This document shows positions 1 to 64,000 of a stretch of 64,000 nucleotides of DNA, one piece after another; positions within the stretch are counted from its first letter, which is position 1, and the number at the start of each line of letters is the position of its first letter. Under the pieces are notes generated by a model that saw nothing but the letters and a program-made list of their open reading frames with translations, was not told the DNA's origin and did no database searches. Origin of the DNA: an uncultured SAR116 cluster alpha proteobacterium (GTDB lineage Bacteria; Pseudomonadota; Alphaproteobacteria; Puniceispirillales; Marisalimonadaceae); contig CACNRW010000011.1 of NCBI GenBank assembly GCA_902622875.1, positions 6,289 through 70,288 on the forward strand. The letters are read 5' to 3'. The translations under genes and the position numbers were made by a program.

Positions 1-2
1 AT

Positions 3-755
3 TATTCAGTTAGAAATAAACGTGGTCATAAATCTATTGAAGTTATTAACAACACTCTATCAAAGGTCGCAACAGACAGGCCAGATAGATTTTTATCTTT
101 AGGTCATCTTCCATTACAGGATACCGAAGCTGCAGTTAAAGAAATGGAAAGAGGTGTTAAAGAACTAAATTTAAAAGGGTTTCAGGTATTAGGAACTGTT
201 GATGGTCACGAGTTATCTGATCCTTCACTAGATGCAGTTTGGGAGACTGCTCAAAAATTAGATACACTTATTTTTATTCATCCAAATGGATATCCTCAAG
301 GAGATCGTTTGAAAAATCATTATTTTAATAATGTAATTGGCAATCCCCTAGATACAACTGTTGCTCTCCATCATCTTATTTTTGATGGAACACTAGAAAA
401 ATTTCCAAACCTTAAAATTTTAGCATCACATGGAGGTGGTTACTTACCTTCTTATGCTGGAAGAATAGATCATGCATGGGGGGCTAGACCTGATTGTAGA
501 GGTAATGATCTAAAGCATCCTCCTAGTTATTATTTAAAGAAAATGTATTTTGATACAATTGTCTTTACTTATGAGCAATTAAAATATTTGGTAGATGTAT
601 TTGGTGCTGACAAAATTGTTATGGGAACTGACTATCCTTATGATATGGCAGAAGATGATCCTATAGGTCATGTATTGGGCACTCCTGGCCTAAATGAAGA
701 AGAGATAAAAAAGATAACAGGTATAAATGCTGCCAAATTATTAGGTGTTAGTTAA
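3..755 (+). CDS. Amidohydrolase_2 family protein (ACMSD/LigW/PicC-like decarboxylase or hydratase), 5'-truncated by window edge
   Basis: Frame is open from position 3 (YSVRNKRGHKS...DRFLSLGHLPLQD) into the ORF-track 144 start; motifs FIHP, SHGGG, YFDT, MGTDYPYD. Confidence 0.85.
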   Translation, partial: YSVRNKRGHKSIEVINNTLSKVATDRPDRFLSLGHLPLQDTEAAVKEMERGVKELNLKGFQVLGTVDGHELSDPSLDAVWETAQKLDTLIFIHPNGYPQGDRLKNHYFNNVIGNPLDTTVALHHLIFDGTLEKFPNLKILASHGGGYLPSYAGRIDHAWGARPDCRGNDLKHPPSYYLKKMYFDTIVFTYEQLKYLVDVFGADKIVMGTDYPYDMAEDDPIGHVLGTPGLNEEEIKKITGINAAKLLGVS

Positions 756-773
756 CTATAGTAAATTCAGGGG

Positions 774-1817
774 ATGATCATGATTAATCAAATTAATGTT
801 GGTATTATCGGAACTGGATGGTGTGGTGGCATAAGAGCTAATGCGTGCGCTGATAATCCTCTTGTAGATAAGTTATATATTGCTGAAACAAACTCTAATC
901 GATTAAAAGAATTAAAAAATTCTCTCAATATAGAAATGGCTACGGAAAATTGGCAAGAATTAGTAAATAATAAAAATATTGATACTATTATTATATCTGC
1001 AACTCCAGAGACCACACACTATCCTATTGCACTTGCTGCTCTTAAAGCGGGTAAAAACGTTTTTTTAGAAAAACCTATAGCTACAACATTAAAAGAAGCT
1101 GAAGAATTAATAGATGTATCAATTAAAAATAATGTAAAATTTACAATTGGTTATTCGCAAAGATTTAATGCAAAATATGCATATGTAAATAAAACATTAA
1201 AAGAAAATTTGATAGGTGAACCAGTCACTTGCCTTGTAAGCAGACATATTACTCGTGAGCTTGGTAAAAAAATTTCTGGTAGAACAGCTCTATCCCCTGC
1301 TGCTATGGAAGCAACACATGATTTAGATTTTTTATTATGGTGTTTACAACCAAGAAAGCCTATAAAAGTATATAGTCAAACTTCTGGAAAATTATTCTCA
1401 AAGAACAGTAACACACCTGATCATCAATGGATTATGGTTACATTAGATGATGGGATCACTATAACAATAGGTGCTGGATGGATACTTCCTTTAGGCTATC
1501 CAAATTTTTCTAATACCTGGATAGAAGTCATTGGCACTGATGGATCTTTATTTATTGATGATACACATAAGGATGTTCAGCTTAGTACGGTTAAAGATGG
1601 TATTAGATATCCTATGTCCTCTATGCCAGGTGAACCTGTAAACCATACACATGCTGGTCCCATGCATGAAGAAACAATGCATTTTATAAATGCAGTTGCA
1701 TTAAATAAGCCTGTATTAGTAAAGCCAGAAGAAGCTAAAACAGTTATGGAACTTTATATGGCAGCAGACTTGTCAGCAGAAAATGGAGAACCTGTTCTTT
1801 TACCCAGGAATAATTAA
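774..1817 (+). CDS. Gfo/Idh/MocA family oxidoreductase
   Basis: N-terminal VGIIGTGWCG Rossmann motif, LEKP motif, EATHDLD; start could be 780. Confidence 0.9.
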   Translation: MIMINQINVGIIGTGWCGGIRANACADNPLVDKLYIAETNSNRLKELKNSLNIEMATENWQELVNNKNIDTIIISATPETTHYPIALAALKAGKNVFLEKPIATTLKEAEELIDVSIKNNVKFTIGYSQRFNAKYAYVNKTLKENLIGEPVTCLVSRHITRELGKKISGRTALSPAAMEATHDLDFLLWCLQPRKPIKVYSQTSGKLFSKNSNTPDHQWIMVTLDDGITITIGAGWILPLGYPNFSNTWIEVIGTDGSLFIDDTHKDVQLSTVKDGIRYPMSSMPGEPVNHTHAGPMHEETMHFINAVALNKPVLVKPEEAKTVMELYMAADLSAENGEPVLLPRNN

Positions 1818-2329
1818 TGAAATCAATAAATATTACACCAAATCTTGTTACTAGTATTATAAGTATTATATTTGGAATTTTTATTTTTCTTAAAATACCT
1901 ACAGAAGTGGAAAAGCCATTATTGCTTTTTGGTCAATCTTCTTCTGAAATAGATCCAAAGATTGTTCCTGCTATTATATCTTTCATGTTTTTTATATTTG
2001 GCTTGTATACTCTATTTTTTGAAAGAGAGGATAAAAGTATAAATGTTTGGCCTTTATTTTCAAAAGAAATGCTTTTAAATGTTTTAGTTACAATTATTTT
2101 TTTATTTGGTTATTCATTAACATTTGAGTCCTTAGGATTTGTTCTATCTAGTTTTCTTCTCATTTTCTTTTTGAGCAATTACATGGGAAATGTAAATTTA
2201 AAATTTGTGACTTTGATTGCAATTATTTTTCCTATCACTGTTTTTTTTATTTTCGTCAATATAATGCATGTTTTTTTACCGGCGTTTCCATTTTTAGAAA
2301 TGCGGATTGGAAATTTTTTAATAATGTAA
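1817..2329 (+). CDS. tctB: TTT small membrane subunit (TctB family)
   Basis: 4-5 TM hydrophobic protein, LGFVLSS and C-terminal FVNIMHVFLP; directly upstream of tctA/tctC. Confidence 0.8.
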   Translation: MKSINITPNLVTSIISIIFGIFIFLKIPTEVEKPLLLFGQSSSEIDPKIVPAIISFMFFIFGLYTLFFEREDKSINVWPLFSKEMLLNVLVTIIFLFGYSLTFESLGFVLSSFLLIFFLSNYMGNVNLKFVTLIAIIFPITVFFIFVNIMHVFLPAFPFLEMRIGNFLIM

Positions 2330-2340
2330 GGTGAATATAT

Positions 2341-3879
2341 ATGTTAGAAAGTTTTTTTAATTCTTTTCCTTTAATTTTAGGAAGTGGTAATTTTCTAACA
2401 ATTATTTTTGTAATAGCTTTAGGTCTTTTAATTGGTTTGTTTGTTGGTGCATTACCTGGATTAACTACCTTAATGGCAATGGCTATTGTACTTCCTATAT
2501 CATTTTTTATGGATCCCTTGGTTGGAATTCCTTTTTTGATTGGTGTTTACAAAGGAGGAATTTTTGGAGGTTCTATTCCAGCAATCCTAGTTTCATTACC
2601 TGGAACGGGTGCATCAGTGGCAACTACCTTCGATGGACCACCCTTAACAAAAATGGGAAAAGGCAGAAAAGCACTTGAAACTGCATTATTTTCCTCTGTA
2701 ATAGCTGATTTTTCAAGTGATATTGTTACTATTCTTCTTATTGGACCTATAGCTTTAGTCGCTTTATTAATAGGACCTCCTGAGTTAGCAGCTATATTAT
2801 TTTTAAGTATTTTAATTATTTCTTCTACATCAAATGGAAGTGTAGGAAAAAATATGATTATGTTAGCTGCAGGACTATTTATAGCTATGATTGGTCAAGA
2901 CCCAATAGCAGCATTATCAAGATTCACGTTTGATGTTTTTGAACTTAGAGCTGGTGTTCCTTTATTACCAATGCTTATAGGATTATTTGCTATACCAGAG
3001 ATTTTAATAAATATTGAAACTAAAGCCAAAGAATTTGTTAAAACAAAACTAAATTTAAAAAAAGAAGAAAAATTAACTTGGGAAGAATTTTTAAAGTTAA
3101 GAAAAACAATCCTCAGAAGTACCGTTATAGGAACAACCATTGGAATGATTCCTGGAGTTGGTCAGGTTGTTGCAGCTTTTGTAGGATACGCGGCAGCAAA
3201 AAATTCCTCAAAAACACCTGAAAAATTCGGAAAAGGAGAATTAGAGGGAATTGCAGCACCAGAAGCTGCAAATAATGCTGTAAACGGCCCCACTCTTGTT
3301 CCACTTTTAACACTAGGAATACCCGGAGATAATATCACTGCTATTTTACTTGGGGCCTTTATTGCACATGGCTTAAGACCTGGACCAGAACTAATGTCAG
3401 AGCAAGGAAGTATAGTGTTTGCAATTTTATTATGTATGTTAATTGCTAATATTCTATTTTTGATTTTAGGTTATTTTACAATGCCATTATTTTCAAAAGT
3501 AGTAACAATAAAAAAGTCTTATTTAATTCCTTTAACAATCATTTTTGCATTTGCGGGGTCATATGTATTTAGGCATAATCCTGCTGACTTATATTTTTTG
3601 TTATTTTTTGGAATTTTTGGTTATATATTGAAAAAACTTCAATTTGACGTAACACCTTTAGTCATGGCTTTTATTTTAGCCCCATCTTTAGAATATGCAT
3701 TTGGCCAAACATTAAGTTTAGGCGATGACAATGTTTTAATGTATTTACTCTCTGAAAGACCAATAGCTGCTCTTATTATTGTGTCTACTCCAGTAATAAC
3801 TTGGAAACTTTTTCAGAGAAGTAAAAAGTTGCGTGACGTCGCAACTTCACTTACCTCATCGCAGGTAAAATCAAGTTAA
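2341..3879 (+). CDS. tctA: TTT large permease (TctA family)
   Basis: GALPGL, GGSIPAILVSLPG, PEAANNA, LTLGIPG, GLRPGP signature motifs. Confidence 0.95.
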   Translation: MLESFFNSFPLILGSGNFLTIIFVIALGLLIGLFVGALPGLTTLMAMAIVLPISFFMDPLVGIPFLIGVYKGGIFGGSIPAILVSLPGTGASVATTFDGPPLTKMGKGRKALETALFSSVIADFSSDIVTILLIGPIALVALLIGPPELAAILFLSILIISSTSNGSVGKNMIMLAAGLFIAMIGQDPIAALSRFTFDVFELRAGVPLLPMLIGLFAIPEILINIETKAKEFVKTKLNLKKEEKLTWEEFLKLRKTILRSTVIGTTIGMIPGVGQVVAAFVGYAAAKNSSKTPEKFGKGELEGIAAPEAANNAVNGPTLVPLLTLGIPGDNITAILLGAFIAHGLRPGPELMSEQGSIVFAILLCMLIANILFLILGYFTMPLFSKVVTIKKSYLIPLTIIFAFAGSYVFRHNPADLYFLLFFGIFGYILKKLQFDVTPLVMAFILAPSLEYAFGQTLSLGDDNVLMYLLSERPIAALIIVSTPVITWKLFQRSKKLRDVATSLTSSQVKSS

Positions 3880-3904
3880 TTTCTCATTTGAAAGGAGGAA
3901 AAAA

Positions 3905-4852
3905 ATGAATAATTTATTAAAAACTTTTATAGCTATATTGGCTATTATTAACTTTTCGTGGATAGCAAAAGCTGACTATCCTGAAAAACCAATTACAATG
4001 GTTATACCTTTTGGCCCTGGGGGATCTCACGACTTAAATGCTAGAGTCTTTACAAGTATAATTCCACAATATCTAGGAAATGCGATTATAGTCAAATTAG
4101 TTCCAGGTGCTAGTGGTCAAACTGGAACTGCTATGGTAGCTCAAGCAAAACCAGATGGTTATACACTTTTGTTTACTCATAATTATGTGGATCAACTTCA
4201 GCATCATGTTAAAAAGTTACCTTATAAGCCTTTGAGTGACTTTGTTACTGTGGGAAGATTAAACTATGCCGCTGCTTGTATGATAGTTTTAAGTAAATCT
4301 AAATATCAATCAGTTCAGGATGTTTTTGATGCGGCTAAATCAAGCAATGGTAAGTTAAAACTTGGACATTCAGGTATGTGGGGCGCAACAATGGTTCCAA
4401 TGGCTCAATTAATGTCTTGGGGTAAGGTAAATGCTAACTTAACGCCTTTTAAGGGCGGTGGTCCAATGGTTAAAGGGTTACTAGCGGGAGATGTAGAGGC
4501 AGTATTACACTTTCCATCAGTAATTAAAGGTCAAGGATCAAAAGTTAGAACTTTAGCATGTGGAGCAAAAGAAAAAAGTCTTGGGACACCTCCAACATTT
4601 GAAGAACTAGGTTTTACAGGACAAATTGGGTATATGGACAGGATTTTGATGGCACCTGCAAAAACACCGCCTGAACGAATTAAAATTCTTCAAGATGCTC
4701 TGTCAAAGCTAAAAGATGACAAAACATTCAAAAAATTTATGAAAAGATTAGGCGAAAACATGAAATTTATGAGTGGTCCAGATTACGAAAAGATTAGAGC
4801 AGAAAAATCAAATAATTATAAATCTTTAGTTAAGCAAATGACTAAAGGTTAA
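3905..4852 (+). CDS. tctC: TTT substrate-binding protein (TctC/Bug)
   Basis: Signal peptide, YPEKPITMVIPFGPGGSHD, PGASG, KPDGYTL, PFKGGG; strong AGGAGG RBS. Confidence 0.95.
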   Translation: MNNLLKTFIAILAIINFSWIAKADYPEKPITMVIPFGPGGSHDLNARVFTSIIPQYLGNAIIVKLVPGASGQTGTAMVAQAKPDGYTLLFTHNYVDQLQHHVKKLPYKPLSDFVTVGRLNYAAACMIVLSKSKYQSVQDVFDAAKSSNGKLKLGHSGMWGATMVPMAQLMSWGKVNANLTPFKGGGPMVKGLLAGDVEAVLHFPSVIKGQGSKVRTLACGAKEKSLGTPPTFEELGFTGQIGYMDRILMAPAKTPPERIKILQDALSKLKDDKTFKKFMKRLGENMKFMSGPDYEKIRAEKSNNYKSLVKQMTKG

Positions 4853-4859
4853 ATTCAAA

Positions 4860-4894
4860 ATGGTATGCCTACATTAAAAGGCATACCATCTTTT
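4860..4894 (+). terminator. Rho-independent terminator/stabilising hairpin after tctC
   Basis: ATGGTATGCCT (4860-4870) / AGGCATACCAT (4879-4889) perfect 11-bp stem followed by CTTTT. Confidence 0.8.
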
Positions 4895-4898
4895 AATT

Positions 4899-5786
4899 AT
4901 GTACCAAGAAATAATATCAATAACTGGACCTGTTTTTTTATTAATATTTTTAGGTTTTGCAGTATCTAAATTAAAGATAGAGATTCACGAAAAAACATTG
5001 GGTTTTTTACTTACGCATATTGGATCTCCATGTTTAATCTTTCATACTTTATCTACGACGAATATTGAATTAAATATTCTTCTTGAAATTTTCTTTGCAG
5101 CAATATGTGTAATTTTTATTTCATCCATTTTAGCTCTAATTGTTTTAAAATTATTTAAAGAGGAGTTTAGTCCTTATTTTAGCTGTTTAATACATCCTAA
5201 TTCGGCTAATTTGGCATTACCCTTATCTATATTAACATACGGCGAAACGGGTCTTATGTATGCTATTCCATATTATGTTGTAGTAGCAATATCCCAAAAT
5301 ACATTTGGATATTTAACTATTCTAGGATCTTTTAGGTTTTTATATTTATTGTATCATCCAATTTTTGTATTAACTCTTTTAGGTTTGATAGTAATGACTC
5401 ATAAAATATCTTTACCTCTAGTTATCATAAATACAACAAATTATCTTGGGCAAATAGTCATACCCATATCATTGATATTATTGGGTTATTCGCTTTCAAA
5501 TTTAAAGGTTAAAAATTTTATCAAAGGATTTTTTTATACACTTGCTCGTTTTTTTATTGGTTTAGTAAGCGCTTTATTAGTCTTACTTTTAATGGATATT
5601 ACTGGTGTAAAGGCCGGTGTTATTTTGATTATGTCAACAATGCCAGTCGCGTTATTAAATTATATATTTACTGTTCAAGTAAATAAAGACACAACAACAG
5701 TAGCTGGATTGGTTGTAATATCAACAATATCAACTTTGATAATTCTACCTTTTCTTATAAGTATCATTTTAATGTATTTTAATTAA
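4899..5786 (+). CDS. AEC (auxin efflux carrier) family transporter
   Basis: About 10 TM, GPVFLLI, PCLIF, PNSANLALP, MPVA motifs. Confidence 0.85.
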   Translation: MYQEIISITGPVFLLIFLGFAVSKLKIEIHEKTLGFLLTHIGSPCLIFHTLSTTNIELNILLEIFFAAICVIFISSILALIVLKLFKEEFSPYFSCLIHPNSANLALPLSILTYGETGLMYAIPYYVVVAISQNTFGYLTILGSFRFLYLLYHPIFVLTLLGLIVMTHKISLPLVIINTTNYLGQIVIPISLILLGYSLSNLKVKNFIKGFFYTLARFFIGLVSALLVLLLMDITGVKAGVILIMSTMPVALLNYIFTVQVNKDTTTVAGLVVISTISTLIILPFLISIILMYFN

Positions 5787-5834
5787 AGCAATATATAATT
5801 TATTTTAATAACTAATTGTTTTTTATATTATTAC

Positions 5835-6545
5835 TTAAGTATCAAATACAGCTATTGCCCTAATAGGGCTTCCAGTCCCTCCCCTGATTTTAAGTGGCAA
5901 CCCAATAAATTTAAATCTACCTTTTCCAATAAGTTGATCTAAGTTTATTAAACCTTCTATATGTGTAAAGCCCATTTCTTTACAAACATTGTGAACTTCA
6001 AAATTATTTTTACCTGGAGTGCCTGGGCTTACAGCTTCAACCCCAAAGCTTGTTATACCTTGTTTTCCAAGCCATTCAGCAGATTTTCGTGTCAAACCAG
6101 GAAAATCAGTTAAAAATTTATTAGTGCCATAAGTCCTATCATAGTGAGCCATATATAATAATACTGTATCTTTTGGGTTAATGCTTAATTCATCTCTTTC
6201 TAAAGCTGCTTCTAAATCTTCTATTGTTATATTAGATTTAAGTGGTTTATGAGATAAATCTAAACAAATACCCTCTGTATAAAAATTCTCTAAGGGCATT
6301 TTATCGATAGATTTTGCATTAGGATCCGGGTCAAAATGTGAAAATGCATCTATATGAGTTCCAGTATGCTCTCCCATGGACATATACATAGATGCACACG
6401 AAAATTTTATTCCTTCTGCTTCTCTTATAGTTTTATGTGTCTGGTAATCAGATAGTACCATAGGGGGATGATTAGGAAGTGTGGGACATTTTTGATATAT
6501 TTCAACAGAAAGATCAATTATTTTAATGTTCAATTTGTTCTCCAA
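5835..6545 (-). CDS. Cyclase family (kynurenine formamidase-like) metal-dependent hydrolase
   Basis: EHTGTHIDAFSH metal motif, HIEGLINL, PLKIRGGTGSPIRA. Confidence 0.9.
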   Translation of the reverse strand: MENKLNIKIIDLSVEIYQKCPTLPNHPPMVLSDYQTHKTIREAEGIKFSCASMYMSMGEHTGTHIDAFSHFDPDPNAKSIDKMPLENFYTEGICLDLSHKPLKSNITIEDLEAALERDELSINPKDTVLLYMAHYDRTYGTNKFLTDFPGLTRKSAEWLGKQGITSFGVEAVSPGTPGKNNFEVHNVCKEMGFTHIEGLINLDQLIGKGRFKFIGLPLKIRGGTGSPIRAIAVFDT

Positions 6546-6591
6546 TTAGTTTTAATATAAAATTAAATTTAACATATTTTAGGGTCTATTA

Positions 6592-7488
6592 ATGAAAAAA
6601 GTTATTAAAGTTGCAGGTTATCAAGGAGATGCTTCAGTCCATACAAGGTCAATGAATTTTTTTATTAAAAAATTGTCAAAAACTTTTGATTTTGAATATG
6701 AAAAAGACATAACATTATCAGGAAAAAAAGCTTCATCTCTAATTGAAATGACTAGAAACAACAATATACAAGTATCTTATTTATGGTCTAGTTATTATGA
6801 AAAATTATTACCAGAAATACAACTCTTAGACTTACCTTTTTATTTCCAAAATAAAAAAGAAGTAAAGGACTTAATTGAGATTAAGTTTAATAGATTTGTG
6901 TCAGAAAAGTTAGAAAATAATCTCAATTTAAAACTATTAGGCTTTTGGGATAACGGTGCTAGACATATTAGCACAAATCGATCATTTATAAATGATGAAA
7001 ACTCCTGTACTGATCTTAAAATTAGAACAACTCCTAGCGAATTACATATAAATATTTTTAATAGATTAGGTTTTAAATCTTGTCCTTTAGATGTAAGAGA
7101 CTTTAAAAAAGCATTATCAAATAGTGAAATAGATGCTCAAGAAAACCCTTTAACTAACTTTTGGAATTTTGGAGTTCAAAATTCTCAAAAATACCTTACT
7201 TTATCCTCTCATCTTTTTGGTTTTTGTTTATTTGTTATTAATCATTATTTTTTCAATAAATTAAACGAACTAGAGAAAAAGTTAATTTTAGAAGCATCAA
7301 AAGAAACTATAAATTATCAATTTAAGTTAGCAGAAGAGGATGATAAAAAACTTATAGATATGATAAAAAAAGAAAATGTAAAAATTTATGAAATGACAAA
7401 TTTTGAAAAAAATAATCTATTGAGAAAGGTTAAAGATTTTCATAATAAGTTTTTTATAAAATTTCCTAATATGAATTTTAAATTATAA
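6592..7488 (+). CDS. Orphan TRAP substrate-binding protein (DctP family), no signal peptide
   Basis: LDLPF, GFWDNGARHI, LKIRT, IDAQENP motifs; N-terminus has no hydrophobic signal. Confidence 0.85.
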   Translation: MKKVIKVAGYQGDASVHTRSMNFFIKKLSKTFDFEYEKDITLSGKKASSLIEMTRNNNIQVSYLWSSYYEKLLPEIQLLDLPFYFQNKKEVKDLIEIKFNRFVSEKLENNLNLKLLGFWDNGARHISTNRSFINDENSCTDLKIRTTPSELHINIFNRLGFKSCPLDVRDFKKALSNSEIDAQENPLTNFWNFGVQNSQKYLTLSSHLFGFCLFVINHYFFNKLNELEKKLILEASKETINYQFKLAEEDDKKLIDMIKKENVKIYEMTNFEKNNLLRKVKDFHNKFFIKFPNMNFKL

Positions 7489-7490
7489 AT

Positions 7491-8693
7491 TTAAAAGTAT
7501 GCTTCACCAGGCTTAATTGTTGGGACCCATTCACAATCACCAAAAGGTCCATCACCTTTATTACTAACATAAGCAATTCTTTTATCATTCGTCTTATCTT
7601 CTAATAATGCTTTTTGTAGCCAATCCATTATATAATGATGACAATCTAACTTTCCTAAATTAGGAATACCCCACAATGGATGAAATTGATCTTCAATTAC
7701 CCATAATTCTTTTTTACAAGTTAAATCTTCGTAAACCTCAACAGCGTCTTCTAATGGACATAGTGGATCAAATTCACCGGTTGCCAATAACGTTGGACAT
7801 TTAACTTTATCAGCATATCCTTTGACAGTCATTTTTTCAGCCATTTTATCAAACTCTTCCTCATCATCCATGCCTGCCATATACATAAACATTTGTTTAA
7901 ATCTAGGAGAAGAAACTGAAAATATAGTGTTATTTGGATTAAATGTAGCTACACCACTAGCTAATGCAGCTGGCCTATTATCATAACTTGCTAATCTCAG
8001 AGACCAATAACTGCCCATACTAACGCCATAAATACCAATTTTCTTAGAATCAATCTCTTCTCTGGTCTCTAAATAATCTATAACTGCTGCCCCTGCTCTT
8101 TCATAATTATCAGCAACAGCTCTAATTTTTTGAATATTTGAATTGCCTTGACCAGGACCGTCCATTGATATCACGTGCATTCCTCTACTAACCCCAAGAC
8201 TATTCATTACTCTTGGAAAATATTCTTTCGTTTGATCCATTCCAGGTACATATATAACACAAGGTGCCTTCCTTCTGTCTGGTAATAGATGCAACAAACA
8301 TGAAATGGTTTTACCATCGTCAAAAGGTACTTCAACTCTTTCAATTGGATAAGGTGCTAATGCAGATCTTTTGTCTACCATTTCTTTTAATTTATTACTC
8401 AAGTAGATTTTAACGGGGTTATCATCAAAATAAATTGGATGCTGTGCCATTCGGTAAGATTCTACAGCATGATCATAATGTTCAAGAGCTGTCGCTTTAA
8501 AACCGTTTTTTTCAGCAGTTTTTGCTAAAGCTTCATCATGTTCAGCTTTTTTTCTCCACATTTTAGGAAGCATTCTGTAATTATGAGCTCTTGCTGGAGT
8601 TTCAGGATCGTCCCTTTCAAAATTTTGAACTCTACCCCTCATGTTAAGGGCTAAATCTAACATCCACTGCTGATTATCTCTTTTAGTTCTCAT
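7491..8693 (-). CDS. Alpha/beta hydrolase of the DHPON hydrolase/FrsA family
   Basis: IERVEVPF, PGMDQTKE, DGPGQG, nucleophile GVSMG, GEFDPL. Confidence 0.8.
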   Translation of the reverse strand: MRTKRDNQQWMLDLALNMRGRVQNFERDDPETPARAHNYRMLPKMWRKKAEHDEALAKTAEKNGFKATALEHYDHAVESYRMAQHPIYFDDNPVKIYLSNKLKEMVDKRSALAPYPIERVEVPFDDGKTISCLLHLLPDRRKAPCVIYVPGMDQTKEYFPRVMNSLGVSRGMHVISMDGPGQGNSNIQKIRAVADNYERAGAAVIDYLETREEIDSKKIGIYGVSMGSYWSLRLASYDNRPAALASGVATFNPNNTIFSVSSPRFKQMFMYMAGMDDEEEFDKMAEKMTVKGYADKVKCPTLLATGEFDPLCPLEDAVEVYEDLTCKKELWVIEDQFHPLWGIPNLGKLDCHHYIMDWLQKALLEDKTNDKRIAYVSNKGDGPFGDCEWVPTIKPGEAYF

Positions 8694-8706
8694 GATAAGA
8701 AACTCC

Positions 8707-9897
8707 TTAATTAAAATTAATATTTATATTTGGTTCTAATGCTTTACTTAATGTTGCATGAAGATAACAAGTCTTCTCAGACATATCTATTAACTTTTCA
8801 TTATGTTCGTCGCTAGCTGAACCATTCACGAATAAATGAGTGTCTAATGGTAGCATCTCAATTGATCCATTAGATTTTTCTTTAAATGTTGCATATTGTG
8901 ACATTCTTAATCCTTCTATATTAAACTTTTGATGGTGAATATATCTATGTGTTTGTGTTAAAAAACAAAAAGAAATTGCAGCTCCCATTGTGTTTACTGG
9001 CGAAGGAGCAATTACACCATTAATATCCATACCAATTACAAAATGTGTCATACCCGGCAAGCCTAAAACTGTATCAACTTCTATAATGTTATCTGAAGGT
9101 TTTGTAATGCTTTGTCCAACTATAGTTCTAATAATTTTATTAAAATTACTATTGTTGGAAACATTTTTAGATGATTTTGAAATATTATATCCGTCTACAG
9201 GTTCCACTTTTCCACTTGAAACTTCACCAGTTTTTACAATCATTCTATCGCTAAAAAAATCATTTTTATTTGGTGAAGGTTGTTTATGATAATAATTGTA
9301 TGGATCTTCAGGATTATTTAAGGAACTTTCGTTTAAATTTGAAAGATTTTTCCTTCTACCATTGGCAATCAATGAAAAAGTATTTTTAAGAGGTGTCCTT
9401 AAAGCTGTCAAAACTGGGGATAATTGAGAACATTTATTAACCAAGCTCTCAATTTTAGATTGATCTTCTGAAGTTTTAATGTCTAAATTTATTTCCGTTG
9501 GTTCAGCATGCCCTTCTCCATCGCCCTTAACAAAAGAACCAGTTAAATAGTAAGAATTTTTAACTTCGCATTTAACTTCATCTATTGATAAATTTTCTTT
9601 AGATGCAGTTTTTAAAATTCTACCAACAATATCCCCATGTATAGAAGCATTAAAAAATCCGAGTGGAAATGGTGCGAGGTCAGTTCCATTTAAATGTTTT
9701 CCTTCATCAGAGGTTAATCTCCAAGAATGGGAATTTAAATCACCTTCGTAACCTATAGTTTCTTTTTGTAAAAGAGCCATTTGACGGGTATGAGAAACGA
9801 AGGTTTTATTTAAATCATCAGAATTAGTTGTAGTACCTTTATTAATTAAGAAACCTAAAGGGTAACCATCTTTACTTATATCTTCGTATTTCATCAT
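8707..9897 (-). CDS. Tandem OsmC-like domain protein
   Basis: N-half SDEGKHLNGTDLAPFP...QLSPV and C-half APSP...SFCFLTQ...KTCYLH both resemble OsmC folds. Confidence 0.6.
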   Translation of the reverse strand: MMKYEDISKDGYPLGFLINKGTTTNSDDLNKTFVSHTRQMALLQKETIGYEGDLNSHSWRLTSDEGKHLNGTDLAPFPLGFFNASIHGDIVGRILKTASKENLSIDEVKCEVKNSYYLTGSFVKGDGEGHAEPTEINLDIKTSEDQSKIESLVNKCSQLSPVLTALRTPLKNTFSLIANGRRKNLSNLNESSLNNPEDPYNYYHKQPSPNKNDFFSDRMIVKTGEVSSGKVEPVDGYNISKSSKNVSNNSNFNKIIRTIVGQSITKPSDNIIEVDTVLGLPGMTHFVIGMDINGVIAPSPVNTMGAAISFCFLTQTHRYIHHQKFNIEGLRMSQYATFKEKSNGSIEMLPLDTHLFVNGSASDEHNEKLIDMSEKTCYLHATLSKALEPNININFN

Positions 9898-9907
9898 AAC
9901 TCCTTGT

Positions 9908-11593
9908 TTATATTAAAAAATCAAAGTCTACACCCCTATCTGCTTGAGTGACGTGTTCCATATAAATTTTATTATAGCCTCTTCTGCGAATACTTAGTTC
10001 TTTTCGTTTAAGAAGTCTTTTTGCAATTTCTTCTTCTGAAATCATTAAATCAATTTTTCTTTTTGGCACATTGAGTTTTATTAGATCCCCGTTTTGCACA
10101 ATAGCTAGAGGACCATTTTCATAAGACTCAGGAGTTACATGAAGAATAATGGTACCTGATGCAGTGCCACTCATTCTACCATCAGAAATCCTGACCATAT
10201 CTTTTACACCTTGCTTTGCTAATTTTTTAGGTATTGGTATTAAGCCTGCCTCTGGCATACCTGGTCCACCTTTGGGCCCAATACTTTTTAGAACTAGAAC
10301 ATCATCTTTTGCAACATCTAAATCATCTCTGTCTATCCTATTAGCTAAATCTTCTAGTCCTTCAAATACAACAGCTCTACCCTCATGTATTAATAAACTT
10401 TCAGTCGCTGCAGATTGTTTTATTATAGCAGAGTTTGGCGCCAAGGTACCCTTTAAAACGGCTATACTTCCAGCATTAAATACTGGATTATTTTTGTCAG
10501 TTATTATATTTTGCGACCATTTTGCAGAATTTTTAATGTCTTCTCCAAGAGTAGTGCCATTAACACTTTTAGCGTCTAAATACAGGAAATCTCGTAATTC
10601 ATAGAAGATTCTCTGAGATCCGCCTGCTTTGTAAAGATCTTCCATATAACCAGTTCCAGATGGCTTTAAATCTACAATCATGGGCAAATTTTTTGTTATA
10701 TCATCAAATTTACTTAAATCTATTGTAATACCCAATCTTCCAGCCATAGCTGTTAAGTGAACTAAACCATTAGTGGAGCCACCAATAGAGGATAAAACAA
10801 TTAAAGCATTTAAAAAATTTTTTTCAGATAGATAATCTGAGGGTTTTAAATTTTCAATTGCAATTTTAACAGCAGTTTTACCAGTACTTTCTGCTATTCT
10901 TTTTCTATCAGCTGAAACAGCTGGGGCACAAGCACTATTAGGCACCATTAATCCAAGCGCTTCAGTTGTTATAGCCATAGTACTTGCCGTACCCATGACA
11001 CCACACGTCCCTACGGTAGGAACTAATTGGTTATTTACTTCTTCAATATCTTCATCATCTAATTCTTCTGCTCGATAGCTTGCCCAAAATCTTCTACAAT
11101 CAGTACAAGCTCCAACTCGTTCACCTCTAAATGAGCCTGTTAGCATCGGACCTGTAACTAGCTGTATTAGTGGGATATTAGCACTTAATCCTCCCATTAT
11201 TTGTGCCGGAACAGTTTTGTCACAACCTCCTATAAGTACACAAGCATCCATTGGTTGTGCCCTCAACATTTCCTCAGTATCTATTGACATTAAATTTCTT
11301 AAATACATTGAGGTTGGATTTGCGAAAGATTCATGAATAGTTATAGTTGGAAATTCTAAGGGAATAGCTCCGTTAGATAAAATTCCTGTTTTAACACTTT
11401 TAATTAAATCCGGAACGTTACCGTGGCAAGGATTATAATCACTAAAAGTATTTGTAATACCTATGATTTTTTTATCTAACATTTCGTCTGAGTAACCAAG
11501 GCCTTTTATAAATGCTTTTCTCAAAAAGATAGAAAATCCCTTATCACCATAATTGGTAAGGTTTTTTTTCATTCCATCTTCTTTATTTGTCAT
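9908..11593 (-). CDS. IlvD/Edd family dehydratase (sugar-acid dehydratase-like)
   Basis: NPCH, GGCDKT, GTCGVMGTASTM, GGSTN, SDGRMSGT. Confidence 0.92.
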   Translation of the reverse strand: MTNKEDGMKKNLTNYGDKGFSIFLRKAFIKGLGYSDEMLDKKIIGITNTFSDYNPCHGNVPDLIKSVKTGILSNGAIPLEFPTITIHESFANPTSMYLRNLMSIDTEEMLRAQPMDACVLIGGCDKTVPAQIMGGLSANIPLIQLVTGPMLTGSFRGERVGACTDCRRFWASYRAEELDDEDIEEVNNQLVPTVGTCGVMGTASTMAITTEALGLMVPNSACAPAVSADRKRIAESTGKTAVKIAIENLKPSDYLSEKNFLNALIVLSSIGGSTNGLVHLTAMAGRLGITIDLSKFDDITKNLPMIVDLKPSGTGYMEDLYKAGGSQRIFYELRDFLYLDAKSVNGTTLGEDIKNSAKWSQNIITDKNNPVFNAGSIAVLKGTLAPNSAIIKQSAATESLLIHEGRAVVFEGLEDLANRIDRDDLDVAKDDVLVLKSIGPKGGPGMPEAGLIPIPKKLAKQGVKDMVRISDGRMSGTASGTIILHVTPESYENGPLAIVQNGDLIKLNVPKRKIDLMISEEEIAKRLLKRKELSIRRRGYNKIYMEHVTQADRGVDFDFLI

Positions 11594-11595
11594 AT

Positions 11596-12342
11596 TTAAC
11601 CTCTTCCAACAAAAGGCATGTTAGTAGCCATAATAGTCATATTAAGTATATTAGTACCTAAAGGTAAAGATGCAATGTAAGCAACAGCTTTTCCACAATC
11701 TTCGGCTTCAAATACTGGTTCTATCATATTTTGACCATTTGCTTGTGGAACTCCTGTTTTAAACCGTGAGCCAATAGCAGTATCTGCATTACCAATATCT
11801 AATTGTGAACACGAAATATTAAAATTTCTACCATCAAGAGCAATTGATTTAGTCAAACCATTTATTGCATGTTTAGTTGCTGTATAAGCAACAGTGTCAG
11901 GTCGAGGCGAATGAGCAGAAACAGATCCATTATTAATAATTCTACCACCCTGAGGATTTTGTGTTTTCATTAGTTTTATAGCTTGTTGTGCACAAAGAAA
12001 TGAACCTGTTAAATTAACATCAACTGTTTTTCTCCAATCATTTTCGCTAAGATCCTCTATAGGGACCCTGGGTGCACCCATGCCTGCATTATTGAATAAC
12101 AAATCAATTCGACCATTTTTTTCTTTAATTTTTTCAAAGAGTGATTTAACCTCGTCGCTTTTAGTTATATCAACTGTAATTGGTACAATATCAAAGTTCT
12201 TATTTGTCTTAAGAGAAGATGTTTCTTTTAGTTCTTTTTCCCTCCTACCTATTACATATACCTTAAAATCGATTTTATTTAATTCGATAGCAGCAGCCCT
12301 ACCTATACCAGTTCCTCCGCCTGTAACTAAAGCAATTTTCAT
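11596..12342 (-). CDS. SDR family oxidoreductase
   Basis: TGGGTGIG, NNAG, catalytic YTATK. Confidence 0.92.
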   Translation of the reverse strand: MKIALVTGGGTGIGRAAAIELNKIDFKVYVIGRREKELKETSSLKTNKNFDIVPITVDITKSDEVKSLFEKIKEKNGRIDLLFNNAGMGAPRVPIEDLSENDWRKTVDVNLTGSFLCAQQAIKLMKTQNPQGGRIINNGSVSAHSPRPDTVAYTATKHAINGLTKSIALDGRNFNISCSQLDIGNADTAIGSRFKTGVPQANGQNMIEPVFEAEDCGKAVAYIASLPLGTNILNMTIMATNMPFVGRG

Positions 12343-12354
12343 ATCAAAAACTTT

Positions 12355-13233
12355 CTAAAATGAATAAAATTTTTCAGGATTTGTTACTAATATTTTTTTT
12401 CTCATTTCTTCGTCAGCTATCCATTCACCAAAAGCATTAACTAAGTCTCCATCATTTGGATTCACTTCGTATTTGTTAGGGTGAGGCCAATCAGTTCCCC
12501 ACATGATATTTTCAGGGTTTGCTTCAACAAGAGCTCGTGCCATAGGCATAACATCATCATAAGGTGGTAAGTCAGTTTTGCTAACTCTGTTAGCACCTGA
12601 AATTTTTATCCAAGTATTACCATCTTTAACAAGGTTCAACAAAGTTTTGAAACCCTCAGAGTTAATTCCATTGGCTGCAGATTGATAGGCAAAATGTGCT
12701 ATTGATATAGGAATAGTTGATTTTTTAAATATTGGAGCCAAATCAACTATATCTTTACCAGGAAATAAGTACTCCATATGCCAACCAAGACCTTTAATTC
12801 TAGCTTCAAGTTCTGGAATTTGATCTAAGCCTATTGGCATTCCACCAATGTTATCCATATTTAGTCTTACACCAGTTATTCCTTGATCATTTAATTCTTC
12901 TAAGAATTTATCGGTAACTTCCATTGTTATGGCACATACCCCTTTTGCTCTTCCAGGCGTCTCTTCATTCATTACTTTTATGCCTTTTAGAATTGCAGAA
13001 TTATCAACACCATATGGTGATGGTTGTGTGTAAACCACCCTACTAACACCTAATTGTTTATGAAGATGTTTCAAATCATTTAAAGTAGAATCGGGAGGAT
13101 TATATCCACGTCCTTCAAATAAAGGATACTCTTTTTCAAAAATATGGACATGAGTATCTATAGATCCATTAGGGAGTACTATATCAGGAACATTTGGATT
13201 TCTATCTGGCGCTATACAATCTCGAATAGTCAT
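12355..13233 (-). CDS. Amidohydrolase family lactonase/isomerase (LigI / D-galactarolactone isomerase-like)
   Basis: DTHVH, QPSPYGVDN, GVRLN, KISGANR, WGTDWPHP. Confidence 0.88.
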   Translation of the reverse strand: MTIRDCIAPDRNPNVPDIVLPNGSIDTHVHIFEKEYPLFEGRGYNPPDSTLNDLKHLHKQLGVSRVVYTQPSPYGVDNSAILKGIKVMNEETPGRAKGVCAITMEVTDKFLEELNDQGITGVRLNMDNIGGMPIGLDQIPELEARIKGLGWHMEYLFPGKDIVDLAPIFKKSTIPISIAHFAYQSAANGINSEGFKTLLNLVKDGNTWIKISGANRVSKTDLPPYDDVMPMARALVEANPENIMWGTDWPHPNKYEVNPNDGDLVNAFGEWIADEEMRKKILVTNPEKFYSF

Positions 13234-13289
13234 TTTTACCTCTGAAAATAATGAATAATACTCTACGATAGATGATTAGAAATAAAACT

Positions 13290-13330
13290 TTAAATGATAA
13301 AAACAAATAATTTAAATCAAAAAAATTGAT
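13290..13330 (-). promoter_or_regulatory. Candidate LysR site A (faces the 13233 operon)
   Basis: Minus strand ATCAATTTTTTTGAT (13330-13316), 17-nt gap, ATCATTTAA (13298-13290). Confidence 0.65.
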
Positions 13331-13356
13331 AAAAAAAGATCTAATATATTATGTAA

Positions 13357-13397
13357 ATCATTTTTCTTGATTTAAATTATTGATTAAAATCATTTAA
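13357..13397 (+). promoter_or_regulatory. Candidate LysR site B (faces the tauE-mce operon)
   Basis: ATCATTTTTCTTGAT (13357-13371), 17-nt gap, ATCATTTAA (13389-13397). Confidence 0.65.
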
Positions 13398-13449
13398 GTT
13401 TTTTAATTAAATATTTTAAATTTAGCATTATTTTTTGGGGATTTTTCAA

Positions 13450-14229
13450 GTGCTTAATGGTCTTTTATTAGAAGTATATAAATTACTACCTAATTTTACC
13501 ATTATTCAATTTGTCCTTACTTTGATGGTAGCTTTTCTTGGTGGTTTAATAAGAGGATATACTGGTTTTGCAGGAGCCCTTTTGCTTTTACCTGGTTTTG
13601 TTTTAATTATGGGACCTTTGCCTGCATTAAATGTAGTTGTTATTTCTGGAATGATAGGACAATTACTTATACTTCCAAATGCAATTAAAAATGCCCAAAA
13701 AAAAATAGTATCACTTTATGGCTTAGGTATTTTCATAGGTGTATATGTTGGTTTATATTTTCTTTTTAAAAGAGAAATCCCCGACATTACTTTTTTTATG
13801 GGAATTTTTATAATTGTTGCAACTATTATTCTTATTGCTGGCTGGAAGTATAAAGGAAAAATTAATTCTTTAACGTCTGTTTCTTTTGGAAGTGGAATTG
13901 GTTTTTTTGCTGGATTTTTTGGTGTTCCAACAGGTCCATTGACAGGATTATTTTTTTTATCCCAAAACGAAAGTATCAAAATAATCCAAGCAAATATACA
14001 ATGTACTGTAATTTTAACTGTGGCGGCATTTTTTTCTTATTTTTATTTTATAAATGGTTATGAAGAAAATTATTTGTTTTTGGGTTTGTTAATGTCTTTA
14101 CCTTTAGCCGTTGGTTTAAAAACAGGACAGTTACTATTTAAAATTTTACCGGAAAAGATTTTTAGACCAGTTACATATAGTTGCTTAATAATTCTTGGAG
14201 CAACTTTGTCATTCAATGCTTATGAATAG
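13450..14229 (+). CDS. TauE/SafE family exporter
   Basis: GGLIRGYTGFAGAL and GFFGVPTGP repeats, about 8 TM; GTG at 13450 follows a GGGGA RBS (ORF track starts at 13435). Confidence 0.85.
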   Translation: MLNGLLLEVYKLLPNFTIIQFVLTLMVAFLGGLIRGYTGFAGALLLLPGFVLIMGPLPALNVVVISGMIGQLLILPNAIKNAQKKIVSLYGLGIFIGVYVGLYFLFKREIPDITFFMGIFIIVATIILIAGWKYKGKINSLTSVSFGSGIGFFAGFFGVPTGPLTGLFFLSQNESIKIIQANIQCTVILTVAAFFSYFYFINGYEENYLFLGLLMSLPLAVGLKTGQLLFKILPEKIFRPVTYSCLIILGATLSFNAYE

Positions 14230-14249
14230 CTTTATTTAGGGAGTATAAA

Positions 14250-14666
14250 TTGAAACAAAAAATAGGTGTAGAAAATATAGATCATGTTGGAATAGTAGTT
14301 CCAAGCATAGAACAAGCTATTAAACATTATGAAAAAAATTTTAATATTAAACGTGGTGAAATTAAAATTTCAAAAAAACAAAAAGTAAAAATCAGTTTGT
14401 TAGAATTTAAGAATATTAAATTAGAATTAATAGAACCTTTGAATCAAGAAAGTCCTGTTAATAGTTTTTTGTCAAAAAATCCTCTTGGTGGACTTCACCA
14501 TTTGGGAATTGAGGTTAATAATATTGATGAAACATATGACATTGCTCAAAATCTAGAATTAAACCCAATAGGAAAACCTTCAGAGGGATATCATGGAAAA
14601 TTATTATTTTTTTTACATCCAAAAAAAATGATGAACACCTTAATAGAGATTATTTCAAAACATTAA
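14250..14666 (+). CDS. mce: Methylmalonyl-CoA epimerase (VOC superfamily)
   Basis: DHVGIVV, KLELIEPL, GGLHHL, FLHPK, LIE; TTG start after GGGAG. Confidence 0.85.
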   Translation: MKQKIGVENIDHVGIVVPSIEQAIKHYEKNFNIKRGEIKISKKQKVKISLLEFKNIKLELIEPLNQESPVNSFLSKNPLGGLHHLGIEVNNIDETYDIAQNLELNPIGKPSEGYHGKLLFFLHPKKMMNTLIEIISKH

Positions 14667-14680
14667 AAAAGGAGAATAAA

Positions 14681-15538
14681 ATGAAAACTGACTATAATGA
14701 AATAATAGTTGAAAGAAAAGAAAATGCTGTTTGGATAACTATCAATCGACCTGAGGTTAGAAATGCATTCAGAGAACAAACTTTAGACGAAATGCGTGAA
14801 GCAGTTCTTGAAACAAGAAATGATACTACAGTTACATGCATAGTATTTTCAGGTGCCGGAAAAGAAGCTTTTTCGGCTGGTGGTGATTTTTATGCAATGA
14901 AAAGGTTAAACTGGTCTAATGCAGCTCATTGGAATGACAGAATGCTTGGATTAGCAATGGCAATTAGAGGAGTTCCTATACCTGTTATAGCTATGGTTAA
15001 TGGATTTTGTATGGGTGGAGGTCATGAACTAGCTTTATGGTGTGATTTAGTAATTTGTTCTGACACAGCGGTGTTAGGTCAAACTGGAGCTAGAGTTGGA
15101 GCTTGTCCTACTGTTGGAGCAACTCAGTATTTGCCAAGAATTGTAGGAGAAAGGATCGCTAGAGAGATGATTTTTCTATGTCGGACTTTTACAGGAAAAG
15201 AAGCTGTAGATGTTGGTTTGGCTAACAAATGTGTTAGTCAAGATCAATTACTAGATGAGACTATGAAATGGGTGAAACAAATAAACACTTATAGTGGTCA
15301 AACTATTAGGCAAACCAAAAAATCATTAAATTCAGAATCAGACGAGTTATATGCATCATGGCAACATGGTATGGAGTTGCTTGCTCATGTATGGGGATCT
15401 GATGAGTGCATGGAAGGAATGAATGCATTTATAGAAAAAAGAAAGCCAAACTTTTTCAAATTTAGAGAAAAAAATGCTCAAATTGTAAAGGATTATTTAA
15501 CTGGATTAAATAATGACGACAACGTAAAACCAAGTTAG
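14681..15538 (+). CDS. Crotonase-superfamily enzyme, BadI/MenB-like (putative ring-opening beta-ketoacyl-CoA hydrolase)
   Basis: INRPEVRNAF, FSAGGD, GGGHEL, GQTGARVG, AREMIFLCR, EGMNAFIEKRKP. Confidence 0.8.
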   Translation: MKTDYNEIIVERKENAVWITINRPEVRNAFREQTLDEMREAVLETRNDTTVTCIVFSGAGKEAFSAGGDFYAMKRLNWSNAAHWNDRMLGLAMAIRGVPIPVIAMVNGFCMGGGHELALWCDLVICSDTAVLGQTGARVGACPTVGATQYLPRIVGERIAREMIFLCRTFTGKEAVDVGLANKCVSQDQLLDETMKWVKQINTYSGQTIRQTKKSLNSESDELYASWQHGMELLAHVWGSDECMEGMNAFIEKRKPNFFKFREKNAQIVKDYLTGLNNDDNVKPS

Positions 15539-15545
15539 AAATGAT

Positions 15546-16775
15546 ATGAGTGTAAATCAAAGCTATCCATTAACTGGAGTAAAAGTACTTGACCTTACAA
15601 GAGTTCTTGCAGGTCCCCTATGCACACAATATTTAGGGGATCTGGGAGCTGAAATTATCAAAATTGAAAATCCACAAGGTGGAGATGATACAAGAGCTTG
15701 GGGCCCCCCTTTTTCTAAAGATATTTCTGCGTACTTCTTAGGTGTCAACAGAAATAAAAAAAGTTTGGCACTTGATTTTAAGTCAAAAGAAGGTTTTGAA
15801 ATTCTTACAGAACTTATAAAAAAATCTGATGTTGTTATAGATAATTTTAAGCCTGGATTTTGGGATAAGGTTGGTTTAACTGACGAATGGTTTAATAAAA
15901 ATACTAATAGTATAGTTAGAAACTCTATTTCAGGTTATGGAGATGTTGGTCCTCAAGGAGGTCTTCCTGGTTATGATTTTTTATTACAAGCAGAATCTGG
16001 TTTAATGAAAATTACAGGTGATGAAAGCGGCCAACCTATGAAATTAGGAGTTGCAATAGTTGATATAGTAACAGGTCTAAACGCAGTTATTTCTATATTA
16101 AGTGGTCTAATTATTAAGAATAAAAAATTAAATATAAACGAAAGTATTTTAACTGAAGTAAACTTATATAACACTGGTATTTTTTTATTAGCAAACGTTG
16201 CGTCAAATAATTTAATATCTAATAAAGAATCTGGAAGATTTGGAAATGGTCACCCTAATATAGTTCCTTATAATTTATTTAAGACCAAAGACGGACAAAT
16301 TGCTCTAAGTGTTGGTAATGATAAACAGTTTAAAAAGTTTTCAGAATTAATTAAAAAACCAGAATTGTATTTGAATGATAAATTTAAAACAAATGAACAT
16401 AGAGTAATTAACAGATTAGAACTTGAAAAATTAATAGAAGTTTCACTTAAGCAGAATAATTCGGAATATTGGTATGATTTATTTATTAATGCAAACATTC
16501 CTTCTGCAATTGTAAGAAGCGTTAGTGAGGCACTTAAACACCCACAAACAATAGAAAATCAAATGGTTCAAAATATTAAACACCCTAAAGGTGGAACTTT
16601 CAAAACATTAAATACACCAATGACAATAAATAAAAAAAGAGGATTGAGTTCTCCTTTATCACCTCCTTTACTAGGGGAGCATTCTTACGAAATTTTAAAA
16701 AATATAATGAAAATTGATAATGAAAAATTTCTAGAACTTTGTAATAGTGGAGTAACCAAAGATGGAAGAAATTAA
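15546..16775 (+). CDS. Family III CoA transferase (CaiB/BaiF)
   Basis: DLTRVLAGP, GDLGAEIIKIE, NRNKKS, GYD, PPLLGEH. Confidence 0.93.
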   Translation: MSVNQSYPLTGVKVLDLTRVLAGPLCTQYLGDLGAEIIKIENPQGGDDTRAWGPPFSKDISAYFLGVNRNKKSLALDFKSKEGFEILTELIKKSDVVIDNFKPGFWDKVGLTDEWFNKNTNSIVRNSISGYGDVGPQGGLPGYDFLLQAESGLMKITGDESGQPMKLGVAIVDIVTGLNAVISILSGLIIKNKKLNINESILTEVNLYNTGIFLLANVASNNLISNKESGRFGNGHPNIVPYNLFKTKDGQIALSVGNDKQFKKFSELIKKPELYLNDKFKTNEHRVINRLELEKLIEVSLKQNNSEYWYDLFINANIPSAIVRSVSEALKHPQTIENQMVQNIKHPKGGTFKTLNTPMTINKKRGLSSPLSPPLLGEHSYEILKNIMKIDNEKFLELCNSGVTKDGRN

Positions 16776-17904
16776 AGATATAGTCTTAAAAAATAGTTTT
16801 GAGATTAAAGACATAGAAGTTTTTGCGTTAAATATCCCATTAAAAAAACCTATTAAAATGTCTGGAATTACCGTTCAAGATGCCCAAAATATTTTTATAA
16901 AAATAATCTCAAATAATAATGTATATGGATGGGGTGAAGCATCTTCTGCACCCACAATGACAGGAGAGTTTGTTGAGGGTATGAATGCTGCCGGTAAATT
17001 TATAAAAAATCAATTAATTGGTATAAAGATAAAAAACCTTTTTGATGTTAATGTTTTGAAAAAACTTCCAATTTATGAAAACAAAGGAACATTATCTGCC
17101 TTTGAGATGGCTTTAATAGATTTAATGTTAAAAGAAGAGAAGACATCATTTGAAAAATTTTTTAAGCTGAGAGAAAGAAATAATATTCCAATAATTCAAA
17201 TGGTGGCTGGCTTTGATTTAGATGAAGAAATAACTAATGTTAAAAATGCGGTTTCTAATGGATTTACACGTTTTAAAATAAAAGTAGGATCTTCTAAAAG
17301 TTATAAATATGACCTTGAAAGATGTGCCAAAATAATCTCTTCAGTAGATGATACTTGTATATTTTCTGCCGATGCTAATGAAGGTTATACCCATGAAGAT
17401 GCACTCAATTTTGCTTTAGAAGCCAAAAATTGTGGTCTTAAATTTTTTGAACAACCAATTCCATCAAAAGATTTAGACTTCATGAACACTATTACAACTC
17501 AAAGTTCTATTCCAATTTGCTCTGATGAGGGAGTCCATTCTAAGTCAGATATAAATAATATAATAAATAATCATATATCTAACGGAGTAAGTTTAAAAAC
17601 TATCAAATTAGGAGGTGTAGTTGATGTTATGAATTGTGCAATTTTAGCAAATAAAAATAATATTTTTGTCAATCTAGCAGGTAAAGTGGCAGAAACTAGT
17701 ATTTCAAGCTACGCTATAGCAAATATTGCAACCTCTATTCCTCAAATGGATTGGGACTTAAGTATTACTAATCAATATTTAGTTGAAGATCCAGTTTTGG
17801 AGCCATTGAAAATTAAAGACGGAAAAGTGCATATAAAAGAAACAATTGGACTAGGAACAGAAATAGACATAAGCAAGGCAAAAAAATATATTATTCAAAA
17901 TTAA
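16762..17904 (+). CDS. Enolase superfamily, muconate cycloisomerase/mandelate racemase-like
   Basis: GWGEA, FKIKVG, DANEG, EQP, SDE, KLGG. Confidence 0.88.
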   Translation: MEEIKDIVLKNSFEIKDIEVFALNIPLKKPIKMSGITVQDAQNIFIKIISNNNVYGWGEASSAPTMTGEFVEGMNAAGKFIKNQLIGIKIKNLFDVNVLKKLPIYENKGTLSAFEMALIDLMLKEEKTSFEKFFKLRERNNIPIIQMVAGFDLDEEITNVKNAVSNGFTRFKIKVGSSKSYKYDLERCAKIISSVDDTCIFSADANEGYTHEDALNFALEAKNCGLKFFEQPIPSKDLDFMNTITTQSSIPICSDEGVHSKSDINNIINNHISNGVSLKTIKLGGVVDVMNCAILANKNNIFVNLAGKVAETSISSYAIANIATSIPQMDWDLSITNQYLVEDPVLEPLKIKDGKVHIKETIGLGTEIDISKAKKYIIQN

Positions 17905-17987
17905 TTTTTTTGAATTGATTTAGAGTTCAGATGTTATAGGGTATTTAAAACTTGATATAGTTTGAAGTTAAGTAAAGGGAAAGACTT

Positions 17988-19838
17988 ATGGAAGAAAGAT
18001 TAGTGGATATCAAAGACCTGGAGGTTCATTTCCCTTTGAAACATGAAACTGTTAGAGCTGTTGACGGAGTTTCTTGGCATGTAAATAAAGGAGAAACTCT
18101 TGCAATAGTAGGAGAGTCTGGCTCTGGAAAATCTGTTACAGCTATGTCACTTATGAGACTTACAGATTATTCAGGTGGTAAAATCAATTCTGGATCAATG
18201 AATTTTATAAAAAAAAGTGGAGAAAAATCAGACCTTTCTAAATTAGATCAAAACGATATGAGAAATATACGTGGCAATGATATTTCTATGATTTTTCAAG
18301 AGCCAATGACTTCTCTTAATCCTGTATTCACAATTGGAATGCAAATTTCGGAAGCTATTATTAAGCATCAAGGTAAAACTGAACAAGAAGCATATGACAT
18401 ATCATTAGATATGTTAAAATTAGTAAGGATTCCTGAACCAGAAAAGCAACTTGCACAATACCCTCATCAACTTTCTGGGGGCATGAGACAACGTGTGATG
18501 ATTGCTATGGCTTTGAGTTGCAAACCTACACTATTAATAGCCGATGAGCCCACGACCGCTCTAGATGTTACTATACAAGCACAAATATTAGACTTAATAA
18601 AAAAACTTCAAATAGATATTGGTATGTCTGTAGTCTTTATAACACATGACATGGGTGTTGTTGCTGAAATGGCTGACAGAGTAGTTGTTATGTTAAAGGG
18701 TAAAAAAGTAGAAGAAGGTACTGCAAATGAAATTTTTCATAACCCTCAACATCCATATACAAAGGCTTTACTAGCTGCTGTGCCTAAATTAGGAAGTATG
18801 AAGGGAAGATCTCTTCCGGCCAAGTTTTCAAATATAGATATAAAAAGATCAGAAGGTGATAATGTTACTAATTCTAAAAAAAGTGAATTGATCGAAATTA
18901 AAGATAATGTGAAAATTTCAGATGTACCATTATTAGAAGTAAAGAATTTGACTACAAGATTCTTAATTAAATCAGGTATAGGAACAACTAAAGGTCAAGT
19001 TCATGCTGTAGAAGGCATAAACTTTTCTCTTCAACAAGGGGAAACCTTTGGTTTAGTCGGTGAAAGTGGTTGTGGAAAATCTACAACAGGAAGAAGTATT
19101 TTAAGGTTAGTTGAACCTCATAGAGGTAGTATTTTATATCAAGGTGAGGATTTAACTTCATTAAATTCTAATGAATTAAGACCTTTTCGTAGACAAATGC
19201 AGATGATTTTTCAAGATCCATTCGCTTCACTCAATCCAAGAATGACAGTAGGAGAAACTATCGCTGAGCCTATGGTAGTTCATGGAATAACTGATAAGAC
19301 TGGTGCATCTGAAAAGTCAGTTGAAATTTTAAAAAAAGTTGGTTTAACTCCTGATTATGCATCTAGATATCCTCATGAACTATCAGGTGGGCAAAGACAA
19401 AGAATTGGTATAGCTCGTGCATTGGCACATGAACCTAATTTAATAATTGCAGATGAGGCTGTTTCTGCACTTGATGTATCAATTCAAGCTCAAGTTGTTA
19501 ACTTAATGATGGAATTACAAGAAGAATTTGGGTTGTCATATTTATTCATTAGCCATGACATGGCAGTAATTGAGAGGGTTTGCCATAGAGTTGCTGTAAT
19601 GTATTTAGGAGAGATTGTAGAGTTAGGGAGTAGAGGACAAGTTTTTGAAAACCCCAAACATCCATATACAAAAAAGTTAATGAAAGCTGTTCCAATTGCT
19701 GATCCTAAATTACGAAAAAAAGAATTAAATTTAATGACAGACGAAATACCTAGTTTAGTTAAACCAATAGGTTATGAGCCTGAAAAAATTGATTTGATTA
19801 AAGTAGAGGAAGGTCATTTTATAAAGCCATATAATTGA
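17988..19838 (+). CDS. Peptide/nickel-type ABC transporter ATPase, two fused NBDs
   Basis: Two Walker A ([16 protein letters not shown]), [32 protein letters not shown]. Confidence 0.95.
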
Positions 19839-19866
19839 TTATTAATTAGTAAATATTATTTAACAT

Positions 19867-19907
19867 ATCATTAATTATGATATTTAATATGCAATATTAT
19901 AATTTAA
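19867..19907 (+). promoter_or_regulatory. Candidate LysR site C (faces the ABC SBP)
   Basis: ATCATTAATTATGAT (19867-19881), 17-nt gap, ATAATTTAA (19899-19907); TTTAAC-N17-TACTAT promoter-like spacing. Confidence 0.6.
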
Positions 19908-20017
19908 CTTTTTTCTAACTTATTTTACTATAAAAGAATGCTATAAATTATAGTAACTAATTGATTTATTAATGGGTTTTTTTTTAATAAATTTTTAATT
20001 TTAACTAGGAGGAAATA

Positions 20018-21598
20018 ATGCTTAATTTTAAAAAAAGCATAGTTGGAGTTTTAACTCTAGCTGCTTTCACCTTTACGGGAAACGCTGTTTTAGCAGCATC
20101 GTGTCCTAAAACAGGTGGTATAATGAAGTTTGGCGTAAAAGCTGAACCGCCAACTTATGATATGCATGGAACAAATTCTTACGCAGTGATGCATTTTGTT
20201 GCACAACATTACTCAACACTTTTAACTTTTGATTGGAATAAATTTCCAAAATTGGAAGGTGATGTTGCAGACACTTGGAATCAATCTGCAGATGGTCTCA
20301 AATATACTTTTAAGCTTAAAAAAGGTATAAAGTTCCACGATGGAACAGCTTTAACTTCTGCTGACGTAAAGGCTACTTATGATAGACTTAGAAATCCACC
20401 AAAAGGTGTAATTTCTGTAAGAAAAGCTCTTTTTTCATCAATTTCTTCAATCGAAACACCTGACGATAATACTGTCGTGTTTAATTTAAGTAAACCAGAC
20501 GCATTTATGATGGATGGTTTTGCATCACCTTTTAACGCTATTTATTCAGCTAAAGATATTGCTAAAGACCCAAAGTGGCATTTAAAAAATATTAATGGTA
20601 CAGGTCCTTACAAGTTTACCAGTCACTCAAAAGGTGAAAGCTGGAAAGCTGCTAAATACGATGATTTTCATCATGGCGACAACTGTTTAGATGGTACTGA
20701 AGGTTACAGAATTAAAAAATTAGGTGAGCCTTTAATTGGTGGTCAAATCATGGCTGAATGGAGAGGAACCTCTCCTCCTGAAAGAGTTATGCTAAAAAAA
20801 GAAATGGGTGACGATGTTTCATTCCAAGCTAAAACACTTATGACACTTTGGGTAGTATCATTAAATAGTAAAACTGAAGCATTTAAGAATAAAAAAGTTA
20901 GACAAGCTATAAATATGTGTATTGATAGACATGCTGGTCTAAAAAAATTAGCTAAAATAACTTTTACTGCACCTAGACCTTCAGGTTATTTGTTATATAA
21001 CTCTACATATGCACTACCAGATGAAGAATTATATAAAATCCCAGGTTTTACTAAAGACATAGATGCAAGTAGAAAAAAAGCTATGGCGATGCTTAAAGAA
21101 GCTGGAGCTGAAGGTTTAGAATTTACATATAGTAACAGAGCTGTTTCACACCCATATGACCATATTGCTATTTGGTTGATGTCAGAGTGGAAAAAGTGTG
21201 GTTTAAAACCAAAAATGATAACTAACCCAACTTCTAAATTCGTAAAAATTAGAAGAGAAGGTGGTTTTGATGCTACAATTGACTGGGCACCATCATTTTT
21301 ACCTGATCCTACTCTAATGCATTTTAAATATATTTCTGCTGATAGAACTGCATCTAATTATTCTAAAAATATTGATAGAGACTTAGATAAGTTGTTTGAT
21401 GCTCAAGCTGGCGAAACAGATGTAGAAAAAAGAAAATCTATTGTTCATCAGTTTGAAAAGAAAGCATTAGAAAATGCTTGGGTACTTCCAGTAACATATA
21501 CTGACAGGGTTATAGCTTTAAATAGTAAAGTTAAAGGATATGTTATTGCAAACTCGCACATTTTAAATAATACTTGGCGTGGAGTTTATTTAGATTAA
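20018..21598 (+). CDS. ABC substrate-binding protein, family 5 (Dpp/Opp-like)
   Basis: Signal peptide, FHDGTALTSADVKAT, GTGPYK, KVRQAI; GGAGG RBS. Confidence 0.93.
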   Translation: MLNFKKSIVGVLTLAAFTFTGNAVLAASCPKTGGIMKFGVKAEPPTYDMHGTNSYAVMHFVAQHYSTLLTFDWNKFPKLEGDVADTWNQSADGLKYTFKLKKGIKFHDGTALTSADVKATYDRLRNPPKGVISVRKALFSSISSIETPDDNTVVFNLSKPDAFMMDGFASPFNAIYSAKDIAKDPKWHLKNINGTGPYKFTSHSKGESWKAAKYDDFHHGDNCLDGTEGYRIKKLGEPLIGGQIMAEWRGTSPPERVMLKKEMGDDVSFQAKTLMTLWVVSLNSKTEAFKNKKVRQAINMCIDRHAGLKKLAKITFTAPRPSGYLLYNSTYALPDEELYKIPGFTKDIDASRKKAMAMLKEAGAEGLEFTYSNRAVSHPYDHIAIWLMSEWKKCGLKPKMITNPTSKFVKIRREGGFDATIDWAPSFLPDPTLMHFKYISADRTASNYSKNIDRDLDKLFDAQAGETDVEKRKSIVHQFEKKALENAWVLPVTYTDRVIALNSKVKGYVIANSHILNNTWRGVYLD

Positions 21599-21605
21599 TA
21601 ATTAT

Positions 21606-21639
21606 TTTAAGGGCAAAGATTAATTTCTTTGCCCTTAAA
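21606..21639 (+). terminator. Hairpin after the ABC SBP gene (terminator/mRNA stabiliser)
   Basis: TTTAAGGGCAAAGA (21606-21619) / TCTTTGCCCTTAAA (21626-21639) perfect 14-bp stem. Confidence 0.75.
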
Positions 21640-21671
21640 TATTGATCTTTTTTCTTAAGGTTTCCTAAAAT

Positions 21672-22625
21672 ATGTTGAAATACGCCATCAAAAGAATTCT
21701 TTTAATGATACCCACTTTACTTGCAGTTGCTGTATTAGTTTTTCTTGTTTTAAGAGTGGTTCCTGGTGATATTGTGGAATTAAAACTTACTGCTGAAGGT
21801 GGAGAAGTTTCCCTAGAACAAATTGAGGCTGAAAAAACTAGATTAGGATTAAATGATCCTCTTCATATTCAATTTATAAAATATATGTCTGGTCTTCCAA
21901 GAGGTGACTTAGGTATATCTTTGTGGACAGAAGAACCTGTATCCGAAGAAATTTTTGCAAGAATAGGATTATCTTTTGAATTAGCTCTTCTATCTACATT
22001 TCTAGCTGTTATAATAGCCTTTCCTTTAGGTACTCTTTCGGCTTTATTTCGAGGGACATTTATTGATTATGTTATAAGAATTATTACAATTGGAGGAATT
22101 GCAGTTCCTTCATTTTGGTTAGGTATGCTTTTAATAATGTTAGTTCTTAGTTTTGGAAAACTTCCACCTCTAGGGACAGTAAGTCTGTTTGTAGACCCTC
22201 TTACAAACTTTAATCAGATGATTTGGCCAGCAATATCAGTTGGTTATAGATATACATCGGTTGTTTCTAGAATGTTAAGATCTTCAATTCTTGAAGTTTT
22301 ATCAGAAGACTATATTAGAACTGCTAGAGCAAAAGGCCTATATGAAAAAATTGTTATTGTTAAACATGGTATGAGAAACGCCCTATTACCTACTATAACA
22401 GTTATCGGTTTAGAGTTTGCCTTTTTATTAGGTGGATTAGTTGTAACAGAATCTGTCTTTAATTTAAATGGCATCGGTAAATTATTTGTAGATAGTGTAG
22501 TTAGAAATGATTTAAATTTACTACAAGGACTAGTATTAACTGTTGCTACTTCGTTTGTTGTAATTAACTTAATTATTGATTTATTTTACGCTGCATTAGA
22601 TCCAAGAATAAGGTATCAGTCATGA
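21672..22625 (+). CDS. ABC permease (DppB/OppB family)
   Basis: PGD, GDLGIS, PSFWLG, EDYIRTARAKG, LDPRIR. Confidence 0.95.
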   Translation: MLKYAIKRILLMIPTLLAVAVLVFLVLRVVPGDIVELKLTAEGGEVSLEQIEAEKTRLGLNDPLHIQFIKYMSGLPRGDLGISLWTEEPVSEEIFARIGLSFELALLSTFLAVIIAFPLGTLSALFRGTFIDYVIRIITIGGIAVPSFWLGMLLIMLVLSFGKLPPLGTVSLFVDPLTNFNQMIWPAISVGYRYTSVVSRMLRSSILEVLSEDYIRTARAKGLYEKIVIVKHGMRNALLPTITVIGLEFAFLLGGLVVTESVFNLNGIGKLFVDSVVRNDLNLLQGLVLTVATSFVVINLIIDLFYAALDPRIRYQS

Positions 22626-23512
22626 GTGAAGTACCATTAAATACTCAAAAAAGAAGAACTGTTTTAGATTTTATAATTCAACAACCCCTAGGGTTCATTG
22701 GATTAATTATGATTATTATAATGTTTACTGCTGCGATTTTTGCACCCCATGTTGCTCCATTTAATCCGGAAGATGTTGATTTTGAAGCATCACCTGCTTT
22801 AGGTGGCGGCCAACCTTCTTGGGAACATCTCTTAGGTGCTGACGCTTTTGGAAGAGATATACTATCTAGATTAATTTACGGTGCTAGAACTGCATTATCT
22901 ATTGGATTTTTATCTGCAATGTTAGGATGTACGGTTGGTGCAATTATTGGTACAACCTCAGCTTTTTATGGTGGTAAGGTTGACCTTTTAATACAAAGAT
23001 TTATAGATTTAATGTTGTCTTTTCCGATTGTTGTCTTAGCTATTGTTGTAATAGCAATTTTTCCTAAAACAGTTATAGTTGGTATAGATATAAACGTTAT
23101 AATTGCAATAGCAATACCATTTACTCCTAAAGTAGCTAGAGTAATTAGAGCTCAAGCTTTAACTATAGTTACATTACCTTATATTGACGCAGCTAAAGCT
23201 AGTGGTTACAGCGCATCAAGAATAATTTTTCGACATATTTTACCCAATGTCACGGCTCCTTATCTAATTATGTTAACTGCTTTTATTGGCCAGGCTATTT
23301 TATTGGAGGCAAGTCTGTCATATTTAGGACTTGGTGTTGTAGAACCAACTCCTTCCTGGGGCTTAATGTTATCTGGAGTTAACAGTGATTATTATAGAAC
23401 TGCTGCATGGATGATTATATATCCAGGGTTAGCTGTAAGCATCGCAGTGTTTTCATTTAATTTATTAGGCGACTCTTTAAGAGATTGGTTGGATCCTAAA
23501 TTAAAACTTTAA
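22622..23512 (+). CDS. ABC permease (DppC/OppC family)
   Basis: HLLGADAFGRD, FRHILPN, EASLSYLGLG, GDSLRDWLDP; ATGA overlap with upstream gene. Confidence 0.95.
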   Translation: MSEVPLNTQKRRTVLDFIIQQPLGFIGLIMIIIMFTAAIFAPHVAPFNPEDVDFEASPALGGGQPSWEHLLGADAFGRDILSRLIYGARTALSIGFLSAMLGCTVGAIIGTTSAFYGGKVDLLIQRFIDLMLSFPIVVLAIVVIAIFPKTVIVGIDINVIIAIAIPFTPKVARVIRAQALTIVTLPYIDAAKASGYSASRIIFRHILPNVTAPYLIMLTAFIGQAILLEASLSYLGLGVVEPTPSWGLMLSGVNSDYYRTAAWMIIYPGLAVSIAVFSFNLLGDSLRDWLDPKLKL

Positions 23513-23524
23513 AATTTTATAATA

Positions 23525-24382
23525 ATGAATAATCCAATTATATCAGTAGTAGGCCTTGGTAAAATGGGCTTAGGTATTTATAAAAGATTATGTCATGAAA
23601 ATATTATACTTTATGGTTATGACAATAACTTTAAAATTATAAAAAATAATACTTATATAAATTTTCTAGAAATTGAAAAACTTTTAGAATTATCTGACTT
23701 AGTTTTATTTGTAGTACCATCAAATGATGAAATTTTTGATATAGTTAAAAAATATAAACTTAAAAAAAATAGTGTTTTTTTAGATTTAACAACATCTATG
23801 CCTGATCAAACTATTAAAATTAAAAAATATCTTTGTAAAAAAAATGTTGAATATTTTGATGCTGCAATGTCTGGCGGTGCAAATGGTGCAAACAATGGAA
23901 CATTAACTTTAATGGTTGGCGCTAAAGAAACCCAATTAAATAAATATAAATCTGTCCTCGATAAAATTTCACAAAATATATTTTTCTATGGCAAAGTTGG
24001 TTCTGGTCATTCAATGAAACTACTCCATAACTCAGTGTGTCATGGAATATTTCTAATGATGTGTGAAATAGGACATTTAGGCGAGGAAATGGGTATCAAT
24101 TTAAATGATTTAATTGAAACGTTTAATGTTTCAAATGCAAGAAGTTTTATAAGCCAACATAGATTTCCAAATCATATTCTTAACAATAAATTCGATGGCA
24201 ATTCATATTTGAAAAATTTAAAGAAAGACTTAGATATGATCGAATCAATCTCAAATGAAAGTAAAAACAGTAATAATTATATTCAATTAACAAATAAACT
24301 TTTAAAAAATTTCAATAAAAATTTTGATAACTACGATTTCACACAATTATATAAATTGTGGCAAAATAATATAAAAAATTAA
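23525..24382 (+). CDS. Beta-hydroxyacid dehydrogenase (3-hydroxyisobutyrate DH family)
   Basis: VGLGKMG, DAAMSGG, GSGHSMKLLHN. Confidence 0.85.
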   Translation: MNNPIISVVGLGKMGLGIYKRLCHENIILYGYDNNFKIIKNNTYINFLEIEKLLELSDLVLFVVPSNDEIFDIVKKYKLKKNSVFLDLTTSMPDQTIKIKKYLCKKNVEYFDAAMSGGANGANNGTLTLMVGAKETQLNKYKSVLDKISQNIFFYGKVGSGHSMKLLHNSVCHGIFLMMCEIGHLGEEMGINLNDLIETFNVSNARSFISQHRFPNHILNNKFDGNSYLKNLKKDLDMIESISNESKNSNNYIQLTNKLLKNFNKNFDNYDFTQLYKLWQNNIKN

Positions 24383-24383
24383 T

Positions 24384-25274
24384 TTAATCTCTTTTAATAT
24401 TTGCGTTGTTCTCAATTGCTTTTAATACAGATGCAGCATCTTTATTAAAATATCCTTGAGCAACTGCAGCATAGTAATATTGAAGTGCCACTTGATAGAT
24501 TGGTAATGGCATCATGTATTTTTTTGATAAATCAGTAATGAAAGCAGAATCTTTAATTGGAGTTGAAAAGTTCATGCCTTCTCTATTATAATCCTCTTCA
24601 ACCATCAATTTACCTCTATTTTCAAAAACTCCAGATGATGAGAATGTGCCTGATATTGCATCGTGAATTATTTTAGGATCTAGACCAGATTTAATGCCCA
24701 ATCCTATAACCTCTGCTGAAACTGCGTTATGTACTAAATTTAATATGTTACCAATCAACTTCATAATTGTCCCATTACCAAAATCACCAACATCAGTGAC
24801 TTTTTGACAAAAAATTTCTAAAATTTTTTGAATTTCCTTTTTATTTTTATCACAGCCGCTCAAATATGCGGATAGCTTTCCCTCTAAAGCTGCTACCCTA
24901 TTACCTGATAAAGGAGCATCAAAAATTGTTATTTTCTTTTCTAGCAAAATATTTTTTGCTTCTAACTTACAATCTAACGGCAAAGTAGAGGTTTCAATAA
25001 TGATCAATTTATCATTTTCAGACAATGACTTAGCAACATTTAATAGACTGGTCTCAGAAGGTAAGGACGTAATTAAAATTTTACAGTTATCACTAATTTT
25101 ATCGATTGAATCATAGGCTTTAATTTTATTACTTTTAAGTCCCTCAAATACTTTTTCATTTATATCATATCCGCTAATATATATATTTTTATCTATAAAG
25201 TTTTTGGCTATTGCAGAGCCTAATACTCCTAAACCTATAATACCAATATTTTTTTCAAAAGATGATTTTGTCAT
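24384..25274 (-). CDS. Beta-hydroxyacid dehydrogenase family
   Basis: IGLGVLG, ETST, DAPLSG, GNGTIMKL. Confidence 0.88.
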   Translation of the reverse strand: MTKSSFEKNIGIIGLGVLGSAIAKNFIDKNIYISGYDINEKVFEGLKSNKIKAYDSIDKISDNCKILITSLPSETSLLNVAKSLSENDKLIIIETSTLPLDCKLEAKNILLEKKITIFDAPLSGNRVAALEGKLSAYLSGCDKNKKEIQKILEIFCQKVTDVGDFGNGTIMKLIGNILNLVHNAVSAEVIGLGIKSGLDPKIIHDAISGTFSSSGVFENRGKLMVEEDYNREGMNFSTPIKDSAFITDLSKKYMMPLPIYQVALQYYYAAVAQGYFNKDAASVLKAIENNANIKRD

Positions 25275-25352
25275 TTTTTATAATAATTTGTTAATCTACT
25301 AATCATAGGTGATATGATAATTTTTAACAATTCATATCTATGGAGAACATTA

Positions 25353-26051
25353 ATGGTACAAAATAATCTTAAAAGTTACCAAAATAAAATGAATTCACTA
25401 CTTAATCTTAATTTTTCTAACTTATGTGTATTGACTGTAGACATGCAGAACGAATACTTAGATAAAGACCATGGCACCTCTCCTCTGGCTTCAGATGATG
25501 TTAAAAATATTATTAAAAATACTACAGAATTTCTTGCTAACATGAGAAAAAATAATGTGCCAATTATCCATTGCTATGTTGTAAGAAGGAAAGAGGAAAT
25601 AAAAAAAAATTTTTTTATAAGCCCATACATAGATGTAAGTCAGTCAAATAATTTATCTCAAAATGTTCAAGCACAAGCAAGAAAAAAGCCCGAAAGAGTA
25701 GAAGGAACTATATCTTCTATGTTACCAGAATGCCTTATAGGAGAGCGAGATATTCATGTAACAAGTAAGAGGAACTTTGATTCTTTTCATGAAACAGAAC
25801 TTCATCAATTGATTAGCCGAATACTGGGCATAGAAAATATTTTAATATGTGGTGTTAATACTGATACTTGTGTATATGGAACAACTTTTGGTGCCAGTAA
25901 TAGAGGCTACAAACCCATAATAGTAGAAGATTGTGTTGGCAGTATGAGAGGAAAAGATCAACATGCTTCAGCACTTAAAATTATTTCAAAATCTATTGGT
26001 TGGGTAATTAAAAAGAAAGAAATTTATGAAAAGCTTGGTATTAAAAAATAA
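25353..26051 (+). CDS. Isochorismatase/cysteine hydrolase family amidase
   Basis: Asp-Lys-Cys triad VDMQN / SKRNFDSF / GVNTDTCV; ATG 25353 has a GGAG RBS (ORF track starts at 25314). Confidence 0.88.
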   Translation: MVQNNLKSYQNKMNSLLNLNFSNLCVLTVDMQNEYLDKDHGTSPLASDDVKNIIKNTTEFLANMRKNNVPIIHCYVVRRKEEIKKNFFISPYIDVSQSNNLSQNVQAQARKKPERVEGTISSMLPECLIGERDIHVTSKRNFDSFHETELHQLISRILGIENILICGVNTDTCVYGTTFGASNRGYKPIIVEDCVGSMRGKDQHASALKIISKSIGWVIKKKEIYEKLGIKK

Positions 26052-27069
26052 TTCCAGCTCTTCCAATTACGTTCCCTTTTTCTATTCTTTCGTGCAAATC
26101 ATTAGCTTGATAAGGGCTAACCTTTTCTGTAACAAGTGGTGTTATTAAACCACGTGATACAAGATTTAAGCTATCTATTACCTCTTGTTTTGAGCAATAC
26201 CTGCTTCCAATAATTTCAATTTCTTTTAACAACATATTCCCTGAATCAATATTAAAAAAATCTCCACTTCCTCCTAAAGTTACAAGACGACCTCCGCTTC
26301 CTAATAATTCAGTTCCTGTTTCTAATGAGCTTTTACTGGAAACAAAATCTATTACAACATCAAGGCCACTTTTGTTAGTAAAATCTTCGATGACTTCTTT
26401 TATAGAGTTTGAATTAGGATTTATGAATTCAGAAGCTCCTGAGTCACGACAAGATTTTTCTTTAATTTGTTTTGTCTCAATAGCAATAGTCTTAACATTA
26501 TATAGATTTAACATTCTAAGCATATGGATACCTAATCCACCTCCTGCTCCAATTACTCCTACCTTATCAGTTATGACAATTCTTGCTTTTTTGATAACTT
26601 TAAGAGGTGTTGCAATTGCATCAGAAATTATCCCAGTTTCTATAGGATTTTCTTTATAATTAATAGATGTAGGAATAGGTATAAAGTTCTTAGCTGGAAG
26701 AGAAATATATTCTGCATAACCACCATTGATCTGCCTACCAATGTAACCTTTAAAATTATTACATAAAGTTTCTCTATTTATTTTACACCATTTACAATGA
26801 CCACAAGTAAAATAAAAATAAGCAGTCACGGGCATACCAACTTTTAATTCACCACAATCTCCTCTTAATTCAATAATCTCAGCAGTAATTTCATGGCCTA
26901 TAATGATTGGAAAATGTACTTTAGTTCTTCCTGCTTTGACATGTTGAATTGTTAAACCAGAACCACAGGCTAATATCTTTGCAACGGCCTCTCCATTTTG
27001 AGGAATTGGATCTGGAACATCCTCAAATATAAACGGTTCGTGGGGTCCTTTTAAAATAAGAGCTTTCAA
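26041..27069 (-). CDS. Zn-binding medium-chain alcohol dehydrogenase family
   Basis: GHE, structural CGHCKWC...C, GAGGGLG. Confidence 0.88.
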   Translation of the reverse strand: MKALILKGPHEPFIFEDVPDPIPQNGEAVAKILACGSGLTIQHVKAGRTKVHFPIIIGHEITAEIIELRGDCGELKVGMPVTAYFYFTCGHCKWCKINRETLCNNFKGYIGRQINGGYAEYISLPAKNFIPIPTSINYKENPIETGIISDAIATPLKVIKKARIVITDKVGVIGAGGGLGIHMLRMLNLYNVKTIAIETKQIKEKSCRDSGASEFINPNSNSIKEVIEDFTNKSGLDVVIDFVSSKSSLETGTELLGSGGRLVTLGGSGDFFNIDSGNMLLKEIEIIGSRYCSKQEVIDSLNLVSRGLITPLVTEKVSPYQANDLHERIEKGNVIGRAGIIF

Positions 27070-27086
27070 GTTTATATACCTATAGA

Positions 27087-28220
27087 TTAAATATCTTGAA
27101 TTTTTAATATTTCTTTTTCTATATCGTCTGATATTTCAATTTTTTCTCCAATCTTACTTGAAGCATCCATTGCCATTGTCATAACTAGATTTTTGTGACC
27201 ATCATTTGCTGTTGCGTGTGGGGTGTTGGAACCAATATAAAGTCTTTGAAACCATGAATTAGTTTCTTCTCTCATCGGTCCCCATAATTGATTATTATAA
27301 ATATCGCCAGGAGGATATGATGTTAAAAAATCTACGTGCCTCGCTGCAGTAGGTTCAAAACCAGAAGGATTATATCCATGACCTTGTGGTTTGGTGCTCG
27401 CAAGTACTAAATCCCTATGCGTATCTTCAATATCAATAACTCCCTCAGTTCCAACTATTCCAATTTCTAGTCCGTATACTGATCCAGGCCAAACTGTAGG
27501 AAGAGCCCAACTAATGTTCATACTAAAAATTGTTCCATCGTCCATAGTGAAAATACCAAAAGTAGCATCTTTAGTTCCATGACTTTGTAGTTTTTTATCT
27601 ACAGATTGAGCAAAAATAGTTTTTGGATTTTTTCCTTCTAATAACCACAAAGACATATCTAAGCTATGAGTACCAGAAACCACCATTGGTGTTAAATTCT
27701 TTCGCTCATTTGTTCGTCTGACAGTTGCAATTGGTACCATACTATTCATAAAAGCTCTTGTTACAACAGAAGTGACATCTCCTATATTTTTGTCATTTAA
27801 TTTCTGTTTTACAGCTAGAAATCTTCTTCTAAATCTTTGAGTGTATCCTAAAACGGCATCAATTTTAGCAGCATTAATTGCATCTAAAACTTGTCTTGAT
27901 TCAATTAAATCTGTTGCAAGAGGTTTTTCTATAAATAAAGATGCATTAGCCTCTATTGCGGCCATAGTAGGTCCAAAATGATGATTTTCGTCAGTAGCTA
28001 TTATAACAGCATCAACCTCATCTCTTTTTATTAATTCGTTATAATCTTTAGTAAAAAAATCTGCTTTGCAATCATCAAATAATTTATTGCCTAGATCATT
28101 ATTAATGTCACATAAACCTATCCAGCCTATTCCTGGATAGTCTCTAGCCATTATAGCTCTAATTCTTCCAATGGTACCACATCCAACAATAGCTAAACCT
28201 ATTTGTCTTTTATTATTCAT
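27087..28220 (-). CDS. Gfo/Idh/MocA family oxidoreductase
   Basis: AIVGCGTIG, IEKP, GYTQRF, GTHSLD. Confidence 0.9.
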   Translation of the reverse strand: MNNKRQIGLAIVGCGTIGRIRAIMARDYPGIGWIGLCDINNDLGNKLFDDCKADFFTKDYNELIKRDEVDAVIIATDENHHFGPTMAAIEANASLFIEKPLATDLIESRQVLDAINAAKIDAVLGYTQRFRRRFLAVKQKLNDKNIGDVTSVVTRAFMNSMVPIATVRRTNERKNLTPMVVSGTHSLDMSLWLLEGKNPKTIFAQSVDKKLQSHGTKDATFGIFTMDDGTIFSMNISWALPTVWPGSVYGLEIGIVGTEGVIDIEDTHRDLVLASTKPQGHGYNPSGFEPTAARHVDFLTSYPPGDIYNNQLWGPMREETNSWFQRLYIGSNTPHATANDGHKNLVMTMAMDASSKIGEKIEISDDIEKEILKIQDI

Positions 28221-28232
28221 AGCAAGTACCCC

Positions 28233-30389
28233 CTAGTTTTCTAGTAGTTCTTTAGTAATGATTTCTTTTGTAAATGGCATGGTTTTAACTGTTTGTCCTA
28301 AAGCTTCAGCTATTGCATTTGAAATGGCTGCACCAGCAGGTCCTGCAACAACCTCCCCTACTCCTAAATAAGGAAATCCTTTTTGGTCTATAACACTAGT
28401 TTTTATATTTGGTATATTATCAAATTCAATAATTTTATAAGTATCCCAATCTTTTGAAATTATTTCTTTAGTGTCAAATTTAACTTCTTCGTACAAACTC
28501 CAACTTGCAGCTTGTATAAATCCACCTTCTACTTGGGCTTTAATGCCATCTTCGTAAGCCACTTCTCCAGCGTCGACAGAAATCCAAGCATTAATTAACT
28601 TAATTTTTAAATCATCATGTACTTTTAATTCCACACCAACAGCACAATAAGCTGCAGAATTTTTATATCTTGAAAAACCTATTCCTCTGTATGCACCACC
28701 GATTTGAATATCTATTATCATATGATCTTTTAAATTTTTTATAACATTAATAGCTCTTTCATCTCTTAAGTGGTTAATTCTAATTTCAAATGGATCAATA
28801 TTTTTAGTTTTTGCTAACTCATTTAAAAAACACTCAAGTGCAATAACATTTGAAAATGCACCTAAAGTTCTAAGGGCTGAAGTACGAAGTGGTAAGTCAT
28901 GAACTAAATTTTTAACTAATCTATTTTCTCCAAAATCATAGAGAGGATCTAAGTTTCTATGAATACCCATGTGTGCTTTAGTTTTGGGGGTAGATTTATG
29001 TTTAGTGAAATTATTATTAATGAAATTGTAACTAATAAAGTTATGAAGTTCTGTATTTGAAGGCCTGGTCATGTAAGTATCTGAAAAAGCCTCATTGGAC
29101 CAATAAACTATTTTACCTTTATCATTTATTACTCCTGTTAACTTGTTCAAGGAAGCGCTTCCATAAGGCTCCCAACAATTTTCATCTTCACGTGTCCACT
29201 TAAGTAAAATATGTATATCCGGAAATTCTTTAGACAAGATTGCTGCCTCGAATGCGACATCATCAGCTCCATTATGTCCATAGCAACCTGAGCCAGGTCT
29301 AAATTTGAGTGTAATATTGTTTGGATCTATTTTAAAGTATTCACTACATGATAATTTTAGGTCATATAAGGCTTGACTGTGTGAGTAAATAGTAAACTTT
29401 TTATCAGTAAAAATTGCACAAGCGGCCGAAGGCCCGATAGGACCGTGCATAAGATAGCCTTTTTTGTATTCACTAGTAAGAGTTGTATATTTCTTATCTT
29501 TAAATTCTTTTAAAGAAGGAATATTTTCATAAAAAGCTTCACCACCTGATTTGACCAAAAGACTTTCTTTATCGTTATTTTTCAGAGAGTTGTAGACAGT
29601 ATCTTCAGAAAGTTTTTTAACTTCCTCCCAAACTATATTTTGTTTAATAATATCTAAGTACTTAACAACTAAATATTCATCAGTTGATAAAATAGCTAAA
29701 AACGAATTTTTAACTATAATCTTAATATCCAATTTATTAATTTTTTGATCTATATTATTTGTAAATTTTATAAATTTTGAAAAGTAATTTGGTGGCCTTA
29801 TAATTCTAGCATGAAGCATTTTGGGAAATATCATGTCGTGAACATATTCATATTTTCCAGTAACTATGTCATGTATCGTTTTGATTTCTACCTTATGATC
29901 ATTTTTATAGTTAAATTCTCTAATTTCTTTTTCATCAAACTTTTCAGGAATAGTTAATTCATTAAATTCATTTGTTTTTGCATAATCCCAATAAGAAATA
30001 CTTTTATTAGATTTAATATCTTTAATAATTCCATTATCAAAAACTATATCTTCAAAATTTACATTCAAAGTTTTTAAAGAGTATTTCATAAAAGCTTTTC
30101 TTAAACTAAATGATGCGGCTTTGATGGCAGAACCAGAATCTGGAACAGATAAACTACTTGCAGTCTTACCTTCATTTGGAGATATATCTGTGTCTAATTT
30201 TATTATCTCAACTTGATCATAATTGATGCCAGTTATTTTTGACGAAATTAATGCAAGTGTTGAACTAATATGCTGACCAATGTCAATTTTACCAGAATAG
30301 ACTTGTAAAACATTGTTTTTATCGAAATTAAACCAATTTCTTAATTTTCCATATAATTTAATACTTGGGCCAGAATGAAAACTATTCAT
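28233..30389 (-). CDS. Molybdopterin-binding subunit, nicotinate dehydrogenase NicB-like (no cytochrome c domains)
   Basis: SGKIDIGQ, GSGCYGHNGADD, SALRTLGA, QVEGG, GVGE. Confidence 0.85.
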   Translation of the reverse strand: MNSFHSGPSIKLYGKLRNWFNFDKNNVLQVYSGKIDIGQHISSTLALISSKITGINYDQVEIIKLDTDISPNEGKTASSLSVPDSGSAIKAASFSLRKAFMKYSLKTLNVNFEDIVFDNGIIKDIKSNKSISYWDYAKTNEFNELTIPEKFDEKEIREFNYKNDHKVEIKTIHDIVTGKYEYVHDMIFPKMLHARIIRPPNYFSKFIKFTNNIDQKINKLDIKIIVKNSFLAILSTDEYLVVKYLDIIKQNIVWEEVKKLSEDTVYNSLKNNDKESLLVKSGGEAFYENIPSLKEFKDKKYTTLTSEYKKGYLMHGPIGPSAACAIFTDKKFTIYSHSQALYDLKLSCSEYFKIDPNNITLKFRPGSGCYGHNGADDVAFEAAILSKEFPDIHILLKWTREDENCWEPYGSASLNKLTGVINDKGKIVYWSNEAFSDTYMTRPSNTELHNFISYNFINNNFTKHKSTPKTKAHMGIHRNLDPLYDFGENRLVKNLVHDLPLRTSALRTLGAFSNVIALECFLNELAKTKNIDPFEIRINHLRDERAINVIKNLKDHMIIDIQIGGAYRGIGFSRYKNSAAYCAVGVELKVHDDLKIKLINAWISVDAGEVAYEDGIKAQVEGGFIQAASWSLYEEVKFDTKEIISKDWDTYKIIEFDNIPNIKTSVIDQKGFPYLGVGEVVAGPAGAAISNAIAEALGQTVKTMPFTKEIITKELLEN

Positions 30390-30397
30390 TTAAAATA

Positions 30398-30862
30398 TTA
30401 ACTCGCTTTCAATTCGTCTATAGCTTTCATAACAGAAGCATGAGATCCACAACGACATAATTGTCCTTCTAGACAAGAAAGAATTTCTTTTTTTGTAGGA
30501 TCATTTTTCTTAAGAAAAACTGATGAGAGAGAGATAATAATCCCACTCGTACAATAACCACATTGGGCGGCATTGAAATGTTTAAAAGCTTCTTGAATAG
30601 TGTTTAAACCTTTATCAGTTTGTAAGCCTTCAATAGTAGTTATTTTACAATTTTGATAGTCTTTAGCTAAAATATTGCAGGAATTTTTTTTCTCACCATC
30701 TATTAAAACTGCACAACTTCCACATTGACCTAAACCACATCCTAACTTTGTTCCAATCAATCCCAATTCATCTCTAATAACAAATATTAAAGGTTTGTCT
30801 TCATGTATATATACAGTTTTATTCTTTCCATTTATATTTAAGTTACATTTAATTTTAGCCAT
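30398..30862 (-). CDS. [2Fe-2S] subunit (NicA/IorA/CoxS family)
   Basis: GCGLGQCGSC, QCGYC, LCRC. Confidence 0.93.
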   Translation of the reverse strand: MAKIKCNLNINGKNKTVYIHEDKPLIFVIRDELGLIGTKLGCGLGQCGSCAVLIDGEKKNSCNILAKDYQNCKITTIEGLQTDKGLNTIQEAFKHFNAAQCGYCTSGIIISLSSVFLKKNDPTKKEILSCLEGQLCRCGSHASVMKAIDELKAS

Positions 30863-30880
30863 GTTATTGTTTGCTTTTTA

Positions 30881-31855
30881 TTAATCTGGTAATAATACTA
30901 ATTTACCAAAGTGTTTGTTTTCATTCATTATATTTAATGCATCACTAGCTTCATTTAATCGAAATGTCTGAAAAATTACATGGCGAATTTTTCCATCAAC
31001 AACGTAACCCCAAAGGTCCTTATTTGCAACTCTAGCTACATCTAAATTTTCTTCAACAGATCTGGTTCTACCTGTAGTCCCAACATAATGAAGTCGTCTT
31101 TTAGCATGCAAATCATAGTTAAAATTACCGTTCATACCGGCAAGTCTACCAATATTTATTAAATGACCATTAATTTTAGTAGCTTCCATGTTTTTATTTA
31201 CAAAATCACCAGATAGCATATCTATTAAAACATCTACACCTTTTCCCTCAGTAACGTCTAGGACTTTGTCTAACCAATTTTCTTTAGATGTATCAATTGA
31301 AATATCTGCTCCATAGCTTGATAGTTTAGATAATTTATTCTGATTTGTAGATGATCCTAAAATTAAAGATGCTCCTAGTGCTTTTGCAATCTGCAACCCT
31401 ATAATTCCAACCCCACTACTCGCTCCTTGAATAAAAACAGATTGACCAGGGATAAATTTGCCGTTGGTAACTATTGCATCATGCATAGTTTGAAGATTAC
31501 CTTGGATTGAAGCAGCTTGTTCCCATGAAATTTGTTTTGGATTAAATTTTATAGCTCTTTTATGATTTGCAACAGCATATTCTGCCCAGCCAGAACCTCC
31601 TCTACACATAACTTTATCTCCAACTTTAAGGTCTTCGACACCCTCACCTAATTCTACAATTTCTCCAGCGAATTCTCCACCAATAATTTTAGTATCACCA
31701 CCAGTATGCCCAAAGGATTGCCCTTGTGTTTCAAGAAGATCGGATCTATTTAAGCCACAAGATTTTACTTTGACTAACACCTGTTCACTAGTAGGTTCTG
31801 GATTAGGTAAATCTTTTATTTCAACTCCATCATCTCCAAGTGTTACTGCCTTCAT
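30881..31855 (-). CDS. NADPH:quinone oxidoreductase (zeta-crystallin-like MDR)
   Basis: GLNRSD, GASSGVG, HFGKLVL; ATG 31855 has a GGAGG RBS (ORF track starts at 31867). Confidence 0.88.
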   Translation of the reverse strand: MKAVTLGDDGVEIKDLPNPEPTSEQVLVKVKSCGLNRSDLLETQGQSFGHTGGDTKIIGGEFAGEIVELGEGVEDLKVGDKVMCRGGSGWAEYAVANHKRAIKFNPKQISWEQAASIQGNLQTMHDAIVTNGKFIPGQSVFIQGASSGVGIIGLQIAKALGASLILGSSTNQNKLSKLSSYGADISIDTSKENWLDKVLDVTEGKGVDVLIDMLSGDFVNKNMEATKINGHLINIGRLAGMNGNFNYDLHAKRRLHYVGTTGRTRSVEENLDVARVANKDLWGYVVDGKIRHVIFQTFRLNEASDALNIMNENKHFGKLVLLPD

Positions 31856-31933
31856 TTTGTCCTCCAATAAGTGATAAATTTTATAGATAAATCTCTAATA
31901 AAATAACATGTAAAAATAAAGGTCAAGTTTAAA

Positions 31934-31947
31934 GTACCGATTAGTAT
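31934..31947. promoter_or_regulatory. Candidate TetR operator (third copy)
   Basis: GTAC-CGATTA-GTAT just upstream of a minus-strand TTGACC -35 (31926-31921) preceding the qor-nicAB-like operon. Confidence 0.35.
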
Positions 31948-31955
31948 TTAATATC

Positions 31956-32720
31956 CTATCTAGCAGTCCAACCACCATCTACTAACACACTTGATCCAGT
32001 CATCAACGAAGAAGCATCAGAAGCTAGAAAAACAAATGGACCCATTAGATCTTTCACTTCTCCAAGTCTTCCTAATGGTATCATTCCAATTGTTGTTTTT
32101 TTAAAATCATCATCTTTTAAAAAAGGTTCTGTCATTGGAGTTTGTATGAAGGTCGGACAAATGGTATTTACCCTTATTCCCTCTGGACCTAATTCAATCG
32201 CTAGAGACTTCGTAAATCCCTCAATAGCAAACTTACTTGTGCAGTATGTAGTTCTGCTAGGGCCGCCTACGTGTCCCATCTGAGAAGAAACGTTAATTAT
32301 AGAACCTTTAATATTATTATCTAACATTTTTTTAACCACTAATCTTGTAAGGTTAATTACTGATCTAACATTTAAAGACATGACGTAAACGAAATCTTCA
32401 ATTTTGGTATCAATTAACTTTGCAGGCCTATTAGTGCCAGCGTTATTAATGAGAATGTCAAAGGGAGCACTATTATTTATAAAATTTGATACTTCTTCTT
32501 CCTTGCTTACATCTAATACTTCATATGAGGCTTTATATCCTTGGTTATTAACATGTTTTGTTAAATCTTGTAATTCTGTTTCAGTTCTTGAAACCAAAGT
32601 AACATCTGCTCCAGATTCTGCCAAGGCAATGGAAGCGCCCATTCCAATTCCACGACCAGCTCCAGTAATTAAAGCTCTTTTACCATCAAGTCTAAAACTT
32701 GGTAACTTTGGATAATTCAT
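31956..32720 (-). CDS. SDR family oxidoreductase, HpsO-like
   Basis: PSFRLDGKRALITGAGRGIG, SSQMGHVG, YCTSK, DGGWTAR; immediately downstream of the HpsN-like gene. Confidence 0.85.
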   Translation of the reverse strand: MNYPKLPSFRLDGKRALITGAGRGIGMGASIALAESGADVTLVSRTETELQDLTKHVNNQGYKASYEVLDVSKEEEVSNFINNSAPFDILINNAGTNRPAKLIDTKIEDFVYVMSLNVRSVINLTRLVVKKMLDNNIKGSIINVSSQMGHVGGPSRTTYCTSKFAIEGFTKSLAIELGPEGIRVNTICPTFIQTPMTEPFLKDDDFKKTTIGMIPLGRLGEVKDLMGPFVFLASDASSLMTGSSVLVDGGWTAR

Positions 32721-32728
32721 CAATTCTC

Positions 32729-34036
32729 CTATTCAGCAGCAGCATATGGCTCAATGTTTTTTCTACCATATCTTCTAACTCTAACATTAGCTTGCTCACC
32801 GTGACCAGAAAAACCTTCGAGCGCACATAACCTAGAACAATATTCACCTACAAGAGCAGATGCTTCATCAGTTAATACTTTTTGATATGTACAAGTTTTT
32901 AAAAACTTCCCTACCCATAAACCACCAGTGTATCTTGCAGCTGTTTTAGTTGGTAAAGTATGATTTGTTCCTATTACCTTATCACCAAAAGCAACATTTG
33001 TTCTAGAACCCAAAAATAAGGCACCATAATTAGTCATATTTTTATGAAAATAATCAGGGTCTTCGGTCATTACTTGGACATGCTCAAAAGCTAAATCATC
33101 AGCAACTTCAACCATTTCTACAATATTATCACAAACAATAACTTGACCATATTCTTTCCATGATTCTTTTGCAATTTCAGCAGTTGGTAAAATATTCAAC
33201 TGTCTTTCAACTTCCTTGATCGTATCGATAGCAAGCTCATTTGAGTCCGTTAATAATATAGCAGGACTGGTAGGACCGTGTTCTGCTTGTCCTAAAAGGT
33301 CAATTGCACAAATTTCCGGATCAGAAGTTTTGTCTGCAATTATTAGTGTTTCAGTGGGGCCAGCAAACAAATCAATGCCAACTCTTCCAAACAATTGTCT
33401 TTTAGCTTCTGCAACAAACATATTACCTGGTCCAACTAACATATCAACACCATTTATTGTTTCAGTACCTATAGCCATAGCTGCCACAGCTTGAATACCT
33501 CCAAGGCATAAAATTTTATCTGCTCCACCCATATGCATAGCTGCAACAATCGCTGGATGCGGCTCACCACCTTGTGGAGGGGCAGAAGCTATGATTTCTT
33601 TCACGCCTGCTACTTTAGCTGTTAATACTGACATATGAGCAGATGCTACCATAGGATATTTACCACCCGGCACATAACAGCCAACCCTGTTCATAGGTAT
33701 ATTTTTATGACCTAAAATTACACCTGGCATAGTTTCTACTTCTAAATCTTTTATACATTCTAATTGTTTTTTGGCAAAATTTCTGACTTGAGTTTGAGCA
33801 AATTTAATGTCCTCAATATCTCTATCTGAAACTTTGCTGATTGCAGTTTTAATTTCTTCTTTACTCAGAATAAAATTATCTGGAGAGTAATTATCAAATT
33901 TTTTTGACAATTCTCTAACTGCCTGATCACCTCTTGAGCTAACATCAGCTAAAATTGACTCTACTGTATTTCTTACTTTTGCGTCTGCTTCAATAATTTC
34001 AGTTTCAGACTTACCTTCTTTTATCCACTTTGCCAT
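32729..34036 (-). CDS. Histidinol-dehydrogenase paralog, HpsN-like (sulfopropanediol dehydrogenase subfamily)
   Basis: [33 protein letters not shown]; no his genes nearby. Confidence 0.85.
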
Positions 34037-34100
34037 TTATTCCTCATATCTTTCTTAAATTAAGTTTTTTTGATAATATTAATATTTTTAAATATATCAA

Positions 34101-34598
34101 TTAAGAAATCTTGCCATTCCAGTAAAGCAAAGGTTCATTTTTTTTGTGATAATGTGATTTAATTTCACCAACTAAGATTTGATGGTCTCCTCCATCATAA
34201 TAATTCCATTTTACGCAATCAAACCACGCAAGAGTACCATCGATAATAGGATGTCCATTTTCACTAAAATTCCAATCTACATTATCAAATTTATTTTCAA
34301 TAGGTGAAGAAAAATGTAAACATAAGTCTTTTTGATTTTTGGAGAGTATATTCACGGCATATCCATTAGCATTCAAAAATATATCATAACTTGGTTGTTT
34401 CTTATTAATACTCCATAATACTAAAGGTGGATTAAGTGATACCGATGCAAAACTATTGACAGTCATTCCAATTGGTTTTTGATTATTATCTAATGTACTA
34501 ACAATCGTTATTCCAGTTGAAAACATTCCAAGAGATTTTTTTAAAAGTGCTTCATCATCAATATTTTTTATGTTTAGATTTACATTTGTATTATTCAT
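34101..34598 (-). CDS. Flavin reductase (HpaC/DszD-like)
   Basis: LGMFSTGITIV, GMTVNSFASVSLNPPLVLW, GGDH; ATG 34598 preferred over the ORF-track 34637. Confidence 0.92.
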   Translation of the reverse strand: MNNTNVNLNIKNIDDEALLKKSLGMFSTGITIVSTLDNNQKPIGMTVNSFASVSLNPPLVLWSINKKQPSYDIFLNANGYAVNILSKNQKDLCLHFSSPIENKFDNVDWNFSENGHPIIDGTLAWFDCVKWNYYDGGDHQILVGEIKSHYHKKNEPLLYWNGKIS

Positions 34599-34653
34599 AT
34601 AATTTCTCGAAATTAAATAATTTACTTTTATTAACATAGATTTATGTATTATA

Positions 34654-34694
34654 AGTAATTATTTATTTATATGAATTACATCAATTTTATTGAT
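34654..34694 (-). promoter_or_regulatory. Candidate LysR site D in the lysR/flavin reductase divergent promoter
   Basis: Minus strand ATCAATAAAATTGAT (34694-34680), 17-nt gap, ATAATTACT (34662-34654); typical autoregulatory position. Confidence 0.65.
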
Positions 34695-34705
34695 ACGTGG
34701 GAATA

Positions 34706-35653
34706 ATGACAGTTTCTATAAAACAATTGAAAGCATTTGTAGCAGTAGTAGAAGAAAAATCTTTTAGCGTTGCAGCTCAAAGATTAAATGCCACCCAATC
34801 TGGTATGTCAATGTTAGTTCAAAACTTAGAAATAAGCATTGGTAAAAAACTTATAAATAGAATACCTGGAAAAATGATATTAACTGAAAGCGGTAAAAGT
34901 TTTTATAAATATTCTCTAGATATTTTGAAATTAATGGAAAAGGCACTTATAGATGTTAGAGCCGAAGAAAAAGAATTAACCGGAACATTTAATTGTGGTT
35001 TAATGCCTACATTCACAAGATCTGCATTACCTATAACGTTATCTCAATTTCTTAAAGAACACCCAAAAGTTGATATTAAAATTACTGAAGCTTATTCAGG
35101 AGTTTTAGAAGAAATGGTTCGATCAAATAAACTTGAGTTTGCAATTGTTCCATCAGTCAAAAATCCAACTGGATTGAATGTAGAATTTGTGTCAAGTGAT
35201 ATTAACTTGTTAGTAACCAGTAAAAAATCAGAGTTTAAACATCTTGAACCTGTAAACCTCTCAGTTATTAAAAATATTAAAATAATATTACCAGGTCCAG
35301 ATAACTCTAGAAGAATTGCTCAAAACCAATATTTTGCAACACATAATATTGATATTGATAAAATGTTAGAAATGGATGGTATGATCGGTACATTAGAGTT
35401 AGTTGCTAATAGTGATTGGTGTGCTATTTTACCTGCTGCTTTATGTGATTTAGATCTTTCAGGAGATTTTAGAACTTTATCACCGCTCACCTCCCCACCT
35501 CTTACAACAGATTACGTTATAATTACTTCTGCTAGTAAAGAATTAAGTCCAGTTGCAGAAATTTTTAGTAAAAGAATACGAAAAGAAATCAAAAATATAA
35601 GTGAAAAATTAAATAAAAAAGTAAATTATAATTTAATTAATAATAATAGCTGA
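34706..35653 (+). CDS. LysR family transcriptional regulator
   Basis: LKAFVAVVEEKSFSVAAQRLNATQSGMS HTH; ATG 34706 follows GTGGGA (GTG 34697 is the alternative). Confidence 0.95.
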   Translation: MTVSIKQLKAFVAVVEEKSFSVAAQRLNATQSGMSMLVQNLEISIGKKLINRIPGKMILTESGKSFYKYSLDILKLMEKALIDVRAEEKELTGTFNCGLMPTFTRSALPITLSQFLKEHPKVDIKITEAYSGVLEEMVRSNKLEFAIVPSVKNPTGLNVEFVSSDINLLVTSKKSEFKHLEPVNLSVIKNIKIILPGPDNSRRIAQNQYFATHNIDIDKMLEMDGMIGTLELVANSDWCAILPAALCDLDLSGDFRTLSPLTSPPLTTDYVIITSASKELSPVAEIFSKRIRKEIKNISEKLNKKVNYNLINNNS

Positions 35654-35680
35654 TATTAATTATTACTATATATGATTTGA
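35640..35680 (+). promoter_or_regulatory. Candidate LysR site E (faces dctQMP)
   Basis: ATAATAATAGCTGAT (35640-35654, 1 mismatch), 17-nt gap, ATGATTTGA (35672-35680). Confidence 0.5.
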
Positions 35681-35725
35681 TAAGAGTGATACTATTATTA
35701 ATAGTATTTAATAACGAGGAATATA

Positions 35726-36199
35726 TTGAATAATTTTTTTAAAAAAATACCAGAATATTTACAATCTATTGCAGCAATTTGGCTTATATTGGTAGCTTTA
35801 ACAATATTTGCAGAAGTAACTTTTAGGAACTTTGGATTTTTTCTTGGTGCTGACCAAATTGTCCAAAACTCAGTTCCCGCGATTGTATTTCTTCAGGTTC
35901 CATTTGCAATTGCCTCAGGTACAATGTTGAGAACCACGTTGATTTTCGATTTTTTTAAAGCTAGAGGCAAAAAAATAATAAATATTATTTCATATATAAT
36001 TGGAATAATGTTGTTTATTGGAATAGCAGTAGGTGGCTGGACAGATATGATAAAAGGTTGGGAAATTCGTGAGTATCAAGGTATTGGTGCTATTGAATTT
36101 CCAGTTTACCCTATTAGAACTGTTATCATATTTTCTTCAATTATAGTTGTTTTTATTTATATTTCACTCATCATGAATTCATTTACAAAAAAAAAATGA
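35726..36199 (+). CDS. dctQ: TRAP small permease
   Basis: 4 TM, EVTFRNF, IVFLQ, FPVYP; upstream of dctM. Confidence 0.85.
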   Translation: MNNFFKKIPEYLQSIAAIWLILVALTIFAEVTFRNFGFFLGADQIVQNSVPAIVFLQVPFAIASGTMLRTTLIFDFFKARGKKIINIISYIIGIMLFIGIAVGGWTDMIKGWEIREYQGIGAIEFPVYPIRTVIIFSSIIVVFIYISLIMNSFTKKK

Positions 36200-36220
36200 A
36201 GCTTTCAAAGGGATAATAAA

Positions 36221-37537
36221 TTGGAAATAGATTTAGACATACTTATGATTTTAACTTTAATGGGTATGCTTTTAGCAATCTTTTCTGGTGTACATATAGC
36301 CCTAGCACTTGGTGCAACAGCTATGGTTGGCACATATTTTATATTTGAAGATGCATATATGGCAGCGAGTCAAGTTGGAGGCGCAGCTTATGAACTAATT
36401 AGAGATCATATTTTTATGACTATACCTCTATTTGTTCTTATGGGTGACTTTTTATCAAGAAGTGGTGCTGCAGCGGATCTTTACACACTTATTAATAAAG
36501 GTCTTAAAGGGGTACCTGGAAGATTAGGTGTAGCAACAGTTACTGGGAATGCTGCTTTTGCTGCTGTAACAGGTACATCAATTGCATCGGCGGCAGCATT
36601 TTCTAGAATTGCGTGGCCTCAAATGAAAAAAGCTGGCTATGATGAAAAACTTGCTGTTGGGTCCATTGCAGGCAGTGCTTGTCTTGGAATGTTAATTCCA
36701 CCAAGTGTTCTTCTAATTGTTTGGGGAATAATAACTGAAGATTCTATTGGTAAATTATTCGTCGCTGGAGTAATTCCTGGTATTATTTTATCACTTATGT
36801 TTGCATTTTATAATTTTTACAAGGCAAAGTTAAATCCTAAATTAGCTCCTGAACCAGACAGTATAGGTGATACTGCATCAATAACCAGAGAACAGTTTTT
36901 TTCTGGAATGTCGATTTTAGGATTAATATTTGTAGTGCTAGGAGGTATTTGGGGTGGTATTTTTACACCAACTGAAGCTGCAGGCATGGGAGCTTTGGCA
37001 AGCTTTATTATAGCGTTATGTAAAGGTATGAAGTGGAACGGTATTGTTGATTCTGTTATTGATGCAGGTAAAACATCTGCACCAATTATGATACTTCTAA
37101 TAACTGCAGGTATGTACTCTAGATTTCTTTCTTTATCAGACATTGACTCAGTCATCGTTGATGCAATGTCATCTGTTGGACTAAATGAATACATGATTTT
37201 GGTTATGATGGTAGTAATTTGGCTAATACTTGGCATGCTTTTGGACTCAGTGTCAATCATCTTATTAACTGTTCCTTTATTCATTTTGTTAGCTGGTGAT
37301 ATGAACCCATACGCTTTTGCTATTTTTGGAATATTAGCTATAGAAGCAGGTTTACTTACGCCACCATTTGGTCTTATAGTTTATACAGTCAAGGGGGTTT
37401 TGGCTGCAGGTGGGGATAATGTATCTCTCGGTTCAATTTTTAGAGGATCTATTCCTTATTGGATAATGATGTTAATAGTAATGCTTTTAGTAGCATTTAT
37501 TCCTGAATTAGCTAGCTGGCCAACTCAATTTGTTTAG
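36221..37537 (+). CDS. dctM: TRAP large permease
   Basis: IPLFVLMG, LGMLIPPS, FTPTEAAG, LTPPFG. Confidence 0.95.
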   Translation: MEIDLDILMILTLMGMLLAIFSGVHIALALGATAMVGTYFIFEDAYMAASQVGGAAYELIRDHIFMTIPLFVLMGDFLSRSGAAADLYTLINKGLKGVPGRLGVATVTGNAAFAAVTGTSIASAAAFSRIAWPQMKKAGYDEKLAVGSIAGSACLGMLIPPSVLLIVWGIITEDSIGKLFVAGVIPGIILSLMFAFYNFYKAKLNPKLAPEPDSIGDTASITREQFFSGMSILGLIFVVLGGIWGGIFTPTEAAGMGALASFIIALCKGMKWNGIVDSVIDAGKTSAPIMILLITAGMYSRFLSLSDIDSVIVDAMSSVGLNEYMILVMMVVIWLILGMLLDSVSIILLTVPLFILLAGDMNPYAFAIFGILAIEAGLLTPPFGLIVYTVKGVLAAGGDNVSLGSIFRGSIPYWIMMLIVMLLVAFIPELASWPTQFV

Positions 37538-37587
37538 TAAAAACATGGGGTTATATACTAAACTTAACACTACCTAAGGAGGAAATT

Positions 37588-38688
37588 ATGATTAGGTATT
37601 TTAAAAAAGCTATTCCACTTAGCATTTTAGCTACAGGTATAATAGCAACTGCTTCAATTGCAGATACATTTACATTAAGGGTTGGATCTGGTCATCCATC
37701 AAAGCCTACTGCTTATGTAACTAATATGGAAAAGGTTTTAGTTCCAAATATTAAAAAAAGAGTAAAAGCTGAAACAGATCATAAAGTTAGAATAATTGAA
37801 GCTTATGCTGGTAAAATTGCAAAGGTTCACGAAACATTAGAGGCCGTTGAAAAAGGGCTTTTAGACATAGGTTCATATTGTGTATGCTTTGAAACTGCAA
37901 AACTATTACCTTGGAACTTTGATTATTTTGTTCCTTTTACTACAACCAATTTAGAAACTAATTGGGCAGTTAAGCATAAAATTTTAAAACAGTTCCCTAC
38001 TTTAACAAAAATGCTTGAAGATAAATACAATCAAAAATTCATTGCTATGCAAGGTTTTGATGATTATGGAATTGGTACTGTTAAGCAATGGCAAAAAGCA
38101 AATGAATTAAAAGGAGTTAAAGTTATTGCTGCTGGTCCAAATTTACCTTGGGTTTCTCTGTTTGGATCAATTCCCGTAACATCGACACTTCCAACTATGT
38201 ATAATGATTTAGCTACTGGTGTTGCAAAAGGAGTTATAATTTTTCCTTCAGCACATGCAGGTGGGTTTAAATTTTATGAACAAGCACCGTATTGGAAAGT
38301 TATAGGTTTCGGTGCCATGGCTCAAACAATCACAACCATAAATTTAGACACCATGAAAAAACTACCTCCTGAAATAGTTAAAATTATTATGGAAGAGGCT
38401 GTAAATTATGAAAAGGCAGCAGTTAAAGATGGTCAGAGGAGATATCAAAAAGGTTTAACTGATTTAGTTAAATTAGGTAAGAAGAAAGGTATTAATGACG
38501 CTGTAACTTATTTACCAGTTGAGCAACAGAAGATTTGGGCTGAAACTATTAAAGATTGGCCAAATTCAAGAGCTAAAGATATAACTAAAGACTATGGAAT
38601 GGACGGCGCCGCTTTAATGAATGCTTACATGGACGAGATGGAAAAAACTGGCCATAAATTCCCTGTTCGTTATAAAATTGGCGGCTAA
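37588..38688 (+). CDS. dctP: TRAP substrate-binding protein (copy 1)
   Basis: Signal peptide, DctP-like fold motifs (GLLDIG, ELKGVK, YNDLATGV, FYEQAPY); in dctQMP operon. Confidence 0.9.
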   Translation: MIRYFKKAIPLSILATGIIATASIADTFTLRVGSGHPSKPTAYVTNMEKVLVPNIKKRVKAETDHKVRIIEAYAGKIAKVHETLEAVEKGLLDIGSYCVCFETAKLLPWNFDYFVPFTTTNLETNWAVKHKILKQFPTLTKMLEDKYNQKFIAMQGFDDYGIGTVKQWQKANELKGVKVIAAGPNLPWVSLFGSIPVTSTLPTMYNDLATGVAKGVIIFPSAHAGGFKFYEQAPYWKVIGFGAMAQTITTINLDTMKKLPPEIVKIIMEEAVNYEKAAVKDGQRRYQKGLTDLVKLGKKKGINDAVTYLPVEQQKIWAETIKDWPNSRAKDITKDYGMDGAALMNAYMDEMEKTGHKFPVRYKIGG

Positions 38689-38709
38689 ATATATTATAAT
38701 TTAAATTTC

Positions 38710-38741
38710 AAAGACGGCCTGATTATTAGGTCGTCTTTTTT
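38710..38741 (+). terminator. Terminator after dctP copy 1 (probably bidirectional)
   Basis: AAAGACGGCCTG / TAGGTCGTCTTT stem with G-U pairs followed by a T run; between convergent genes. Confidence 0.75.
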
Positions 38742-40182
38742 ATAAACCAACTTGAGATATAAACTTTACATTTAAATAAGGTTCAATCCCTTCAGCACCC
38801 ATCTCAGAACCAACACCTGAGCCCTTTACACCGCCAAACGGATTTTCAACCAAACCCAAACCATGATGATTTATAGATATCTGACCACTTTCTATGTTAG
38901 ACCCCAATTCTTGAGCTAATTTTAAATTATTTGTATAAACATAAGCAGCAAGTCCATATTCTAGACGATTAGCTTCATCCAAAGCATCATCCAAGTGGTC
39001 GAAAGATGAAATAGGAGCTAAAGGTCCAAATGGTTCTTCATTCATAAGCTTTGAATCTGTAGAAACTTCAGTTAAAACTGTTGGTTCAAAAAAATATCCT
39101 TTATTTCCAATCCTCTTTCCCCCAGTAACTATATTTGCTCCCCGATCAACGGCATCTTTAACTAGTTTCTCAATAGTTTGTAAACGTTTTTCATGAATTA
39201 ATGGACCCATTTTAATATCATCTTCAAGACCGTTACCCACTTTTATTGATCGAACGTTTGCAACAAAAAGATTTAGAAACTTTTCATATACTTTTTTGTG
39301 AACTAAAAAACGTGAAGGAGAAATACAAATTTGGCCAGCATTTCTAAATTTAGTCCCTACTAAAGTATTAGCAGCAGTCTCTATATCTGCATCTTCCCAA
39401 ATAATAGCAGGTGAATGTCCACCAAGCTCCATAGTAACTTTTTTCATGTAACGACCAGCTAAAGACATAAGCTGCTTTCCTACCTTTGTAGAACCAGTAA
39501 ATGTTACTTTTTTAACAATTGGATGAGGAATAAGATATTCTGAAATTTCAGAAGGAATTCCAAAAACTAGGTTTAATGTTCCTTTAGGAATTCCAGCCTC
39601 ATCAAAAGCTTTAACAAACTCTGCAGTACTTGTAGGAGTTTCTTCAGGGCCTTTAACTATAATACTACATCCAGAAGCTAGTGCAGGTGCAATTTTTCTT
39701 GCAGTCTGTTGAACTGGCCAATTCCATGGTGTAAATGCTGCAACAACACCAACTGGTTCTTTAAATACAAATTGATTTACTGTTTTTGATCTTGATGGAA
39801 TTATCCTTCCATATGCCCTTCTCCCTTCTTCTGCAAACCACTCTATTTGGTCAATACCCATACCCAATTCAATTTCAGCGTCTGCAATTGGTTTCCCAGA
39901 CTCAATAGTCATTAATTTTGCAATATCTTTAGTTCTTGATTTTAAAATATCAGCAGCTTTTCTCATTATTTTTGATCTTTCAAAAGCCGAAAATTTTTTC
40001 CAAGTTAAAAATCCTTTTTGGGCTGAATTCAGGGCTAAATCCAAATCTTCTTTTCTTGCATGAGAAACTACACCGATAAAATCTTCTGTGGCTGGATTAA
40101 GAATGTTTATTGTTTCATTCTTTACTGAGTCAACCCAAGATCCATTGATAAAAAGTTTAGTTGATATATACTTATCTTTCAT
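38740..40182 (-). CDS. NAD(P)-dependent aldehyde dehydrogenase (GabD / alpha-ketoglutaric semialdehyde DH-like)
   Basis: PWN, FTGS, MELGGHSP, FRNAGQICISP, EEPFGP. Confidence 0.92.
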   Translation of the reverse strand: MKDKYISTKLFINGSWVDSVKNETINILNPATEDFIGVVSHARKEDLDLALNSAQKGFLTWKKFSAFERSKIMRKAADILKSRTKDIAKLMTIESGKPIADAEIELGMGIDQIEWFAEEGRRAYGRIIPSRSKTVNQFVFKEPVGVVAAFTPWNWPVQQTARKIAPALASGCSIIVKGPEETPTSTAEFVKAFDEAGIPKGTLNLVFGIPSEISEYLIPHPIVKKVTFTGSTKVGKQLMSLAGRYMKKVTMELGGHSPAIIWEDADIETAANTLVGTKFRNAGQICISPSRFLVHKKVYEKFLNLFVANVRSIKVGNGLEDDIKMGPLIHEKRLQTIEKLVKDAVDRGANIVTGGKRIGNKGYFFEPTVLTEVSTDSKLMNEEPFGPLAPISSFDHLDDALDEANRLEYGLAAYVYTNNLKLAQELGSNIESGQISINHHGLGLVENPFGGVKGSGVGSEMGAEGIEPYLNVKFISQVGL

Positions 40183-40300
40183 TATTGAGCACCTCCAAAT
40201 ATCAGAATTATATTAATGAGTTTTTGAGAAACAATAATAACGATATAAATTTCTTGATTTAATTCAAATACCATTTAAGTTTAATTTTAACAAGATTATA

Positions 40301-40314
40301 ATACCAATCAGTAT
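40301..40314. promoter_or_regulatory. Candidate TetR operator upstream of tetR
   Basis: ATAC-CAATCA-GTAT palindrome 6 nt before the tetR ATG; degenerate half-site ATAC at 40268, 8 nt after TTGATT (40254-40259). Confidence 0.6.
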
Positions 40315-40320
40315 CTTATT

Positions 40321-40941
40321 ATGAATAATCAGAAAATTGTTAATAAAAAAGGTCGTCCAAAGACATTAGATTTGGAAAAACTTAAATATATTGCAATGTA
40401 TAACTATTGGTCAAATGGACCAACAAATGTTTCATTAAATGAAATTTGTTATAAAGCTAAAATTTCAAAACCAGGTTTTTATCGTGAATTTGGAGGTGAA
40501 GATGGTCTAATGAAATCAGTATTACTTCTATATAAAAACTCACTAATACAACAAATATTAGATATATTAAAGTTAGAAAAAACTTTTGATGAAACATTAG
40601 ATCTTTTAATGGCATATGTAATCGAAAACAGAGATAAAGAACAAAAAGAAAATGGTTGTCTTCTTGCTAAATTTCGTCAATCACGAAAAAAATTTGGCAA
40701 AAAAACACAAGAACAGATAGATATTATTTTGGAAGAACGATATTTAGTCTTTGAACTCTGGATTAAAAAGGCTAAATCAAAAGGAGAATTTTCTCTTCCA
40801 TTAACTTCAAATTTTGTTGCGAATTACATTATTTCACAACTTGATTACGCTGTATCTGGACTTGCTAATGGAGAAAAAAACAATAATATCAAAAATGTCT
40901 TAACTCTTGCCTTATCTGTACTTAGAAAAAAAATATCTTAA
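40321..40941 (+). CDS. TetR/AcrR family regulator (ComR/NemR-like)
   Basis: GRPKTLD, SLNEIC...ISKPGFYREFG HTH, GCLL. Confidence 0.92.
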   Translation: MNNQKIVNKKGRPKTLDLEKLKYIAMYNYWSNGPTNVSLNEICYKAKISKPGFYREFGGEDGLMKSVLLLYKNSLIQQILDILKLEKTFDETLDLLMAYVIENRDKEQKENGCLLAKFRQSRKKFGKKTQEQIDIILEERYLVFELWIKKAKSKGEFSLPLTSNFVANYIISQLDYAVSGLANGEKNNNIKNVLTLALSVLRKKIS

Positions 40942-40997
40942 ATTTTATAAGAATTATTGTTTTAAAAAGTCATTTTAAAATTCTTGATTTTAAATAG

Positions 40998-41011
40998 ATA
41001 CTAGTTAGTAT
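40998..41011. promoter_or_regulatory. Candidate TetR operator in the dctP copy 2 promoter
   Basis: ATAC-TAGTTA-GTAT, 8 nt after TTGATT (40984-40989), overlapping a TAGTAT -10. Confidence 0.6.
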
Positions 41012-41043
41012 TTATTTTTTATTTCAAAAAAGGGGGAGATTTA

Positions 41044-42144
41044 ATGATTAAAAATTTAAAAAACATTATACCTATAAGTATCCTAGCAAGTGGTTTAATG
41101 ATATCAGCATCTTTTGCAGATACAATTCTTTTAAGAGTTGGTTCAGGTCATCCTGCAAAACCTACTGCTTATGTTACTAATATGGAAAAAATTTTAGTGC
41201 CAAACATAAAAAAAAGAGTTGCATCTGAAACAAATCATAAAATCAAGATCATAGAGGCTTATGCGGGTAAAATTGCGAAAGTTCATGAAACATTAGAAGC
41301 AGTAGAAAAAGGTTTATTAGATATAGGCTCATATTGCGTATGTTTTGAAGCATCAAAACTTTTACCATGGAATTTTGACTATTTTTTACCTTTTACAGCA
41401 CAAAATTTAGAAACCACATGGGCAGTGAAACATAAAGTTATAAAAAAATTCCCTGCATTAACTGAAATGTTAGAAAAGAAATATAATCAAAAATTCCTTG
41501 GTATGACAGGTTGGGATGATTATGGCATTGGCACTGTTAAGCCATGGAGCAAAGCAAATGATTTAAAGGGAGTGAAGATAGTTGCTGCTGGTCCAAATTT
41601 ACCATGGGTTTCATTATTTGGCGCAGTACCAGTCACATCAACACTACCTACTCTGTATAACGACTTAGCTACTGGAGTTGGTGAAGGAAATATTATTTTT
41701 CCATCTGCCCAAGCTGGTGGATTTAAATTTTATGAAGTTGCCCCTTACTGGAAAGTAATGGGTTTTGGGGCAATGGCAGCTAATATTACAACTATAAACC
41801 TTGATACTTTAAATAAATTACCACCTGTAGTTGCTAAAATTGTTATTGAGGAAGCAAAAGTTTATGAATTAGCAGCAGTTAAAGATGCTCAGGCAAGATA
41901 TCAAAAAGGTTTACAAGATCTTGTAAAGTTTGGAAAGAAAAAAGGCATTAGTGATGCTGTTACTTATTTGCCGTTAGACCAACAAAAAATTTGGGCAAAT
42001 GTTATTAAAGATTGGCCAAATACTAGAGCACAAGATATTACAAAAGAATATGGAATTGATGGAGCAGCTCTAATGAATGCATACATAGAAGAAATTGAAA
42101 AAACAGGACATAAATTTCCAGTACGTTATAAAATTGGTGGTTAA
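41044..42144 (+). CDS. dctP: TRAP substrate-binding protein (copy 2, paralog of 37588..38688)
   Basis: 366 aa, gapless with copy 1; 79 differences counted by hand (about 78% identity). Confidence 0.92.
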   Translation: MIKNLKNIIPISILASGLMISASFADTILLRVGSGHPAKPTAYVTNMEKILVPNIKKRVASETNHKIKIIEAYAGKIAKVHETLEAVEKGLLDIGSYCVCFEASKLLPWNFDYFLPFTAQNLETTWAVKHKVIKKFPALTEMLEKKYNQKFLGMTGWDDYGIGTVKPWSKANDLKGVKIVAAGPNLPWVSLFGAVPVTSTLPTLYNDLATGVGEGNIIFPSAQAGGFKFYEVAPYWKVMGFGAMAANITTINLDTLNKLPPVVAKIVIEEAKVYELAAVKDAQARYQKGLQDLVKFGKKKGISDAVTYLPLDQQKIWANVIKDWPNTRAQDITKEYGIDGAALMNAYIEEIEKTGHKFPVRYKIGG

Positions 42145-42165
42145 TTAACTTAACATTTATATCAT

Positions 42166-42196
42166 ATAAAAGACGATCATTTAGATCGTCTTTTAT
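42166..42196 (+). terminator. Terminator after dctP copy 2
   Basis: ATAAAAGACGATC (42166-42178) / GATCGTCTTTTAT (42184-42196) perfect 13-bp stem. Confidence 0.8.
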
Positions 42197-42215
42197 GTTC
42201 TAAGGACGAATAATC

Positions 42216-42457
42216 ATGAAAGAAAATTTTTATTTTATTTTTTAACTTTTATTTCTGGAATTTTAATTACTATTTTTATAAGTGCTTTAGTAAATTTTTA
42301 GCTATTTCTGATATTAAATTTTTTTAATGTTTGGCCAAAAAACTGGCTTTACGCTGCATTGGCGGCTTTTCCCGTTATTATATTAGTTAGACCAATATCA
42401 CTGATAATTACTCAAAATTTAGCTAGTATTATTTTTTCTAATTACCATTATCAGTAA
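42216..42457 (+). pseudogene. Disrupted small membrane protein gene, DUF2798-like
   Basis: AAGGA RBS and ATG at 42216; ATG frame stops at 42243-42245. The shifted frame reads RKFLFYFLTFISGILITIFISALVNF*LFLILNFFNVWPKNWLYAALAAFPVIILVRPISLIITQNLASIIFSNYHYQ*. Confidence 0.55.
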
Positions 42458-42490
42458 TTCTTATCGAACCCATAAGAATTTATTGTTTAA
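42450..42490 (+). promoter_or_regulatory. Candidate LysR site F (faces the second TTT operon)
   Basis: ATCAGTAATTCTTAT (42450-42464, 1 mismatch), 17-nt gap, ATTGTTTAA (42482-42490). Confidence 0.5.
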
Positions 42491-42548
42491 TTATTTAGTA
42501 TTTATTTAATAGCATATTTAGCTATCTGTAATAAATAGGGAGGTTAAC

Positions 42549-43658
42549 ATGAAAATAAATAATAATAATATTTCTAGAAGAAGTGTTTTAAAAGGAGCCG
42601 GAGCTACTTTTGTTGCTTTGGAAATAGGTCTGTCATCGTCAATTGCTGCAGCATCAAATTGGCCTTCTAAACCAATTACTGTTGTAATTATGTATGGTGC
42701 CGGTGGTGGTACAGATACTATTACAAGGGTCTTGGTCGACGAAATGGCTAAAAACACTGGTTGGAATATTAAAGCTATTAATAAACCCGGAGCTGTTGGA
42801 GGAATTGCAACAAAATATGTTTCCGCTCAAAAATCTGACGGTTACACCATTTTAGGTGCAGCTAACTATAACAAGTTTGTTAGAGTTATGGGTCACATGC
42901 CTGCTGATCAATTGCCTTGGGAAAATTGGGTGTTTATGCAAGCAGCAAATTCATTAGCTAGTTGGTCAGTTAGACCAGATTCACCATATAAAACGTTTGA
43001 CGATGTAGTTAAAGCAGCCAAGAAAAATCCTGGTAAAATATCTATTTCAACCTCAGGAACCGGTGGTTTATGGCATGAATTGGCTTTATTGGTAAGTGAT
43101 GCTGCTGACATACGTTTAAAGTTTGTTCCGTATAAAGGGGGTAAAAAGGCTACCCTTGCAGGACTTCAAGGTGAGACTGACATTGCTGGCGGTGGTGTTC
43201 ATGAACATATAAGCTTAGTGAGAGCTGGGAAGCTAAGAAACATTCAACAAACTGGAAGAAGTGACATAAAAGTTGATGGAATCAAATTACCATCTATTGG
43301 GTCGATTTTACCTTCAACAAAACCATTTTTACCATTTGGAGGTTGCTATAACTTAATTATGCAAAGAGATACACCTGCAGAAGTTATTAAAATGGTAGCT
43401 GCAGAATATAAGAAAGCTGTGGCATCTGATAAATTTATGTCGATTGCAAAGAAAAAGTTTTTTGACATAGATGTTAAGTTTGGAGAAGATGCTGATAAGA
43501 GAGCAGCACAACTTGAAACAATGACTGTACATACTTTTAACAAATATGCAGATCAAATGGGCAAAAAAGTTAAAAATAATAATGAGTTAGGGCTGCCAAC
43601 ACCTGATAATTTTGAAAAATGGTGGCCACCTAAAGGATATAAACCTATTGAAATTTAG
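42549..43658 (+). CDS. tctC: TTT substrate-binding protein (TctC/Bug) with Tat signal
   Basis: ISRRSVLKG twin-arginine motif, WPSKPITVVIMYGAGGGTD, NKPGAVG, DGYT, PYKGG. Confidence 0.92.
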   Translation: MKINNNNISRRSVLKGAGATFVALEIGLSSSIAAASNWPSKPITVVIMYGAGGGTDTITRVLVDEMAKNTGWNIKAINKPGAVGGIATKYVSAQKSDGYTILGAANYNKFVRVMGHMPADQLPWENWVFMQAANSLASWSVRPDSPYKTFDDVVKAAKKNPGKISISTSGTGGLWHELALLVSDAADIRLKFVPYKGGKKATLAGLQGETDIAGGGVHEHISLVRAGKLRNIQQTGRSDIKVDGIKLPSIGSILPSTKPFLPFGGCYNLIMQRDTPAEVIKMVAAEYKKAVASDKFMSIAKKKFFDIDVKFGEDADKRAAQLETMTVHTFNKYADQMGKKVKNNNELGLPTPDNFEKWWPPKGYKPIEI

Positions 43659-43661
43659 TTT

Positions 43662-44216
43662 ATGGAAGAAAATTTAAATAAAAGAAAATATATATCTGAA
43701 GATGAAGGAGCAGGTAAAGCTGCTCCTGTCATCGAAATTATTTCATCTCTATTTCTTGTTTTAGTCATAATTTGGTTTTTATTTGAATCTTTGAAAATTA
43801 ATATTCCTGATAATAATTTTTTAACTGCTCCATCATTGTTACCTATTATTTTTTCAATTTCTATATTAGTAATGTTGTTACTAATTTTAAAAAATGGAGT
43901 AAAATCTTTAAACATAAAAAATAAAGTAAGTGCAATCAAATCAGTCACTTATATTAAAAAATTAATATCACCAATCATACTATTTATTTATATTTTTTTA
44001 TTAACAAATTTTACATTTTCTTACGATTTAAATATTTATATTTTGTCCTTAAATATTGGTCCTTTCCTTTTTTTTACCTTCATTTTTACTACTTTGTTAC
44101 TATTCATTTATTGGAAAGCTAAAATTATCAATTGTATAATAACTTCATTAGTTTGGTCTATATTGTTATCATTAAGTTTTACTAATTTTTTTAATATTCC
44201 ATTACCAGGTAGTTAA
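43662..44216 (+). CDS. tctB: TTT small membrane subunit (TctB-like)
   Basis: Hydrophobic, APSLLP, C-terminal FTNFFNIPLPG; between tctC and tctA. Confidence 0.75.
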   Translation: MEENLNKRKYISEDEGAGKAAPVIEIISSLFLVLVIIWFLFESLKINIPDNNFLTAPSLLPIIFSISILVMLLLILKNGVKSLNIKNKVSAIKSVTYIKKLISPIILFIYIFLLTNFTFSYDLNIYILSLNIGPFLFFTFIFTTLLLFIYWKAKIINCIITSLVWSILLSLSFTNFFNIPLPGS

Positions 44217-45686
44217 ATGATTTATGAGACTCTATTAAGTGTTTTTCAGCCATTTCTTTTATTAATAATAATTACAGGCGTTTCACTTGGAATTATCTGG
44301 GGTGCATTGCCTGGATTATCAACAACAATGGCTATGGCGCTATTAATAGGTTTTACATCTACCATGAGTCAAGATATTGCGATTTGTTTTATGTTAGGTG
44401 TTTATACAGGGTCTGTATTTGGAGGTGCTATATCAGCTATTCTAATTAATATTCCTGGGACACCCGACGCTGTTCCAACAATGATAGAAGGTCATGCTTT
44501 AGCAAAAAAAGGTGAAGCTGGCACTGCTCTTGGCACATCAATTTTTGGATCCTTTATAGGTAATTGGGTAGGTATACTACTTTTAATTTTTTTAATGCCC
44601 TTCCTCATTGCCATTGCATTAAAATTTAAGTCTTGGGAGATGTTCTTACTGGCAATTATAGGGATTTCAGTTTGTGGAACTATGTGTTCTGGTGAGCTCC
44701 CTATAAAAGGATGGATAGTAGGCTTTATTGGAATTTTGATTTCTATGGTAGGAATAGATCCAATTTATGGTGTTGAAAGATATACTTTTGACAATCCAAA
44801 TCTCTACGACGGATTTAGTTACATTCCAATTTTAATTGGTTTATTTGGAATTTGTGAGATCATTAAGACATTACCTAATGATAATAAGTCACCTATTCCT
44901 AGATCTATCGGAAAACTATTTTTACCTTTCTCTAAGTTAAGAAAATACATTTTTACAGCATTTAGATCAGGTTTAATTGGTACTTTTATTGGAGCACTTC
45001 CTGGTGCAGGGGCAAATGTTGCATCATTTCTTTCATATGACATAGGAAGAAAACAAGCATCAAAAAAAGAAAAAGAAAAGTGGGGAAAAGGAAGTTATGA
45101 GGCAATAGTTTGTGCTGAAGTTGCCAACAATGCTAATATAGGTGGATCAATGTTGCCTACTTTAGCACTAGGTATACCTGGCAATGCAGCAGCTGCAGCT
45201 TTGCTTGCTGCTTTAACAATGAAAAATGTAGTGGTAGGCCCAACTATTGAAATTGATCATCCTGGCTTGGTATACTTTATCTATGCTGTTTTGTTAGTTG
45301 CTAATTTTTTTATGTATGCTATGGCAATAGCTTTAATAAAACCATGTATTAAATTATTCTCCCTAAGCAGAGGGCTTTTACTGCCACTAATTATACCAGT
45401 TTGTATTTTAGGGGCATATGCGGCCAGGCTTAATCTATCAGATTTATGGGTAATGTTTTATGCAGGAATATTTGGTTATTTTCTTACTATGTCAAAGTAC
45501 CCTACTGCGCCAGCAGTTTTGGGGGTTATTTTAGGTCCAATGGCAGATGAAAATTTAAGAAGGTCTTTGATGATTTTTTCAGAAAAAAATATTAGTTATT
45601 TTTTTGAGCAATATATTGGATTAATTTTATTGTTAATATTAACTTATGTAATATATGACGGAATAAAAAGATTAAGATTAAATTAA
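44217..45686 (+). CDS. tctA: TTT large permease (TctA family)
   Basis: GALPGLS, GGAISAILINIPG, EVANNA, LALGIPG, ILGPMADENLRR. Confidence 0.95.
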   Translation: MIYETLLSVFQPFLLLIIITGVSLGIIWGALPGLSTTMAMALLIGFTSTMSQDIAICFMLGVYTGSVFGGAISAILINIPGTPDAVPTMIEGHALAKKGEAGTALGTSIFGSFIGNWVGILLLIFLMPFLIAIALKFKSWEMFLLAIIGISVCGTMCSGELPIKGWIVGFIGILISMVGIDPIYGVERYTFDNPNLYDGFSYIPILIGLFGICEIIKTLPNDNKSPIPRSIGKLFLPFSKLRKYIFTAFRSGLIGTFIGALPGAGANVASFLSYDIGRKQASKKEKEKWGKGSYEAIVCAEVANNANIGGSMLPTLALGIPGNAAAAALLAALTMKNVVVGPTIEIDHPGLVYFIYAVLLVANFFMYAMAIALIKPCIKLFSLSRGLLLPLIIPVCILGAYAARLNLSDLWVMFYAGIFGYFLTMSKYPTAPAVLGVILGPMADENLRRSLMIFSEKNISYFFEQYIGLILLLILTYVIYDGIKRLRLN

Positions 45687-45689
45687 ACT

Positions 45690-46466
45690 TTAATTCAATA
45701 TAGCTACTACTCTGACGAAACCTGCTGAACCATTCTTTATTTTAAATGGAAATGCAGATACAGTAAAACCAAAATCTGGTAATTTATCTAAATTGGCTAA
45801 CTTTTCAATATGTGAGTAGCCCGTAACCATTCCAGCTCTGTGTCCTTCCCAAATAATTGAAGGATTTTTACTTATTTTATATTTTTCTGCAGTGTGAATA
45901 AACGGTGCATCCCAACTCCAAGCATCAGTCCCAGTAACTCTCACTCCTTGATCAAGTAAAAAAAGTGTTGCTTCTTTTCCGATGCCACACCCCTTCGATA
46001 AAAAATCATCTTGTCCGTATCTTTCACCAGCAGAAGTATTAATTAAAACAATATCAAGAGATTTTAGGGTATATTTAATTTTTTTTAATTCCGCACTTAA
46101 ATCGTTTTTTGTTAAAACATAACCATCATCATAAGAGCGCAAATCTAACTTAACACCATCACTAAAACACCATTCTAATGGTATCTCATCTATTGTAAAG
46201 GCTCTGTCTCCATTATTCATGGTAGAATGATAATGGTATGGAGCATCCATATGTGTACCGTTATGAGTGCTAACGGTTATTGTTTCCATGGCCCAACCTT
46301 CACCACCTGGCAAATCTGATTGTTTTAATCCAGGAAAAAAGCTTGTCATTTCCTCAGCCGTTTCTTGATGATGATGATATTTAATCTTCGGTAACATAAA
46401 ATCAGGATCAGATTTTATTCCCTCTTGCAAACTTACTGACAAATCTATGAATTTTTTTTTCATCAC
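45690..46466 (-). CDS. Cyclase family metal-dependent hydrolase
   Basis: THNGTHMDAPYH, GTDAWSWD, HIEKLANL, PFKIKNGSAG; start 46466 (GTG) or 46463 (ATG). Confidence 0.9.
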   Translation of the reverse strand: MMKKKFIDLSVSLQEGIKSDPDFMLPKIKYHHHQETAEEMTSFFPGLKQSDLPGGEGWAMETITVSTHNGTHMDAPYHYHSTMNNGDRAFTIDEIPLEWCFSDGVKLDLRSYDDGYVLTKNDLSAELKKIKYTLKSLDIVLINTSAGERYGQDDFLSKGCGIGKEATLFLLDQGVRVTGTDAWSWDAPFIHTAEKYKISKNPSIIWEGHRAGMVTGYSHIEKLANLDKLPDFGFTVSAFPFKIKNGSAGFVRVVAILN

Positions 46467-46470
46467 ACCC

Positions 46471-46770
46471 TCAATTCAAACTATTAGACAAATTATCTAC
46501 TCTCTTATTAAAAGGTGAAATTGTAATTTCATTCCACACGCCAGCTTTATATATTGGATCATTAATCTGAAATTCTTTTATTTCTTCAATAGTTTCAGCT
46601 TCTACCATAAAGAAAGAACCATTCATTATATCGCCTGCTTCATTAGTCAACGGACCAGATAAAAGTGTTTTAATTGGATTTGTTGATAAATACTTTCTAT
46701 GTTCGTCAATTACATCCATTCTTTTTTTAAAAGAATTTGGCTTATCTTTACATAATATAACCCAGATCAT
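46471..46770 (-). CDS. YciI family protein
   Basis: CKDKP, R...HRKYL, SGPL, GS, DPIYKAG. Confidence 0.9.
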   Translation of the reverse strand: MIWVILCKDKPNSFKKRMDVIDEHRKYLSTNPIKTLLSGPLTNEAGDIMNGSFFMVEAETIEEIKEFQINDPIYKAGVWNEITISPFNKRVDNLSNSLN

Positions 46771-46789
46771 TTCAAAACCTTAATGCTAT

Positions 46790-47353
46790 TTAGTTATTAG
46801 TAGCTTCAAATTGTTTTATTCTTTCATATGCCAAATCTGTAAATTCAGCCTTGGGTGCATTTCCTGCGATAACAACAAGCAAGATATGATCCTTATCTTC
46901 TTCACCTTCTGTTACATTCATAAAACGCCTAGAACAACCAGGTGGAAATGATATGACATCACATGGGCCAAGATCTACGTGCTCAAGTTCATCACCCTCG
47001 TTCCACTCACATCTCCATTTGCCAGTTATTGGCATAAAAGTCTCATTAGTGTCATGATTATGCATCAAAGGACCCTTTCCAGGTTTACATCTACAAAAAC
47101 CAAGATTAAAGCCTTCAGATATATTTATAGCAGGCATCTGTGCATTATCATTACCAAGCGGTGATACGTGCTTGCTATCACCCTTTGGTGGCTCAAATCC
47201 AATAATATTAATTAACTCTCTAGTACATTCTGGAAGTTTACTATCTGGCAAACCTAATTTAGAACCACTCTGATTGGAAAAAAATGCAATTCTTTTATCC
47301 ATGTCTTCTCTTGATAATGTTTTTATCTCTGGAAGTTTTGTGTCTGTTTTCAT
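46790..47353 (-). CDS. Cupin-domain protein
   Basis: GPLMHNHDTNETF metal motif, LGPCDVISFPPG. Confidence 0.85.
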   Translation of the reverse strand: MKTDTKLPEIKTLSREDMDKRIAFFSNQSGSKLGLPDSKLPECTRELINIIGFEPPKGDSKHVSPLGNDNAQMPAINISEGFNLGFCRCKPGKGPLMHNHDTNETFMPITGKWRCEWNEGDELEHVDLGPCDVISFPPGCSRRFMNVTEGEEDKDHILLVVIAGNAPKAEFTDLAYERIKQFEATNN

Positions 47354-47362
47354 AATAATCCC

Positions 47363-48238
47363 CTATTTATTATTAATTTTTAGTTGTTCAAAAATTGCAG
47401 CAGTATCATACGTTATTGGAATATTATCTTTAGATTGATTATACAAAGCAGCAGCAGCGTCAAAAGTTGGAGAAATCATGCTATTTTGTTTTAAAAAATT
47501 ACTAATAATATCAATATCTTTTAAAAATATTCTCATGGAAGCAGTTGCAGGCTCATAATCTTCACTTATCATTAATGGCATTCGTTTATCTAGCATGATA
47601 GATGTTGCAGCTCCTTCATTAAGTACTTCATAAATCTTTTGGCTATCTAGCCCCACCTTTTGGCCTAATAATAAAGCTTCTGCAGTTACCGCATTATGAA
47701 CTGTTACTAATAGATTAGCTAAAATCTTAAACTTAATCCCGTTACCAAATTCACCAACAAAGATATTTTTCCTAGCAAAGCTGTCAAAAATATCTTTACA
47801 ATCATCAATTATCTTTTCACTTCCACTTGACATTACAACAAGATCTTTAGTTTTGGCTTGTGCTCCGGTACCACTAACAGGAGCATCTACAAAGGAAACA
47901 TTTAGTTTCTCTAATTTATTTTTGGCGTCTAGTTTGTCTTCCAGAGATATTGTATTCATGTCGATAATGACTTTTGGATCTTTAAAATAACTACAGCTTT
48001 CTATTTCATTTATCACATTATGAAAAATAGGAACGGTTGGCAAACTTAGAATAATCACATTACTTTTTTTAAGTAAATTATTGATATTATTTAATAATAC
48101 ACCACCATATAATGTAAAAGAATTCGAGTTTTTTTTATCTGGATCAATACCAAAGACTTTGAAATTATTTTCAAGTAAATGCTTTGCATATTCACCGCCC
48201 ATAGCACCAAGGCCTATTGAACCTATAATCTTTGACAA
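47363..48238 (-). CDS. Beta-hydroxyacid dehydrogenase family
   Basis: IGLGAMG, DAPVSGTG, GNGIKFKILAN; TTG start after GGGGA. Confidence 0.88.
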   Translation of the reverse strand: MSKIIGSIGLGAMGGEYAKHLLENNFKVFGIDPDKKNSNSFTLYGGVLLNNINNLLKKSNVIILSLPTVPIFHNVINEIESCSYFKDPKVIIDMNTISLEDKLDAKNKLEKLNVSFVDAPVSGTGAQAKTKDLVVMSSGSEKIIDDCKDIFDSFARKNIFVGEFGNGIKFKILANLLVTVHNAVTAEALLLGQKVGLDSQKIYEVLNEGAATSIMLDKRMPLMISEDYEPATASMRIFLKDIDIISNFLKQNSMISPTFDAAAALYNQSKDNIPITYDTAAIFEQLKINNK

Positions 48239-48292
48239 GTCATTCCCCCAATAATCTTAAATTAACTTTACCTAAATATATAAGATAATTAA

Positions 48293-48333
48293 ATCATACT
48301 TTCTGATAGACTTCATAAAAAATAATCATTTAA
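48293..48333 (+). promoter_or_regulatory. Candidate LysR site G (faces the LLM operon)
   Basis: ATCATACTTTCTGAT (48293-48307), 17-nt gap, ATCATTTAA (48325-48333). Confidence 0.65.
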
Positions 48334-48381
48334 TATTTTTTGATCAATATTTTATGTTATAATTTTATTGGAGGTTTTAAA

Positions 48382-49479
48382 ATGGATGTTGGATTTTTTA
48401 CTATGCCGATACACCCAATCGATAAAGATTACAAAAAATCTTTATTAGAGGACAGGCATGCTTTTTTATTAGCAGATAGATTAGGTTTTTCAGAAGCATA
48501 TTGTGGTGAACACGTCACAGATGCTGCGGAAAATATAACTTCAAGTGCACTATTCATAGCCTCTATTGCATCATGCACAAAGAATATAAGGCTAGGAACA
48601 GGCACTGTAAATATGCCTAACTCTCATCCTGCAGCTATTGCAGGACAAATTGCAATGTTAGACCATATGCTAGATGGTCGTTTGAATTTTGGTATTAGTC
48701 CTGGAGGCCTTGCTTCAGACGCGGAAGTCTTTGGAAATCTTGATAAAAATAGAAACGAAATGTTTGTTGAATGTATTGATATGGTTTTAGAAATCTGGAA
48801 AAGAGATGCACCATACAATATCAAGGGAAAATACTGGAATGTTTCAACGGAAAGAACCCAAATGACTGAAATTGGTCAGGGAATAATGCAAAAGCCTTTG
48901 CAAAAGCCCTACCCTCCAATAATTTGTACTGTTGTTGCACCCTTTTCAAAAGGCCTTGTGGCAGCTGCTGCACGTGGCTGGCAACCTATATCTGCTAACT
49001 TTTTATTACCAAAGTGGGCAAAAACTCATTGGCCTAGCTATGTTCAAGGCTGTGAAGAAAGTGGCTTAGAGGTAGATTCAAAAAAATGGAGAGTTGCTAA
49101 GTCTATTTTTGTTTGTGAAGATAGAAATAAAGCAAAGGAATATGCTTTAGGGAATGGTAGCCCTTATGTTTTTTATTATAAACAACTGCTTACGAAAATG
49201 TTGAAACATGGAAGAGCCAATTTATTTAAAGAAGATCAAAACATGGCTGATGGTGACTTAAAATTGGAAGATATCTGTAATAAATTGATTTTATATGGAT
49301 CTGCTGACGAAGTTGCTGACAAAATACTAGAATTTAGAGAAGAAGTTGGAGATTTTGGAACTTTATTATACGCAGGTCACGATTGGGCAGATGTTGATTT
49401 AGCAAAAAAATCTATGGAGTTAATGGCAGAAAAAGTAATGCCCAAAATAAATGATAATATTAAGATTGCTGCTGAGTAG
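48382..49479 (+). CDS. Luciferase-like (LLM class) flavin-dependent monooxygenase
   Basis: GFFTMP, GEH, IRLGTG, HPAAIAGQIAMLDH, KPLQKPYPP; ATG 48382 has a GGAGG RBS (ORF track starts at 48340). Confidence 0.92.
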   Translation: MDVGFFTMPIHPIDKDYKKSLLEDRHAFLLADRLGFSEAYCGEHVTDAAENITSSALFIASIASCTKNIRLGTGTVNMPNSHPAAIAGQIAMLDHMLDGRLNFGISPGGLASDAEVFGNLDKNRNEMFVECIDMVLEIWKRDAPYNIKGKYWNVSTERTQMTEIGQGIMQKPLQKPYPPIICTVVAPFSKGLVAAAARGWQPISANFLLPKWAKTHWPSYVQGCEESGLEVDSKKWRVAKSIFVCEDRNKAKEYALGNGSPYVFYYKQLLTKMLKHGRANLFKEDQNMADGDLKLEDICNKLILYGSADEVADKILEFREEVGDFGTLLYAGHDWADVDLAKKSMELMAEKVMPKINDNIKIAAE

Positions 49480-49487
49480 GATATATT

Positions 49488-50282
49488 ATGCAGAATGTTT
49501 CAATAGAAAATGGTAATTTTTTAAATGTTAAAATAGATGGTGATAAAAATTTACCAAAAGTAATCCTATCGAATTCTTTAGGAGCTGATACTCGCATGTG
49601 GGATCTTCAGGTTGAGGAACTAAAAAATAAATTTTGTGTAATACGTTACGATAAAAGAGGTCATGGTAAAAGTAGCCCTGTTGAAGGACCATATTCTTTT
49701 GAAATGCTTGAAGGTGATGTAATTACAATTTTGGATGAACTTGAAATTGAGAAAGCTCATTTTGTAGGACTTTCAATTGGTGGAATGACATCGTTAGGCT
49801 TAGCTTTAAAACAACAAAATAGATTTAATAAAATTATTTGCTGTGCGGCAAGAGCTGACATGCCACCCCCAATGAAAGAAACTTGGGATCAAAGAATTAG
49901 CGTAGTTAATGACAAAGGTACTAGTGGAGTAGTTGATGGCTCCATTGAGAGATGGTACAGCGAAGATTTTAATAATAATTCTGCTAACGATGAGATGATC
50001 AATATGTCTAAAAATATGATAAGTAACACTTCTACAAATGGTTACGTTGGTTGTTGTGAGGCTATAAAAACACTTGATTATTTAAAAGACTTATCAACTA
50101 TAAATAAAGAAATTTTATATATATCAGGTGAGAATGATATGGGAGCTCCAGCTATGGCTATGGAAGAAATGTCTCATCTAACTCCAAATAGTCAATATAT
50201 TTGCATTCCTGGCGCAGCTCATATTCTCAATATAGAAGCACCAGATTTAGTAAATGAAGCTATTCTCAATTTTTTAAATTAA
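49488..50282 (+). CDS. Alpha/beta hydrolase, 3-oxoadipate enol-lactonase (PcaD)-like
   Basis: LSNSLGAD..MWD, RYDKRGHG, GLSIGG, AAHILNIE. Confidence 0.85.
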   Translation: MQNVSIENGNFLNVKIDGDKNLPKVILSNSLGADTRMWDLQVEELKNKFCVIRYDKRGHGKSSPVEGPYSFEMLEGDVITILDELEIEKAHFVGLSIGGMTSLGLALKQQNRFNKIICCAARADMPPPMKETWDQRISVVNDKGTSGVVDGSIERWYSEDFNNNSANDEMINMSKNMISNTSTNGYVGCCEAIKTLDYLKDLSTINKEILYISGENDMGAPAMAMEEMSHLTPNSQYICIPGAAHILNIEAPDLVNEAILNFLN

Positions 50283-50299
50283 TTAAGAAAGGAAATATA

Positions 50300-50716
50300 A
50301 TGGCATTGAAGACATTTGAACATGTTTTGATACTTGCAGATGACGTTGACAAAACGAAAGATTTCTATGTAGATATTTTAGGTTTAGAAGTTGGATACAG
50401 ACCTGACTTTCCTTTTAAAGGGTATTGGCTTTATCTAAAAGAAAATAAAAAAGCAGCTTGCATCCACTTAGCAATGAGAAAACAGGATACTGGTCAAGAC
50501 TATTACATAGGTAAAAAAGATGATGTTAAGTCTGGTTCTGGTGCAATTGATCATGTAGCTTTTAATGCTGACGATATTGAAGGAATGAAGTCTAAATTAG
50601 ACAAGATTTCTATGGAATATACACATAGAAAAGTTCCTGGGTTTCCACTTGAACAGTTGTTTATAGATGATCCTGATGGTGTTAAAGTTGAGTTAAATTA
50701 CGCCACATCTGATTAA
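50300..50716 (+). CDS. VOC/glyoxalase family protein
   Basis: FEHVLI, FYVDILGL, RPDFPFKGYWL, IDHVAF, DPDGVKVELN. Confidence 0.9.
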   Translation: MALKTFEHVLILADDVDKTKDFYVDILGLEVGYRPDFPFKGYWLYLKENKKAACIHLAMRKQDTGQDYYIGKKDDVKSGSGAIDHVAFNADDIEGMKSKLDKISMEYTHRKVPGFPLEQLFIDDPDGVKVELNYATSD

Positions 50717-50739
50717 AAAATTATTTAAGGGAGAATTAA

Positions 50740-51708
50740 ATGCCTCATAAGTATGATGAAAAAATGTTTGATATTAAACATTTAAGAAAAACAGCTGAAA
50801 AACTTAAGAATTGGGGACGCTGGGGGCCAGATGATGAAATTGGAACTTTAAACTTTATAACTCCTGAAAAAGTTGTAGACGCCAGCAAGCTTATAAAAAA
50901 GGGAAAGCGTTTTAGTTTAGGATTAAATTTTGACAGACATGGTCCTCAAAAAGGAAGCTGGGGTAACAGATTTAATCCAATTCACTTAATGCTTGCTACA
51001 GGTACAGATGCAGTTACAGGTAGATTTGATGACTTTGGATTGAGATATGCTGATGATATGGTCTCTTTACCACTTCAATGTGCAACTCAATGGGATGCGT
51101 TGGCTCATATTTTTTATGATGATTATATGTGGAATGGATATGATGCAAAATTAGTCGACAGTGATGGTGCCCAAAAGAATGGCATAGAAAAAGTTCGAGC
51201 TGAGATGGCTGGAAGAGGTGTATTGTTAGATGTTGCACGATGGGCAGGAGTAGATTTTTTTGAAGATGGGATTGCTATTACTTCAGACGATTTGGATGAG
51301 TGTGCCAAATCTCAAAATGTTGAAATAAAACAAGGTGACTTTGTTATTGTGAGAACTGGTCAGATGGAACAAAGATTAGATTGTGGTGAATGGGGAGGAT
51401 ATGCTGGAGGCGATGCTCCAGGATTAGCATTTGACACTGCAGAATGGATTTATGATAAAGAAATAGCAGCCATTTGTACTGACACATGGGGCTGTGAAGT
51501 TAGACCAAATGAGACTAAAGATGCCCAGCAACCATGGCATTGGGTTGTAATTCCTATGATTGGTATAACTATGGGTGAAATATTTTATTTAAGAGATTTA
51601 GCTGCAGATTGTAGTAATGATAAGGTCTTTGAATTCTTTTTCTGTGCGCCTCCACTGCCAATCACTAAAGCTGTTGGATCACCAATAAACCCTATGGCAA
51701 TAAAATAA
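50740..51708 (+). CDS. Cyclase family protein (long subtype)
   Basis: NWGRWGPDDEIGTLN, QCATQWDALAH, GRGVLLD, VGSPINPMAIK. Confidence 0.9.
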   Translation: MPHKYDEKMFDIKHLRKTAEKLKNWGRWGPDDEIGTLNFITPEKVVDASKLIKKGKRFSLGLNFDRHGPQKGSWGNRFNPIHLMLATGTDAVTGRFDDFGLRYADDMVSLPLQCATQWDALAHIFYDDYMWNGYDAKLVDSDGAQKNGIEKVRAEMAGRGVLLDVARWAGVDFFEDGIAITSDDLDECAKSQNVEIKQGDFVIVRTGQMEQRLDCGEWGGYAGGDAPGLAFDTAEWIYDKEIAAICTDTWGCEVRPNETKDAQQPWHWVVIPMIGITMGEIFYLRDLAADCSNDKVFEFFFCAPPLPITKAVGSPINPMAIK

Positions 51709-51715
51709 ACCAAGC

Positions 51716-52915
51716 ATGACCCATTCTGCTACAATAATTGGCGGCTCTATGGCTGGATTGTTTGCTGGTAATGCTTTACGTAAAAAAGGGTGGGATATTT
51801 CTATTCATGAAAAGGTCTCTGTTCCATTATCAGGGCGAGGAGCTGGAATAGCTACATATGACGAGTTAGCTGACTTAGTATTTAAATCTACTGGTAATAA
51901 TAATGTTTTGGGTACTAGTGCAAAGTCAAGAATTTCATTGGACCAAAAAGGTAAAATTATAGCTAGTTACGACTACCCACAAGTCTATACAAGTTGGCAA
52001 TATTTATTTTCTATACTCAGAGAAAAAATTGATAATAAAAATTATTTTATGGGTGACGACTGTACTGAGATTCATCATGGAAAAGAAAAAGTAACTGCAG
52101 TTTTTAATAATAAAAAAGAAAAACAGTCTGATTTAATAATAATTGCTAATGGGATTAAGTCAGAACTCAGACACTATGTTGATAGCACAGCTTCTCCTCA
52201 GTATGCGGGATATGTTGGATGGCGAGGCGTAGTATATGAAGATCAACTATCTAAAAAGTCTTTAGAAATGCTTTCCAACTATTTTATTGTAGTTTTACCT
52301 AATAACCAGCAAATTGCAGCTTACCCTATTGCAGGAGAAGGCAAAGATCCGTTCAAGATAGGGAATAGAAGAATTAATTGGATATGGTACAAACCTGCAA
52401 ATACAAAAAAATTAGATACCTTATTGTTAGGTAAATCTGGTCAACAATTTGTAGATGGTATTCCTCCAAATGAAATACGTGATGAGATAGTCCAAGATTT
52501 GTTTAAGGAAGCCGAAAACAAACTTCCACCTCAATTAACCGAATTAGTATTAAAAACTTCAAAGCCCTTAATTCAGCCAATTTTTGATCTTGAAAGCGAT
52601 AAAATGTTAAACAAAAGAGTAATTACTATTGGTGACGCAGCATTTACAGCAAGGCCACATATTGGTATGGGTGTAACAAAAGCAGCTTTAGACGCTTTTA
52701 CTTTGTCTGATTATCTTCAAAATAATTTTTATTTAGATGAATTAATTAAATGGGAAACATCAAGGGTTGAAAGTGGGAAGTTTCTTGTAAATAGAAGTAG
52801 GTTGTTGGGCCGATATCTATCAGAACCAAAAAAAAATGAAATCTTAGTAATGCCTGATGTAACAGATGTACTAAAAGACACTGCAATAAGCTTAAATGAT
52901 ATAAAGACAAATTGA
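51716..52915 (+). CDS. FAD-dependent monooxygenase, 2,6-dihydroxypyridine 3-hydroxylase (DhpH)-like
   Basis: IIGGSMAGL, RGAGI, YAGYVGWRG, RINWIWY, GDAAFTARPH.GMG. Confidence 0.85.
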   Translation: MTHSATIIGGSMAGLFAGNALRKKGWDISIHEKVSVPLSGRGAGIATYDELADLVFKSTGNNNVLGTSAKSRISLDQKGKIIASYDYPQVYTSWQYLFSILREKIDNKNYFMGDDCTEIHHGKEKVTAVFNNKKEKQSDLIIIANGIKSELRHYVDSTASPQYAGYVGWRGVVYEDQLSKKSLEMLSNYFIVVLPNNQQIAAYPIAGEGKDPFKIGNRRINWIWYKPANTKKLDTLLLGKSGQQFVDGIPPNEIRDEIVQDLFKEAENKLPPQLTELVLKTSKPLIQPIFDLESDKMLNKRVITIGDAAFTARPHIGMGVTKAALDAFTLSDYLQNNFYLDELIKWETSRVESGKFLVNRSRLLGRYLSEPKKNEILVMPDVTDVLKDTAISLNDIKTN

Positions 52916-52979
52916 ACCTGACAAATAATATAAGTATGAAATTATTAAATTAATAAATGCCTTTAAATATATGTTTTTA

Positions 52980-55373
52980 TTATATTTTTCCTAAGGCTCT
53001 CAATATTTTTTCTGGGGTAATTGGCTGAGATAAAACCTCAGTTCCATGATGTTTTAAGGCATTGTTAACAGCGTTCATTATAACTGCGGGAGCACCTCCA
53101 GTACCTGCCTCTCCTGCACCCTTAGCTCCAATAATACTTCTTCCAGAATTAGTTGTTACATGATCAACGATGATATCAGGCATTTCGTATGCCATAGGGA
53201 CTAAATAATCAGCCATAGTTGCATTTTGCATATTACCCTGGTCATCATAAACACACTCTTCAAAAAGAGCACCACCTATTCCTTGAATAACACCTCCTCT
53301 AATTTGTTCTTCAACTAACTTTGGATTAATTTGTGTACCACAGTCTTCAACAGCCCAAAATTTATCTATTTTTATAATGCCAGTGTCTTGATCAATAGAA
53401 ACTTTACAACCCATGGCACTGTTAGTGAAAACAAAAGGAATTCCCTCTATAAGAAAACTGGCAGTAGCTAAAAGTTCAGGGTTAGTTCCTTTAGGAAGTT
53501 CATGCCCTCTATAATATACTGTCTCAGCTAATTGTTGAAGAGTTATGCCTTCACCACCATTTTTTCTAATCACAGTATTATTTTCAACGTCCAATGAATT
53601 TTTATCAGTTTGCATAATTGCAGCTGCAATATCTAATATATTGTCTTTAAGAATTCTTGCTGCCTTTAAAACTGCCTCACCGCCAATTCCTGCTCCTCTT
53701 GATGCCCATGTGCCACCACCATAGGGAGTTGCATCAGTATCACCTAAAGTAACCCTTACAGAGTCCATGGAAACGCCTAGTTGATCTGCAGCTATTTGTT
53801 TCATAATGGCCTCGGTGCCCTGCCCTTGCTCTGTAATAGATGAAGACAGATGAATTGCACCAGAACCTTCCAGTCTGATTGATGCCCCATCTTGAGAGGA
53901 TATATGAGCACCTCCAACACCATAAAATAAAGGACTAGGGTTAGTAACTTCACACATACTAATTACACCGTAACCACAGAGTACATTTTTATCTAAGTTT
54001 GCTATCTTTTCTTTTTCTATGTCCTGGATATTCATCATAGTTAGTAATTTATCCATCGAAGCTTCATGCGATAAATCTTCTAAAGGTACTCCTGAAGGGG
54101 TTTTATTTGGATATGCATTATCAGGAATAAAATTTTTCTTTCTTATTTCAGAAAGACCAATATCAATTTTATTTGCAGCCTTGTCTATCAAAGCTTCTGT
54201 GATAGCGACTGCAATAGGGTGACCAACTGCTCTATATTGACACATTGGCGTTTTATTTTGAAAAACAACTGTCCCTACTGCTTTATAATTTGGGATAACA
54301 TACGGAGCACCCGATAAATTCAAAACTTGATTTGTTTCAATAGCAGACGTTCTTGGATACATGCTAAATGGACCTATACCACTCAAGTCATTTATTTCCA
54401 TCGCTAAGATTTTACCTTCTTTATCAACTCCTAACTTTCCACTTATTTTATGACAACGTGCATGAATGTCAGTTGTAAAACTCTCTAATCTATCGGCAAT
54501 AAACTTTATCGGACGTCCTAGCTTCTTAGAAATTGCAGCAACAGCCATTTCATCAGGATAAACGTGCACTTTAATACCAAAAGATCCACCAACATCTCTA
54601 CTAACTATTCTGACTAAACCTTCATTTACTTCTAAATGTTTAGCTATAATATGCTGCATCATATGGGGAGCTTGACCATTATGGTAGATAGTTATCTTTC
54701 CTTCTGATTTATTCCAGTCAGCTACAATTCCTCTGGATTCTAGTGTGACACCGGTATGCCTGGCAAAATCAAGTGTTGTTTGTACTACTGCATGAGATGT
54801 TTCAAAAGCCTGATTTACGTCACCTTGATTAACAGTCCTTGTCCAAAAAAGATTGCTGCCCAATTCAGGATGAATAACTACTGCATTATCATCTAAAGCA
54901 GTTTCCATATCTACTTGGGCATCTTTTTCTTCCCAATCAACTTCAATTAGTTCCAATGCGTCTTCTGCCTGTGCCCTATTATTTGCAATTACAACTGCAA
55001 TAGGTTCGCCTTGCCACCTAGCAATTTTCTTCGCTAACGGTGTCTGTTCAGGAGATCTCATTTCACCTAAATGACCTAATGTACCTACCCAGGGTGTACA
55101 ATATTCATCTATTTCTTTGGCTGTATAAACATCAAATACACCAGGTGATTTTTTTGCTTCTTCAACATTTATTGACTTAATTTCAGCGTGAGCAAACGGA
55201 GACCTTAAAAATGCAACATGTAGCATTCTAGGCAAAACTAAATCATCGACAAATTGTCCACCACCTTCCAAGTGTTTTTTGGCATTTTCTCTTGGTAAAC
55301 TCCTTCCTATATAGGAATTTGGTCTATCCATAGATCCTAATTTTGGATTTTGATTTACTTTAATATCGTCCAT
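52980..55373 (-). CDS. Xanthine dehydrogenase family molybdopterin large subunit (CoxL-like fold, not CO dehydrogenase)
   Basis: VGGSFGIK, active-site loop QYRAVG, GGGTWASRG, KGAGE. Confidence 0.92.
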   Translation of the reverse strand: MDDIKVNQNPKLGSMDRPNSYIGRSLPRENAKKHLEGGGQFVDDLVLPRMLHVAFLRSPFAHAEIKSINVEEAKKSPGVFDVYTAKEIDEYCTPWVGTLGHLGEMRSPEQTPLAKKIARWQGEPIAVVIANNRAQAEDALELIEVDWEEKDAQVDMETALDDNAVVIHPELGSNLFWTRTVNQGDVNQAFETSHAVVQTTLDFARHTGVTLESRGIVADWNKSEGKITIYHNGQAPHMMQHIIAKHLEVNEGLVRIVSRDVGGSFGIKVHVYPDEMAVAAISKKLGRPIKFIADRLESFTTDIHARCHKISGKLGVDKEGKILAMEINDLSGIGPFSMYPRTSAIETNQVLNLSGAPYVIPNYKAVGTVVFQNKTPMCQYRAVGHPIAVAITEALIDKAANKIDIGLSEIRKKNFIPDNAYPNKTPSGVPLEDLSHEASMDKLLTMMNIQDIEKEKIANLDKNVLCGYGVISMCEVTNPSPLFYGVGGAHISSQDGASIRLEGSGAIHLSSSITEQGQGTEAIMKQIAADQLGVSMDSVRVTLGDTDATPYGGGTWASRGAGIGGEAVLKAARILKDNILDIAAAIMQTDKNSLDVENNTVIRKNGGEGITLQQLAETVYYRGHELPKGTNPELLATASFLIEGIPFVFTNSAMGCKVSIDQDTGIIKIDKFWAVEDCGTQINPKLVEEQIRGGVIQGIGGALFEECVYDDQGNMQNATMADYLVPMAYEMPDIIVDHVTTNSGRSIIGAKGAGEAGTGGAPAVIMNAVNNALKHHGTEVLSQPITPEKILRALGKI

Positions 55374-55383
55374 AATTCACACC

Positions 55384-55860
55384 TTAATTAATTTCGTTAA
55401 TAGTTTCTTCAATTGCATCTACAATTGACTGGTAACCAGTACATCTACAATAATTCCCAGAGATTTCTGATCTTATTTCATCTCTGCTTAATTTTTTCTT
55501 AGAAGAAATTATTTCTTTAGTTGTCATAAGCATTCCTGGAGAACAAAAACCACACTGGAAAGCATTGTGTTTCAAAAAATTATTTTTAACTTTTTGCATA
55601 ACTTCGTCATCAAAACCCTCTACAGTAGTTATAGACGAGCCATTAGCTTGTGATGCAAGGACAAGACATGACCTGACTGCCACACCATCCATTTCAATCG
55701 TACATGCCCCACATGCACCTTGCTCACATCCTAAATGTGTTCCAGTTAAACCTTGGGACCTTAAATAATCAGCTAAATGTTGCCTTGTTGGAACGGTTAC
55801 ATCGTCAAAATTCTCTCCATTTACAGAAAAAGATATGTTTACTGAATTTTTAGCCGACAT
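55384..55860 (-). CDS. [2Fe-2S] small subunit (CoxS-like)
   Basis: GCEQGACGAC, QCGFC, CRCTGY. Confidence 0.95.
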   Translation of the reverse strand: MSAKNSVNISFSVNGENFDDVTVPTRQHLADYLRSQGLTGTHLGCEQGACGACTIEMDGVAVRSCLVLASQANGSSITTVEGFDDEVMQKVKNNFLKHNAFQCGFCSPGMLMTTKEIISSKKKLSRDEIRSEISGNYCRCTGYQSIVDAIEETINEIN

Positions 55861-56703
55861 TTATCTCTCCAATTTATTTAAAATCTTATTAATAAGTATT
55901 GTTGCCAAATGTAACTTCATTTCTGAACTGCTATTCAAGTCACCTGCAAAATCTATTTCAGAAGCCAAAGATTTTTTTAATTTTTCATAGTCATATCCGT
56001 CATCTATCACTAACTTTGCTGTGTTTTGTCCAACATTTGGTTTATCACCTGTTGCAAAGTAAACGAGATCAAGATTATTGATTTTAGATTGATCAAGTTC
56101 AACTTTTGCCATTAAACCTGCCATAGCATAGTCACCATGACGTCGACAGACTTCATCAAAAATAAGATGTTGGTTAACGTCTAAAAGAGGATAACGAATA
56201 GCTATAAGAATTTCATCTGACTTTAAGTCAGTTTCAAAAAGTCCAAGGTAAAAGTCTTTTGCGTTGACAATTCTTTGACCTGACAATCCTGATAGTACTA
56301 TTTCTGCATTCATTGCGACGGCAAATGCTGGCAGTTCAGCTGCAGGGTCTCCGTAAGCTATACTTCCTCCATGGGTGCCTTTGTTTCTTATAGCTGCATG
56401 AGCAACCATTTTTAAAATATCAACTAGACACGGAAGTTTTTCATGAACTAGATCATTGTTCATTACATCTGAATGTGTTGCTAAGGCTCCAATATTTATG
56501 AAATCACCTTCAATTTTAATTTCGTTTAGATTATTAATTTTAGAAATATCAATTAAACAACTTGGACTAGAAAGTCTCATATTTAAAGCTGGGAGAAGTG
56601 ACTGTCCACCAGCAAGTATGACTGCCTCATCATCTTCAGACTTGTATTTTATGGCATCTTCAATATTTTGTGCTTCAAAATAAGAAAAATCTGGTGCCTT
56701 CAT
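55861..56703 (-). CDS. FAD-binding medium subunit (CoxM-like)
   Basis: MKAPDF, LAGGQSL, IRNKGTHGGS, RRHGDYA; ATG 56703 has a GGGGG RBS (ORF track starts at 56718). Confidence 0.93.
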   Translation of the reverse strand: MKAPDFSYFEAQNIEDAIKYKSEDDEAVILAGGQSLLPALNMRLSSPSCLIDISKINNLNEIKIEGDFINIGALATHSDVMNNDLVHEKLPCLVDILKMVAHAAIRNKGTHGGSIAYGDPAAELPAFAVAMNAEIVLSGLSGQRIVNAKDFYLGLFETDLKSDEILIAIRYPLLDVNQHLIFDEVCRRHGDYAMAGLMAKVELDQSKINNLDLVYFATGDKPNVGQNTAKLVIDDGYDYEKLKKSLASEIDFAGDLNSSSEMKLHLATILINKILNKLER

Positions 56704-56776
56704 TTCTATTACCCCCATTAGAAAACAATATATAAATATTTAATCATTAATCATTAATGGTATCAATAATTATTAA

Positions 56777-56817
56777 ATCATATTTAATGATTTTACATAT
56801 TTTAATTTATCATTTCA
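56777..56817 (+). promoter_or_regulatory. Candidate LysR site H in the coxM/osmC divergent promoter
   Basis: ATCATATTTAATGAT (56777-56791), 17-nt gap, ATCATTTCA (56809-56817); TTTCAA-N17-TATTGT promoter-like spacing. Confidence 0.65.
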
Positions 56818-56873
56818 AATTAACACTTAATGTTTTATTGTTTGACTGTTCAATGAATTTCCGGGGGTATAAA

Positions 56874-57323
56874 ATGAGTGATAATGTAGTTCATATGAAA
56901 TTAGATGGTTCTTCAAAAAGCCATTCCAGGGCTGATATAATTACAAGAGATGTTGAAAGTGTTATTGACGAACCCATTGCCAGAGGTGGCACTAACTTAG
57001 GCTTATCTCCAACTGAAACTCTTGTATCATCTTTACTTGGTTGTACAAACGTTATTACCCACAGAATAATGGACAAAATGGGTTTTACGATTAATAGCTT
57101 AGACATCAAATCTAAAACGCTTTTTAATAAAGACGGTGCTAGTTTAGTACAAGAAGTTGATATACCATTTCCTGAAATCACTTTAGATATAGACATTTCA
57201 ACAGATGCTTCAGAAGATGATTTAATTGAAGTAAAAAAACAATTAGCTATGTACTGCCCTATTGGAAAAGTAATTAGAAATAGTGGTACAGTTATTAATG
57301 AAAATTGGAATAAAATTAACTAG
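56874..57323 (+). CDS. OsmC family protein
   Basis: IDEPIARGGTNLGLSPTE, LGC, YCPI; ATG 56874 after GGGGG (the ORF-track 5' extension covers the promoter). Confidence 0.88.
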   Translation: MSDNVVHMKLDGSSKSHSRADIITRDVESVIDEPIARGGTNLGLSPTETLVSSLLGCTNVITHRIMDKMGFTINSLDIKSKTLFNKDGASLVQEVDIPFPEITLDIDISTDASEDDLIEVKKQLAMYCPIGKVIRNSGTVINENWNKIN

Positions 57324-57332
57324 AGTAAGTTA

Positions 57333-58214
57333 ATGAACAGACGAGATAGATTACATCATCAACCTATAATAAACAGGCCTAAATTATTTTTAAAAAATAA
57401 TAAAAAGATAATTTTGTGGGTTATTGTTAATCTTGAAGTTTGGGATCCAGACTTACCCCAACCTAGAAATATATTACCTCCTCCTATGAATGTCCCAATG
57501 TTACCCGACTTGCCTAATTGGTCATGGCATGAATATGGAATGAGAGTGGGGTTTTGGAGAATGTTTAAAGCTCTTAAGGATAGAGGTATCCCTTCAACTT
57601 TAGCCTTAAACGGAACTGTAGTAGATCATTATCCTGAAACAGTTGAAGCAGCAATGAAGGAAAATTGGGAACCTATGGGTCATGGATATATTCAGAGGCC
57701 AATGCACAAGGTAGAAAATCAATTTGTAGACATAAAGTCAGCTATTAAAAAAATTGAGGACTTTACTAAGCAAGTCGTTATTGGCTGGGAAAGTCCAGGA
57801 CTAACTGAAACTAATGATACATTAGATATCTTATCTGATAATGGTATTAAATATACGGCAAATTGGCCTGTAGATGACTTGCCACAAGACTTAAAGGTTA
57901 AAAGTGGTAATAGGATGATAACACTACCCTATCCAATTGAAATTAATGATGTGGTTATGACTTCTGTCCAGGTTCATAAATCTGATGAGATTTTTACAAG
58001 AGGAAAATTACAATTTGATAGACTGTATAAGGAAACAGAAGAAAATATTAAGATTATGGCTATAAGTGTTCATCCTTATCTAACAGGAGTTCCTCATAGA
58101 ATTGGTTTTTTTGAGAAGTTATTAGATTACGTCTTAGAACGTGATAATGTTGAAATAATGACAGGTAAAGATATTTACAATTGGTATACTGAGCAGGTTC
58201 CAGAGAATTCTTAA
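57333..58214 (+). CDS. Polysaccharide deacetylase family, PuuE/allantoinase-like cyclic amide hydrolase
   Basis: VNLE, WHEYGMRVGFWR, GHG, GWESPG, DDLP, SVHPY. Confidence 0.87.
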   Translation: MNRRDRLHHQPIINRPKLFLKNNKKIILWVIVNLEVWDPDLPQPRNILPPPMNVPMLPDLPNWSWHEYGMRVGFWRMFKALKDRGIPSTLALNGTVVDHYPETVEAAMKENWEPMGHGYIQRPMHKVENQFVDIKSAIKKIEDFTKQVVIGWESPGLTETNDTLDILSDNGIKYTANWPVDDLPQDLKVKSGNRMITLPYPIEINDVVMTSVQVHKSDEIFTRGKLQFDRLYKETEENIKIMAISVHPYLTGVPHRIGFFEKLLDYVLERDNVEIMTGKDIYNWYTEQVPENS

Positions 58215-58215
58215 A

Positions 58216-58959
58216 TTAATAAATAATTTTATAATATAACCTTCCTATATTTTCTCTTATAAACCTTGAAGTTTTGTTTAGTGATCCAATATTTGGAAGA
58301 AATGATAAAAGAGTAATATTTCTATTTTGATATTTAAAATCTACTGGATATGGAATTACATTTAATCCCTTCTTTTCAAACAAATACTTTGATCTATGCA
58401 TATGAAATGCTGAAGTTACGAGTATAATAGAAGAATTGTTTGGAATAAGTTTTGTAACAGCAATACTTTCTTCATAAGTATTCTTTACTTTTTCAGTAAC
58501 TAAAATCTCACCTGGAACACCTAAGGCTATTGCCTTATCCTTAAGAATAAAACCCTCAGGCTTCCAGTTCTCTGTCCATGGTAATTGACCCGCTGTAAAT
58601 ATTAACTTATTTGCTTTCTGTTGTTTAATTAAATCTATACCTGCAAAAAAACGATCTGGATCTGAAAATTCATAAGTTGAGTATTTTTGGTCACCTACTT
58701 GATGAAGCATTCCACTTAGCACAACAACAGCATCATTCTCTTTTAAGGAAGATATAGGTATTGCCTTGTATGGGGATTCCAACTTTTGAGCAAGATAATT
58801 ACCTACAAAAGGATTAGTAGAAATTAATAGAATTAATAAAGATAAAAAAACATAAAATTTTCTTCGATTAAAGAAAAAAATAATTAATAAGATTAGCACA
58901 ATACCCAAAGGAGACAAAAAGAAAGGTAATATTTTGTGCAAATAAATCAAATATAACAA
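58216..58959 (-). CDS. YdcF/ElyC (DUF218) membrane-anchored protein
   Basis: VVLSG, DRF, NTYEE, LVTSAFHMHR, PVD, RENIG. Confidence 0.9.
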   Translation of the reverse strand: MLYLIYLHKILPFFLSPLGIVLILLIIFFFNRRKFYVFLSLLILLISTNPFVGNYLAQKLESPYKAIPISSLKENDAVVVLSGMLHQVGDQKYSTYEFSDPDRFFAGIDLIKQQKANKLIFTAGQLPWTENWKPEGFILKDKAIALGVPGEILVTEKVKNTYEESIAVTKLIPNNSSIILVTSAFHMHRSKYLFEKKGLNVIPYPVDFKYQNRNITLLSFLPNIGSLNKTSRFIRENIGRLYYKIIY

Positions 58960-59006
58960 CTATTTAAGTTATAATATAAACCAACTATATCATATTAGGC
59001 TGGAAT

Positions 59007-59708
59007 TTAAATGGTTTTATTTGTATATAGTCCGTAACCACCATCTCTTACTGTTCTTATAGGATCTAAACTTTTATCTGAGACAGTCTTTAGTGCTTTT
59101 CTTAATCTACTCATATGAACATCTACTGTTCTTTCTTCAACATAAACACCATGCCCCCAAACCAAATCTAATAATTTACCTCTAGAGAAAATATGTCCTG
59201 GTCTTTCCATTAATAATGTAAGTAATTTAAATTCTTTAGGTCCAAGTTTTACATTTTTGTCAAAATAAGCAACAGTCATTTCATTAAGGGAAATCTTTAG
59301 ATTTTCATGTTCTAAAATATTATTAATTAAACCAGGCCTAGATCGTCTTAGAAGAGCATTTACTCTTGATATGAGTTCTTTTGGAGAAAAAGGTTTAGAA
59401 ATATAATCGTCAGCTCCAGTGTCTAATCCTAAAGATTTGTCTGAGTCATCGCTTCTTGCACTAAGAATAATTATAGGTAATTGCTTAGTCTCAGATCTTG
59501 ACCTTAAGGTTCTACATAAATCAATACCAGACATGGTAGGCATCATCCAGTCTAAAATAACTAAATCTGGGGAATGATCCTCAATCAGCTGTAATGCATT
59601 TTTACCGTCTCTTGCTTTGATTATTCCAAATCCTGAAGTTTCAAGATTGTATGCCATCAACTCTAACTGGTTGGGTTCATCATCAGCAATTAAAATATTA
59701 GTTTTCAT
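59007..59708 (-). CDS. phoB: Phosphate regulon response regulator
   Basis: LDWMMP, GADDYISKPFS, GPKEFKLL, EERTVDVH; follows phoU. Confidence 0.95.
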   Translation of the reverse strand: MKTNILIADDEPNQLELMAYNLETSGFGIIKARDGKNALQLIEDHSPDLVILDWMMPTMSGIDLCRTLRSRSETKQLPIIILSARSDDSDKSLGLDTGADDYISKPFSPKELISRVNALLRRSRPGLINNILEHENLKISLNEMTVAYFDKNVKLGPKEFKLLTLLMERPGHIFSRGKLLDLVWGHGVYVEERTVDVHMSRLRKALKTVSDKSLDPIRTVRDGGYGLYTNKTI

Positions 59709-60426
59709 TTTTTAACTCTTTTTCAGGAATGATAAGACTACTTTCATCGGCCTTTGGTCTGTGGTCAGATAAAACAGTTCCGTTCACTAAAAAATAAACT
59801 TGCTCCGCAATATCTGTAACATAATCAGCAACACGCTCAATATTTTTGGCAATAAAAAGAAGGTGAGCACCTGTAGGTGCTAATTTTTTGTTTCTTTGCA
59901 TTGATGCAACAATTTCTAAATAATATTGTGTATGCATTTTATCAATTTTTACATCTGAATTTCTTACTTTAACAGCCAATTTGTCGTCTTCATTAACATA
60001 TGAATCTATGACGTCTTCTATCATTGTAATTGTTTTCTGACCCATTTTTCCGATATTAACCCCTGGCAAATCAGAATAATTTAATTCAACTAACAATTTT
60101 GTTCGATTAGATATGTTTCTTGAATAGTCACCAATTCTCTCAAAAATCGTAGCAATTTTTAGCGCAACAATAATTCTTCTTAAATCAGCCGCTTGGGGGG
60201 CTCTTAAGGCAATTATTTCAAAACCTAATTTTTGCACTTTATCATCTAATTCGTCTAAAATTATATCCCCATTAATAACCTTGTCTATTTCACCAATATC
60301 TTGGGTCCCAAAATTATCAATACAACTATCGAAGTTAGTTAAGGCACCGTTACCAAGCTTGAGAAGATTGTCATTAAGTTTTTTTAAATCATCATCAAAA
60401 GATGATAAAATATGTTTATTTTCCAT
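59698..60426 (-). CDS. phoU: Phosphate signalling protein PhoU
   Basis: HILSSFD, PQAADLR, ERIGD, KNIERVAD. Confidence 0.95.
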   Translation of the reverse strand: MENKHILSSFDDDLKKLNDNLLKLGNGALTNFDSCIDNFGTQDIGEIDKVINGDIILDELDDKVQKLGFEIIALRAPQAADLRRIIVALKIATIFERIGDYSRNISNRTKLLVELNYSDLPGVNIGKMGQKTITMIEDVIDSYVNEDDKLAVKVRNSDVKIDKMHTQYYLEIVASMQRNKKLAPTGAHLLFIAKNIERVADYVTDIAEQVYFLVNGTVLSDHRPKADESSLIIPEKELKNEN

Positions 60427-60434
60427 TTTTACTC

Positions 60435-61253
60435 CTAACCGATTTTCCCAGAAATATATGCCTCTGTTTGATTATGTCGAGGTCTTGTAAATATCTCTTT
60501 TGTTTTACCTACCTCAATTAATTTGCCTAAATGAAAATAAGCTGTTCTTTTAGAAACTCTTGCTGCCTGCTGCATAGAATGAGTAACAATAACTATAGAG
60601 TACTCATTACCAAGTTCATGTATTAGTTCTTCAATTTTAGCTGTTGCAATTGGATCAAGAGCAGAGCATGGTTCATCCATCAAAATGACCTCTGGACTTA
60701 CAGCAATAGCTCTAGCAATACATAGTCGTTGTTGTTGTCCGCCTGAAAGCCCTGTTCCAGGACTTAATAGCCTATCATTTACTTCTTCCCATAATCCTGC
60801 CCTTTTCAAAGACTCTTCTACAATATTATCTAAATGTTCTTTATTTTCTGATAGCCCATGTATTCGAGGGCCATAAGCAACGTTATCATATATTGATTTA
60901 GGAAAAGGATTAGGTTTCTGAAAAACCATGCCGATACGAGCTCTTAAAGGAACAACATCAATTTTTTCATTATAGATATTTTCATTATCAAGTGTAATTT
61001 TACCCTCAATACGACAACTATCTATAGTGTCATTCATTCTATTAAAACAACGAAGAAATGTAGATTTACCACAACCAGAGGGACCGATAAGAGATATGAC
61101 CTCCTTATTCCCTATATCAATAGTAACATTATCAATGGCTTTGTTACTTCCGTAAAAAACATTAACATTTCTAGCCTTCAGCCTAGCATCTTTTGAAAAT
61201 ACATCACCAACCGTTAAATCTAAATTCTTAAAATCTTCTTTAATATTTTCCAT
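60435..61253 (-). CDS. pstB: Phosphate ABC transporter ATPase
   Basis: [41 protein letters not shown]. Confidence 0.97.
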
Positions 61254-61265
61254 GCTTTTTAGCCC

Positions 61266-62561
61266 TTACCATCTTCTTTCTAGTTTTTTTCTTAGATAAA
61301 CCGCAAAAGCATTCATAGAAATAAGAAATCCTAGCAAAACAATAATTGCAGCACTAGTTTTTTGTATAAACATTCTCTCAGCAAAGTCTGCCCACATAAA
61401 AATTTGAACTGGCAAAACTGTTCCTGGATCCATTACACTATTTGGAATGTCAACAATAAAAGCAACCATACCAATCATTAATAGAGGTGCTGTTTCACCT
61501 AATGCTTGTGCCATTCCTATTATGGTTCCCGTTAACATTCCTGGCATAGCTAATGGTATAACGTGATGGAAAATAACTTGTAATTTTGATGCTCCAATCC
61601 CATAAGCAGCATCTCTAACTGAAGGCGGGACTGCTCTAATGGCAGCCCTAGATGATATTATTATTGTTGGTAAAGTCATTAACGCTAGAACCATACCACC
61701 AACCAAAGGAATAGATCTGGGCATTCCAAATATACTTATAAAAATTGCTAATCCCATAATCCCAAAAACAACCGAAGGAACTGCTGCTAAATTATTTATG
61801 TTAACTTCTATGAATTCAGTTATTCTATTTTTCTTAGCTATCTCTTCCAAATAAACAGCCGTTGCTACACCTAAAGGAAATGAAATTAATAAACAGATTG
61901 ATAAAGTTAACATTGATCCTATGAATGCTCCTTTTATACCAGCCATTTCAGGATTTCCAGATGCACTACCCTTTAGAATATAATCACTAAACTCATAAGT
62001 TATTCTACCATCTTGATTGAGTTTATCTACAAAACCTATAACTTTGTCACTTATTCTTCTCTCTGACTCTGGTGTTTCTCTTTTAATATAACCACGCAAA
62101 AAACTATCTATATCGTCATCTAGAGCAAACTTGACTTTAGTAATTGTACCAAATAGAGAAGGATTATTTTTAACCATTTTTGCAATTCTTACATCCTTTC
62201 CAGATGAAACAATTTTTTTTGCTTGTTTTTTAGCTTTTCTTCCTTTTGGTTCTATAATAGAAAACAGTGATTCATTAACAATTTTACTTGCTTCTCCGTC
62301 AAACAAAGAATTATCGGAAAGGTCTCCCTGTGGATCAATCCTGTCTCTGTCAAAATTTATATCAAGGGTAACGTAGTACTGAAAAAACCCTGGATAACCT
62401 TTTGTAAATATTGAGTAAAACAAAAACAATAAAAAGCATACAGCCAAGCCTATTGCAATTCTTCCATACAGTTTAAGTCTATTATCCTTTGACCTTCTTT
62501 TAACAATAGATTTTTTTACGGTATTTGTAGCTTCTAATGGAGTAATTCTTTTTTTATTCAT
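61266..62561 (-). CDS. pstA: Phosphate ABC transporter permease PstA
   Basis: VYLEE, NINNLAAVPS, GETAPL, LPVQI. Confidence 0.96.
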   Translation of the reverse strand: MNKKRITPLEATNTVKKSIVKRRSKDNRLKLYGRIAIGLAVCFLLFLFYSIFTKGYPGFFQYYVTLDINFDRDRIDPQGDLSDNSLFDGEASKIVNESLFSIIEPKGRKAKKQAKKIVSSGKDVRIAKMVKNNPSLFGTITKVKFALDDDIDSFLRGYIKRETPESERRISDKVIGFVDKLNQDGRITYEFSDYILKGSASGNPEMAGIKGAFIGSMLTLSICLLISFPLGVATAVYLEEIAKKNRITEFIEVNINNLAAVPSVVFGIMGLAIFISIFGMPRSIPLVGGMVLALMTLPTIIISSRAAIRAVPPSVRDAAYGIGASKLQVIFHHVIPLAMPGMLTGTIIGMAQALGETAPLLMIGMVAFIVDIPNSVMDPGTVLPVQIFMWADFAERMFIQKTSAAIIVLLGFLISMNAFAVYLRKKLERRW

Positions 62562-63942
62562 ACTGTTCTCTATATTTTTTTACAATATGCAAGGCATAAA
62601 AATTCATACCTAAAGTGATAATTATTAAAGTAAGTGCTAATGCGAATGCAGATAAGGTTTTAGCGGACTCAAATTCTTGGTCACCAACAAGAATTGTAAC
62701 AATTTGAGAAGTTACTGTCGTAACTGCTTCTAGGGGATTAGCAGTTAGATTAGCAGCCAAACCAGCTGCCATTACAACTATCATTGTTTCTCCCACAGCT
62801 CTAGACACAGCTAAAATTATACTAGCAACAACTCCTGGCAAAGCGGCAGGCAGAACTATTTTCATTACAGTTTCATTCTTGGTAGATCCTAATCCATAGC
62901 CAGCATCTCTTAGAGATTGAGGCACAGCATTTATAACATCGTCAGATAATGAAGAAATAAAGGGAATAATCATTATTCCCATAACCAAACCAGCTGCAAG
63001 AGCTGACTCAGAAGCAACATCAAGTCCTAAAACAGAGCCTGATGACCTCAAGAAAGGAGCAACTGTTAATGCAGCAAAAAAACCGTAAACAACAGTGGGA
63101 ATACCTGCTAAAATTTCGAGTAATGGTTTAAAAAAAGCCCTTTCTTTAGAAGTTGCATATTCAGATAAATAAATCGCACTAAATAAACCTATGGGAACTG
63201 ATACACATAAAGCAATTATAGATATTAAAAAAGTACCTGCAAATAATGGAATAGCGCCATATTGAGATAATCCTTCCTGGCCAGATCCAGCTCTTTCAGC
63301 ACCCTCAAACTGAGGATTCCAAACTGTACCAAATAAAAAATCGTCGTAAGGTATTAGTGCAAAAAATCTGATAGATTCAAAAACAACAGAGAAAATAATG
63401 GCTACAGTGGTTAAAATAGCTATAATCGAACTTACAGCGAGAATACTCATAACTATTTTTTCCACTGCATTTCTAGATCTAAATTTATGATTAATTTTTC
63501 TATAACCTAAAAAGCCAGAAATTATAGCTGTAAAAATACATGAAATAGATGTTAAAATTTGAGATTGATAAACCCAAGATTTCCACACTTCTGCTGCATC
63601 CGTTACCCATTGATCTGGGGTTCCAAAAATAAGGCCTTCTACAGAGTTTTTAATCTGAGCTAAAACAATCGTGAAATTGTAATCTTCTGAATTTACAACT
63701 TCAATAGGGACATAATTTTGGATTAAACTTGCAAATAATAAATCATCACCAATAGTAAATATAAAATACATACCTAGAGATGGTAATAACGATGCTAATA
63801 AAACAAAAATGCCATAATAATGGGATAATGAATGTAATTTAATATTATTAATTTTTTTAATATTTTTGGCTTCATTGTGACCAATAATAAAGAATAATAG
63901 GGAGATAAAAATAATACCAATAAGAAGGTAAAAGTTAAACAA
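62554..63942 (-). CDS. pstC: Phosphate ABC transporter permease PstC
   Basis: YLSEYA, KPLLEILAGIPTVVYGFF, SRAVGETM. Confidence 0.96.
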   Translation of the reverse strand: MFNFYLLIGIIFISLLFFIIGHNEAKNIKKINNIKLHSLSHYYGIFVLLASLLPSLGMYFIFTIGDDLLFASLIQNYVPIEVVNSEDYNFTIVLAQIKNSVEGLIFGTPDQWVTDAAEVWKSWVYQSQILTSISCIFTAIISGFLGYRKINHKFRSRNAVEKIVMSILAVSSIIAILTTVAIIFSVVFESIRFFALIPYDDFLFGTVWNPQFEGAERAGSGQEGLSQYGAIPLFAGTFLISIIALCVSVPIGLFSAIYLSEYATSKERAFFKPLLEILAGIPTVVYGFFAALTVAPFLRSSGSVLGLDVASESALAAGLVMGIMIIPFISSLSDDVINAVPQSLRDAGYGLGSTKNETVMKIVLPAALPGVVASIILAVSRAVGETMIVVMAAGLAANLTANPLEAVTTVTSQIVTILVGDQEFESAKTLSAFALALTLIIITLGMNFYALHIVKKYREQYE

Positions 63943-63954
63943 AAAATATCTCCT

Positions 63955-63983
63955 AAAAAAGGGACTAACAATGTTAGTCCCTT
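63955..63983 (-). terminator. Hairpin upstream of pstC (likely after pstS, which would lie outside the window)
   Basis: Minus strand AAGGGACTAAC-ATT-GTTAGTCCCTTTTTT. Confidence 0.75.
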
Positions 63984-64000
63984 GATAAATTATTTATTTT

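Follow-up and report, generated by a model that had tools for sequence, protein, structure and literature searches.

A marine island of some 45 genes with family-level names raises the question of whether one regulator controls them, and for the degradation of which substrate. Within the window (the whole 64,000-nt stretch of DNA analyzed here), copies of the palindrome ATCA-N7-TGAT precede several operons, and the first-pass annotation had attributed eight of them to a regulon of the LysR-type protein encoded at 34706. Sequence comparisons make it very probable that the repeated motif is the binding site of this LysR and that it controls nine island operons, which would group these genes into one likely inducible unit.

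Distribution of the motif in the genome

All eight claimed sites are present where they had been placed, each with its second element after exactly 17 nt (Table 1). Six perfect palindromes had been listed; the window holds eight, the additional copies at 24095 and 56068 lying inside ORFs without a second element. The one-mismatch copies at 35640 and 42450 exist, but 47 such copies occur in the window, so that these two were chosen after the fact. The searched genome (1.96 Mb) contains 95 perfect palindromes, 17 of them non-coding according to our own ORF caller.

The strict two-part motif was defined as the exact palindrome followed by ATCATTTAA with at most one mismatch. Its six copies in 1.96 Mb are all on the island: five of the claimed sites and one at position -404, just outside the window. 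Spacers of 12-16 and 18-22 nt yield 0-1 copies, so that both the expected island enrichment and the fixed offset are borne out. A loose motif (1 and 2 mismatches) gives no signal alone, with 29 copies at the 17-nt spacer versus 16-34 at other spacers. In the leave-one-out analysis, five sites were equalled or exceeded by only 4-6 genome positions, and those at 34680, 35640, and 42450 by 50, 137, and 219, respectively; these three sites thus lean on other evidence.

A promoter model trained solely on 19 distant promoters was used to rank 888 operon-leading promoters; loci L090 and L091, with a gene order too near the window's own, were removed from training. Eight island promoters fell within the top nine. 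At least 11 bits were scored by 8 of the 26 island promoters versus 1 of 862 other operon-leading promoters (Fisher p 1.5e-12); the motif is thus not as common at unrelated promoters, and its strict form is absent from all other promoters of the 888. With a model built from the distant promoters of luciferase-like monooxygenase (LLM) genes alone, all eight sites and the -404 site ranked 38th or better among 3.9 million positions. Among the 888 promoters, that of osmC came only at rank 412, an effect of the ORF caller placing the osmC start too far upstream; in the scan of all positions, the osmC site scores 18.3. The promoters of the coxMSL and HIBADH-cupin operons (ranks 17 and 29) are without a well-formed site of their own.

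Table 1. Candidate sites, genes, and operons of the island (window coordinates)
Feature	Position	Strand	Description	Occurrence and score
Site 13316	13284..13330	-	Before lactonase-SDR-IlvD-OsmC-like-hydrolase operon	15/15 low-GC metagenome loci with upstream DNA; G350, G367, G377, G382
Site 13357	13357..13403	+	Before tauE-VOC-crotonase-CoA transferase-enolase-ABC ATPase operon	12/14 low-GC metagenome loci holding tauE; G350, G367; not in G377, G382
Site 19867	19867..19913	+	Within ABC unit, before family-5 binding protein	L209, L216, L217, L231, G367, G382
Site 34680	34648..34694	-	IR1 34680-34694, IR2 34658-34672, IR3 34648-34662; faces flavin reductase operon	G006, G016, G019, G022, G024 (5/5 congeners mapped); also G377, G382
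Site 35640	35640..35686	+	Before TRAP dctQMP; overlaps LysR stop codon	One mismatch in window, perfect palindrome in 5/5 congeners mapped; none at >=11 bits in G377, G382
Site 42450	42450..42496	+	Weakest site; before TTT transporter tctC-B-A	Rank 6/888 promoters (independent model); conservation seen in G015 only; 0/2 distant tctC orthologues
Site 48293	48293..48339	+	Before LLM operon	Top score in genome; rank 1 under model trained on distant promoters
Site 56777	56777..56823	+	Before osmC-puuE, in promoter region common with coxMSL	Rank 4 in all-position scan; kept in 5 congeners; none at >=11 bits in G382
Site -404	-404		Just outside window, before further island operon	
Site C13:6112	contig C13, 6112		Remote promoter; faces gene scoring above HpaR cut-off	
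Left-arm operon	7491..13233	-	Amidohydrolase_2 lactonase-like, SDR, IlvD-family dehydratase, double OsmC-like, alpha/beta hydrolase	
Left-arm operon	13435..24382	+	TauE, epimerase-like VOC, crotonase, CoA-transferase III, enolase family, ABC ATPase, binding protein, two permeases, HIBADH-like	
Flavin reductase operon	26041..34598	-	Flavin reductase (likely start 34598), HisD-like dehydrogenase, SDR, quinone reductase, IorAB-like Mo enzyme, Gfo/Idh/MocA, Zn-ADH	
LysR-type regulator	34706..35653	+	PF00126 and PF03466; predicted cognate factor	
TRAP transporter	35726..38688	+	dctQ-dctM-dctP (Pfam)	
TTT transporter	42549..45686	+	tctC-tctB-tctA (Pfam)	
HIBADH-cupin operon	45690..48238	-	HIBADH-like, 187-aa protein, YciI, cyclase; divergent from 48293 site	Own oriented site weak, 6.2 bits
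Core operon	48382..52915	+	LLM monooxygenase, PcaD-like hydrolase, VOC protein, cyclase, 2,6-dihydroxypyridine hydroxylase-like FAD monooxygenase	
Molybdenum hydroxylase (M, S, L)	52980..56718	-	Three subunits; divergent from 56777 site	Own oriented site weak, 8.6 bits
osmC-puuE	56874..58214	+	OsmC-like protein (likely start 56874), PuuE-like hydrolase	

Conserved core, left-arm modules, and predicted pathway

The 63 ORFs of the window were scanned for Pfam domains. The 187-aa protein of the 45690..48238 operon has no Pfam match and is presumably cupin-like; Rfam gave no matches within the window. Gene order suggests co-transcription of the flavin reductase operon. Orthologues of the LysR were found at 72-98% identity in 7 of 24 congeners and at 32-43% in 67 distant loci, loci L078-L089 being omitted from the distant counts as possible duplicates of other genomes in the set.

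The operons had been regarded as the parts list of a single catabolic system. This view is supported only in part: the island combines a conserved core of monooxygenase, flavin reductase, Mo-hydroxylase, PuuE-like protein, and cyclase with left-arm modules, which in another family are apart and siteless; the operon list itself was incomplete, missing the -404 operon and the remote C13 promoter. Among the neighbours of the 67 distant LysR genes, coxMSL occurs at 28-29 loci and the HIBADH-cupin operon at 25. The lactonase, tauE, and ABC modules are absent from five congener loci (G006, G016, G019, G022, G024), and in family f4 they are found on another contig without sites. Rearranged units have a site before the new leading gene (the ABC ATPase in L215 and L216, the OsmC-like gene in G350 and L214). 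The oldest regulon targets would be the monooxygenase and its flavin reductase, and in the window's family the regulon would also include transporters and the left-arm operons.

The chances are even, in our estimate, that the same LysR governs a merger of at least two routes, the core monooxygenase/Mo-hydroxylase route and the left-arm lactonase/CoA route, perhaps with different substrates; such a merger contests the claim of a single system, not the binding site. Besides the five congener loci without left-arm modules, several features speak for a merger: (i) in G033 and G439 the left-arm modules lie on another contig, where they have no site in the correct place and are accompanied by separate paralogues of the cyclase, the PuuE-like protein, the flavin reductase, and HIBADH, (ii) no lactonase, FrsA-like, or TauE gene occurs within 10 kb of any of the 67 distant LysR genes, (iii) the HisD-like/SDR pair is also present in unrelated plasmid clusters, and (iv) the C13 site precedes the HpaR gene. 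However, three genera of family f1 keep the whole island with its sites, and Gfo/Idh/MocA and TTT homologues of the outer operons are found near distant LysR genes (GFO1 at 12/67, GFO2 at 23/67, TctA2 at 9/67, and TctA1 at 7/67).

The nearest solved relatives of four island enzymes, all distant, are 2,6-dihydroxypyridine hydroxylase (2vou, E 6e-37), quinoline 2-oxidoreductase (1t3q, E 8e-126; for the large subunit of the molybdenum hydroxylase), 2,6-dihydroxypseudooxynicotine hydrolase (2jbw, E 8e-18), and diketocamphane monooxygenase (4uwm, E 3e-30). The closest enzymes of solved structure have pyridines or quinoline as substrates. We lean slightly towards a nitrogen-containing ring compound, or a product of its degradation, as the substrate that the regulator senses. 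The pathway would start from Mo-dependent ring hydroxylation followed by flavin-dependent ring oxidation or opening, the latter by analogy with the flavin ring-opening enzymes TgnB, PyrA, and TpdA, and would later involve amide/imide hydrolysis and CoA-linked steps. The island gene set fits no pathway found in the literature compared. CoxL scores 439-477 bits against aerobic CO dehydrogenase, under the curated cut-offs of 950-991, and reads QYRAVGHP instead of the known active-site loop motifs of that enzyme. The HisD-like protein, with HpsN as its nearest solved relative (E 3e-114), falls among proteins of 63-73% identity with unrelated neighbours, which are separate from a second group at ~47%; it is not likely to be an HpsN orthologue. 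All Atlas neighbours of the LLM belong to generic luciferase-like clusters, and solved structures gave no relative of LysR or DctP at the thresholds applied.

A joint reading, which we hold tentatively and somewhat short of even odds, is that the island encodes an undescribed pathway for a marine N-heterocycle, common to SAR116-like oligotrophs, Afipia, Bradyrhizobium, and Roseibium, and that its regulator, which initially served one or two promoters, came to serve about ten across 57 kb by module capture and is now taking the remote hpaR promoter; this reading counts only the four LysR genes found in this streamlined family. The regulon itself would split the island genes into an old core and later modules and provide an example of regulon growth, in which rearranged units gain a site before the leading gene.

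The regulator and its promoter architecture

The window was said to contain a single LysR gene, and it does; the genome has four. The protein combines HTH_1 with the LysR substrate-binding domain and has a T-N11-A palindrome at its own divergent promoter, as is typical of the LysR type, and it scores under every named NCBIfam cut-off (25 best of 48 families). Footprinting near its distant orthologues revealed the palindrome (at most one mismatch) upstream of 50 of the 67 genes (shuffle mean 8.6, maximum 12) and none upstream of the other 17; the motif occurs there regardless of the divergent gene. The second element lies at +32 in 43 of 49 distant loci and at any other offset in at most 8. Related Afipia-like genomes make up much of the distant set; after dereplication 18-26 sites remain, and the +32 element is retained in 13 of 18. 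A matching site precedes 44 of 48 distant linked LLM genes, even where the LLM gene is not divergent from LysR, and just 1/13 osmC, 1/27 coxM, 0/25 puuE, and 0/18 cyclase genes. On an out-of-sample Marinovum plasmid, the two best matches in 41 kb precede the hydrolase pair and the gene for the LLM, whereas no match above 8.7 bits occurs at a Paracoccus locus whose LysR is a different one. By exact-palindrome word count in the distant loci, ATCA-N7-TGAT is third (12 loci), after two other words with 13 each. A strict pattern gives 1-2 matches in each of five distant genomes (4/9 at the locus) and is too strict to size their regulons. The class-wide search detected this LysR in 2 out of 300 genomes but scored at most seven candidates per genome and is no measure of its range.

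The reverse situation was observed in G008, G009, and G017, where the flavin reductase and LLM genes are head to head and LysR is absent: the best score is 1.5 versus 25.3 bits. In G009 both flanks of this junction are on one contig; the three promoters are near identical and count as one event, in genomes that are 70-88% complete. The other three LysR genes of the genome lack the motif upstream (best 0.9 bits versus 11.3). The motif thus belongs with LysR 34706, as had been proposed. A co-variation of the recognition helix with the site (a site at 47/58 TQSG loci and at 1/8 TQPG loci) was set aside, as three TQPG loci have LLM-gene sites.

That another factor binds the motif, either an HpaR-type MarR protein on C13 or one of the other three LysR proteins, is very improbable. 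The C13 copy ranks 3-7 genome-wide and faces the gene above the HpaR cut-off, but it recurs in just 4 of 11 orthologous promoters scored, whereas the motif tracks the LysR gene into high-GC genomes and the remaining LysR genes are without a site. Four genomes (G001, G003, G012, G018) have sites and no LysR orthologue found; their assemblies do not include the island portion around LysR, so that its absence is uninformative and they were dismissed as counter-examples. Still less probable, and largely refuted for the six strong sites, is that no regulator is shared and the copies are chance products of AT-rich DNA, -35 elements of sigma-70 promoters, or remnants of duplicated promoters: intergenic DNA of 24% GC, the lack of signal from the loose consensus, a TTTAAN tail at the would-be -35 position, and the similar spacers of the C13 and 48293 sites fit such an origin, but the boxes are conserved while spacers diverge in distant genomes of 46-69% GC, the independent model selects island promoters, and the strict motif is found at no other leading promoter.

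The sites assigned to LysR 34706 had been described as a two-part layout of recognition and activation sites. The LysR-type boxes were recovered, but three are present in a fixed register: IR1 (ATCA-N7-TGAT), IR2 at +22, and IR3 at +32, one ATnAT pentamer forming the right half of IR2 and the left half of IR3. Given the T-N11-A box at +22, the supposed second element is a half-site common to the boxes at about -43 and -33. At IR2, AT is found at +22 in 10/10 own sites, and T-N11-A in 9/10 own and 17/26 distant sites (next best offsets 5/10 and 8/26). At IR3, T-N11-A occurs in just 3/10 own and 8/26 distant sites, and the left half is kept in 43/49; this repressing box may not be used everywhere. 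A TA-led hexamer at about +60 in distant sites would put the IR1 centre at -65, with predicted leaders of 14-27 nt at 6 of 8 sites; the predicted leader is 79 nt at 19867, and the tauE start is uncertain. The corresponding predicted transcription starts are 48365, 56849, 35712, 42522, 13429, and 19939 on the plus strand and 13258 and 34622 on the minus strand. The predicted LLM promoter did not emerge from a simple scan for sigma-70 promoters.

With predicted box centres at -65, -43, and -33, the model of OxyR, IlvY, and CynR suggests that, without effector, a tetramer would occupy IR1 and IR3, covering the poor -35 element (TTTAAN), and LysR would repress its own gene through the IR1 of the 34680 site; as this IR1 ends 11 nt before the LysR ATG, autorepression is likely. 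Upon sensing the effector, the tetramer would move to IR1 and IR2 and recruit RNA polymerase, turning on the nine island operons and perhaps one remote promoter.

The window's stretch is represented in seawater RNA libraries from five studies. The osmC/coxM site is bracketed by RNA contig ends, two of them adapter-bearing (56868 and 56879) and one at 56751, and in 3 of 4 runs RNA cover falls ahead of the LLM gene (reads over 47300-57200, no silent-stretch control); both are weak hints.

Cultured strains of Afipia, Bradyrhizobium, Roseibium, and Marinovum carry both the exact 47-bp element and its predicted cognate protein. Screening marine metabolites with a reporter could reveal the substrate of this orphan pathway, and, if the assignment is true, the LysR and the LLM promoter are a ready biosensor for finding the metabolite.

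Comparison with known systems

Neither ATCA-N7-TGAT as a LysR site nor the island cluster and its enzyme set was found in the literature compared, whose scope ended short of subscription papers, RegPrecise, and supplements, where the regulon may be recorded. The lumichrome cluster lum is described, in the available part of its report, by a P450, a Rieske dioxygenase, and a thiamin-dependent decarboxylase (PMC12746152), and none of these is among the 63 ORFs of the window. The homarine operon homABCDER, compared by the accessible description, has a much smaller gene set than the island. The HisD-like, SDR, and zinc-ADH-fold genes in a row resemble the gene order of hpsNOP for DHPS catabolism.

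The nod box has two boxes 7 nt apart, a spacing also present in the island sites. Its reported consensus for NodD is ATC-N9-GAT (PMC5596368), which island IR1 fits. No NodD model is among the 25 best of 48 families for LysR 34706, no nod genes are among the 63 ORFs, and the island targets are catabolic.

The site of ThnR reportedly reads ATCA-N7-TGAT. The accessible portion of the ThnR text, on the tetralin regulon of Sphingopyxis, contains no such string; it describes a primary site centred at -64 and a need for phased sites 55 bp apart (PMC4834489). As with ThnR, one LysR here would serve several catabolic promoters, with back-to-back divergent sites; unlike there, relatives show back-to-back distances anywhere between 38 and 60 nt, which rules out a ThnR-style helix-phased arrangement.

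The closest architecture is that of the three-box promoters of OxyR, IlvY, CynR, and OccR, with box centres, in the part of the source available, at -66/-44/-35 for OxyR and -65/-43/-34 for IlvY (PMC5002191), in line with the sliding-dimer model of LysR regulators as outlined in the accessible text (PMC11495319). As far as these sources go, the island sites share with them (i) 15-bp T-N11-A boxes, the second offset from the first by ~22 nt and the third, by its left half, by 31-32 nt, (ii) the overlap of boxes 2 and 3, and (iii) the position of box 1 at the regulator's own start. They differ in the half-site (ATCA versus ATAG, TTGC, or ATAA), in the poorly kept right half of box 3, in a regulator scoring under each of the respective NCBIfam cut-offs, and in nine or ten promoters instead of one divergent pair. 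The regulatory logic would thus be textbook LysR, and its value is that of a handle on an orphan pathway.

Distribution of the motif in the genome and its close relatives

The window belongs to contig C11 of a 1.96-Mb, low-GC genome (81% complete) and is mostly occupied by a single catabolic island, flanked by phoB and an upstream metallo-hydrolase gene. The genome is probably that of a marine alphaproteobacterium of the SAR116 group, given an 81% identical LysR protein listed under Candidatus Puniceispirillales and the occurrence of the stretch in seawater RNA libraries. All eight promoter sites listed by the first-pass annotation, each comprising the palindrome ATCA-N7-TGAT followed after 17 nt by a second element, are present as described, but two perfect palindromes in coding DNA, both without the second element, had been overlooked. 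The palindrome by itself is frequent (95 copies genome-wide), and the two imperfect sites had been picked out of 47 one-mismatch copies. The strict two-part motif (exact palindrome plus ATCATTTAA with at most one mismatch) is found six times genome-wide, 6/6 on the island, and spacers of 12-16 and 18-22 nt yield 0-1 copies. One of these six, C11:5884 (window -404), lies beyond the sequence in which the motif was proposed and is a blind confirmation of it. The loose form of the motif shows no excess at the 17-nt spacer (29 copies vs 16-34 at other spacers), and leave-one-out ranks are modest for the sites at 34680 (50), 35640 (137), and 42450 (219); thus, these three sites needed outside evidence.

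Seven of the 24 congeners yielded a LysR ortholog (72-98% identity). The five congeners that were mapped (G006, G016, G019, G022, and G024) retain the flavin reductase, dctQ, luciferase-like monooxygenase (LLM), and osmC sites with diverged spacers, and all five have a perfect palindrome at the 35640 site; their locus contains no lactonase, tauE, or ABC module and no second TTT module. The larger island is retained in other genera of the family. The lactonase site was identified in G350, G367, G377, and G382. Among loci that extend into the upstream DNA, it occurs in all 15 low-GC ones from metagenomes (76-97% protein identity) and in none of the 9 with higher GC (three further loci are cut). 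In rearranged loci, a site precedes the new lead gene, either an ABC ATPase (L215, L216) or an OsmC-like gene (G350, L214). No site of at least 11 bits was found before tauE or dctQ in G377 and G382, or before osmC in G382. The site on contig C13, outside the island, is present in 4/11 orthologous promoters and, as its spacer is similar to the one at 48293, may be a recent copy.

Positions of additional sites and genes (unprefixed numbers, window; L005 and L006, stretches of contigs C11 and C13 of the source genome G000; other G, relatives; other L, individual loci)
Position	Feature	Remarks
L005:5884-5930 (G000:C11)	ninth island site	404 nt ahead of window; kept in G003, G015, G350, G367, L209
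144-5786	operon amidohydrolase-Gfo/Idh/MocA-TTT	enters window from outside; preceded by ninth site; ORF given at 144 is 3' part of a ~350-360-aa gene
L006:6112-6158 (G000:C13)	C13 site	faces HpaR-type MarR gene; divergent from HpcH-like aldolase and old yellow enzyme; another perfect palindrome at 6186
L005:5408-5845	145-aa luciferase-like ORF	may be split or truncated; beside 158-aa ORF; flanked by one of two similar amidohydrolase genes on each side
8707-9897	OsmC-like domain protein	partial match to NF041052, 'OsmC-related (seleno)protein'
56874	second OsmC-like gene	
32729-34036	HisD paralog	widespread group, 63-73% identity, many plasmids; followed by SDR in both plasmid regions examined
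41044-42144	DctP gene	no site, no membrane partners; similar to next; 206-aa ORF and aldehyde dehydrogenase between them
37588-38688	DctP gene	no site, no membrane partners
G000:C24:1647-2723	LLM paralog (38%)	no site; C24-type paralog in G001 ~8 kb from C13-type site
G000:C31:10438-11517	LLM paralog (60%)	no site; preceded by tRNA-like sequence
L143:2873-6895 (Bradyrhizobium)	extra ORFs joining core	possible substrate clues
L188:1-1000 (G018:C7)	apparent inversion, window 24168 joined to 35655	dctQ promoter loses its palindrome; could be assembly error

Probable assignment of the motif to the LysR regulator

A scan of genome contigs gave the best 79 loci of 443 relatives, and 67 of these loci are distant (32-43% identity; Afipia, Bradyrhizobium, Roseibium, Paracoccus, and others). 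At distances of up to 10 kb from these 67 LysR genes are homologs of LLM (48 loci), flavin reductase (40), Mo-hydroxylase subunits (28-29), HIBADH-like (25), PuuE-like (25), DctM (24), PcaD-like (21), cyclase (18), and OsmC-like (14) proteins. The palindrome with at most one mismatch occurs upstream of 50/67 distant LysR genes (shuffles: mean 8.6, maximum 12), and at most 70 nt from the LysR start in 49 of the 66 loci having enough DNA. Reading away from LysR, ATCATTT with at most two mismatches is located at +32 in 43/49 cases, every other offset accounting for at most 8; in the dereplicated set the +32 element was observed in 13/18. The same element precedes 44/48 distant LLM genes by approximately 95 nt, also at loci whose divergent gene is not LLM.

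Promoter models trained solely on distant LLM promoters recovered the island sites. With 20 training sites, the eight listed sites and the -404 site all rank 38th or better among 3.9 million positions; with 19 training sites, ranks 1-9 among 888 operon-leading promoters are held by eight island promoters and one C13 promoter (p 1.5e-12), the osmC promoter being missed because its start call is wrong.

The other three LysR genes of the genome have no site. In G008, G009, and G017, flavin reductase and LLM are arranged head to head and LysR is missing between them, no LysR ortholog was found elsewhere in these genomes, and the shared promoter has no site (1.5 vs 25.3 bits), all of which is a single event, in incomplete genomes. 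Their reduced seven-gene islands (L185, L183 on G009:C6, and L186, respectively) may be expressed constitutively or controlled by a different factor. Four genomes have sites yet no LysR match; the island assembly is broken there. Distant LysR and LLM promoters, together with absence of the site where LysR is absent, strongly support the earlier proposal that the motif belongs to the LysR of the window, and on this comparison the assignment is very probably correct.

Catabolic content and possible unity of the proposed regulon

The nearest solved relatives of the island enzymes are quinoline 2-oxidoreductase, 2,6-dihydroxypyridine hydroxylase, 2,6-dihydroxypseudooxynicotine hydrolase, PuuE allantoinase, diketocamphane monooxygenase, and, weakly, isatin hydrolase; the window also encodes an isochorismatase-family protein and three cyclases. 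This set modestly favors an N-heteroaromatic ring as the substrate. A lumichrome cluster was ruled out for the island by gene content, since the P450, Rieske dioxygenase, and thiamin-dependent decarboxylase described in PMC12746152 have no counterpart among 63 ORFs of the window, and CO dehydrogenase was ruled out for its Mo-hydroxylase. The gene annotated hisD has HpsN as its nearest solved structure yet falls in a separate group, and likely encodes neither HisD nor HpsN. The 206-aa ORF between the two DctP genes matches no family; its start we take to be TetR-like. The extra ORFs in Bradyrhizobium are presumably a keto-acid cleavage enzyme-like protein, an acyl-CoA dehydrogenase-like flavin monooxygenase, and a TetR.

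The sites had been interpreted as defining the parts of a single catabolic system. LLM and flavin reductase are the conserved targets (13/36 distant flavin reductase genes have the site); sites are rare before distant osmC (1/13), coxM (1/27), and dctQ (2/18), and none was found before distant puuE, cyclase, and tct genes. Hits of at least 13 bits number one or two in 54/65 distant loci and none in 7, and the equivalent 10 kb of the window's genome holds three; thus, the larger site count here is due to island size. In G033 and G439, from another family, the left-arm genes (lactonase, tauE, and ABC modules) and LysR are on different contigs, and the left arm has its own cyclase, PuuE-like, and flavin reductase paralogs and no placed site. 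Given this arrangement and the distant target pattern, the window's family is about as likely to have merged modules under a single LysR as to have one pathway; the latter has roughly an even chance. Sites stand divergently next to coxMSL and the HIBADH operon, whose own oriented matches are weak, so the motif alone does not yield a complete parts list.

Fourteen seawater RNA runs from five studies contain 27-44% of sampled words from window 47300-57200, and contigs from each of four runs span 26-30 of its 30 bins; since such libraries may contain DNA, these matches show presence of the stretch, not induction.

Site anatomy and comparison with known LysR systems

The second element proposed earlier exists, but it probably belongs to a layout of three boxes rather than two, box 2 at +22 having escaped notice: the element is an ATnAT pentamer formed by the end of box 2 and the start of box 3 (+32). 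In ten aligned sites of the genome, AT is present at +22 in 10/10 (intergenic frequency 0.133), and the box beginning there fits T-N11-A in 9/10 own sites and in 17/26 distant sites, several with full ATCA. The pentamer is followed by TTTAAN at the expected -35 position, and a TA-led hexamer at approximately +60 would set the box centers at -65, -43, and -33; the LLM promoter was not found by a plain sigma-70 scan. These predicted centers compare with -65 to -66, -43 to -44, and -34 to -35 for IlvY (-65/-43/-34), OxyR (-66/-44/-35), and CynR (-66/-44/-34), in which box 2 activates and box 3 represses according to PMC5002191. By this analogy, the box over -35 would more likely act in repression, in the uninduced state, and box 2 in activation. 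The right half of box 3 is weak (3/10 own and 8/26 distant sites), and hence a two-box mode is possible.

No description of this regulon was found in the literature searched, most subscription papers being outside its scope. The predicted regulon is useful because an orphan marine pathway becomes testable. The ThnR binding site is probably ATCA-N7-TGAT. Box 1 fits the NodD palindrome ATC-N9-GAT, as given in PMC5596368, whereas the protein and targets here are not nod.
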